Shown here in pieces: positions 1 to 64,000 of a stretch of 64,000 bases of DNA. Location: positions 224,001 to 288,000 of the forward strand of contig CM000435.1 of the NCBI GenBank assembly GCA_000165345.1. Reading direction: 5' to 3'. The notes beneath the pieces were generated by a model. That model had not been told where the DNA came from. It saw nothing but the letters and a program-made list of their open reading frames with translations, and searched no databases. Each line of letters starts with the position of its first letter. Position 1 is the first letter of the stretch. Position numbers and translations under genes: made by a program.

Positions 1-313
1 CTCTGCCATTCTGAACTTTAATAATATTACTTGGAGGTACAAGAATGTTGGTAATAAAAGATATTCAATCACCAATAAGAGCTTATTTAACCAAACGCAC
101 TTTCTTGAAAATACTGACATTTCCACTGAAAAAAATGGTGATATTAGTACTGGAACTCTGAGTTATTTCTTATACTTGAAGGATTATTGGTCTTCTAAAG
201 CTTATAATTTTGTTACATTTAACTGGTACCAAAGAAAAAAGTACTATAAAGGGATTGACGAGGGAATTAATCGAATAATTCACAAACATGTTGACTCTAG
301 ATTTGGAAATAGG

Positions 314-1327
314 ATGAATTCGGAAATCCTTGGAAACGAAATTGATATTATTGTTGAGCTTTTTTACTTCCCAAGTCAATATAATATTAATATTTCTCCT
401 TTTCAAATTTCTCTGGATTTAATCCAATGCTTAGAACCAAATATCAATCTTAACCTCGGAAGTGATATTCATAATAATAACTCTTCAAAAATCCTGGCTA
501 GTTTCAAGAAAACATCCACTATTGAGTACTTACCACAAGTTGTCTTAAGATTTAAAGAATACATTTCTATCATTCCGTCTCTGCTTGGCCTACAAATCAA
601 CTCCTTAGGACTCGGACTTGAAAACAAAATCAGTGTCAAACTTGTTGAGAACTTTCCTCTTCAAAGGAAACATCCCTTCAATTTTAATTCACTTGAAACA
701 CATATCAAGTTATGTGGAGCAAAAATTAAAATGAAGCCTGCTCTCCACATCTCAAAAAGTCACCTCATTTTCCAAACGAAGCTACCTTTTTGGAAAGAAA
801 TTATTAGAAACCACCCAATCTTAATGGGAAATATGGTTTCTTTCATTGTCACACTCTTCCTACTTTCGTTACTTTTCTTTATCGTCTTCTTATCTGGAAT
901 CTATTTCTTATGGAAAAAGTATCCTGCAAACAACTATAATGACTACCATATATCAAATAGCTTCCTTCCTACTGGCACTGTTACATATACTAATTGTACC
1001 CCAACTTCTTCCTACCAAATTAATAGCAATGGATTTAACCAAGGTAATAACCAAGATTTCTCTTCAACAAAGAATATCCCTCTTTCCAATTGTGAACAAC
1101 TTTTAATTGACTATTCAATGACCAATTCTTCCATTAATATCAATGGACTTTTACCTCTTGAAACTAAACAAATTTCTCATCCCAGAAATCAATATATTAC
1201 ACACTCTCAGTCATTTGGCGACCGTAATTCTGATGAAAATATCAAATCTGAGGAAAATGGAGATTCTAATGAAAAATCCATCCAATCTCCCAAATCTAAT
1301 TCTTCCTCCAATCATTCTGAAACTTAA
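314..1327 (+). CDS. Hypothetical membrane protein with one predicted TM helix (FIVTLFLLSLLFFIVFLSGIYFLW) and a Ser/Asn-rich C-terminal tail with N-glycosylation-like sites. The 5' end is uncertain.
   Basis: The long open frame ends at TAA 1325-1327. The track ORF (176..1327) starts at a TTG. The frame stays open upstream to nt 59 with no in-frame ATG; the first ATG is at about 314. There may be an upstream exon, or the start is at 314. No recognisable family. Confidence 0.45.
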   Translation: MNSEILGNEIDIIVELFYFPSQYNINISPFQISLDLIQCLEPNINLNLGSDIHNNNSSKILASFKKTSTIEYLPQVVLRFKEYISIIPSLLGLQINSLGLGLENKISVKLVENFPLQRKHPFNFNSLETHIKLCGAKIKMKPALHISKSHLIFQTKLPFWKEIIRNHPILMGNMVSFIVTLFLLSLLFFIVFLSGIYFLWKKYPANNYNDYHISNSFLPTGTVTYTNCTPTSSYQINSNGFNQGNNQDFSSTKNIPLSNCEQLLIDYSMTNSSININGLLPLETKQISHPRNQYITHSQSFGDRNSDENIKSEENGDSNEKSIQSPKSNSSSNHSET

Positions 1328-2388
1328 CTTTCTCATTCATCAAATTATACTAATTCATTTATACTATTCATTTTATCTTCACAATCGTATTGTCTAGTTC
1401 TAAATATTAATTACTGTTATACCTTTTTCTATTCAAAATAACTCATTTTCCTTTGTTTCTCCAACACCATCTACTCTTTTTATTTATCATAAAATATTGT
1501 TACTCCATTTCTTTATTTTTCAAATTCGAATTCTCAATATTCCTTCTTTTGCTCTGCCTCAATACAGGTTTTATTTGGATTCACACGTATACCGGCATGC
1601 AAGCCCTGCGCTGTCAGACTCTGCATGCATGCGCCTTTCCCCACATATACATCCCAACTCCTGACACGTAGTACTCATCCACATAAAACTTAAGTGCAAA
1701 ATAATAAAAAGCAATAGTGAAAGAAAAAATTAATTTTTTTTTTTATTTTTATATTGGGATTTTAATAGCTAAATTAAGTAGATAGGGCATGGAACAAACT
1801 GATACCAATTATTCCTTATCGCAAATGCCCAATCTTTCATTCAGTAATATCTATGTATCCGAAATGCCTAAATAATTAGCAATTATTCCTTGTACTTTTG
1901 GTATTTGAGCGGACAAAAATGATAATAATAATAATATTTACTGGTATTTTTCTACCACTCGTCCATGCTCATGGTTGTTGAAGAACAGATTACAAATCAC
2001 ATATTTTTATGCACTTGGCGAATTAAAAAAAAAAAGCAATTAAGTGAGATCACCTCTTTCCTTTTCCTCATTTCCTGCTTAATCATGGAAATCTGTAATC
2101 CCAGGGGTCACTGCACCTAATTCAAACTTGTACACATTTTTTTTTTTTTTTTTTGTTCACAACATCAACCATCATGACAGACTATCCTGCATATTACACC
2201 CCCTTATACTGAAAATCACAAGTGTCTCTTCTTCAATTTTCGGGCATCAAGTTAAAAAAATTAACACAATAAACATCACTATTAATTATATCAGTCACCG
2301 CGGAGCCACACTCTTATTCAAAGTCTTATCAGTCAAATTCATATTTCCTTATTCTAATTTTTTTTTTTTTTTTTTCGAGACAAGTCCG

Positions 2389-3249
2389 CTATTTTCGGTA
2401 TCTCTTGCCCTGATATGGGTCACGACTAATCGAATGACTGTGCTCTCTACTTATGCTTCCGCCTCTGTATGGAGACCTACTAACACTTCTTCCTCTTGGT
2501 GAATGATAACTGGGACTTCTGCTTGAATAGCGTCTCTTAGGCCTGTAGTTCCTATCATCATCTCGATAGCCACCTTGTCTCCTTCCACCATAATAATCGT
2601 CTCTATATCTTCCTCCCCTGTAACCATGCTCTGGTGGATAACCTCCAGATGGTCGATGATCATAACGGGATGGAGGACCTCCCATTCTGGGACCTCTTCC
2701 AGAATCTCTTTGAATTCTTCTCATAGTTTCCGGACTCTTTCTACGATCGTGAGCTACAACAACTCTAATAGTGCTTCCGTCCAATAAACTTCCATCTAAT
2801 CTATTAACTGCATCTTGTGCATCTCTTGGGTCCATATATTCCACAAATCCGAATCCTCTAGGTCTTCTAGTATAGTAATCAAGAGGAAGATAGACATCCC
2901 TCACTGGACCATATCTCTCGAAATGGTGTCTTACACGACCGGGAGATGTCTCAAAGCGCAGATTACGAACAAGTAAGCTGCATCCCTCAGATACATCAAC
3001 TTCTGACTTTTCACGGGAACGTGATCTATCCCTCTCTTCAACTGGTTCTCTATTATCTTCATTCCTTCCTTCATTGTTACGTTGTTCATCATCAGATACT
3101 CCTCTTTCTCTTGAAGGGGATTTAGACTCGTCAATCTTTCTGTCCCCTTCTCTATTTTCGTCTCCACCATCATTGTAATCTATATATACTTTCTTTGTCG
3201 AGTTATCACCACCAATCCCATCATCGCCTAACTCTACTGAGAACGTCAT
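2389..3249 (-). CDS. Serine/arginine-rich splicing factor (SRSF10/SRSF2-like): one RRM flanked by RS/RD-rich regions.
   Basis: The RRM segment LLVRNLRFETSPGRVRHHFERYGPVRDVYLPLDYYTRRPRGFGFVEYMDPRDAQDAVNRLDG closely parallels the SRSF10/SRSF2 RNP motifs (VPLDFYTRRPRGFAYV). The C-terminus is an RS domain (RSPSYHSPRGRSVSRSPYRGG). Confidence 0.8.
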   Translation of the reverse strand: MTFSVELGDDGIGGDNSTKKVYIDYNDGGDENREGDRKIDESKSPSRERGVSDDEQRNNEGRNEDNREPVEERDRSRSREKSEVDVSEGCSLLVRNLRFETSPGRVRHHFERYGPVRDVYLPLDYYTRRPRGFGFVEYMDPRDAQDAVNRLDGSLLDGSTIRVVVAHDRRKSPETMRRIQRDSGRGPRMGGPPSRYDHRPSGGYPPEHGYRGGRYRDDYYGGRRQGGYRDDDRNYRPKRRYSSRSPSYHSPRGRSVSRSPYRGGSISREHSHSISRDPYQGKRYRK

Positions 3250-3894
3250 TCGGAATCGATAGCTCTCTGAAAACTTAGCTAAAACGACACCTCCTTCAAC
3301 AATCTATAACTCTCTGTTTGTTTCTTCTCGATAACAAGCTATTATTAATCACTAGGTTTTTTTATTCAATTAAATTAATCGTACTTGTTTAGCCGAATAT
3401 ACACAAGTGGCATTTATTTAAAGTCGCCAGAACCCGCCAAAACTTCCACTATTTAAAGTTGATAATATACCTTAAAAATTAGGCGCAATTTATTACGTAT
3501 GCTACTCCTAATAATAGTAAATAGTAATATCAAGTATTAATTTACTATTAAGTATAATAAAAAAGCTTGATTATTTGTAAATATTGGATTTATATATAGA
3601 TAAATATCTTTGTATTTTTTTTAAATAATAAATTATGTGTATGTATATAAATAATTTATATTAAATTGAATAATAAATTAATATAATAATAATGATATTT
3701 ATATAGTACCGAATTAACTTTGAATATATTATTATTTATATTATTGCTATTAATATTTAAATATATTAAATTACTTTTTTTTTGATTTTTTTTTATATAG
3801 ATAATTTTTACTATATATTATTTATTTATTATTTATATGATTTAAGTGTATATACATTTACAATATAAATATAAATATAAACATAATAATAATA

Positions 3895-3930
<36 letters not shown>

Positions 3931-4948
3931 TAAATTTGATGATGTATACTTTCGAATTTTATTTGCTTAATGTATATTTATTATACGTAATGCTCGGGTA
4001 TTTCTTTTTCTTAGAAAAATAATTTGTATGTATACGGTTGCCACTCCAATATAAACATTTTTAAGAGTATTTTTTTAATTATGCACAATACATTTTGATT
4101 ATATTTGAAATATTTCCTAGTCATAGCCTTGTATTTTGTTGTATTCCCTCAAGTCTCTCTATTCTCTAGATTACAACCTCGAGTATGGAAAGAAAAGAAA
4201 ATCTTGCATATTTCAATTGTGGCTATTCTTTAATTAATCTTTTTAATTGTTTACTGCTCAAATTCATCTACAGGTTGAGAACTCTATACCCTGGAAAAAA
4301 TAAATTTTTATTTTCCATGCATGCGTTTTTTAAAACTATTGAAAAAAAAGCTGCATGCAATTTACTTGTTCATAGCATTGAATGACTTATTATCTAGTGA
4401 GGATATTTTAGATAAAAATATATTATTTATTATTTCTTCTTTCCCTTTTTTTTTTTAACTAAATAATTTCTGAGAATCCATATGGATTTTCCCATTGAGT
4501 GATTTCCTACTAACACAAAAGCGTATTACAAGTAATAGCTAAATAATAACAAAAAGAAAGCAAAAGAGATTAAAATATGAAATAGATACAAACACAGAAT
4601 TTGGAGGATAAATGTTAGTAATAATTAATACCTATATATTATAGATTAAAGTAAAACAACAACTAGGCAGATTGTAGTAAGTAATTTAATAGTCTTAAAA
4701 AGAAAGACAGTTGGGTTGAAGATGATCTCCAAAGTCATTTATAGAATCCATGGGATTCTTTGATTCTCGTACGATTTTAAATTTAAAACTTTCACCAAGT
4801 TGAGGTTATTAGTATTTTGAGAAAACAGCCCCAGCTGAGTTTCATACACTTTTGAGGTATCAAAATGTTGGTAATTGTCTGTATTATGGGACTTTGAAGT
4901 GTTCCAAAATATTTAAACGAATTAGGATCTGTTAGTACTTATTCTAGC

Positions 4949-6370
4949 TTAAAACACAATGTTCCCACTTTCTCTTTCTTTAGCAAACATCTCGTAATAC
5001 TGGAAAATGATCGTAACAGCCAGTAAAATACCAGTTCCACTACCGATAGCTCCAAGGAAATCTGCAATTATAGTTAGAGCTCCAATACACATACCACCAA
5101 AGGCAGCAGCAGTGGGGATGTAACGATTTAAAACTTGAACAAGTGAGCTATCTCTGTATCCCTTCATAATCATTTGTTGATCTCTGAGTTGCTTCGCAAC
5201 ATCCTTTGCAGAAGATCCAGATACTTCGATCCAGGTTTTGGAGAAGAGAGCACATGATATTAAGACAAACGAGATGTAGAAGAAGGTGTGAATTGGATCA
5301 GAAACTACATCCACCAAAGAGTTAGGAGGTGAAATGTAGTATGCAATACCTCCAACTGGAATAGATTGGCCACCAACATCAAGTTCTTGCCATTGTCCGA
5401 GAATATTCACAAGCATATTTGATTTGAATCTGCGGTAAAGTAGCTGGGAGAAGAAGTATAGATTAGATACAAGAGCAGTTTGAAGGATAATTGGGATGTT
5501 TGATGTGTAGAAGAGCTTAATTGGGAACGAACCCTGTTGGCCACGTACCTTCTGGTACTTAACAGCAAGATCTACTCTGAATCCTTGGAAGTAGATAACA
5601 ATAAGGAAAACCAATACAGTCGCAAGTAAGTTTGTCATATTTGTAGCGTGGGATCTGTAGAAGGCTTCTCTTAATGCTGAAATCTTATCAGGCTTTGTGA
5701 ATAGAAGATGGAAGAGAGCAATAACTGCACCTTCGAATTCAGTTCCTCTACCGGTATTAATAGTTGTTGGACTAAATGCCTTCCAGACAATAGTTTCACA
5801 GATATTGGTAGCAATAAAGAGTGAAATACCTGATCCAAGACCATAGCCTTTTTGCATGAGCTCATCAAGAAGAATAACTACAACACCAGCAAAGAAGAGT
5901 TGAATGATGATCAAAATTGCATTCCAGGCACCAATTGTTCTAATATCACCATACATACCACTAATAACATATGCAACAGCTTCACCCAATGTGATAAGTA
6001 AGCCAAAAAGTTTCTGTGCTCCTTGGAAAAGAGCTCTATCTTCCTTTAAACTTTGATCAACATCGATGATTTTGCTTCCTGCTAATAACTGCATAACCAT
6101 ACTGGAAGTGACAATTGGTGAAATACCCAATTCCATGAGTGTTCCTCTGTTTGAAGCCAAAATTACTCTAACCCAGTAGAATGGATCCGAGCTTTTGCTA
6201 CTTAAAACTCCGTAAAGTGGAATTTGACAGCATACCAAAAAGACAAACAGAGATATTAAAGTCCATAGGACTCTCTCCTTAAAGGGTACTCTGCGGTCTG
6301 GAGACGATACCTCAGGAATGACGCACAGAGCTGGCTTAATCAAATTCAAAAATCTCAATCCCTTAGCCAT
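4949..6370 (-). CDS. SEC61A: Sec61 alpha subunit (SecY family protein-translocation channel).
   Basis: The 473-aa full-length protein is collinear with eukaryotic Sec61-alpha throughout: [102 protein letters not shown]. Confidence 0.95.
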
Positions 6371-6556
6371 TTTCTCTTAACTTAGCTTCTTAAGCTATAA
6401 ATGTAATTAAAGTTCAACTTTAATCTCGTGTTTTTTTGCTCGTCCACCCCTCACTTTCATTTACCCTCGCGCTCTTGCCTTGAGCTCTTCTTCATGGTCC
6501 AAAACAAATATCCATACGTCTCAACAATTACCGCCCACAGACCCCCACATCCGTTC

Positions 6557-6568
6557 ATTTTGGCGGGC
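6557..6568. promoter_or_regulatory. TTTTGGCGGGCA E2F-like element in the C-rich Sec61 upstream region.
   Basis: It lies about 190 bp upstream of the Sec61 ATG, inside a C-rich block at 6421-6560. Confidence 0.4.
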
Positions 6569-6769
6569 ATTCCTTGTGTTATAAATGGATGCAAAAGAGG
6601 TTAGAGATTAGGAAGTCTCAACAAATAAATCATGCAAAATTAACAGGCTATTTAAATATAATTGCTTAATAATGAAGCCTTTTTTAAGTAAATGTATATT
6701 TATGCATATATATACATACTTTAATCAGCTATAGATACGCCCTTAAATTCTACGAAGATCTTATCTAAT

Positions 6770-8374
6770 TTAAGATTCTTGTTTTCTTGTGTTCTTTTTG
6801 ATAATCTTCTCTAAATCACAGTAAAATGAATTTCTATTTATAGGAATGGTTTTTCTAGTCCTAGTATTTTCCTCTATTATTGTAGCCGGGTTTTTTCTCC
6901 CGTCTCTTCTGGATTTTCTGAATTGTCCATATGATGACATAGGCAATGGTATTATATTATGGTTTGTATTTAAACCAGAAGATAAATCCGAAGGACAGTC
7001 AATTATAGGCTCCCACATAACCAGACATGGCTTAGGATTTTGTCGGATTGGTAGGGTGTTTATTTTGTTAATATTAGAAATCTCAACTTTCTTAAGTTCA
7101 GTCTTTTTAAGTTTTGGGAATGAATTTATAATTGAAATATTGATAATCTTTTCAATATTCTTGAAAACAACCTGCTTGTTATTAAATATCTCTATATCAG
7201 TTTCAGTATACTTTTCTGAAAAACTGTTATTTACTAATATATCATATAAAACCTCACTTTCATCCGGTATGTTTTTTTCTGGTAATGCAGAATAATCATT
7301 TGTTGTATTTTCAAGTTGTAGCTTTAATCTAGAATTCTCTTCTTTGAGATACTGAAGGTCCAAGTTTAAGATTTGGATTTGATCTTTCAATTCCAAGATT
7401 CCTAAATCTTCTTCACGAAAAGTCTCTTGCAGGCTTGAATTATCGCATTTTCTGTTATTCTGGCAATTAATTACTTGATTAAAGTTAGTAATTGGCTCTA
7501 ATTTAAGAGGAGTAATTTTGTTTTCATTTTCTTTTTTAATATTTTCATTTACATATATACATTCTATTTTTTCATCACTCCCAAAATATATACCGAGCTC
7601 ATCCCTTGGAGATTGACACAAACTTTGTTCATTATCTGTTTTTATATATTGTTCAAATTCCTGATCTTGTCCAATATTCAATTCTTGAATATTGATCTGG
7701 GATATTATTTCGTTATTAGTTTTACTCAATTCTTTTAAGTCACACTTTAAATATTCAATCTGCTTTTCATGAGCATAACACAATGCTTCCTTGCTTCTAA
7801 GCTTAATTTCCATCTCTTTAAGCTTGTTTTCTAATTCTCTTGTCTTATCGCTCTTAATTTTATCTAATTCATTATTCATCTCAACATCATACTTTTCGAT
7901 CTTATTTCTATGCTTTGTTAGTCTATTTACACTCCTACAAAGTCTTATTAAACTGCTATTTTCATTAATTTCACTGAGACCTAGTTCATTACAATCCCCC
8001 AGTGAATTTGAAATACCTTCAGAATCATCTCCTCCTTCATTTTCATTCACTACTTTACAATTAACATAACATTTTGTTCCTACTAATGCGGAAGTAAGAG
8101 TCTCCAGACTAATCACTGAATTATCCAATGCTATCAAATACTCATCATCAATATTTTCTTGATTATTTAATAAACTATTTTTTAATAACTCTTTCATCCC
8201 TTCAATAAATTCGGACTTTTTTAAACCCTGATTAATTCTTTCATTTCCACTTCCACACAAATGATATAATTCTAATAGCTCATTTTCAAGGCTGCAAAAC
8301 AGTCCTGCCAACTGAATTGTCACGTTATCTATTCTTTTCACTAAATCCCTTACTCCATCATCAAAATCCAGCAT
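6770..8374 (-). CDS. Hypothetical coiled-coil protein (534 aa).
   Basis: Long ORF in AT-rich DNA with heptad-like Glu/Lys/Leu-rich segments (KLKEMEIKLRSKEALCYAHEKQIEYLKCDLKEL). No recognisable catalytic motif. Confidence 0.55.
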   Translation of the reverse strand: MLDFDDGVRDLVKRIDNVTIQLAGLFCSLENELLELYHLCGSGNERINQGLKKSEFIEGMKELLKNSLLNNQENIDDEYLIALDNSVISLETLTSALVGTKCYVNCKVVNENEGGDDSEGISNSLGDCNELGLSEINENSSLIRLCRSVNRLTKHRNKIEKYDVEMNNELDKIKSDKTRELENKLKEMEIKLRSKEALCYAHEKQIEYLKCDLKELSKTNNEIISQINIQELNIGQDQEFEQYIKTDNEQSLCQSPRDELGIYFGSDEKIECIYVNENIKKENENKITPLKLEPITNFNQVINCQNNRKCDNSSLQETFREEDLGILELKDQIQILNLDLQYLKEENSRLKLQLENTTNDYSALPEKNIPDESEVLYDILVNNSFSEKYTETDIEIFNNKQVVFKNIEKIINISIINSFPKLKKTELKKVEISNINKINTLPIRQNPKPCLVMWEPIIDCPSDLSSGLNTNHNIIPLPMSSYGQFRKSRRDGRKNPATIIEENTRTRKTIPINRNSFYCDLEKIIKKNTRKQES

Positions 8375-9381
8375 TATTTTTAATATTTAATATATTTTTC
8401 CCCCTAATCTTCTCACTATATAAATATCTAAAATATTTGTTTAATCTTTTTAAAAAAAATCGTTATTTGTGTGTTAATTTTTAATATTACGCTGTTTCGT
8501 AATTAATTTTTCCATACAATTTTAAGTGTGTATTTATTTAAACTAAATCAAATTGAATTATTTACATTTTAATGAAAACTGTAGAAATTGGAAATTTACT
8601 TAAACCTATTCAAGCTAAAAAATCCTTTAAAAATGCAACATTAAAAAAATAATACTACTTGTTTATCTACTTAACTATTTCATTCTTTTTTATAATTCAT
8701 ATTGGCATTTTTATATTTAAACATGCATACAAACTCTTTTCCCGCGTACTCTATACCGGCATTTACCTTTATTTTTACATAAATTACGTGTGCAAATAAT
8801 AAATATTTTGACACGTAATGTCAGAAATATTTTATTGAAAAAAAAAGAAAAACTAATGAAGCAAAATTTTTTACATAATTTATGCATCTACTTATCTATA
8901 CTCTATTTTCCTTGCTTTATATTTATTTAAAGTATTCTCTTTTTATCTAATGAACTGAATAAATATAAAGTTAACAAAATTAATGTCTTTACCCTTCCCC
9001 CCACTATTTCTACAAAGGATTAAATGCATATCTGCATGCATACATGCAAAATCAATATTTGAATTCCAAATAGTATCAAATTTATAAAATGCTGAGAAAT
9101 GAAACAAAATAACAATTAATTGAAAATAATATAACATTAATCGCCTTATTAATAAGCTGTCTAATCTACATTTAACTAAAAAAAAAAAAGAAATAATACT
9201 TTTCCACTCTTTTCTTTGAAAGAAGCAGAACAATCGTGTTAAATTTAAATATAAATAGTAATAATATTAAAATAGTTGGTTGTATATTGTTTATTGTCAA
9301 AAAGTTAAAATTTTGTTACATGAAAATTATATGGAATTTTATTTCCCTTTCTGGATCAAAGTGTATGTATTATAGATATTT

Positions 9382-12300
9382 TCACAATTCTTCGTCTCTA
9401 TTTGAGTTACCATCACCTTGCTTTATTTGCAAGTCAGAATCAGACTCATTTTCAGAGTATGAAACTAAATCTGAATCCGAACCTGAACTCGAATCTGAAT
9501 TTGACATTTCTTCATCACTCTTCTTGTTCAAATCACTCTGCTCATCTGAAGAAGTGGAAAGTATAATATCATCATCTGAATCAGAAGAAGTGTTTCTGTC
9601 TTCAGAGTTATTGTCAGAGGATTCTGTTTGCTCCATTAAATCATTCGACTTCTGATCTTCTCGCTGTTGATTAATTTGGATCGAGTTTATATTAGAGTGA
9701 CCAGAAACCAAAGCTACATTCTTCTTAATCCTAAGCATATCCTTTATGGTATCCTCGTTTCCGTATTCCAGCTCAAACTGGTTCCAGGAACTCCAGAATT
9801 TATTAAATATTTCAATATGCTCATTCATCAAATATATATTTGGAATCAAATCACCAGCAAAAATAAATATTGATCTAACTCTATTAACTTCTCCCATATT
9901 TAATTCAAAATTTATATATCTTAAAGACAATCTAATAATAATATCAGAAGCTTTAATATCATCAATTGCCATATCAAATATCTTTCTAGTATATGAGATA
10001 TCTCTGCATTTTAGGGTCAATTTAATCCATTTAGAATACAGATTTAGTTTATGTTGATCATGATCTTCTAATTCATTCATTGCTCTGTTAAGTATATCAA
10101 AAGACCTACTTACTCTTCCAATCTTGGCTTCATAAGCTGAATAAATACCATAAGCAATAAATACACAATTTAAGTAATATTTTCGATCTTTTTCCTTTAA
10201 ACTACTCTTTTTCCAACTTATTAGAGATTCTAAACATTGATCAAAGACATCTCTTAAACGATCGATCTTTAAATTACCATAAATTGTTGTATCTATATCT
10301 GAATCATCAAAAAGTTTAATAATATTTAGTCCATTATTATAATGTGAAATAAAACTATCAATATAATCGAGCCATAAGCCAAATGAAAACTGTATTGTTA
10401 AACAATTAATAGAACGTTCATATAGTGAAAATGATTCCTCGTAGCACTCTTTATCCCTCAAATAAGATCCAAAAGTTACCAATAAATTTGCTGTTGCCAT
10501 ACCACTCTCAAATAAATCCTCAATTAATGCTCTTGAAGATTCCAAAGTTCCAAAAGACATCTCAAGATCAGCTGCCAAATTCCATATACGACCATTTCTT
10601 AAGGTTATTTTGCTTTTTTGTTCTTTTGCCATACATATACTTCTTCTGGATAAATTTAAAGCTTCTTCAAAATTCCCAAATCTAAGTTCCATTTCAATCC
10701 ACTCTGTCCAAATTAGAGAATAATCCTCAATATAATCTTCTGATAAGCTTCTCTCAAATATATCTCTTGCCAAATCAATTAATTGATCACTTTTACTACT
10801 CTTTTTCTTATCAATATCCAATCTATCATGACCATTATCAATACTACTTGTCATATAAGATGCATAAAATATCCAGAAAACATTCTTACTCTTATCTTTT
10901 ATTATTGAAAAGTCTATAGTTTCTAAGGCTTCTTCAAATACTTTTACTACCTCAAGTGATGGATGACTTTTCTTTTCTATTGTTTCATTCTGTATTAATA
11001 CATTAATATACTCGATCCATCTAGATACATTATTTGTATCACTCTTGACCATTGTCCTAAATAATAACTTTTTATGATCTTTAATGACTTTCTCCAAGTT
11101 TAAGATATTATTTTCAATAATTTCTGGAGAATATTCATTTTTATTAGATAAAGATGAATCCAAGCTTTGTGAAGATTTTAACATTCTATTCAAATGAATT
11201 GTTGAAAACATCATTAGAGAATCATAAATTGTAATAAAATCATAAACAAAAAGACAATTCTCTATTCCAAAATTAAAAGTACTTTTCACCTGTTCCCAAT
11301 TGGCTAATTTCATAAAAATCTCAGAAACTTTACAAACCACCTCTCCAAAAGTAAGCCTAAATATGGGTTTCATTTTCTGTTGATCTTCATCATCTTGAAT
11401 ATTCTCATTATTAATATCCTGATAAACACGACTATCACATGTTCTCAATTTCTCAAGCATTAAATTCATTGTATAAGTTAGAATCTTATTATAGTCAATT
11501 TTTAATACATACTCAGTAATTATAACCAAAATTAAGCCAATCAAGTCATCCATTTCTCCAATCTTATAGTTAACTCCTCCAACTAATACTCCCTTTTTCA
11601 AGCCTTCAAAAGTTTGTTGAATTCTTAAATTTCCTTCCTTTTTCAAAACTATATCTATAAGCTTATCTAAACATTCTTCATATCTACCTCCATCAATCAA
11701 AGCTTGAATATACATCCTAATTCCCTCAACATATGAAAATAATATAAACCGCCTTGAAATACTTATTGATAATTCTGGAATATTCATTTCCATTGAATAT
11801 TCCAAATACCTTTCCCATATCTTGTGATGTTGTTCAATAGGCAAACTCTTCAAACTTCTGTCTAAAACTAAACGTGAGTTGGTAAATTCTAGACGAGATT
11901 TACGTAAATAGGCATTATATCTTAGCCAAAGATCTAAATCATTGCATGATTTGAGACTATTTTCATATTCCTCAGTTAAATCTAATCCTATTAATCTTTT
12001 ACTTAACTTGATTTCCATAAAATTCTCATAATCTTCCATAAAACTAAGATACTCCACCCATATTGATGATACTCTTCTATTAGTTGAAGATAATGCTCTC
12101 CTTAATATTAACAAACAGTAATCCTGCTTATACATTAATTCAAGATTATTATCATCAATACCCTGTTTTTCTTGAGCATCCCTATTTTTCCATTCATCTA
12201 ATTCATTATTTAACTCTGTCTTATCCATCATATAAGCAACCTCATGGCTCAATCCATCTCTATTAATTTCAATATCTCTCCTTATCTTTGATATATATTC

Positions 12301-12444
12301 AATCCATACACCAGTTTGACCCTTTCTTTTTCCTAATTGATCCTCAAATTCCTTTATACCTCTCAATTCCAAAAATAAGTTCTCTCTCAATAGGCCATAC
12401 CTTAAAGTTTGTAGAAATTCCAAACTTTTATCCACTCCATTCAT
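9382..12444 (-). CDS. SYF1: Pre-mRNA splicing factor SYF1/XAB2 (HAT-repeat NTC component) with an acidic Ser/Asp-rich C-terminal tail.
   Basis: Repeated W..Y HAT motifs (WIEYI, WLRYNAYL, WERYLEY, WTEWIEMELRFG). Near-identical blocks to XAB2 are LPIEQHHKIWERYLEY (XAB2 LPITQHSRIWPLYLRFL), EESFSLYERSI (EESFKAYERGI) and FWSSWNQFELEYGNEDTIKDMLRIKKNV ([28 protein letters not shown]). Confidence 0.85.
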   Translation of the reverse strand: MNGVDKSLEFLQTLRYGLLRENLFLELRGIKEFEDQLGKRKGQTGVWIEYISKIRRDIEINRDGLSHEVAYMMDKTELNNELDEWKNRDAQEKQGIDDNNLELMYKQDYCLLILRRALSSTNRRVSSIWVEYLSFMEDYENFMEIKLSKRLIGLDLTEEYENSLKSCNDLDLWLRYNAYLRKSRLEFTNSRLVLDRSLKSLPIEQHHKIWERYLEYSMEMNIPELSISISRRFILFSYVEGIRMYIQALIDGGRYEECLDKLIDIVLKKEGNLRIQQTFEGLKKGVLVGGVNYKIGEMDDLIGLILVIITEYVLKIDYNKILTYTMNLMLEKLRTCDSRVYQDINNENIQDDEDQQKMKPIFRLTFGEVVCKVSEIFMKLANWEQVKSTFNFGIENCLFVYDFITIYDSLMMFSTIHLNRMLKSSQSLDSSLSNKNEYSPEIIENNILNLEKVIKDHKKLLFRTMVKSDTNNVSRWIEYINVLIQNETIEKKSHPSLEVVKVFEEALETIDFSIIKDKSKNVFWIFYASYMTSSIDNGHDRLDIDKKKSSKSDQLIDLARDIFERSLSEDYIEDYSLIWTEWIEMELRFGNFEEALNLSRRSICMAKEQKSKITLRNGRIWNLAADLEMSFGTLESSRALIEDLFESGMATANLLVTFGSYLRDKECYEESFSLYERSINCLTIQFSFGLWLDYIDSFISHYNNGLNIIKLFDDSDIDTTIYGNLKIDRLRDVFDQCLESLISWKKSSLKEKDRKYYLNCVFIAYGIYSAYEAKIGRVSRSFDILNRAMNELEDHDQHKLNLYSKWIKLTLKCRDISYTRKIFDMAIDDIKASDIIIRLSLRYINFELNMGEVNRVRSIFIFAGDLIPNIYLMNEHIEIFNKFWSSWNQFELEYGNEDTIKDMLRIKKNVALVSGHSNINSIQINQQREDQKSNDLMEQTESSDNNSEDRNTSSDSDDDIILSTSSDEQSDLNKKSDEEMSNSDSSSGSDSDLVSYSENESDSDLQIKQGDGNSNRDEEL

Positions 12445-12531
12445 TGCAATATATATTACTTAAACCAATTTTTTTTTCCTCCTTCACTCTTTCTTTCAGC
12501 ATATTTAGTTACTTTTATTTACTCCCACAGA

Positions 12532-12560
12532 GGCGCCAAAATGTCGGCGCCTGACATTTT
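12532..12560. promoter_or_regulatory. Imperfect palindrome with two GGCGCC cores (GGCGCCAAAATGTCGGCGCCTGACATTTT) about 90 bp upstream of SYF1.
   Basis: Arms AAAATGTC / GACATTTT flank GGCGCC. It is a GC island in AT-rich intergenic DNA. Confidence 0.5.
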
Positions 12561-12829
12561 CTTTTTTTTTCTGCATGTAATTTTATTAAGATGATTTTTT
12601 TTATTTAATTTTTATTACAACTTTATAAATGTTAAAAAAAAAAGAAAGAAAAATTAATCAAAAGAATACGGAATTTTAATAATTCTGAAAATATTTAATT
12701 ATTTCTTTTTAATACTATGATGTTATTTTTAATTAATTAAGGAGTTCATTATGAATTTATATATTAATCTATATATATTGAATAAACATTAATATAAATA
12801 TATCTAATTATATTTCTATTAGTATATAT

Positions 12830-15800
12830 TTACAATTTCTTTGGAACCAATTTTGTCTTTACAGTAATTTTTGCTACTGTTTTTGGTTGTATTAAATTAG
12901 TCTTAATCTCTATTTTCTTTGGCATTGCAACTTTTACATTTGATAAATCTAATTTAGCTCCCAATTTAGCTCCAGGTACTAATGGTTTTGGTACTGCACT
13001 AACAGGTTGAGGTGACTTCATCAATACTTTTGATTGAGGTAAAGAAGATGATAATGATGTATTATTTGAATTTGAAGTAGTTTTCAATACTAATTTCTTT
13101 GTAGTAGGTTCTGGATTCTTATTTAATAAAACTAATTGTTTTGGTGAAGCTATATTTGCACTTATTTTCTTTAATTCACTACTCTTAGCCGTTAAATCCT
13201 TCTTTGGTAGAGATTTTGAACTTGAAGTTATTGAATTTGAATTCAAAGATGATAGTGTAGAAGATAATGGTAAACCTAATTTTGCTGGTGATTTGGATAC
13301 TTTACCACCGTCTTTAACTGATGATTTACCTTCAGATTGTTTTGGATTTAATAAACTTGAAGACTTTCCACTTCCCAAAATTGAATTGCCTTTAAGTGCC
13401 ATCTTACCATAATTATTAAATCCAACTTTACCTGCTGATTTATCTTTTTTAAACATAATCTCCATATGATCTTTTCTTTTCTTCATAATTAATTCTTTTA
13501 GTTCTTTTATTTGGAAAGTATCCATATTTCCTTGAGTATATATTGTAGAATCTGAACCTATTGAATAATTTCCACAATAACCTTTCTTCATTACTATTGG
13601 CTCCAAATATCCTTTTCTAAACAAATATTCATGTTTATCTTCAGATTTATCTGATAATTCCAATTCTGGAATACCTCTATATTCTTTTTTTGGTAATGGC
13701 AATTCTAAATCAGGATCATCATGATTTATATCATAAATCTTCTCCTCTATTGTAAGTTTCTCTAATAATCTCTCAACTCTTTGCATTATATGAGACCATA
13801 ATTCCTCAGTAGATATCTTATCTTCTTCTGATAAAGAAGAATACCATAATCCTTGATTTAATAAAGCTTCATTTCTTAATTTTAAGAAATCATTCCATGT
13901 AGAATTTAATAATTCAAAAGGTGTAAATCCATTTGCATCTCTTTGTGTTAACATTGGACTTATATCATATACACTATTTAAAAATGATATTATATCAAAA
14001 CAATTCTTCAATCTTGTTAACATTTCTCTTGGTGAAATATATAAAAACTCTGCTATTGGAGTATGTATTGGAATAGATAATATTTTTGTTGAAGAATTAT
14101 TTCCAAATCCTGTATTTGAAGTACCCATTGAATATATATAAGTCTTTAAATCTTTATTATTATATCCATTATGTGATATTAATGGTAAATCATTCAATTT
14201 TTTTGGTAATTGAAAACTCAATGTTGTATTACAACATAATCCTAAAGCTAACATATGTAATGCATTCATTTTAAGTGTATCTGATCTATGACTTAAATTT
14301 GCACCTTTTTCTAACAATAAACGTACTGTTTCAAATTTTAAACCATATATTCCTAATAATAATGGAGTATTCCCCTGATAATTTTCTTTATTTATTTCAC
14401 TTCCATATTTTAATAATATTTCCACAGTCTCTATATGACCTTCTAATGAAGCTAAATGTAATGGTATTGCTAATTCAATATTCTCAACATTTGGATCTGT
14501 ACCTCCATGTATTAATTCTGAACATAAAAATTTTCTACCTTTAAAAGCTGCAATATGTAATGGTGTATTAGATCCTAACCATTTTATTGTTTTACCATAT
14601 AATAATTTATATCTATTAGAACCCCGCTCTGGCATTTTTTCCCCTGATTTACTGGCAAATGCATGTTTTTTTCGAATGCATGCATTCGCCCCCAAATGCT
14701 CGCCATTATCCTCAGAATTTTCTTTTTTGTAAGTTTTTGAACTTTTTTCCATATCCAAGGCAATTGCTTTACGTATCATATCTCTGGCTATTATTGCAGA
14801 TTTTTTATCATTTTGTATATCAAGACTTTCTTCTTCTAATTCTGGATATGTACATAAAGCATGTATTGGTGTAATACCATATTCATTTTTAAAAAATAAA
14901 TCAGAACCTTCTTCTAATAATAATGCACACACATCATCTCTTAAATTACTTGCAGCCATTCCAAGAAGATTTAATCCAGTTGGTAAATAAGTTACTTTAT
15001 TTAATAATATATCTTTAACCTGACCAACTAATAATTGAGCAATACCCATTAAATGACCTTTAATTGAAGCAATAAATAAAAGAGCACTATATTCAGATAA
15101 AGTTGAAAGATAATCAGCACTTTTTGAAATAGTACTATTACCAAGAATTTCACGATTAAGATTAGAAAATAAATCAATAGAAGCAATACGAATTCTCATA
15201 TTACTTGGTGGTGTCATAACTCCCAAAATGGATGAATAAAGGCGCATTCTTGATAAACAATAATAATAAATTGGACTTTTTGGTCCATAACATACCATAC
15301 TATTATATAAAGATAACCAAGAGCATTCCATAATAAGATCTTTGGAATTATTAAAAACACCTCTTTGTGAGACTTTTTGTATCATTTCTTTCTTGTAAAT
15401 AATATCAGCCAGATTAAGAAATAAATGAACTTTTTCATGATAACAACTTGGAAATACTTTATTTGATGAAACAATGATTGGCTTACAGTATTTATAAGAC
15501 ATTTTAGAATCATTTGAATTTGAGAAATTGTATAAACCAACAAGATGGGATCTAGAGTTATATATTAAATAATGATTATTATGGGTAATAAGGGAAAAAT
15601 TATTAATGAATTTTTCAAAAAGTTTTCTAGCTTCAATATCTTTTCCATCATTAAAAGAATTGATTGCTAATTTATAATGATTTTCCATTTTTGAAACCAA
15701 TTCATTACAACAAGTATTTATTTCATTGGAGAATTCACCACAGTTACTACATTTCCATTTAATTTGTACTTCACCAGATTTACAATTAATTCTGGCTCTT

Positions 15801-17512
15801 TCACAGAGAGTTTTAATATCAGATGTCATTTTATCTTCATTTTTAGCCATTGATAAAGGTAAAAAACTATCTTTAGTAGGTCTATCTCTTGAAAAAAGGT
15901 TGGATTTCTTTGGTAAAATACTTTTGGAAATAATTCTCAAGTTTGATTGGGAGGAATTTGGCTCAACAACTTCTGATTTTTTAAAAATTGGAGAAGGTAC
16001 TAAAAATCCAATAATACAGAATGGACATCTAATTCCTTCTAAGAATAAGTTATTTTCTGAATCATCCAGACATCTAGAGCACATGCAAGCAAAAACTTTT
16101 GGACTATTAATGATGGATTTTCTTTTAAAAGTTGGCTGATAAAGATCTAAAATATATGAGATTGTAAGATTCGCATTTTCTGGTATATTGTATGCAGATC
16201 TGATACATAATTTATGTTCATCATTCATATAGTAAACGCAGGATGGAATACATGAATGTTGGAATTTACTAGCTTTTTCAAAGAAACCAAGGCCTGTAGA
16301 AACTGGAACTGGGGAAGAATTAAAAGCAGAAGATGCTGAACTAATAATGATTGGAAGTTTATTAGAGTATAATGTGATTAGAAATGATCTAAGTTCTTTT
16401 CTTGAGAAATAAAGTCTTAAATGTATTGGAATTACGCGGATAAATTCTTGAGTAATAAAATCAAATATTGAAAATAGATCTGGGGAAACAATTTCAATAA
16501 TATCAGAATATGATGGAAGATCCAGTAGTTTCTGTGAGACTCCTTCAGTTTTAATTAAAAGTGAGATGGAGTCTAAATGAGTTTGAATTAAACATCTGAG
16601 TGCTAGAAGAAGAAAAGAAACAGGAAGACCAGATTCATTTGAGATTACAATAATCGCTCCAATATGTTCACATTCAAGTTCATGTCTTCTACTATATTTA
16701 ACCATACATTCCCAACGACAAAATACAAATGGACAAGTATTTGGATGTACAGAACAGCTAAAAGCATGGTCATAAACTTCTCTTTCTCTTAAACAATGAA
16801 AACAAGTTGTTTGTATGTCTAAATTACTTGGTATTTCTGGTGCTAATGCATATGGTTCTTCAACATGTACAAGATCTCCAACATTGATTTGGCTATTTGA
16901 AATTGGGGTTGTGAATTTATCCAAAGTTGTGGATGAGAATCCTGATTGAAAGTTTATCTTTTCAAATTTATATTGGCTAATATATTCAAGTTTTCTCTCA
17001 TCAAATGGAAGTTCATCATCAAAATTGAATCCAATTAGAGATTTTGACTTTAGACCTAAAGGAAGCCTACATATCTGAAAAATCAATGTATCCAAGATTG
17101 ATCCTGAGGCTATTTTTGCATCGTAATCATTATCATTTGTCATGAATCTCACACCCATTATATGTTCATAACTTTTAAAGTAATTACCAATTTTCATATA
17201 AAGTAATGAAATAAAAGAATGAGATTCCAAGCTTCGAGGTTCAGTAAAGAGAAATCTTTTGATTTGTTTTATTGCTAATAAGCTATCTCCTTGACGCACT
17301 AAAGATCGACAAATTTCCAACAAGGATTCAACAGCCTCTTTATAATTGGAAGAAGATCCATCAATTTTTTTAAATTCACGACTAACAAATGAACTTTTTC
17401 CACTTTTTGATTTCTCAAAGATTTTCTGCAAAGTTTCTATATTAATGTTTTTTTTATGACTTATTTCAGATTTCTTTGGAAGGTCCAATATATCAACTAA
17501 GCTGGTAATCAT
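12830..17512 (-). CDS. SMYD-type SET/MYND lysine methyltransferase fused to ankyrin repeats, with a Lys/Ser-rich low-complexity C-terminus (1,560 aa).
   Basis: Cys-rich MYND-like insert (CFHCLREREVYDHAFSCSVHPNTCPFVFCRWECMVKYSRRHELEC). SET C-half with FQHSCIPSCVYY (the NHSCxPN motif), ANLTISY and the post-SET CMCSRC. At least 3-4 ankyrin repeats (GNTPLHIAAFKGRKFLCSELIHGGTDPN, IPLHLASLEGHIETVEILLKYGSEIN, GNTPLLLGIYGLKFETVRLLLEKGANL). Confidence 0.8.
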   Translation of the reverse strand: MITSLVDILDLPKKSEISHKKNINIETLQKIFEKSKSGKSSFVSREFKKIDGSSSNYKEAVESLLEICRSLVRQGDSLLAIKQIKRFLFTEPRSLESHSFISLLYMKIGNYFKSYEHIMGVRFMTNDNDYDAKIASGSILDTLIFQICRLPLGLKSKSLIGFNFDDELPFDERKLEYISQYKFEKINFQSGFSSTTLDKFTTPISNSQINVGDLVHVEEPYALAPEIPSNLDIQTTCFHCLREREVYDHAFSCSVHPNTCPFVFCRWECMVKYSRRHELECEHIGAIIVISNESGLPVSFLLLALRCLIQTHLDSISLLIKTEGVSQKLLDLPSYSDIIEIVSPDLFSIFDFITQEFIRVIPIHLRLYFSRKELRSFLITLYSNKLPIIISSASSAFNSSPVPVSTGLGFFEKASKFQHSCIPSCVYYMNDEHKLCIRSAYNIPENANLTISYILDLYQPTFKRKSIINSPKVFACMCSRCLDDSENNLFLEGIRCPFCIIGFLVPSPIFKKSEVVEPNSSQSNLRIISKSILPKKSNLFSRDRPTKDSFLPLSMAKNEDKMTSDIKTLCERARINCKSGEVQIKWKCSNCGEFSNEINTCCNELVSKMENHYKLAINSFNDGKDIEARKLFEKFINNFSLITHNNHYLIYNSRSHLVGLYNFSNSNDSKMSYKYCKPIIVSSNKVFPSCYHEKVHLFLNLADIIYKKEMIQKVSQRGVFNNSKDLIMECSWLSLYNSMVCYGPKSPIYYYCLSRMRLYSSILGVMTPPSNMRIRIASIDLFSNLNREILGNSTISKSADYLSTLSEYSALLFIASIKGHLMGIAQLLVGQVKDILLNKVTYLPTGLNLLGMAASNLRDDVCALLLEEGSDLFFKNEYGITPIHALCTYPELEEESLDIQNDKKSAIIARDMIRKAIALDMEKSSKTYKKENSEDNGEHLGANACIRKKHAFASKSGEKMPERGSNRYKLLYGKTIKWLGSNTPLHIAAFKGRKFLCSELIHGGTDPNVENIELAIPLHLASLEGHIETVEILLKYGSEINKENYQGNTPLLLGIYGLKFETVRLLLEKGANLSHRSDTLKMNALHMLALGLCCNTTLSFQLPKKLNDLPLISHNGYNNKDLKTYIYSMGTSNTGFGNNSSTKILSIPIHTPIAEFLYISPREMLTRLKNCFDIISFLNSVYDISPMLTQRDANGFTPFELLNSTWNDFLKLRNEALLNQGLWYSSLSEEDKISTEELWSHIMQRVERLLEKLTIEEKIYDINHDDPDLELPLPKKEYRGIPELELSDKSEDKHEYLFRKGYLEPIVMKKGYCGNYSIGSDSTIYTQGNMDTFQIKELKELIMKKRKDHMEIMFKKDKSAGKVGFNNYGKMALKGNSILGSGKSSSLLNPKQSEGKSSVKDGGKVSKSPAKLGLPLSSTLSSLNSNSITSSSKSLPKKDLTAKSSELKKISANIASPKQLVLLNKNPEPTTKKLVLKTTSNSNNTSLSSSLPQSKVLMKSPQPVSAVPKPLVPGAKLGAKLDLSNVKVAMPKKIEIKTNLIQPKTVAKITVKTKLVPKKL

Positions 17513-17963
17513 TTCTTCAATTTGATTATGGTTAATATACCTTTTTTTCTCTGGTAATAATAATTCATATTATTAAAATTAACAATAATATAATATAATT
17601 ATAAATTTCCGCTTTATAAATTCAGGAAAACATAAATCAGCTTTTCATATTCAGCCAAGTAGTATGCATTTGGTCAGCTTTAATTATTTAAATTATTGAT
17701 AACGATACAATCTCAAAAAAAACTGATGAGATAAAAAAAAATAATGATAAAAATAAAAATAAAAATAATATGGTAAGATTTATTAATTACGATTGAATTT
17801 CCCTATTTAATGGTCTATTTTGTTTCGTTGTCAACATATTACATGCATTTACCGGTCATTAATAGATCCACATAAATGGCGCCTGATTTGGGAGATGGTC
17901 ACCCCACAATATCGGGTGGTGCATGCAATATAAGTAAACAAGTTGGATAAATTTAAAGAAAAG

Positions 17964-19337
17964 CTATAAAAGTACCCACTCATGGGAGTGGAGATCATTT
18001 TCGTAGAAAAAGTCGATATTAATACTATTTTGGGTTTCGGAAGAAGATGTATGATTATTTCGTTCGCCAATAAACTCTGAGAGAGTGGTAGTGTTGGAGT
18101 TTGACCTTTGAATAATTGGAAGACTACTATCTGAGAAATTAGTAACTTGATTGGAAGAAATATCAATTTTATCAAGATGGATTTCTTGAGATACACATGA
18201 TGTGAATGTATTAATTGAATTAATAATTGATGATTGAATTGTATTTCCAGGTTTGATAATAGAAGTGCTTAAAAGCGAATCATTTGATGAGAGTACTTTA
18301 TTTATGGTATTAAAAGTTTCTATGGGACTTAAAGGTTCTGATGGTTTATTTTCTAATAATGAGTTATTAGTATTTTGGAATTCACAGTTTTGATTAAGTT
18401 TCAGAGCATTATTGTATTGATCAATATTTAAAGCATCAATAGAATTGATCATAAAATTTGAAATGAATTGGTTTAATGACGAAATTATGTTAAAAATGAG
18501 CTTTCTCTTTGGGTTATCAAATTTGAAAAGAAAAAAGTAATCCTGGAGAAACTGAGTATTCATATCACATATTCTATCAGACCAACAAAGACCGCCTGCA
18601 CTATTATAAACAAGGAATCTAAGATTGAATTTGTTAAATAGAATACATTTGTCAAAACAAAAATACTTGGAAGGATCAACAAAGTTGAGTCTTTCACAGA
18701 AAATTTGTGAGGATCCTTCATTTTGGTTACTTGTAATTAAAATAGCTTCTTCTGAATTGTGATTATTAAAGAGTTTAACAAGAAAAATATTGAATAAAGG
18801 TTCTTCATTTGTCACAGAATTTTCCAATTTTTTGTCTTGAAAAAGGTTCAAAGCTTCAAAAACAAACTCACGTATTCCTTTTGAATCATGAATAAGATTT
18901 AGGGATCCAATAATATTAGAATAAAAATTTTTATATAAGGAATCTTTTTGAAGATTCAATTCAGATTTTATCAGGCTCATTTTAAGCTCAAATTTAGCTT
19001 CAGAGAGTGAATAAGACTCTATTATTGGCGAAATTACTATTGTTTCTAAGTCATGTTCAGTAATATTTAAGAAATTGTAAAGAGATTCCACCCATTTTAG
19101 TTTGCATGTATTTACTATTAAGGCACAATTTTCATCTTCTTGGGATAAACTATTAGGATTAGTAATGCATATAAGTGCTTTAATTAGGCTCATTAAGTTA
19201 CAAGTTTGGATTTTCAAGGTTTTATAATAATTCATAAGAAGTTTATTGGAAGATGAAAACGCATCATTTTGAAGAGTTAAATGTTCCAAGAGTTTTTCAA
19301 GTCCCCGGTCATCGTCTTCATGCTCTTTCCTGCTCAT
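17964..19337 (-). CDS. Hypothetical protein (457 aa).
   Basis: Long uninterrupted ORF on the minus strand with an acidic N-terminus. No motif I can assign. Confidence 0.5.
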   Translation of the reverse strand: MSRKEHEDDDRGLEKLLEHLTLQNDAFSSSNKLLMNYYKTLKIQTCNLMSLIKALICITNPNSLSQEDENCALIVNTCKLKWVESLYNFLNITEHDLETIVISPIIESYSLSEAKFELKMSLIKSELNLQKDSLYKNFYSNIIGSLNLIHDSKGIREFVFEALNLFQDKKLENSVTNEEPLFNIFLVKLFNNHNSEEAILITSNQNEGSSQIFCERLNFVDPSKYFCFDKCILFNKFNLRFLVYNSAGGLCWSDRICDMNTQFLQDYFFLFKFDNPKRKLIFNIISSLNQFISNFMINSIDALNIDQYNNALKLNQNCEFQNTNNSLLENKPSEPLSPIETFNTINKVLSSNDSLLSTSIIKPGNTIQSSIINSINTFTSCVSQEIHLDKIDISSNQVTNFSDSSLPIIQRSNSNTTTLSEFIGERNNHTSSSETQNSINIDFFYENDLHSHEWVLL

Positions 19338-19559
19338 TCTGGCTCTGAATCTTCTTTGAATGTTTTAATGGCCACATCGCCAACTTTTTTGTTGATTTTT
19401 ATAATAATAATAATAATATTATTATAATCATGGATGAATTCTATACGCAAATTTTTAGCGCATAATGGTAAAATTTGAAATAATCAAGAAAATAAAAATA
19501 TTAATTATTTAATTAATTAGCAAGCAAGGAAAAAGTATATAAAATCTAATGTGTCAATA

Positions 19560-20612
19560 ATGACAGAAGAGATCATTTACAGCTATAAAAGGTCAAAAAA
19601 TCCTTCGGAGTTGATTCATATTTCAAATCTTGGTAGAAAGTGCTATTTCGGATTAGAGGAAGATCTTCTGAAAGAGTTTCAAGTATTTGGAGAAGTTAAA
19701 GAATTTCATTTGGGTGAAAATTCGAATTCTTTTGTATTATTTGCAAATTTACCCGCCTCAATACGATTTTACGAGCATTGCATGCAACTGCATGCAGAAG
19801 AAACACCAGTGTTGATTGGTGGTAGAAGAATAAAGGCAAGTTACTCACAGAGAGTTGAAATAAAAAATGTTATTGAACAAAAAAATGAAGATTATGATGA
19901 AAATAAAAGATTTTTAGCAGATAAAGGATTGGTTTTAGTGGAAGATTTTATCAATAAGTTAGAGGCTATTGAATTATTAGACTGGATTGACAATAATGGT
20001 CAGTGGGAGACTAAATTAAATCGAAAAGTGCAACATTATGGTTATTCTTTTGATTATAATAATAAAACAATAAGTTCTGTATGGGAGAGAGATATTCCAC
20101 CTATATTAAATCGTCTTATAGAAAGAATGTTATCATTAAAGATAATAACAGAAGTTCCTGACCAGATTACAATAAATGAATATGAAGTAGGAAAGGGTAT
20201 TGGCCCACATATAGATTCTCATCATACAATTGGTGAAAATATATCAGTAATATCTTTAGGAAGTGGCATTTTGTTTGAATTTAACGAATTATCAAAACGT
20301 AAAAATCCTGATTGTTCTTCTAAAGAAGGCAGTGGATCGAGAAAGTATGATCGTATTAGTAAAAGAACAGTATATATACCAGAAAACAGTTTATATATAA
20401 TGAAAAATGAGATAAGGTATGCTTGGGAGCATGGAATAAAGTCAAGAATGTATGATAAAATACAAGGAAAATTTCAACAAAGAAAAAGAAGAGTTTCAAT
20501 AACAATAAGAAAGTATATAGAAAGTCATTATAATTATCCATGTGAATGCGATTACAAAGATTTCTGCGATAGCAGAGATCCTTCTATTAGAATTTTGCCT
20601 GAAAGAATATAA
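19560..20612 (+). CDS. ALKBH8-like protein: N-terminal RRM-like domain plus AlkB-type Fe(II)/2-oxoglutarate dioxygenase domain with a C-terminal Cys cluster. No methyltransferase domain.
   Basis: GKGIGPHIDSHHTIGENISVISLGSGILFEF matches the ALKBH8 HxD...H core ([31 protein letters not shown]). NEIRYAWEHGI matches ESRYLWTHGI. RRVSITIRKY...YPCECDYKDFCDSR matches the ALKBH8 zinc-finger tail (RTSFTFRKV...CNCSYPLVCDS). The track start at 19551 appears to be a GTG; the first ATG (MTEEIIYSYK) is 9 nt downstream. Confidence 0.8.
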   Translation: MTEEIIYSYKRSKNPSELIHISNLGRKCYFGLEEDLLKEFQVFGEVKEFHLGENSNSFVLFANLPASIRFYEHCMQLHAEETPVLIGGRRIKASYSQRVEIKNVIEQKNEDYDENKRFLADKGLVLVEDFINKLEAIELLDWIDNNGQWETKLNRKVQHYGYSFDYNNKTISSVWERDIPPILNRLIERMLSLKIITEVPDQITINEYEVGKGIGPHIDSHHTIGENISVISLGSGILFEFNELSKRKNPDCSSKEGSGSRKYDRISKRTVYIPENSLYIMKNEIRYAWEHGIKSRMYDKIQGKFQQRKRRVSITIRKYIESHYNYPCECDYKDFCDSRDPSIRILPERI

Positions 20613-38111
<17,499 letters not shown>

Positions 38112-38452
38112 TTTGTTTCTTATTTAGACAAGATCTCCACACTATTTTTTATTAAAAAGCTAAGAATTATTATTTTTTTAAATTTATAATAAATTATTTC
38201 TTCGATTATATTTCTTGCTTTTCTTTTTTCTATAAATTATTTATATTTCCTCCTATTCCTTCTAATCCTTTCACTATTTTTAACTCTCTTTTTTTCAATT
38301 TCTTCATATAATTATTCACTCCAAAAATAATCGTACTATCTTGGCTTTATAACTATCTCAAATTCTAATTATTACATGAAATCTACTCTTATCATATGTT
38401 TTTATTATACTTTTTCTTCAACATATTTTCTATGTAAATCTATCATAGAGGG

Positions 38453-38477
38453 GTGGCGGGAAACTTGTGGCGCCACT
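38453..38477. promoter_or_regulatory. GGTGGCGGGAAACTTGTGGCGCCAC: paired E2F-like elements about 340 bp upstream of the giant gene.
   Basis: GGCGGGAAA plus TGGCGCCA within 25 bp. Confidence 0.45.
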
Positions 38478-38995
38478 TATGTTACATATACCAGTAATTA
38501 TGCAAAGCGGGAATGGGTTTAGAATGGGGAAAGGAAAAATAAAAACTATATATAAAATATTAAGGTTTTAATTAACGAATATATGTAAATTGGTTGGATA
38601 AGATAGATTTTGTGTGATTTATTATTGAATTATTTACTACTAGTTTTTAGATTCTGAAGCTTTTATTCTAAAAAAAAAGGGGAATCTCTATGCTTTCATT
38701 TTTTTTTCTATTTTAATTACAATTTTTAGATCTAAGTTACCTGTGATCAAGATACAAGGTACCTACTAATTAAAACACATGTATATATCATATATATATA
38801 AATTTTTGTTCTTTTTTTATGCTTTCAAAATATATAATATGAATGAAAATAATAATATATTTCAAACTAAATAGAAACAATCTTAATGAAAATATGCAGT
38901 TATAAAAGAAACTTAAGAACAAAATATAATTCAAAATTAATTTTATTTAAGTTATTTAGGTTTAAATGTATTATATATATATTATATAATATTTA

Positions 38996-39046
38996 ATATA
39001 TAATATATAATATATAATATATAATATATAATATATAATATATATT
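38996..39046. repeat. Heptanucleotide minisatellite (TATATAA)n, about 7 units.
   Basis: tatataatatataatatataatatataatatataatatata between the giant gene and BUD31. Confidence 0.8.
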
Positions 39047-39293
39047 TATGGTAATTCAAAGCCAAATCAGAAAGATCACACTGGTTTGAATGATTATAAA
39101 AGATTTAAAAAAAATAAGTGGATGGTATTATACCAAATAAATAAAAATGTTTGTTAGAAAAAAAAGGAACAAAATAAAAAGATATACCAAAACTTGAAAG
39201 CTTAGGCTTATATATCAGCGATTTGCATGCAAGATTAAGAATTACCGCTTGATAAAATTTGAAAAAAAGTGCAAAAACTGAATTAATATTAGT

Positions 39294-39728
39294 TCAAGTA
39301 GAACAACCATTACAACCACAATTAACACATTCAATATCTTCACCATCGTCTTGTAATTGATCTCTAGGCACTCTACAAATACAAGTTGTTCCATAATTAG
39401 TATTAGAAGTGGAAATACAATTAATACAACAAAGATATTCATATCCTTGTTTTTTCCACTTTGCAATCAAATCTTTATCAGCATACCCGTGATCCAAACA
39501 GTATTCATATAAATCTCTGGAGATTTCTTTATCCAAATAATATTTGGTATATATAAATCTACTTCTTAAATGATTAATTCTGTATATTGGCCATAAATAT
39601 TCATTCTTTTTCTTACCTTTAGTAGAAGAATTTTCTGCTTCTCTCATCATTTCATTATATTTCTCCAATTCATCCTTAATTTGATCCCATCCTTGAGGTA
39701 TAGGTACGTTTGTGAATTGTTTCACCAT
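39294..39728 (-). CDS. BUD31: BUD31/G10 pre-mRNA splicing factor.
   Basis: The 144-aa protein is collinear with human BUD31: MREAE, LWPIYRINHLRSRFIY, LYEYCLDHGYADKDLIAKWKKQGYEYLCCINCI, TTCICRVP, CVNCGCNGCS. Confidence 0.95.
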   Translation of the reverse strand: MVKQFTNVPIPQGWDQIKDELEKYNEMMREAENSSTKGKKKNEYLWPIYRINHLRSRFIYTKYYLDKEISRDLYEYCLDHGYADKDLIAKWKKQGYEYLCCINCISTSNTNYGTTCICRVPRDQLQDDGEDIECVNCGCNGCST

Positions 39729-39790
39729 TCTTCTTAATCCCTCTAAAAATTTCTTTTAAAAGGATAAATTTTTCAACTTTGATAATAAAT

Positions 39791-39803
39791 TATGAAAAGT
39801 TTG
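39791..39803. promoter_or_regulatory. E2F-like site TTTGGGCGGGAAA about 65 bp upstream of the BUD31 start.
   Basis: Matches the canonical TTTSGCGCSAAA / TTTGGCGGGAAA E2F consensus. Confidence 0.5.
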
Positions 39804-39998
39804 GGCGGGAAACTTTCGATACCTTTTTTTTACTATATTATTTAAAAAGAATAATTAACAATTAGAGTTGCAAATAATATTGTATTTAGGATTAGAATAA
39901 TTTTTGAGATTGAGGAAAAAAAGAATGAATTTGAGAAAATATCTGGTATATGAATTTGCTTCAACTTCATATAATAAAAAAAAAACTGAAGAAAGATA

Positions 39999-40751
39999 TT
40001 ATTTACCATTGATAGTTACATGTTTTCCTTTTTTAATATCTTTTTTCTTCTTATTCTTTTTCTTCTTATTATGTGGAATAACAGCTTCTCCCAGATCTTC
40101 ATTTTGTTCATTATTAAGAGCTATAGTAGTAGGAGAATTAGTAATACTGTTTCTATTATAAACAAGTGCTTCCCATCTATCTCTGACCATTAAATAAAGC
40201 ATCATAGTGGATTTTGCATCTTCCCAAGGACAATGAGATCCTTGTTGAATATTTAAATTAAGAACATGTTTTGATAGAGATCTAAGAGAAGGTTTTTGTC
40301 TTAGAAATCCTTCTTTTTGATGATGAGTAATTTCTCCTTTTTCTAAAAGAGATTTAATTAATAGTTTTCTTAAAGGAAAATAAGTACAAGTATCTCTAAT
40401 TTCAGACTCTGGAGGAGTCCATTTAAGTACTTGAAAATCATTAGATATATCATGTCCAACAAAAACTAAGCCTGATGTGCTTTCTTTTCTATAATGTTCA
40501 ACAATTTGAAGAAATTTTTTTTGAATTGATTCAAAAGATTCTCCATATTTAAGTTTATCCCAAGTAAGTCCACTCCATTTAGTTCTAAAATTAGTGACCC
40601 TCATACTTGGTTTAACAAAAGCATCCATAAGAAGTTTAAGCTTATCATCAACTACAGCAATTCTTCCAAGTACAGAGATATGACCATTTTCACCGCATCC
40701 TACCATTTCACAATCAATAGATATTGCTCTAGGTAAGGTTTTTTTACTCAT
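39999..40751 (-). CDS. REX4: REX4-like 3'-5' exoribonuclease (DEDDh family).
   Basis: Exo I AISIDCEMVG, Exo II LVFVGHDISNDFQVL and Exo III H-x4-D (SHCPWEDAKST). The Lys-rich C-terminal tail is typical of nucleolar REX4. Confidence 0.85.
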   Translation of the reverse strand: MSKKTLPRAISIDCEMVGCGENGHISVLGRIAVVDDKLKLLMDAFVKPSMRVTNFRTKWSGLTWDKLKYGESFESIQKKFLQIVEHYRKESTSGLVFVGHDISNDFQVLKWTPPESEIRDTCTYFPLRKLLIKSLLEKGEITHHQKEGFLRQKPSLRSLSKHVLNLNIQQGSHCPWEDAKSTMMLYLMVRDRWEALVYNRNSITNSPTTIALNNEQNEDLGEAVIPHNKKKKNKKKKDIKKGKHVTINGK

Positions 40752-40904
40752 ATTTTTGCTTTATTCAGATTGAATCTAAACAAATAAAAGTAATTGTATA
40801 CTGAGATTTGTGAAACTACTTGGGAATTGGTTTTCTTATCTTCCAAAGATTCATTACTAAATCTAATTTACTGGAATACTAACTGACCAGTTTATTCAGA
40901 TATA

Positions 40905-40917
40905 TTTGGCGCCCAAA
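40905..40917. promoter_or_regulatory. Palindromic E2F-like site TTTGGCGCCCAAA about 155 bp upstream of REX4.
   Basis: TTTGGCGCC core. Confidence 0.5.
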
Positions 40918-41258
40918 CTAAAGTAGCATGGCAATATTATAATAAAAATTATACCGTTAAGTAAGAATTTGAGAAAATTAAAATTTCAAAGAAAGAGAAT
41001 TATTCTTTTGGGATCTTTATTCCTTTTGTTTCCTTACATTTATTTTATGGTGTCTATCCTGTTATTTGACATATTCTTCTTTCTTTCCTTTTCATACTTT
41101 ACTATTTCTACATTCTTTTCCTTCTTCCTTACTTTCCTTTATTTTTCTTTTCCTTATTCTTCTTTCCCATTGTTCTCTTGTTTATTTAATCTAATGATAA
41201 TAACTTTCCTGAAGAAAACGAGTGATAAAGAAAGAGAAATTAAAGTATTAACATGAAC

Positions 41259-41296
<38 letters not shown>

Positions 41297-41420
41297 TAGG
41301 TCAAAAATTAGTAGTATCTATAAACAAACGTACAACTAAATGTAGATAAATTCATAAATATAAAGAAATATATTCAACATTAAAATTATATAATTAAAAA
41401 TAAACTAAATATTATAGCAA

Positions 41421-41972
41421 CTAATTACCAAGAAAATCAAAATCATCATATTCATTATTGAACTTTTGCATGATTGACTTAATCTTAGAACCTTGAGTCC
41501 AAGTAATATGATCTTCCATTTCTCTAGATATATGATAAGCAGGGTTTGTGATAGTATTTGGACCAATTCTAATATGACCCTGTTCAATAAATTTTACAGA
41601 ATCTTTCAAATTTGGACAAAATTTGAGTTGTACTAAAACTACTGCCAATCTTCTTCTACAGAAAGCTGAAGCTGAAAGTTCATTAATTGCTTCTAAACTT
41701 TTATAAGTAGGAATTACTCCCATATGATAAAGTTTTTTAAGAAGCATCTCGCTTGTAGTTTTCCTAAACTCATCTTCTGGAGGAAGTTTTCTAATCCCAG
41801 AAACTAATTTGGTTATTAATCCACATAATTTATTGTATTTTGTATAATCTTCTCGATCTTGTATATAATACCTTCGCAAAATTTTTGTTTCTCTTTCATT
41901 ATCTTCCTTCTTCCAAGAATATAAATTCACCTTCTTGAGCAACTTCTGCTCATGAAATTTCAATTTTCTCAT
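41421..41972 (-). CDS. IMP3: U3 snoRNP protein IMP3 (ribosomal protein S4/S9-like).
   Basis: MRKLKFHEQKLLKKV, LRRYYIQDREDYTKYNKL, SASAFCRRRLAVVLVQLK, VKFIEQGHIRIGPNTITNPAYHISREMEDHITW and NNEYDDFD are nearly superimposable on human/yeast IMP3. Confidence 0.9.
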   Translation of the reverse strand: MRKLKFHEQKLLKKVNLYSWKKEDNERETKILRRYYIQDREDYTKYNKLCGLITKLVSGIRKLPPEDEFRKTTSEMLLKKLYHMGVIPTYKSLEAINELSASAFCRRRLAVVLVQLKFCPNLKDSVKFIEQGHIRIGPNTITNPAYHISREMEDHITWTQGSKIKSIMQKFNNEYDDFDFLGN

Positions 41973-42091
41973 CAGAACTTCCCCAACCTAATCACCTTTT
42001 TTATAAATTCAGTTTCACTCTATATTACTTTAAATCTAGTTTAAAAAAATTCCAATTTTCTTCTTTGACATTATAATCTCTACATGACTGT

Positions 42092-42121
42092 GCCGCCAAA
42101 AGTACCGGTACTTTTGGCGGC
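42092..42121. promoter_or_regulatory. Perfect 30-bp palindrome GCCGCCAAAAGTACCGGTACTTTTGGCGGC in the IMP3 / SNAP50 divergent promoter.
   Basis: The reverse complement is identical. Each arm carries an E2F-like TTTTGGCGGC half-site and the centre carries the recurring TACCGGTA motif. It lies 120 bp upstream of IMP3 and 180 bp upstream of SNAP50. Confidence 0.6.
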
Positions 42122-42303
42122 ATTGTTTTTAATTTAATAAATCATAAAAAGATCCATGGCAAAAAAAAGGAAAAAATTAAAAAATTGAATTGATTGAAGT
42201 TGATAGAATTGTGAGAAAATGGCTGTTTGAATTTGAAACTCTTTATTTGTTTTTTTCTTTCACTGAGTATTAGAATTTTATGATAAATATTTACTGAATA
42301 ATA

Positions 42304-43623
42304 ATGGAAGAAAACATACTTGGTTATTATAGAAAAGCTTATATAAGGACGGAATTCCCTATGAATGTGTATTCAACAAATGATTTTTCAAAAAAAGCAA
42401 CAGAAATTCTTTCTTCTCTTTTAGAATTAACATATTCTTCAACTTTGAATTTTCAATTACAAAATGAAATTAATGAAGGAATTAATTCAATACAAGTAGG
42501 AACATATTATGAAGAAATTGAAAAGATGTTGCATAATGAGCTTGATTTAGAAAAGGACATGCATATGAAATATGTAGATTCTCTTACTTTACAGAGATTA
42601 AAGAATTTAAGTCCATCTAGAGTTACAAGAAATCGTTTATCAAGAATTCCTGGTAAAATTGTAAGAATACCAACAGGATTAGTCAGTTTAAAGGAAATTG
42701 AACAAAATAGAAGAAGGGAAATCTTTTGGAATTCTTATTTTCTAACAAGACTATGTAGAAATACTAGATTAAGAAGACAATTTGTTAGTGTGAATAGTAT
42801 TGTTTTACCTCATTTTCTTTCTAGAAAAAGATATTCTCTTTCTAATACTAATAGTAATCATCATCATTCAAATATAGAAAGAGAAAGAAAAGGAGAAAGT
42901 AAAAATCAAAAAGAAAGAGAAGAAGAAAGTAAAAGTGAAAAAGAAAGAGAAAGAAAAGAAAAAAAAGAAAGTAAAAGCGAAATTGTTAAAGATGGAACTA
43001 TTATTGTTACTGTTTCATTTTACCATCAAATAAGAGGTATGAAAATTTCAGAGTTTGATATTTTAGAAACACAAACATTGTCAGAATTAAGTAATTCATT
43101 TATATGTCATGATTCAAAACAAGAGGAAGAATTGCTTGGATTTCATCCTACTGGTGATTGTTTTGAAATTAATGGTGATTTATATTTAAATGGAACTGAT
43201 GATATTAAGTCAAATTTTATTAATACTTTAAGTGGTTTTACTATGAAATCTAATCCTCAAATTTTTGATATGAAGAATACACAAATTTCTCATTTAAATA
43301 TTCCAATCAATTCTCATTCAACATATATTCATTCTGGTGATTGTGAGCATAGAGTTACATTTACTAATATTAGATTATTTAATTCAAAATATGATTCACC
43401 ATATAAAGATTCTTATCCTATACAAATTTATTCTCATAGTAGAACTTTAACTTTTTGTGAAATATGTGGAATTAACCAAGTTACTAAAGTTATTTTCAAT
43501 TCATTAAATCTTCCAAGAAATCCAAGTCAACTTTGTGATTCTTGTACTTTTATTTTTCTTTATGATAAAAATACAAAGCAAAGCATAGAAAAGTGTATTA
43601 TTCGAAGTATTAATAATAAATGA
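42304..43623 (+). CDS. SNAPC3: snRNA-activating protein complex subunit SNAP50/SNAPC3 homologue.
   Basis: The C-terminal zinc-binding SNAP50 signature YIHSGDCEHRVTFTNIRLF matches human YVHQGDCEHLIVFSDIRL. The downstream Cys cluster CEICG...CDSCTFIFLYD matches CFVCK...CDVCF. The central region is Lys/Glu/Ser-rich and low-complexity. Confidence 0.75.
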   Translation: MEENILGYYRKAYIRTEFPMNVYSTNDFSKKATEILSSLLELTYSSTLNFQLQNEINEGINSIQVGTYYEEIEKMLHNELDLEKDMHMKYVDSLTLQRLKNLSPSRVTRNRLSRIPGKIVRIPTGLVSLKEIEQNRRREIFWNSYFLTRLCRNTRLRRQFVSVNSIVLPHFLSRKRYSLSNTNSNHHHSNIERERKGESKNQKEREEESKSEKERERKEKKESKSEIVKDGTIIVTVSFYHQIRGMKISEFDILETQTLSELSNSFICHDSKQEEELLGFHPTGDCFEINGDLYLNGTDDIKSNFINTLSGFTMKSNPQIFDMKNTQISHLNIPINSHSTYIHSGDCEHRVTFTNIRLFNSKYDSPYKDSYPIQIYSHSRTLTFCEICGINQVTKVIFNSLNLPRNPSQLCDSCTFIFLYDKNTKQSIEKCIIRSINNK

Positions 43624-43709
43624 AATGAATTTTTATTTTATTTCATATATAATATAATATATATATTATAATACTAATAATGCTAAAATATAATATAATT
43701 TAATAACTC

Positions 43710-44753
43710 CTAAATTGATTTTCCTTTATTAGTTTTTTCCCAATATTCAATAAATCCTTGAGCTTCTTCTGCTCCACTTGTTACTATTGGAAGATTACAA
43801 GATTTTCCTTGTATATTTTGAATATTTGTAAGTAAATCATCAATACGTCTTTTTTTCTGTAAATCTTTTAAACTTATATTTGAATTTTTATCATCATTCT
43901 TTCTTGAAATTCTATTCTTCATTACTTGGCTTGAAATAATTCTTAAATCAATCTTGAAATGAGTAATCTTAGAAAGCATATTAATTAAATGATTAATAAA
44001 ATCTCCTGTAGTAAATTGTGGACCATATAAAGATCTTTCTAATTTATATTGAATTACTATAGATTCAGAATTCTCACTAAATAAATCTCTCATTTCTGAT
44101 GTATCTGGTATTTTTTCCATCTTAGTCCATTCTAAAATACATGTACCATTAGTATTTACTTCTTCCATAAAAACTATTAGAGGACGTAAACTATTGTTAT
44201 ATATTGATTTTAATTTATTTGATGAAGTAATAAAAGAAATACCTCCTCTTATATTCTTTTTTAATCCTATAGAAAATAATAAAGCATAAAAAGAATTGGA
44301 TGCTAAATATATACCAGAATTATCCATAAATAGATATTCTGGATCCCCTAATATTGATGAACAAACAAATATATCGCAAAATCCTTGTCTATTTACATAT
44401 ATAACTTTTCTTGTAGTTTTTGATTTCTTTTCATCATTTGATGATGATAATTTTGTATTTTTATCTAAATTCTCAGATATCCAAATACAACCAAAACATA
44501 AAAGTATTACTCTTGAGAGACCATTCAAAAATATTGAAAAGAAGATTATTCTTAAATGTTCCAAATACATTAATTCTATTACCATTGAAAATATTGTAAA
44601 CATAATTAAACAAATAGAAAGAATGATAGATCTTGTGATCAAAATAGGAAATCCTATTATTTTTCTTAAAATTGATGTTTTAGTTTGACCCCAAATAGGT
44701 ATATATGGATTAATACCAGTAGATTCATCAGCAAATTGTCTAAATTTTTCCAT
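43710..44753 (-). CDS. Membrane-bound lysophospholipid acyltransferase-like protein (LPCAT/AGPAT family). It is divergent, and the canonical HxxxxD may be replaced by RxxxxD.
   Basis: An N-terminal NPY...TM helix arrangement like the LPCAT NPF...TM. The block VFMEEVNTNGTCILEW resembles the FPEGTC acyl-acceptor motif. The position expected for NHxxxxD reads VNRQGFCD. The alignment is by eye only. Confidence 0.45.
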   Translation of the reverse strand: MEKFRQFADESTGINPYIPIWGQTKTSILRKIIGFPILITRSIILSICLIMFTIFSMVIELMYLEHLRIIFFSIFLNGLSRVILLCFGCIWISENLDKNTKLSSSNDEKKSKTTRKVIYVNRQGFCDIFVCSSILGDPEYLFMDNSGIYLASNSFYALLFSIGLKKNIRGGISFITSSNKLKSIYNNSLRPLIVFMEEVNTNGTCILEWTKMEKIPDTSEMRDLFSENSESIVIQYKLERSLYGPQFTTGDFINHLINMLSKITHFKIDLRIISSQVMKNRISRKNDDKNSNISLKDLQKKRRIDDLLTNIQNIQGKSCNLPIVTSGAEEAQGFIEYWEKTNKGKSI

Positions 44754-45220
44754 TTTCTTTTAATTATTTAAGAATTAAATTTAACTAGATTTAATTAATT
44801 TCTATATTCACTCACTATTTGAAATATAAGTAATTATTAATTTACTAAGTTAAACGTGAGTTATTATTATTACTATTATTATACTTGGTTATTAGAATCT
44901 AATTTTCGAAAGATCTCGTAAAATAATATAAGATTCTAATCTTTTTGTTTCAATAGTTATTTCTTCTTTCTAGTCTTTTCTTCCCATTTCCTCTTTCTCC
45001 CCCCTATTTCCCCTCTTTGGAGACATGTCCATGAATTGCATTAATATTGTGTTAATATTAAAGGAGAGCATGATATGTGTAAAAAAGTTTATTTGGGATA
45101 TAGAAAACAAAATTTAAAAAAAGAACAAGAAAAAGAGAAAATAATGGAAATATAAAGAATTTTAACATTTTTTTTCTTCAAAAAAAAAAATCACATTTTT
45201 TTTTTTATTTTTACATACAT

Positions 45221-45274
45221 TATATACCGGCGTACACGTAATTCCTGCATATACCGGTAATAATACCGGTATAG
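45221..45274. promoter_or_regulatory. Three ATACCGG[CT] motifs within 54 bp (TATACCGGCGTACACGTAATTCCTGCATATACCGGTAATAATACCGGTATAGG) in the acyltransferase / LSm2 intergenic region.
   Basis: The same TACCGG[TC]A core recurs at about 1590, 8756, 17852, 42103, 48219, 57250 and 61971, always intergenic. Confidence 0.4.
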
Positions 45275-45732
45275 GCAAATATTGAAATTAATAAAAAACG
45301 AAATAAAAAAAAATTTATATATTATTAAATATAATATATTAAAAGAATTCAATGCTTTTAGCCAACTATTCATTGTCTTTTATTTGATTTTATTTGAAAA
45401 AATGGTAAGTTTATTTGTTGGTTTTGGTCATAATATTATTGGTCATATTACTCTAATGGGAAAGGGATTATATTATATCGATTTTACAAAAACAAACTAT
45501 TGTTATTAATATTAATATTATTATTATTATTATTATTATTTATTCCCACTAACTTTTTATTAAATAACAAATTATTATGAAAGGATCTAATATCAATTTC
45601 ATATTTGGTTGAAGATGGTATCAAGTAGAATCAAATACATATATAATCGAATACATATATAATTGAATCCCATATATAATCAAATCAAAAATACTTGGGA
45701 TTAGAACAAGTGGGACCCCAAGCTTTCATTAC

Positions 45733-45830
45733 TCTTCTTTTTCCTCATCTTCTTCCTCCTCTTCTCTTTCATCCCCCCCCCTCTTCCTCCTCCTCTTCTT
45801 TTTCCTCTTCTCCATTAAGAGTTTTGACAC
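45733..45830 (+). other. About 100-nt CT-rich polypyrimidine tract upstream of LSm2.
   Basis: ctcttctttttcctcatcttcttcctcctcttctctttcatcccccccctcttcctcctcctcttctttttcctcttctcc is atypical for the AT-rich background. It could be a promoter, 5' UTR or intron element. Confidence 0.4.
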
Positions 45831-45926
45831 TACCAACCAAATTTTTACATTTAACTTTTAATTAATTGAAATTTTTCTATAAAGCTATTTTTTAATTTTC
45901 TACAAACTCTAATAGAGAAACAGGTA

Positions 45927-46193
45927 GTGGTAACAGTGGAGCTCAAGAATGATTTACAAATAACAGGAACTTTACATAGTATTGATCAATATTTGAATAT
46001 AAAGCTAAATAATACAACAGTAAATCAAAACGAGAGTTTTATTCATTTGGGATCTCTCAAGAATTGCTTTATTAGAGGAAGTGTTGTAAGATATATCTTC
46101 TTTCCTCCTTCTGAAGTGGATATTGAACTTCTTCAGAAAGCTTGTAGAAAGGAGTTAAGAAGTATGAATGATTGCAAAGAAAAGCAAAAGTGA
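45927..46193 (+). CDS. LSM2: U6 snRNA-associated Sm-like protein LSm2 (main exon). The 5' exon is unresolved and an intron is likely.
   Basis: VTVELKNDLQITGTLHSIDQYLNIKLNNTTV...LKNCFIRGSVVRYIFFPPSEVDIELLQKACRKE matches human LSm2 (VVVELKNDLSICGTLHSVDQYLNIKL...VKNCFIRGSVVRYVQLPADEVDTQLLQDAARKE). The track start is a GTG with no in-frame upstream ATG. A cag acceptor with a pyrimidine/AT-rich tract lies immediately upstream. Confidence 0.85.
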   Translation: MVTVELKNDLQITGTLHSIDQYLNIKLNNTTVNQNESFIHLGSLKNCFIRGSVVRYIFFPPSEVDIELLQKACRKELRSMNDCKEKQK

Positions 46194-46575
46194 GATTTCT
46201 TTCTTTTTTTTTTTTTTAATGAGATAAATATGAGTCCTGATGAGAGTTGGATATGATAGACTAGTCTTATAACTTATAATTTTATGTTTGGATTATTTTT
46301 TTCGCCATTTTCATCCGTGATTCCTTCTCTTCTTCTTCCTCTTCCTCTTCTTCTTCCTCTTACAACAGAAAATGAAGGAGAAACAATCCAAGTTATACAT
46401 ATGAAAAGAAAAACAAATATTTTCTTTTATTAATTAAAGAAATAAATTTAAAAGTAATCAACAAGAAAAAGAATTATAAAACAATTTAAAAAAAAAAAGT
46501 TAACACAATTAGCACGAGATATAATAAGTAATAATTCAAAGAAAAAGAATCCAATATCTAAAATAAATTAAGAAA

Positions 46576-47637
46576 TCAAGTAATTATTAATGATTGAAGT
46601 TTCTCTGAAAGTGAAAGTTGAACTCTTGTTAGTTCTGTCAAACATCCAATAATTAATGCATCTTGAGTAGAATTGCTTTTAATGATATTATAAATATTAT
46701 ATTCAAAATCATAAATAGAATGAATAGCATAATCAATTTGTCTTCCTATCATTGGATCCATAGAAACTTCACCAGAAAGTACTTTCTTTACATAATTCTG
46801 ACATCTCTGAACTAGAAGAATAAGTTTTGTTAATAATTGAGAAACATCACCAGATTGTAAACTATAATTTGAATTATTTAAAGGTAAAACTGTACATATT
46901 TCATCCTCTGGACCAAGAATTGTTCTAGGAAGACTCTTTGGAGGAATTCCTACAGCATTTAAATGATGTTTCTCAAGTAATGGTCTTAAAATTCTTGAAA
47001 TATGAAGTCTTTCACATGGACTTGCAACAATATCTAATGGAATTGGTCTAAAAATTGAAACTATAGAATTTGTCCATGTTGATTGAATTTGAATATATCC
47101 ATTAATAGATAACTTTCCATTTGAAAATGAAGGATCCACAACAATATGAATAGGCTCAGATAATAATGGAGTTTGTTGAAATTTTGAACTACCAATATCT
47201 GTCTTAAACCAATTATTCACTGCACAACTTACTGAATTAATACCAGAACATGTACTATACCATCCAATAACCTGCAATCTAGAATTTGTCTTTTGTTTTA
47301 ATTCAAACATTGTCTCATGAGTATCTATCATTATTGAAAGCATACCATCATCTGTAAATGAATGTCTATCTACAAAAGAATCTGTTACTATAACATTCCC
47401 ACCTTCATTTATGTATCCTAATAAAGTTCCTATCACATATTGATGTCCTGATTGTCTTCTTAAATGAGAATCCAATATAGATAATATAACCAATGGATTC
47501 ACTCTACAACTTATTATTGATGGTTTTGATAATGAATCAAAAGTCAAATTTGTATCTGATAAGTGTGAAATTAAAAATCCATCACTTTCACTAATAATGT
47601 TATTTTGAGCACAATATATTGACATTATTATAACCAA
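46576..47637 (-). CDS. EIF3F: Translation initiation factor eIF3 subunit F (MPN domain).
   Basis: [30 protein letters not shown] matches eIF3f [36 protein letters not shown] is the MPN core. [21 protein letters not shown] matches [20 protein letters not shown]. The C-terminus [19 protein letters not shown]...[18 protein letters not shown] matches YAEDVLSGKVSADNTVGRF...LANLTQSQIALNEKLVNL. Confidence 0.85.
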   Translation of the reverse strand: [353 protein letters not shown]

Positions 47638-48813
47638 ATTTTCTTTATTATCACTTTATTAATAATTATAAGAAAAAGAATAATTTCTATTATTTTCAAT
47701 AAAGTCTGACTTATTTTATTTTCAAACCTTCTGATATGTAATATATATTATAATATCACTTTCTTTTGAGAACTTAAACTTTTTCTATTAAGATATAAAC
47801 AGAATTAAAAAAAAAAAGAATTAAATGAGATCTTAAACAAGCTCTATCAATATCCCTTTTTTTTTAATTAATTAATTTTTTTTTTTTTAATTGTTATTTC
47901 CCTTGTGATTTCTTAATTTATATTTTACCTCCTTCCAAATATTCCAAGTCTTGTATATTTTGACTATAATTTAAAAATTTTTTTCCCCCTTCTTTCTTCT
48001 GTTATTCTAATTCTTTTACAAAATAATTAATTATTATTATATTAATATTTACCATAATTCACTCATCAATTTCTACTAATATTAAATATAACCCTCAATT
48101 TACCGCAATTATTCATTTTTTTTTTTGTTTCTTTTTAATTAAATTTATTTATTAAAAAAAAAAAACGCGCTCAATAATTCTGTATATTTGGCAATATGTA
48201 CCGCCTAAGCGAGACGCCGGTACTAATAAATCTACATTAACTTTATTGAATTTAATTCAAATCAAAAATAAAAAAAAAATAAATAAATTAACTACTCATC
48301 TTTTTTAAATAATTAAAATTATATTTTTTTTTATATTACAAAAAAAAATTATTTTTATGTAATATAAAATTTAACACGTAATTATCAAAAATATTAATAC
48401 TGTTAATAATGTCAATACAACTAGAATAATCTTAAGTATAATTTATTCACCAATATAAAATTCTACATGCAGTTTTATTTATAAATTTTAATAAACCCTG
48501 ACAAACCTTTCTAACTTAATTCTCACTAATTACCCCACATGTGATTTAATGTACATGTAAATCATATACTCATGCACCCCTCCCATGCACTTTTTTCTCC
48601 CGCCTAATCACATGCACTTTAATATAAACATTTATCTTTTCTCTTCACACCTATCCCTACCCCCACCACTAATTCCCGCAATAAAACTGAAAACTAGCTA
48701 CTTTTTATTTTACTAATATCAACTTGTGTTAATAAATCTATAAATAACATTATATTCACTCTCTATTTATCACACACTAACACACTGTATTATGTTTATA
48801 TATAAATATATAT

Positions 48814-48878
<65 letters not shown>

Positions 48879-49302
48879 TCTATTTACCTCTAAATGTTAT
48901 TTATGTCTGTACATGTAATTACTTCTACATGAAAATATTTGAATGCGGCGCGCTTTGTCTATCCTGTCATTTATAATATACCAAATAAAAAATTTAATGA
49001 GGGAGAGATTTCAAGAAGAACCGCTGATTAAAGGTTTTTTGAATAATAATAATTATTATTATTATTACAATTATCACTACTTACAAATACTTTACTAGAA
49101 ATAGTAATCATAGCCATTTTTAGAAACTAAGATTTGAGATTTTAAGATAAGATATATATACTGGTTTAGAATTTAGAGTTCCTATAAGTAATATACTAAA
49201 TCAATAAATAGGTGAATAGTTATCAAAAACAAAGTGTGGGGAGAAGATTTTAACGTTCATACAATTCTTTAGAAGAAAATAAATCTTTTGGAATAATTAA
49301 AT

Positions 49303-50493
49303 ATGGTATCTAGTAGGTCAGCAAGCCCAAATAGAAGAGGTTCTACTGGCTCTTCTTCTATATCGTCTATAAATACCCGAATTGTCCCCTTTATCTCAAA
49401 CTATTACTCACTTCTTGGTGATTCACCAAATTCTCTTATAGATTTACATGTTAGTAATCCTGATCCACATTTAAAATGGCAAATTCCAAGCTTTATTATT
49501 GGTGGGAATCCAAGACTTCAAGGATCTACAATTATTGATAATGGAATAATTAGCATTAAAAGTTTTGGAAAAGATACATTACATAATTTATTCTCTAGTC
49601 TACCTACAATTACATGTAAGATTCCAGTCGAAATTATGGATATTAATGAAACAACTGAAAATATTGTTACTGTATCTATACATGGATATGTAATCTCAGG
49701 AATTGAGAGGTTATTATTTTTCCAAGTTTTACAATTATTTCATCAAATTGATCTTAATAACAAAGATAATTTTTTAATCTTTAATAATATCTTTTACGTA
49801 TTCCCAATACCATTTGATATGAAAAGTATTCGTAGCTTACAGACCTTCTCAAATCAGCATTCTATATCTCATTCATTTTCTTTGGCTCATACCCCAAAAA
49901 GTACAGGTTCAGAAGACTATGATAATAATACTAATGAAATAGGACATGAAACTACGGGAAATCATTCCCATAATCTAAGCTATCAACAACAACATCAACA
50001 TTCCACCCATCAACAAAATCATCACGTTAAAACTTTTCCTACTTATCAAGATAGTAAAAAGACTACTAAAATTAAACCCCAAATCAAAATTCATGGACTA
50101 TCTGCAAATTCAGGTTTATCTGATAAAGATATCTTATCTGCTGTTTCATTCCAACTCAAAAACAGTAATGAAGGATTTGCTATTGCAATCAATAGAAACA
50201 ATGATGAAGCAATCATCCAAGTTGACTCAGTTCAATCACAAGAACTTCTTTCACAAAGAGGAATCTATATACAAGGACTTAAATATAAAGTATCAAATGT
50301 TGTCAAGAAATCCAATTCTGGAATTAAAGGTAATAGAAACTCAAATAAAAATAACAACCAAGCTGAAGTTAGTGGTCCCTCCTCATCCTCAGCCCCAAAG
50401 AAAATGAATAGTCATAAAAAAGAATCAATTCCAGATAAAGATGGTTGGATAACTGTTACTAGTAAAGGCAAAAGTAAATCAAAAACTTTCTAA
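49303..50493 (+). CDS. G3BP-like protein: N-terminal NTF2-like domain and C-terminal RRM-like domain.
   Basis: IVPFISNYYSLLGDSPNSLIDLH resembles the NTF2 opening [21 protein letters not shown]. The C-terminal IKIHGLS...GFAIAINRNNDEAIIQVDSVQSQELLSQRGIYIQGLKYKVSNVVKK parallels the G3BP RRM ([35 protein letters not shown]). The intervening region is His/Gln/Ser-rich linker. Confidence 0.5.
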   Translation: MVSSRSASPNRRGSTGSSSISSINTRIVPFISNYYSLLGDSPNSLIDLHVSNPDPHLKWQIPSFIIGGNPRLQGSTIIDNGIISIKSFGKDTLHNLFSSLPTITCKIPVEIMDINETTENIVTVSIHGYVISGIERLLFFQVLQLFHQIDLNNKDNFLIFNNIFYVFPIPFDMKSIRSLQTFSNQHSISHSFSLAHTPKSTGSEDYDNNTNEIGHETTGNHSHNLSYQQQHQHSTHQQNHHVKTFPTYQDSKKTTKIKPQIKIHGLSANSGLSDKDILSAVSFQLKNSNEGFAIAINRNNDEAIIQVDSVQSQELLSQRGIYIQGLKYKVSNVVKKSNSGIKGNRNSNKNNNQAEVSGPSSSSAPKKMNSHKKESIPDKDGWITVTSKGKSKSKTF

Positions 50494-50497
50494 ACTC

Positions 50498-52525
50498 TTA
50501 AAAATCACTATATCTTGATCTAATTATTTGTGGAGTACTACTATTATCCATTCCCTTACTATTCTGGGAGTTTTTTAATACATTATTACGACTAATTGTA
50601 CCAGTGTATTTTGGAATTCTTGAAACTTTTGATGAAGAATTCCTTGAAGAAGGAGAATCTGAAACAATATTCAAAGTAGAGGATATACTTGGAATCCTAG
50701 AACCCGATAATTCATATACCCCTGAAACTGGTACCTTTCTTAAAACTTTCTTTTCAACCAAATTCTTACCTTTATAAAGCTCTTTAACCTTTGAAGTTAC
50801 CTTATCCAATTCTATATCAGTTCCTTTTGATGGTACTATACTTTTACTTTTTCTTTTTAAATATGGCTTTGGCTTAATTTGATTAATAATTCTATAAGTT
50901 ACTCCCTGATTCTCTGTATTATATTCATCACTTCCATACCCATTTTGATCAATTATCGAATCCCCAAACTCCTGAATTGGAGTATAATACTCTCCACAAT
51001 CATTTCCTTCTTTACAAGATCCATGTATTAAACTGTTTGGAGTAAAGTAAATATTGGGATTACTTCCCCCTTCTCTTAATGTATTTGGAGTTATTTTATC
51101 TAAAAATGGACTTTGTTCTCTAACTAATTCGCCCGTCTTTCTTCTTATTCCTGGAGTTAAATCAAATCCAATAGCTCTTGCAATAATATTATTTTTGTTA
51201 TTAATCATATCTTTTGAATCTGACTTATTTTGAATCATATCCAATATTTTGTCAGTTTTTACACCCAAATAAGTAGAAATTTCTTCCAAAGAATTGGATT
51301 TCACCAAACTATAAGGAATATAAATACTATCAAATATTTCATCACTACTAGACTCTAAAGTCTTATTTCCATTATCCTGATCACAATCCTTTTCTAACAA
51401 CCTTTTTCCACCAACTCCACTTTTTTGTGAGAAATTTTGATCAACAAGATCATCATTCCTATCCATAATTTTATTAGACTTATAAAATAATCCATTTTTA
51501 TGAATCTTTTCGTTATATTTTGTCTCAAATCTCTTAGGGAGTGAACCTTTCCTTTCTATTAGCTTCCTTGAAATATCTTTTTTACTTGTCTCTCTAGCAT
51601 TAAGAATATCTGAAACCCAATTCTTTCCATTATTTCCCTTTAAAGAATTATTAACCTCTAAAATATACTTAGTCTTGAAATCATAAACCTGCTCATACAT
51701 TGCATCTAACCAACTAGTACTATTATTATTAGTACTAGAACCTTGAAATACTTTTGATTCCTCATCTAATATTAGGTCATACAAGTCTATAATAGATAAG
51801 AGAATTTTGTGTATGTTGTAACCCAAATAGATCTTACCAAAACTATAAATAAATCCATCACTATTACTTGTCTTCAATAATGTTATTCCTTGTAAACTTC
51901 CTCTTAATATTGACCTTGTTTTATATCCCTTCCAAACTGAATGTAATTTGTTACATATTTGACTCCTTTCTTGTCTAAGATAAGAAATACATAGGGAAAA
52001 TGGAATATTTGGAATTATGGATTGATCTTTGTTGTTTTTTTGAATAATATCTTCATCAAATTTCTCTTGTAATACCAAAGTATCATTATCATGTTGATCC
52101 TTTTTAATTGGCATTAAATCAATCATATACTCTTTTATCTGAAAGTCATCTTCCACAGAATTCTTTTCCATTCCTATTAGCTTATCATTAGAATTAATCA
52201 AAGAAGTATATCTTGACTTTGGAATTGATTGAACAGAATTGGATAGCATAATCAACTTTCTCTCTTTTGAATGATGAATCAAAATATTATCAGGCTTTTG
52301 AGCTAAATGAGTACCAAAAGAAGACTTCTCAGCCTTATGATAATCGTTAGATCCAAAAGAATCAATACTCCATCTACCTTTATTATCTATTCCTTCATTA
52401 TTATTTCTAGTCGTCACTACTGACCTCAAAGTGTCAATACTCGAAAGAGAATCTTTACCTCTTTTAATTGGAGTATCAAAACTAAAAGCTGAATATCTTT
52501 TGTTGTCCATATTTACTTCAAACAC
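50498..52525 (-). CDS. Hypothetical 675-aa protein with an IQ-like calmodulin-binding motif and low-complexity regions.
   Basis: Long ORF. LHSVWKGYKTRSILRG fits the IQ consensus [ILV]QxxxRGxxxR with Q to H. No other assignable domain. Confidence 0.5.
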   Translation of the reverse strand: MFEVNMDNKRYSAFSFDTPIKRGKDSLSSIDTLRSVVTTRNNNEGIDNKGRWSIDSFGSNDYHKAEKSSFGTHLAQKPDNILIHHSKERKLIMLSNSVQSIPKSRYTSLINSNDKLIGMEKNSVEDDFQIKEYMIDLMPIKKDQHDNDTLVLQEKFDEDIIQKNNKDQSIIPNIPFSLCISYLRQERSQICNKLHSVWKGYKTRSILRGSLQGITLLKTSNSDGFIYSFGKIYLGYNIHKILLSIIDLYDLILDEESKVFQGSSTNNNSTSWLDAMYEQVYDFKTKYILEVNNSLKGNNGKNWVSDILNARETSKKDISRKLIERKGSLPKRFETKYNEKIHKNGLFYKSNKIMDRNDDLVDQNFSQKSGVGGKRLLEKDCDQDNGNKTLESSSDEIFDSIYIPYSLVKSNSLEEISTYLGVKTDKILDMIQNKSDSKDMINNKNNIIARAIGFDLTPGIRRKTGELVREQSPFLDKITPNTLREGGSNPNIYFTPNSLIHGSCKEGNDCGEYYTPIQEFGDSIIDQNGYGSDEYNTENQGVTYRIINQIKPKPYLKRKSKSIVPSKGTDIELDKVTSKVKELYKGKNLVEKKVLRKVPVSGVYELSGSRIPSISSTLNIVSDSPSSRNSSSKVSRIPKYTGTISRNNVLKNSQNSKGMDNSSTPQIIRSRYSDF

Positions 52526-52799
52526 TCTTCTATCTTCACCCTTTTACAATATCAAGATTATAAACCAATCAATTAGTAATTGTAAAAATAAAATAATAGA
52601 AAAAAAAATCAATAGTTTCAAAGAAGTAAATACTCGAGGAACAAATTTCCATATATAAACTTATGATTTTAAATGGGTAAACTTTTATAGACACTATTTA
52701 TTCATCTCCTGCTACATAAACAAATTTCTCTTTTATTTGTATATTTTTTTTCTATTTTCGCCCTTCCACAATTTTTACTTATTGCATGCAAACCACATG

Positions 52800-54029
52800 C
52801 TAGCCCGCCAGCGCCAAATGTTGTGGTGATAAACTTCTACTAAAAGACCTATATCTGGATACTGTAGAAGGTGAGCGAGATCTTCTTGGCTTTCTATATC
52901 TATGTTTTTTCTTTCTTTCAAGACTGTCTAGTTCGGCAAGATTTCTTACTGAGCTAGAATAAGCTTCTCTTTTTACCTTTTTTTTTGAACTTTTTTGTTT
53001 ATAATTGTTAAAATATGAATTTCGGGACTTAGAGTAAGAATTTGATCTGGACCTGGAATATGAATTAGATTTGGATTGGGAGCTAGATGGGGAATTGGAA
53101 TAGGAACGAGAATTAGAGTAGGAGTGCGGACTGGAATTAGAATGTGAACGGGAACAGGAATAGGAATAGGAATGAGAGCGTGGCTTTGGAGAGGATTCAA
53201 AATAAGATTTTGAATTCATTTGAGATTGGAGACCTAATTTGCGTCTTATTTGAGCCTTATTAACTCCCTCAAATTCATCAATGTTATCTTGGTTGTCTTT
53301 GTTATAATTCCCAAAATCTTCCCTCAAGTTTTCAAAGTTCCTTTGACCTAAACCATCCTCATTATTAACTTCCTGTGTAAATATATCACCTTTTTTTGAG
53401 GAAACTCCTTCTCTTCTCTCATTTCTCTCTCTCTCCTGTTCATTTTCCCAATCTTCATTAGTCATCTTGTTTCTAAATGTGATTTCATTCCTGCTTCTCT
53501 TGTTATTATATCTTTGTTTATATCTCCCTCTTGTTGGTTTATCTAGTCCCAAAGCACTTCTGAATACTTTAAGTTCTTCTTCTTTGAGTCTAGATAATTG
53601 GTTAGAATCCAACTTATCGACATTGTCACCAAATTGAGAACTAACAAATCCTATTTCTTTGCGGGAATCAAAGCTACCATTACAATCCTTATAATTTCTA
53701 ATAGAATTAGAATTCTTTTTCAGTAATAAAGCTAATTCTTCACGTTTTCTATCTACAGCTTCTTCCAAGTCAGCCCCTTTAAGACCTTTTGACTCTTGTT
53801 CTTCAGTAAACTGTAAAATTTCCAATTCCATCTTTCTCAATTTCTCATGTTCTATAAGTTCTGGATCATGTCTTGTTGTTCGAGGAATTCTTGGTCCTGA
53901 TTTTGAATTTATACCATCTTTATTGTTTTTTCTTTCCCATTGTTTAGGAATATAAGCTGATAGATTCTTCTGTACATGACCACTAGTTCCTGAACCTCTT
54001 GCAGTTCTAAGCCCCACTCCATTATACAT
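52800..54029 (-). CDS. CWC21: Cwc21/SRRM2 N-terminal-domain protein with a C-terminal RS domain (spliceosome, NTC-associated).
   Basis: MYNGVGLRTARGSGTSGHVQKNLS matches the cwf21 start of human SRRM2 and yeast Cwc21 ([24 protein letters not shown]). The C-terminus is RS/SY dipeptide-rich (SRSHSNSSPHSYSNSRSYSNS...RSRSNSYSKSR). Confidence 0.8.
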   Translation of the reverse strand: MYNGVGLRTARGSGTSGHVQKNLSAYIPKQWERKNNKDGINSKSGPRIPRTTRHDPELIEHEKLRKMELEILQFTEEQESKGLKGADLEEAVDRKREELALLLKKNSNSIRNYKDCNGSFDSRKEIGFVSSQFGDNVDKLDSNQLSRLKEEELKVFRSALGLDKPTRGRYKQRYNNKRSRNEITFRNKMTNEDWENEQERERNERREGVSSKKGDIFTQEVNNEDGLGQRNFENLREDFGNYNKDNQDNIDEFEGVNKAQIRRKLGLQSQMNSKSYFESSPKPRSHSYSYSCSRSHSNSSPHSYSNSRSYSNSPSSSQSKSNSYSRSRSNSYSKSRNSYFNNYKQKSSKKKVKREAYSSSVRNLAELDSLERKKKHRYRKPRRSRSPSTVSRYRSFSRSLSPQHLALAG

Positions 54030-54262
54030 CCTCCCAAATAATTGTTCTACCTTATTCTACCTCACCTTTATCTTACTTAATTACTATTAAGTCTTCTTAT
54101 ATAGTATCGTTTCAAACCTTTCTTTCTAATTTAAGTAATAATGCCGCCCCCCTCCTTCCTTCTCTTTTCTGTTATTTGCGCTTAAAGAACCTTTTGATTA
54201 TTATCAAATACTTCTTTACCTTATGTTTCTTTGCATTATTTTGCTTTAACTCTGTTTACTAT

Positions 54263-54304
<42 letters not shown>

Positions 54305-54597
54305 CTTGTAATAACATCCAACATTACCTAGTAACAATCTGCATAAAAGTGGTGGCGCTTATTTAAGAAAAATATTTGAAATCTTAAAATCATTAAAAAC
54401 TATTAAAGGAAAAAATAAGATGTGAACAAAATAATCCCAAAAGACTTGAAGAAATTTTACGCAAAAGATATTACTCGTTTCTTACAATTTACCTTATTAG
54501 ATATGTCAAAATCAATTTTTTTTTCATCCAAAATCCTCTTTTTTTTAATATATAGATTATATTAAATATTTGTCTCAAGCCTAATAATAATACTCTT

Positions 54598-54625
54598 GCG
54601 CGCCAAAAATTTGCATGCATACCCA
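54598..54625. promoter_or_regulatory. GCGCGCCAAAAATTTGCATGCATACC: an E2F-like motif adjacent to a TGCATGCA (ApiAP2-type) motif.
   Basis: Intergenic between Cwc21 (upstream side) and the CCCH gene 3' end. Confidence 0.4.
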
Positions 54626-55029
54626 AATTTGTCATTAAACTCTCAAATAAATAAAAAATTTGAAAAAATGGTGTAAAATGAATTTAAAATAGAAAAACGA
54701 AAAGAAGGAACAGAAAATAATTCCTTAAAATATATATAATAAACTAAAAAAGCAATCAATAAAATAGTGGAAAAGCTTTGATATTCTCACAAGTACCGAT
54801 CGTTAACCAATAACCATTCAAAAATGTCTAGATTTCAATTAAAATTTTAAAAAAAAAAACACCACTCTAAATTATGAACAAATCCAATAGTTAAACATTA
54901 CAAACCTTGCTGATAAAAATTCAATCATGAAAGTCTTGTACTGAAATTTTAGTATAAGAAATAATACAAACAGGCTATTTTGAAGCCAAGTTTCGCTTCA
55001 ATTGCGGATAAATAATTTGCTTGAAATGC

Positions 55030-56769
55030 TTAAATTGACAAAAAATGTACTTTTGCAGACTTCATATCCTCGGAAGGGATCAGAATGGCAGGGACTTCTC
55101 CAGTTGAAAGAGAGGAAATTTCTGCAGAATCTAGAAATTTGATTTTAACCAAAATTGGGGAATGAGTAACTTCTGAGCTGTTAGTAAATTGACTAACTTT
55201 TGAAAAAAATCCTTCAGATGGAACCACATCTGCGACGTTCTTAAAATAGTCTAAACAGTTTATCTCATCCCTCTTTTTTTCTGAAACAATACTTGATGGC
55301 GGACAATTATGTCCTGTGGCTGAACCACTATGATTATCAGTATTACAGTTAAATAAGCTATTGAGCATATGCCCAGGAGAATGTTTTAAAACCTGATGGT
55401 TTTGAAGCTTGTTATTTAATACTCCTCCAAGAAAATCATCGCCAAAACTCAAATCTGAGATGTTAGAAACCAAAGAATTTGAGCTATCCTCCATCCGTTT
55501 CAAGGAACAAAATGAAGATAAGTCTGTTTCATTTGATCTTAAGTCCAGAAGCTGCTTTTCAGAGTCGTCATCTTGGAACCTATTTTTAATAATACTGGCA
55601 GAAGATAATCCAGGATCCTTATCAAGACCAACAAGGCCAAAAATGTTGTCTTGAGACGTATTCAATTGATCACTCTTAGAGTTAGAGTCCCAACTTCTTA
55701 AGTTATTAAGAGATGAAGAACCCCTAATACACGGAACATTTGTAATATCGCTATTTTGATTATCATGGAAAGAATTAAACTGGGGTGGAAGAGGTTGAGG
55801 TTGAGGATGTGAATGGTTTTGTAAGTTAGGATGAGATTGAGAATTTGAAAAGCATTCACCTTTTCTGAAAATATCATCACAGCTGTAATTCCGCTTCATT
55901 CTGTGATCTCCCTCACCTTCTTGGTCAATATATCTCAAAATTGGCGGTAAAGTTTTTGCTTGTATTGATTGAGTATTAAATCCCAATCCTGTTCTAGAAT
56001 TTGAATGAAGATTTGAATGTGAGTGTGATTGTCTCATTTTTCCTAGTGAAGAGACTGGTTGTCCTGAGCTTGAGTATACTAAAGGAGGGGGAGGAGGGAC
56101 TTGAAATAGAAATCGGCTATTTTCATTAAATTTGTTGCTCCTTAGTGGCAGAATTAGATCATCTTCTCGTATTGAAGGCGGAAGTTGATCATCTTTTCGT
56201 CTAAGTAAATGTTTGTTTGTCTTTTTTCTAAGCTCTGCCTCTCCATGTGCATGTCTACACAAAACTCCAGCATCGCATTTAACACCCATCTTCCAGTATC
56301 TACATACTGAAGTCTTATAAAAGTCATTAGTAACTCTAAGTTCAGTAGTACCGTGAGCAAAAGGACAATTCTCTCCAATACTGCAAGCAGAACTTAACCA
56401 AAATGGGCATAATTTAGTCTTTTTTAAGTTTACAGGAGTCCTTAAATCTTCACTTCCATGGGCAAACCTACAATTGTCTCCATTTTTACAAGCTCCTTTT
56501 GAAAACATCAAACAAAGCTTTGTCTTCCAGTATTGATTATGAGACTCCTCGCTTCCTTCCGTATCAACGTCAGCTGTTACAGAGTCATCTTGGCCATCAA
56601 ACCTACTTCCCAACGTATTGTTTCCATCAACCCCACCAGAAACTAAGCTTTCTATTATTCTCTCTCCATTATTCCTTGTTAAGTTTCCATTCAAGCCACC
56701 CAATGATATCATTGATGGGATTGGCTCAGTGGAAACGCCATATAAATTTGTGTTAAAAGCGTTATCCAT
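55030..56769 (-). CDS. Tandem CCCH zinc-finger protein (three C-x8-C-x5-C-x3-H fingers) with a long Ser/Asn/Pro-rich C-terminal region.
   Basis: KLCLMFSKGACKNGDNCRFAHG, KLCPFWLSSACSIGENCPFAHG and SVCRYWKMGVKCDAGVLCRHAHG. Confidence 0.8.
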   Translation of the reverse strand: MDNAFNTNLYGVSTEPIPSMISLGGLNGNLTRNNGERIIESLVSGGVDGNNTLGSRFDGQDDSVTADVDTEGSEESHNQYWKTKLCLMFSKGACKNGDNCRFAHGSEDLRTPVNLKKTKLCPFWLSSACSIGENCPFAHGTTELRVTNDFYKTSVCRYWKMGVKCDAGVLCRHAHGEAELRKKTNKHLLRRKDDQLPPSIREDDLILPLRSNKFNENSRFLFQVPPPPPLVYSSSGQPVSSLGKMRQSHSHSNLHSNSRTGLGFNTQSIQAKTLPPILRYIDQEGEGDHRMKRNYSCDDIFRKGECFSNSQSHPNLQNHSHPQPQPLPPQFNSFHDNQNSDITNVPCIRGSSSLNNLRSWDSNSKSDQLNTSQDNIFGLVGLDKDPGLSSASIIKNRFQDDDSEKQLLDLRSNETDLSSFCSLKRMEDSSNSLVSNISDLSFGDDFLGGVLNNKLQNHQVLKHSPGHMLNSLFNCNTDNHSGSATGHNCPPSSIVSEKKRDEINCLDYFKNVADVVPSEGFFSKVSQFTNSSEVTHSPILVKIKFLDSAEISSLSTGEVPAILIPSEDMKSAKVHFLSI

Positions 56770-57074
56770 CTTTGCTTCGGAATTGTTTATTGTAGAGTCA
56801 GGGAATCATTAAAAACTTTATCACAAAAAAAAAAAATTTACTCAAATTTCACGTTTCAAAGCTCAATTCCTTCCCCAAGACCTTATACTAATATTTCTCT
56901 CAGTCTCACGTTTTCTTTACTTCAGTACCTCAGCTATCAAGTTACTCCTCATTAAAATCACTCAGAAACTTTGATTTACTGTATTTCCTGAGAGAAAATT
57001 AAAGTTTTTATTTTTTTTTTTTTTTAAATATTTATTAATCAATTCTTTGAGGCTATTGTCAAATTACCCCAAAA

Positions 57075-57261
57075 TTTTTGGCGCCCTTCTGAAATCCTTT
57101 TTTTAATATCTCAGAATTCTTTTATCGGCAAATATAAAGAAAAAAAAATTTTACTTTAGGCAAATAATTTTTGATTGTGCGCGCCATTCGCCCCCCACTT
57201 TTGAGCGTGATAATTTTTTTTGGCTCCAAATTGAATTTTGCCCAAATGCCGGTACTAATGA
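57075..57261. promoter_or_regulatory. Cluster of GC-rich motifs in the CCCH / bromodomain divergent promoter: TTTTGGCGCCC, GCGCGCCATTCGCCCCCC and GCCGGTACTAATG.
   Basis: Three GC islands within 190 bp of otherwise AT-rich spacer. TTTGCCCGGGAAAA follows at about 57290. Confidence 0.4.
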
Positions 57262-57785
57262 AAAAAAAAACATTTAAAAAAATTTTGATAAATTTGCCCG
57301 GGAAAAATTAGCTCAAGAATTTCTACGTAATAGGAAATTAACTGTGGTAAAGATAGATCCTCCCAGAACAAACCCAGTATAAAAGTTCTCAATTCATTTA
57401 GGTGGGGTCGCTTTTGTCTATATTTGAGCTTCATCTCTGTAGGGGAAGTTAAAGCTACCCCTAAAGATTGAAGCTAAAGATTATTATTGCCAAGACTGAG
57501 ATTTTGCCAAAATACTGTGGAATATTTAAATTAATTGTTCACTATCAAGTTTCAAGAACAAAGGAATTCATCATTATAAGATTAATATTTTTGTTTATTC
57601 TTCTCTCGGGTTTATATTCGTTCTTTCAGTGCTAAGCAAGCTTTATGCCAAAACCAAAATCTTCCGGTACCAAGTGCTAAAGTCTCAGATTTGTGAACTT
57701 TGCAAGCCCATTTGGGTTTTTCCCTGCCTACTACCTGTAAAACTTCCAGGCCCTGGAAAAACTTTGATTAGAGTTACTATCTGAA

Positions 57786-60700
57786 ATGAATGAAATCTTG
57801 GAGAATAAAATTACAAATGGCAACCCAGTTCCTAACTCTGATGAGGAGAGATCCTTGGGAATAGATCAAGAGTCTTATTCAGAAATTTCTGCCCCACAAA
57901 AACCTAAAATAGAGGGAAAAGAAGAAACAGGATATGGCCAAGGCCTAAACAAGGAACAAGATCAGAACCTAGAGCAAGATCAGGAACAAGATCATGTACA
58001 AGAACAAGATCAGGAACAGGAACAGGAACAGGAACAGGAACAGGAACAGGAACAAGATCAAGATCAAGATCAAGATCGTGAACAAGAGCAAGATCAGGAA
58101 GGAGCAGCCAGCGAAAGAATCGAAGGAAAAACCTATAGTCAAAAGACGGATGGGGACGCCTCTTCTGTTGTAACACAAACTAGTCAAAATGCGGTATCGG
58201 AAATTCGTATACCGAGAGGGAGAGGAAGACCTCCAAGAAATGCGAATAGAGCAGATATTGGTCCATCTGGACTAGTTAGTATAACTTCAATCTGGGCAGA
58301 CGATGATAAGCCTAAAGGGAAGAGAGGTCGCCCAAGACTCCGTCCTTTGGAGCCAGAAGAGAAAGTTGAGCCAGAAGCAGCTCCTAATAAGCCTCTAAAA
58401 GTGAAACGTCCAAAGGGGCCGAAGGACATTATGTATGAAATCATCCATAGACTTTACAAAAGAGACAAACAGCAGATCTTTGCGGAGCCTGTTAATGCTG
58501 AGTTTGTTCCAGATTACTACCAAGTGATCAAAAACCCTATGGACTTCTCTACTATGAGGAAGAAAGTATCCCAAGATGAGTACAAGGATTTTGATTCATT
58601 TGTTGATGATATTAAGCTGATCATTACTAACTGCTATACATATAATAAAATAGGTACTATGGTATATAGAATGGGATTGATTTTGGAAGAAACTTGGGAT
58701 AAGAGTCTAGAAGGGAGTAGGGCTAGATATGAGCAATCCATAAAGAATGTTGAGGAATACGAAGAGAAGAAGAAAGCTGGTGAGATTATTAGTGACTCTG
58801 AGCCTGAGTCCCAACCAGTCTGGAATAACACTCCCACATCTCCTCCAACTGTGGAATCGCCAAATTCATCTAATCAAAGGTCAATGGTAACCAGAAGAAT
58901 GGAAGCTAGGCTTTCAAGCTCACATTCACCCTGGATATCTAAAGGAAGTGGAGGACCTGGTGCTATAGGTGGTTCTTCTGGAGCTGGATCAGGAATTCCT
59001 GGGGAAAGAGATTCAAGCACAGGACCAGATTTTATGAGTAGAAGAGCCTTAGGAGGGCACCCATTTGGAGGCTCCATGGCTTATAGGGGAGGAGAGCTTG
59101 GAAGGCATCCGCCATACCCAGGAGGAGTCCCTGGCCAAGTTCACCAAAATACTAAGCCAAAAGGTCCCACTCTTGCGGACATTTGTAAAGGAGGTGTGAC
59201 ATCAATCAAGGAAAATCTTGAGAAGCTCAAGATTGATAGATTTGAACCATTCAATTCTTTAATTAAACAACTAGCAACTCAGCCATGTATCAGAACTCCT
59301 ACTGTAGATGACTGGTATGTCTTTGATAAGCAACTTTCTGAGATCCAATACCGTAATTCTGTTAAGAGATTTATAGGAGATGATAGTATTCAAGCTCTGA
59401 AGAAAATCATGGATATAGAAACTGCACTCTTGGAAATTGATCCTCATCCAGCTATTTCCAAACTCCCTTTAAGTGACACTAGACTTCTTGGAATAGATAC
59501 TGATGACTTTGCCCCATTCAACCAGAACCTATCAGTAGATGGAAGCTTTCTTTTGGGAGTTGGTGATAACCACATTAAAGTTGCACTAACACTCCAAGAT
59601 GAGGTTCCCTCCCTTGACCTTACTCCCCTAAAAGAGCTCGTAACAAAGTACACTCAACATCCTCTCTCCACACAATCAAATGGCGCGAGCGCCAATATTT
59701 CACAGGGTCCCTTCCCTAACTCTTCTGGAGTCTCAGTGAATGGCGTTTCTGCAGGTGCTGGAGCCGGATTAGGGGGCGGAGTTGGATCAGGAACTGCCCA
59801 CATTGGTTTTCCAAAACCCTCTCTTGGAGGAGGAACCAATCAAGGAGGCCTTCACGCGTCACTCTCTCACTTACAAACCAGCGAGACTAAGCCCGAACTT
59901 CCTCCTTCCCAAAGGCCAGCTATGGCGGGTAATGAAATCAAAGGCCAAGATCTTAAGTCTATGCATTACAATGGATTTGGTGTTCATCGAGGAGAGGTAT
60001 TGCCAGGCACTACAGAAACCTCTGGTGTGAGTAACGTCCCTCTTTCCCAAGTAGGTCAGACCCACGCTCATGGGAGAATTGCTTACAAGCACGGATATCC
60101 CCCATCCTTAGGATCTGGCCCTGGATCAGGGACAGGATCTATGCCCATATCTATGCCTGTTAGTGGAACTCCTGGAAAGCCGAGTGTCCCTGGAACTTCC
60201 GGAGTAGGAAACTCAAACAGCTATTATGAAGTTTGTCCTCCAGCTAAGGTCCAAAAGTTTGAGCAATCTCATTATCCTACTCATAGTGGTGCATCCCATG
60301 CGTTCCCTTCTTCTCACTCAGTTATACCGCCACATTCAGTGCATACAGTGCATCCGACTCAGACTTCGGCTATCCCTAAACAAGGAGTGCAAGCAACAGC
60401 TCCTCCCAGTGGTGGTAATAAACCTGGTGTCCCTTTGAACTATAATCAAGTTCATGGGCGGGGGATACAGCATGGAGGTCAAATGCATGCGCAAGGGCAT
60501 GGTCCGGGAGCTGGGCTTGGACATTTAAATGGGCATCGTATACAGAGTACCAATTTAGTAGCAAATCCCACAAACTCTAACAATGTTTCTCCTGTTAGTG
60601 TTGGAAATAATACAAATCAGAATATGAGAGTCTCCGCCTCGAGTCCTACCGCTACCACCTCTACTAGCAATGCTCACTTGAGTGTTAATTTGAATATGGC

Positions 60701-61844
60701 TTCTAATGCTGCTGCAACTACTACTAATGCTTCTGTTTCTGCTAACTCTATCTCAACAGCTCAAACAGCTCCCATCAACTCTACTGCAAATATAGCATCC
60801 GCCAATACTGCTAATAATACAGTCAATACTCCTTTGGGTAATTTTGTTCCAAGCTCCGTTGTTCCAGGTTCAGCTGTAACTACTGCCTCTATTAGTGGAG
60901 GTAGTAAAATGAATCATATTGGCAATGTACCGACTTCAGCTGCAGCTGCTCCTACAAATTCTTCTTCCATCTCACCAACTGCCAATGTTTCAAATATTCA
61001 ATACTTGAACAGTAATGATGTTCGTAGAATCTCTGATAAGTTAAACTACTCTCAAAATATGATGGGAAGCCAAGTCCATCACCAGGGACATCTCGTAAAC
61101 AGGACTCATGTTAGTAACCCTGGTAGCCATTACCTTCAAATGAACGCAAGTTCAGGAAATCATATTGGTGCTGGAGCTGTAGGAGCTGCGATGGTAACAA
61201 ATACTAATCAACGTATAGATCATGCAATGAGTGGTAATATTGGGCAGCAAAAGGTCATAACTAGTGGCTACATCCAAAATAATGAGTACATGGCACGGGG
61301 AGCAGACCCAAATGTAGGTGGTGGTACTAATAACAGTACCACCAATAAAAATAATAATAGTGGCAATAGTGGCAATATGTATGAGTTGTACCAGCATAAT
61401 GCTAAGAAACCAGAAATGCCCATTGATATTAGGGAGGAGCGGGCACGTCTGGACCAGAATATGTATATGGTAGAAGGTATGGGAGTAAATGGAATGAATA
61501 TGAGGTCTCGTCAACAAATACTACAAATGCAATCGCATCAGAACTCAGTTAAGCCACCCCACTACCACCATCAGTATCCCCCTCAGTCGCAGATCCCTAT
61601 TCACAAGTCCCATGTAAATAATGGAAACGTTTCCAATGCGAACGGAAGTAATAACTTTTATCAAAAATATAACAATAACACTACAAACAGCAATAGTAAC
61701 ATTCAATATCATAACAGAAATATCTCACCAATGGGGCAAGCATCTTCCAATATCCCTAATATTGCCAATCCCATAAACAATTTGACTAGCGGAAGTTCAC
61801 AATATCCGCAAGATGGGATTAATCACCTTGGACAAAAAAAATAA
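57786..61844 (+). CDS. AT-hook and bromodomain-containing chromatin protein (1,352 aa) with an N-terminal (EQ)n/(DQ)n repeat and a long Gly/Ser/Asn/Ala/Thr-rich C-terminal half.
   Basis: AT-hooks RGRGRPPRN and KRGRPRLRP. Bromodomain IFAEPVNAEFVPDYYQVIKNPMDFSTMRKKVSQDEYKDFDSFVDDIKLIITNCYTYN (ZA-loop P..DYY...NPMD and BC-loop N.YN). Hexanucleotide repeat (CAGGAA)n/(CAAGAT)n at about 57988-58078. Confidence 0.85.
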   Translation: MNEILENKITNGNPVPNSDEERSLGIDQESYSEISAPQKPKIEGKEETGYGQGLNKEQDQNLEQDQEQDHVQEQDQEQEQEQEQEQEQEQDQDQDQDREQEQDQEGAASERIEGKTYSQKTDGDASSVVTQTSQNAVSEIRIPRGRGRPPRNANRADIGPSGLVSITSIWADDDKPKGKRGRPRLRPLEPEEKVEPEAAPNKPLKVKRPKGPKDIMYEIIHRLYKRDKQQIFAEPVNAEFVPDYYQVIKNPMDFSTMRKKVSQDEYKDFDSFVDDIKLIITNCYTYNKIGTMVYRMGLILEETWDKSLEGSRARYEQSIKNVEEYEEKKKAGEIISDSEPESQPVWNNTPTSPPTVESPNSSNQRSMVTRRMEARLSSSHSPWISKGSGGPGAIGGSSGAGSGIPGERDSSTGPDFMSRRALGGHPFGGSMAYRGGELGRHPPYPGGVPGQVHQNTKPKGPTLADICKGGVTSIKENLEKLKIDRFEPFNSLIKQLATQPCIRTPTVDDWYVFDKQLSEIQYRNSVKRFIGDDSIQALKKIMDIETALLEIDPHPAISKLPLSDTRLLGIDTDDFAPFNQNLSVDGSFLLGVGDNHIKVALTLQDEVPSLDLTPLKELVTKYTQHPLSTQSNGASANISQGPFPNSSGVSVNGVSAGAGAGLGGGVGSGTAHIGFPKPSLGGGTNQGGLHASLSHLQTSETKPELPPSQRPAMAGNEIKGQDLKSMHYNGFGVHRGEVLPGTTETSGVSNVPLSQVGQTHAHGRIAYKHGYPPSLGSGPGSGTGSMPISMPVSGTPGKPSVPGTSGVGNSNSYYEVCPPAKVQKFEQSHYPTHSGASHAFPSSHSVIPPHSVHTVHPTQTSAIPKQGVQATAPPSGGNKPGVPLNYNQVHGRGIQHGGQMHAQGHGPGAGLGHLNGHRIQSTNLVANPTNSNNVSPVSVGNNTNQNMRVSASSPTATTSTSNAHLSVNLNMASNAAATTTNASVSANSISTAQTAPINSTANIASANTANNTVNTPLGNFVPSSVVPGSAVTTASISGGSKMNHIGNVPTSAAAAPTNSSSISPTANVSNIQYLNSNDVRRISDKLNYSQNMMGSQVHHQGHLVNRTHVSNPGSHYLQMNASSGNHIGAGAVGAAMVTNTNQRIDHAMSGNIGQQKVITSGYIQNNEYMARGADPNVGGGTNNSTTNKNNNSGNSGNMYELYQHNAKKPEMPIDIREERARLDQNMYMVEGMGVNGMNMRSRQQILQMQSHQNSVKPPHYHHQYPPQSQIPIHKSHVNNGNVSNANGSNNFYQKYNNNTTNSNSNIQYHNRNISPMGQASSNIPNIANPINNLTSGSSQYPQDGINHLGQKK
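57988..58078 (+). repeat. Coding hexanucleotide repeats (CAGGAA)n and (CAAGAT)n encoding (EQ)n/(DQ)n.
   Basis: caggaacaggaacaggaacaggaacaggaacaggaacaagatcaagatcaagatcaagat. Confidence 0.8.
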
Positions 61845-62487
61845 AATTAGCTCTAATTAGTTTATAGTTTTAATTTAAGGTTATTATAATTTGTATTGCA
61901 TGCATGTGTATAATTTTCTCATGTTTTTTTTTGCTATTAGATTACGTGTTAGACTACTTGCATGTAAAAACCGGTATTAATGATGTTGGCGCCCACAATG
62001 CCATGCATGCCGCCTGTTTGTGTGGTTGGAAAAAAAATCAGTAAAGGATTATTTGCAAGATAATGGAAAGAAAAGTTACAAAAAGAGAAGATTGGATATA
62101 GTTGAGAAAATTTGAGGCAAAAAAACTAATAGAGGGATATTGTGGAGGCTTTAAATAATTAGAACTTGAGTTTGTTAAATATATTTATTTAAAGGCTTTA
62201 AGTGGATTGAATAACATTCTCAGTCTGGCAAGGGGCTGAGAAGAAGAAATTAATTTAGCAAGCAATTTTATCAGGAAGATTGGGTTTATTTGTAGTATTA
62301 GAAATAGTAGAGTGAGTAGTAGAAGTATTGGTGGTTTTTGAGTAACAATTGGATAAAGTAAACGTAAAGAGAGCCAAGCAGTTGAAGATATTAGGTTGAA
62401 TTAGCAAAAAATACAAGTTTGAAAAGGAAGGAAAGAATTATCATGTAATGATATCTGGAAATTTCAAGTTGAATTAAATAAATAAAT

Positions 62488-64000
62488 ATGACCAGAGCAC
62501 CCTTTCAATCAACTTCTCCAAGAAACTTGGAATTTCTTCCAAATATCAATAGGCTATCAAATGAGCCAATAGATATAGCGAATGTTTCAAAGCAAAAGCT
62601 CCAAAAGCAATTGAGTGACTTGAGGAGAAAATCAGTGAATGTAGAGAATATTCCATCAAGAAGTCAACAGGAAGATCCTCTGAGTTTTAATGAGTTAAAT
62701 AATGGATATACAGGAGTTTTGATAAATACAAGTGGGAGCTTAGGAGTAAATTCTCATGGATTTGGACAAAAATATGGAAGTGCAATTTCAAATTTACAGG
62801 CAGAGCTGGTATCTCTGAAGAAAGAATATTCACAATTGGAGAAGCAATATAAACAAGAGTTGTTAAGAAGGTCAGATTTAGAGGAACTAAAAAGAACAAT
62901 TAAAGATCAGAAACTACATATTAGAGAATTGCAGAATGAATTATCAGATGAAAAAAGAAGAAGCAAAACTCGTGAGATGAGTATTAAAAATAAGAATAAT
63001 TCAGAATCTGTAACAAATGAGCAATGGAAGGATATGTTAGCAAGATCGGAACAAGAAAAGAGACAGAAGCAGACACAACTAACTGAGAAGGAGGCAGAAT
63101 GTTCTAAGCTTATAAAGCAGATTAAAAGTTTGAATAATCAGTTGGAAGAGCTAAGAGAATTAGAATGTATTTCAAAAAATAAGATTTCTAAATTTGAATC
63201 AGAAATGAGTAACAATATGGACAACTTGGAAGAAATAAAGAGACTAAGTGAGGAGAATAAGAGTTTAACTGAGAAGACTGACAAAATTTCGAATGAATTA
63301 AATGAAATATTGTACAATAGGGAATTTTTAGTTCAAGAAAATGAAGATTTAAAGCATTTAAATAAAGAAATTAATGAAAAGATGGAGTTAATATCCAAGG
63401 AAAGGGATAGAGTAATCATGGAAAAAAATGATTTACAAAATGAAGTAAATGAAAGAAGAGAAGAGAATGCTCGCTTAGCAACAATAGTTGAGGAGTTATC
63501 AGAGAAGAGAAAAGATTTTGAGAATACTGTTTTCGATTATAAATTAAGAATTGATGTATTAGAGTCGGAAAGTAAAGATAAATCACATCAAATTGAAGTT
63601 CTTACAAATAGTAATGATCAATATAAAGAAAAAGAGACTAGTTATGTTAAACAATTGGATGAGAAAATACAGACTCTTGATAAATTAAAAAAAGAATTAG
63701 ATATTTTACGAAAGGATAAGAGTAATACAATTTGTAGTTTGGAGGATAGAATTAAGATGCTTGATATTAGCAACAAAAAGAGTGAAGAGATCATATCAGA
63801 ATTAACCAAGAAGAATGAAGAATTATTTAGAAAGAACAATTTGAACAATGAAATTAGTGAAGAAAAGAATGAAGCAATTGCAAAAAATATCGAGTTGATT
63901 GAAATTAATAAAAATATGCAAGAGCAAATTAATGAAAAGATTAAAGAAAATCAAGAGTTATTAAAAGAAATTAAATTAAAAAGTCAAGCTTTGAATGATG
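62488..64000 (+). CDS. Coiled-coil protein. Partial: the ORF runs off the right end of the window.
   Basis: ATG at about 62488. I read about 504 codons by eye to nt 64000 and saw no in-frame stop. It is absent from the ORF track because no stop lies within the window. The sequence is strongly heptad-like and Glu/Lys/Leu/Asn-rich (LQAELVSLKKEYSQLEKQYKQELLRRSDLEELKRTIKDQKLHIRELQNEL). Confidence 0.6.
   Translation, partial: MTRAPFQSTSPRNLEFLPNINRLSNEPIDIANVSKQKLQKQLSDLRRKSVNVENIPSRSQQEDPLSFNELNNGYTGVLINTSGSLGVNSHGFGQKYGSAISNLQAELVSLKKEYSQLEKQYKQELLRRSDLEELKRTIKDQKLHIRELQNELSDEKRRSKTREMSIKNKNNSESVTNEQWKDMLARSEQEKRQKQTQLTEKEAECSKLIKQIKSLNNQLEELRELECISKNKISKFESEMSNNMDNLEEIKRLSEENKSLTEKTDKISNELNEILYNREFLVQENEDLKHLNKEINEKMELISKERDRVIMEKNDLQNEVNERREENARLATIVEELSEKRKDFENTVFDYKLRIDVLESESKDKSHQIEVLTNSNDQYKEKETSYVKQLDEKIQTLDKLKKELDILRKDKSNTICSLEDRIKMLDISNKKSEEIISELTKKNEELFRKNNLNNEISEEKNEAIAKNIELIEINKNMQEQINEKIKENQELLKEIKLKSQALND

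Follow-up and report, generated by a model that had tools for sequence, protein, structure and literature searches.

A conserved TACCGG[C/T] word in intergenic spacers of Cryptosporidium parvum as a predicted binding site in promoter regions

Introduction

Cryptosporidium, a leading cause of diarrhoea in children, belongs to the Apicomplexa, whose main transcription-factor family is that of the AP2-domain proteins. A 2025 review describes six over-represented upstream motif families in Cryptosporidium, and most of the predicted transcription factors have no known site. Among the closest described systems is the Cryptosporidium E2F/DP motif ([A/T][C/G]GCGC[G/C][A/T], e.g. TGGCGCCA). Like the word examined here, TACCGG[C/T], it is a short GC-core word of AT-rich spacers, in many cases a palindrome, that is found on either strand and retained between species. 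The two differ in their cores (GCGC versus CCGG), and assigned factors and ATAC-seq support belong to the E2F motif alone. The AP2_1 word TGCATGCA, also an 8-bp palindrome, and the catalogued G-box, AP2_2, GAGA and CAAT-box motifs are, like TACCGG, over-represented upstream words.

The published primary specificities of C. parvum AP2 domains include no CCGG, and four AP2 proteins were listed as non-binding in that assay. Neither the 25 motifs of the genome-wide C. parvum study nor its supplementary tables include TACCGG. The preliminary description of this DNA was not aware of a described element with such a core, and this agrees with the text of the Cryptosporidium, Plasmodium and Theileria motif papers and of the 2025 review, from which a CCGG-core motif is absent (the protein-binding microarray logos of Oberstaller 2014 are given as figures only). 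Text searches of the literature for ACCGGT, TACCGG, CCGGTA and TACCGGTA returned primer sequences only.

Further likenesses are found among well-known binding sites. The plant DRE/CRT element TACCGACAT is bound by AP2/ERF (DREB) proteins, and three of the TACCGG sites read TACCGGCAT, one base from the DRE; the difference is a G for A at the sixth base, the Cryptosporidium element is often palindromic, and a link to ApiAP2 proteins would be no more than a lead. Myb-type sites (c-Myb YAACGG, Toxoplasma BFD1 CACTGG and yeast Reb1 TTACCCG) have the six-base pattern nAC.GG or ACC(C)GG in common with TACCGG, and some orthologous variants read TAACCGG, whereas most TACCGG instances lack the AAC core by which classical Myb sites are defined. 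The Grainyhead/CP2 site AACCGGTT is a palindrome that shares the ACCGGT centre, but its flanks are A-A rather than the T/A-A seen in Cryptosporidium, and to our knowledge this family is restricted to animals and fungi.

Methods

One 64-kb window of C. parvum DNA (the whole stretch that was analysed) was examined together with its orthologues. In the other species the comparison covered about 20 kb surrounding each of two anchor genes. The gene map combined the open reading frames of the window with gene calls from orthologous loci, which split the window into 13,892 non-coding and 50,108 coding bases. The motif definition, TACCGG[CT], was picked by eye from this single window. The null for the spacers was taken from dinucleotide shuffles of the same spacers (n = 2000), and for the orthologue comparison 15 orthologous spacers were aligned, with 5-7 species each.

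Results

Enrichment in spacers

The preliminary description had reported a recurring intergenic motif, and every site that it listed was present, displaced by no more than 1-3 bases (Table 1). On either strand, TACCGG[CT] gave 13 strand matches in spacers (10 distinct sites) against 0.45 expected, an excess of approximately 29-fold, and none of the 2000 dinucleotide shuffles reached 13. Coding DNA showed no excess, with 2 strand matches (1 palindromic site) against 0.65 expected. The coding-versus-intergenic count against a composition-matched null, which the preliminary description had proposed genome-wide, came out in favour of the motif within the 64-kb window. Compared with whole-window shuffles, the longer forms TACCGGYA and CCGGTAYTAAT were found 11 times (strand matches) against 0.25 expected and 4 times against 0.02 expected. 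In an unbiased 6-mer ranking of the spacers, with low-complexity words excluded, TACCGG ranked third, below CATGCA and GCATGC and above GGCGCC; in the unbiased k-mer ranking the known AP2 word TGCATGCA stood just above TACCGG and the E2F word GGCGCC below it. The motif was present in 8 of the 20 spacers of the window, while the remaining 12, including most of the tandem ones, were without it.

The preliminary description had found no copy in coding sequence. This is off by one site, since a look-alike that fits both of the earlier patterns lies inside the Sec61-alpha open reading frame. Of the orthologues, C. tyzzeri and chipmunk genotype I alone share it; C. meleagridis, C. ubiquitum and C. 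canis have a conserved protein but not the look-alike. Given this loss in the more distant species, it is probably a chance coding occurrence rather than a member of the element.

Table 1. Motif sites and associated features in the window, with gene setting, neighbouring words and retention in other species
Feature	CCGG start	Positions	Strand	Setting	Neighbouring words	Other species
TACCGGC	1592	1590..1596	+	Convergent spacer between seipin and SR-protein genes; 263 bp past seipin stop codon	Directly adjoins ACACGTA and GCATGCA	ACCGG retained in 5/5 aligned
Look-alike TACCGGTATTAAT		5749..5761	.	Inside Sec61-alpha ORF (4949-6370, minus strand)		
TACCGGC	8756	8754..8760	+	382 bp upstream of ATG of 534-aa gene (6770-8374, minus strand)	Conserved E2F-like TTTTCCCGCG about 17 bp away	Retained in 4/6, C. 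felis among them; C. meleagridis has TCGG instead, and C. canis has lost the site
TACCGGT	17852	17850..17856	+	340 bp upstream of ATG of SET/MYND/ankyrin gene (12830-17512, minus strand)	Within a roughly 50-bp block holding CATGCA and GGCGCC	Block near-identical in 5, including C. felis
Two inverted E2F-like arms (GCCGCCAAAAG / CTTTTGGCGGC)		42090..42123	.	Flank site 42103-42110	With that site, a 30-bp perfect palindrome in C. parvum	Both arms stay E2F consensus (GGCGCC, GGCGGGAA) but lose complementarity to each other
TACCGGTA palindrome	42105	42103..42110	.	Between divergent IMP3 (41421-41972, minus) and SNAPC3 (42304-43623, plus), 133 and 199 bp from their ATGs		ACCGG retained in 5/5
TACCGGC, copy 1 of triple cluster	45227	45225..45231	+	Between 347-aa gene (43710-44753, minus) and LSm gene (plus)	ACACGTAAT 2 bp downstream	Retained in 5/5; next base toggles C/T
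TACCGGTA, copy 2 of triple cluster	45254	45252..45259	.			Retained in 5/5
TACCGGTA, copy 3 of triple cluster	45266	45264..45271	.			
TACCGGC	48217	48216..48222	-	580 bp upstream of JAB/eIF3f-like gene (46576-47637, minus strand); 1086 bp from 396-aa gene (plus strand)	Fused to GAGACG	CGAGACGCCGGTA identical in 6/6 species; spacer mean identity 0.48
TACCGGC	57249	57248..57254	-	Between divergent CCCH zinc-finger (55030-56769, minus) and bromodomain (57786-61844, plus) genes, 480 and 537 bp from their ATGs		Retained in 4/4; C->T in C. ubiquitum
TACCGGT	61971	61970..61976	-	127 bp past bromodomain stop codon; about 500 bp upstream of plus-strand coiled-coil ORF (start near 62470, runs off window)	GGCGCC 15 bp off; ATTACGTGT 27 bp off	Chipmunk genotype I and C. 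ubiquitum retain it; C. meleagridis has CCGA and SRR31860986 has CAGG instead

Conservation across Cryptosporidium

Phylogenetic footprinting across related species, another check proposed in the preliminary description, placed ACCGG as the top 5-mer by full conservation in the orthologous spacers, ahead of the E2F and AP2 words. ACCGG/CCGGT was fully conserved in 8 of the 15 aligned windows against a background of 3.1% (binomial P = 4e-9), and the core was retained in 45 of 49 orthologous instances, loci at 50-53% GC included. Per-position identity reached 96-98% within ACCGG compared with 50-85% in the flanks. The core ACCGG is evolutionarily fixed, and the word often takes the form of the palindrome TRCCGGYA. 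The position after the core (+4) swaps between C and T among species, and this toggle reads as a tolerated degeneracy of the kind typical of protein sites. Across six other Cryptosporidium species the conserved sites formed short islands amid drifting spacers, and the spacing of the triple cluster (27 and 12 bp in C. parvum) was similar elsewhere, at 25-27 and 11-15 bp. Two internal negative controls, a CCGGTA at 57664 and the Sec61 look-alike, were not conserved in the orthologues, and in the distant outgroup C. xiaoi no ACCGG was found at the two orthologous sites or spacers available for comparison. Within this region TACCGG is at least as enriched as the E2F and AP2 words and is better conserved than either.

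Position relative to genes and to known words

All of the sites listed in the preliminary description were confirmed to lie in spacers; one of them (1592) is in a 3'-3' spacer, upstream of no annotated gene and with no annotated 5' end nearby. It is the exception among the ten sites, nine of which are flanked on one or both sides by a gene 5' end. Six of the ten lie between divergently transcribed genes, in spacers that have no 3' end, and in the remaining four a gene 3' end is found on one side at 112-626 bp. The distances past stop codons were not consistent. Four of the five divergent spacers carry the motif, at 35-47% of the spacer length, compared with one of the four convergent spacers; the preference for divergent spacers is no more than suggestive (Fisher P = 0.058). 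The usual distance from a site to a start codon was 340-580 bp, which is far for a compact genome with a mean spacer of 504 bp, and the motif-bearing spacers are long (about 1-1.7 kb versus this genome mean). No significant rule was found for the orientation of the motif relative to the downstream gene, with three informative tandem cases only, and the flanking genes have no obvious common function. It was also noted that an LSm gene model in chipmunk genotype I spans the triple cluster, and that a roughly 650-bp ultraconserved block adjoins site 1592.

Known regulatory words cluster around the motif. Of 8 regions, 5 have an E2F-like site within 50 bp of it and 4 have one within 40 bp (P about 0.004), and at 42105 such sites flank it on both sides. 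TGCATG/CATGCA words were found within 40 bp in 4 of 8 regions, as were ACACGT words. The E2F, AP2_1 and ACACGT words were all nearer to motif sites than to random spacer positions, and conserved E2F, TGCATGCA and ACACGTAAT words are among the neighbours.

The motif itself was not assigned to these families. Its core is CCGG and not [A/T][C/G]GCGC[G/C][A/T] or TTTSSCGC, and the E2F words are separate neighbouring sites; it does not match TGCATGCA (AP2_1), G.GGGG (G-box) or GCACAC (AP2_2), and the catalogued motifs lack CCGG. Whole-window Rfam and tRNA scans gave no matches, nor did a permissive Rfam scan of 1300-2450, so the sites do not belong to any known RNA gene. A scan for bacterial promoters and terminators called the 42105 palindrome terminator-like; such a call has no bearing on a eukaryote, and the absence of compensatory changes contradicts it.

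Discussion

The recurrence of TACCGG[C/T] in spacers and its near-unchanged retention at the same spots in six species make a docking site for a regulator very probable. More specifically, the word is probably recognised by a sequence-specific DNA-binding protein that would act in RNA polymerase II promoter modules, a prediction that applies to the C. parvum-to-C. felis group. The candidate protein would bind TACCGG[C/T], and its binding may help to open or activate promoters, many of them bidirectional, jointly with E2F/DP. The binder would probably be a Myb-type or an ApiAP2-type factor, a lead that comes only from resemblances to the c-Myb site YAACGG, the Toxoplasma BFD1 site CACTGG and the plant DREB site TACCGACAT. 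Counting against a promoter site, published motif discovery from sporozoite ATAC-seq returned only E2F and poly-T motifs, site 1592 is conserved in a 3'-3' spacer, the distances to the ATGs are large, and the two C. xiaoi sites compared are not ACCGG. The preliminary description had left promoter, terminator and origin-like elements side by side; the promoter-region reading is favoured because of the divergent spacers, the co-clustering with E2F and AP2_1 words and the conserved islands, and the terminator and origin options were not borne out.

A neighbouring reading is that of a general regulatory or boundary factor, comparable to yeast Reb1 (a Myb-like protein with the site TTACCCG), which would hold open a gap free of nucleosomes, insulate neighbouring transcription units and stop read-through in this very compact genome instead of activating particular genes. 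It would suit a word that is so common among the spacers, sits centrally in the divergent ones, reads on either strand, is conserved in a convergent spacer too and has neighbouring genes of no obvious shared function; two tandem spacers carry it merely 112-127 bp past the upstream stop codon, and the Reb1 site is similar. We nevertheless regard it as unlikely, given that the spacers without the motif include most of the tandem ones, where insulation would be most needed. It is, moreover, a sub-case of protein binding that sequence alone does not separate from the main explanation. A role at the RNA level, with the word conserved as transcribed in long 5' UTRs, upstream exons or unannotated ncRNAs (as a protein-binding or structural RNA motif), appears less probable still. 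The motif is palindromic or found on either strand without a consistent orientation to genes, no Rfam family matches, and the conserved core spans just 5-7 nt amid known DNA-level transcription-factor motifs; a hairpin or structured RNA was not supported at 42105, where the arms diverge into non-complementary E2F variants, keeping the E2F consensus and not base-pairing, and no compensatory changes were seen. The length of the motif-bearing spacers, the LSm gene model over the triple cluster and the ultraconserved block beside site 1592 are the observations that such a role would accommodate.

There is very little to recommend a terminator or polyadenylation signal, a replication origin or a centromere-associated element. 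The four sites with a gene 3' end on one side would allow a terminator, but six lie where there is no 3' end, placement after stop codons is inconsistent, only one of the convergent spacers carries the motif, and the reported Cryptosporidium poly(A) signal is A(A/G)TAAA. In principle, GC-rich islands that recur in AT-rich spacers could be marks of origins, but nothing ties the sites to replication. A preprint on CENH3 describes the C. parvum holocentromere sites as a GA-rich repeat motif, mostly in coding regions, and this description, on which the comparison was made, does not match a CCGG word in spacers. Hardest of all to credit is that the word is an artefact of chance or base composition, or that it is left over from a dispersed repeat. 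The choice of the motif definition by eye in a single window speaks for an artefact, but no shuffle matched the observed count and the motif emerges from the unbiased k-mer and conservation rankings. A dispersed repeat or mobile-element remnant was ruled out because the flanks of different sites are unrelated (median identity 0.32, maximum 0.48, compared with a null median of 0.32 and a 99th percentile of 0.46), and the sites are retained at orthologous positions.

Returning to the predicted protein-binding site, a bolder version may be considered, which we hold only tentatively and think rather doubtful. TACCGGY may be bound by a general regulatory factor specific to this lineage, which could be Myb/Reb1-like or an 'orphan' ApiAP2. 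Such a factor would mark roughly one third of spacers, or in the region of a thousand sites across the genome, and would together with E2F/DP set up shared nucleosome-free hubs where bidirectional and polycistronic transcription starts. If this is true, the site of a general factor would be a third pillar of promoter architecture in Cryptosporidium, one that motif searches have missed for twenty years.

With CRISPR editing and reporter assays now established in C. parvum, the prediction is directly testable. TACCGG would aid promoter annotation and the design of minimal bidirectional promoters for transgenes, and as a short probe for pull-down or protein-binding arrays it would offer a concrete handle on the missing regulator.

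Enrichment of TACCGGY in intergenic spacers

We found that the word TACCGG[CT] (TACCGGY, core ACCGG) is enriched in the spacers of the window. Coding and spacer DNA (50.1 kb and 13.9 kb) were separated on a gene map built from long ORFs, the gene calls in orthologous loci, and a coiled-coil ORF that runs past the window end. All of the sites listed in the preliminary description were found, and each reads TACCGG followed by C or T once the sites are aligned on their core; six of them also match TRCCGGYA, a palindrome. The spacers hold 10 distinct sites, and their 13 strand matches compare with 0.45 expected from dinucleotide shuffles (observed count reached in 0/2000 shuffles). Coding DNA holds a single site, with two strand matches against 0.65 expected (reached in 37/300 shuffles). 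The excess in spacers that had been claimed is thus borne out by a composition-matched null within this 64-kb window, and the claim of complete absence from coding DNA has one exception, TACCGGTATTAAT in Sec61.

As a guard against cherry-picking, all spacer 6-, 7-, and 8-mers were ranked against a second-order Markov expectation. With 14 occurrences observed and 1.3 expected, TACCGG ranked, A/T runs aside, next below the AP2 word CATGCA/GCATGC and above the E2F word GGCGCC. The flanks of the sites were no more similar than those of random pairs, so the sites are not copies of a repeat, and a dispersed repeat was ruled out as their source.

Coordinates of TACCGGY sites and other features within the window
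Feature	Position	Strand	Remark
TACCGGY sites (start of CCGG)	1592, 8756, 17852, 42105, 48217, 57249, 61971		Spacers
Triple TACCGGY cluster (start of CCGG)	45227, 45254, 45266		Spacer
Coding TACCGGY site	5749-5761		Sec61
Control CCGGTA	57664		
Perfect palindrome, 30 bp	42090-42123		Between IMP3 and SNAPC3
ACACGT sites	1583, 1664, 8786, 8811, 45234, 48374, 61944		Spacers
GAGACG	48209-48216		Fused to 48217 site
Motif cluster	1583-1670		
Near-identical block, ~650 bp	1720-2388		Downstream of SR-protein/RRM gene
SR-protein/RRM gene	2389-3249	minus	
ORF of 5,832 aa	20613-38111	minus	Unbroken
Region ahead of LSm ORF	45300-45926		16343-17488 in locus L008
GTG start of LSm ORF	45927		
Conserved region ahead of bromodomain ATG	57600-57785		
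Annotated bromodomain ATG	57786		
Coiled-coil ORF	from ~62470		Past window end

Conservation across Cryptosporidium

Orthologous loci from C. tyzzeri, C. meleagridis, chipmunk genotype I, C. ubiquitum, C. canis, C. felis, the SRR31860986 species, and C. xiaoi were fetched via two poorly conserved anchor proteins. Gene order was identical across all of them, and TACCGG or ACCGG was encountered at matching relative positions in almost all, including loci that have drifted to 50-53% G+C. Six species share the segment CGAGACGCCGGTA without a single difference, 400-580 bp ahead of the JAB gene, in a spacer with a mean identity of only 0.48. An E2F-ACCGG-E2F layout is kept between IMP3 and SNAPC3 in 6/6 aligned species, and the triple cluster upstream of the 347-aa gene retains three copies at similar spacing, again in 6/6.

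For the conservation test, 15 orthologous spacers were aligned (eight with the motif, seven without), and each 5-mer was scored as the fraction of its C. parvum occurrences identical in every species. Against a background of 3.1%, ACCGG/CCGGT scored 8/15 (P = 4e-9), the top of all 5-mers, with GGCGG, GAGAC, ACGTA, GGCGC, and GCATG ranked below it. Over the ten sites, per-position identity was 96-98% for A-C-C-G-G, 77% for the preceding T, and 50-85% in the outer flanks. At the base following the core, species alternate between C and T, which gives this base the look of a degenerate protein-recognition position. Phylogenetic footprinting thus recovered a core that is kept as its flanks drift, with ACCGG present in 45/49 non-parvum orthologous instances, which are not independent new loci across species. 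Two controls behaved as unconstrained: the CCGGTA at 57664 reads CCTG or CCAG in other species, and three species have lost the coding site in Sec61.

Turnover was also noted. C. meleagridis has lost both the 8756 and the 61971 site, C. canis the former, and SRR31860986 the latter; extra sites are present in other species, and ACCGG is absent from both testable orthologous spacers of C. xiaoi. This evidence is drawn from one 64-kb window and its orthologues; alignments of such fast-evolving spacers are imperfect, and the conserved islands are nonetheless plain by eye. As a separate observation, the syntenic loci of Logan run SRR31860986 (L010) and C. canis (L011 and L015) have 42-53% G+C compared to ~29% in C. 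parvum, and islands of ACCGG and E2F survive this large compositional shift within the genus.

Position and neighboring motifs

It was noted that the sites are embedded in clusters of known Cryptosporidium promoter words, which are themselves conserved. An E2F-like site is no more than 50 bp away in 5/8 regions and no more than 40 bp away in 4/8 (P ~0.004 compared to random spacer positions), and TGCATG lies within 40 bp in 4/8. In four of the five divergent spacers of the window the motif is present, at 35-47% of spacer length; a preference for spacer class (3/11 tandem and 1/4 convergent spacers also carry it) reached only P = 0.058 (Fisher test). The nearest ATG is 340-580 bp from a site, a distance that shrinks to 133 and 199 bp in the short spacer between IMP3 and SNAPC3, and the motif occurs on either strand without consistent direction. 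The palindrome in that short spacer was rejected as a conserved hairpin: in other species its arms stay good E2F sites and lose their mutual complementarity.

Additional conserved words and gene features

Another orphan word is ACACGTAAT / ATTACGTGT: its seven ACACGT sites all fall in spacers, within ~160 bp of a TACCGG site, and coding DNA has none. Its ACGT core suggests a bZIP-type site, the 5-mer ACGTA is among the most conserved (5/16), and the word is absent from the Cryptosporidium motif lists compared. The GAGACG adjoining the 48217 site is unchanged across six species; GAGAC/GTCTC ranks third in conservation among spacer 5-mers (4/7 occurrences, four regions) and is similar to GAGWCA and VYGTCBC, motifs grouped as 'Unknown set 1' in the 2013 genome-wide study.

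A ~650-bp block that lies downstream of the SR-protein/RRM gene is near-identical among C. parvum, C. tyzzeri, C. meleagridis, chipmunk genotype I, and C. ubiquitum, with C. canis largely matching, and its conservation is far above that of the neighboring spacer. Either an autoregulatory 3' UTR belonging to the SR gene, as known in other eukaryotes, or an unannotated non-coding RNA transcribed under the motif cluster beside it could account for the block; no Rfam family matched it.

The window, which we take to be part of chromosome 7 of the IOWA-ATCC assembly, has a G+C of ~29%, and tRNA and Rfam scans of it gave no matches. Its first 16.4 kb are 99.99% identical to CP044416.1 (GCA_015245375.1) and 97.6% identical to C. 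tyzzeri, and the Sec61 ORF matches residue for residue in several NCBI Cryptosporidium assemblies, which identifies the window as C. parvum DNA. Eukaryotic-type proteins encoded include Sec61-alpha, an SR-type RRM protein, SYF1, IMP3, SNAPC3, an LSm protein, a JAB/eIF3f-like protein, and a bromodomain protein. The C. canis orthologue of the 5,832-aa ORF has DUF3638 and DUF3645 matches and a faint EF-hand match, and the stop codons of this ORF and the convergent 353-aa gene adjoin with no spacer. The 120-190 bp ahead of the annotated bromodomain ATG are kept in four species with a coding- or UTR-like pattern; the true start may lie ahead of the annotated one, or the gene may carry a conserved 5' leader. 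The LSm ORF begins with GTG; orthologous LSm models are spliced and extend upstream, and the chipmunk genotype I model covers the triple cluster.

Interpretation of the motif

Because of its enrichment, conservation, degeneracy pattern, context, and position, TACCGGY is most likely a DNA-level protein-binding site in promoter regions. From these sequence features we infer that a protein binds it and affects transcription. Among the promoter, terminator, and origin-like roles proposed at the outset, context, conservation, and position favor a promoter region, and a terminator or origin fits poorly, as does an RNA-level reading. A centromeric role is likewise a poor fit, published CENH3 sites being GA-rich and mostly coding.

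A closely related alternative, not separable from an activator by sequence, is that a general boundary or nucleosome-excluding factor, Reb1-like, binds the motif. Such a factor would account for the high motif frequency, the central placement in divergent spacers, and the sites shortly past stop codons and in one convergent spacer. As leads to a binding factor, the plant DREB (AP2-family) element TACCGACAT and the Myb element TAACGG are each one base off the motif, and the Toxoplasma BFD1 site CACTGG and the yeast Reb1 site TTACCCG resemble it. Motif-bearing probe sequences would be TACCGGTA and TACCGGCAT, with TAAAGGTA as their mutated counterpart. A 2025 review records 16 Myb-domain proteins that have no known site, along with four AP2 proteins for which binding arrays yielded no motif; by analogy, Myb-domain or motif-less AP2 proteins are candidate TACCGGY binders, the Myb proteins predicted to bind DNA being cgd6_4510, cgd3_2510, cgd3_1120, and cgd5_110.

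A CCGG-core motif is absent from the 2007 de novo study, the 2010 heat-shock study, the 2013 genome-wide study including its supplementary motif tables, the lncRNA and ATAC-seq preprints, and the text of the AP2 binding-array paper, whose logos are figures outside this comparison. The motif list of the 2025 review (AP2_1, AP2_2, G-box, E2F, GAGA, CAAT-box) has no CCGG core either. The earlier remark that no described element has this core therefore agrees with catalogues from 2007 to 2025, the 2003 chromosome 6 paper lying outside the comparison. Earlier searches addressed motifs specific to co-expression clusters, or the top three motifs of accessible chromatin, and a broadly distributed word may have been missed for this reason.

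In the most economical reading, TACCGGY would be recognized by a sequence-specific factor, either a monomer or, where the site is palindromic, a dimer. This factor would work together with E2F/DP and AP2 factors at promoter hubs, of which many would be bidirectional. TACCGGY would then be an orphan cis-regulatory motif of Cryptosporidium and not a new kind of system.
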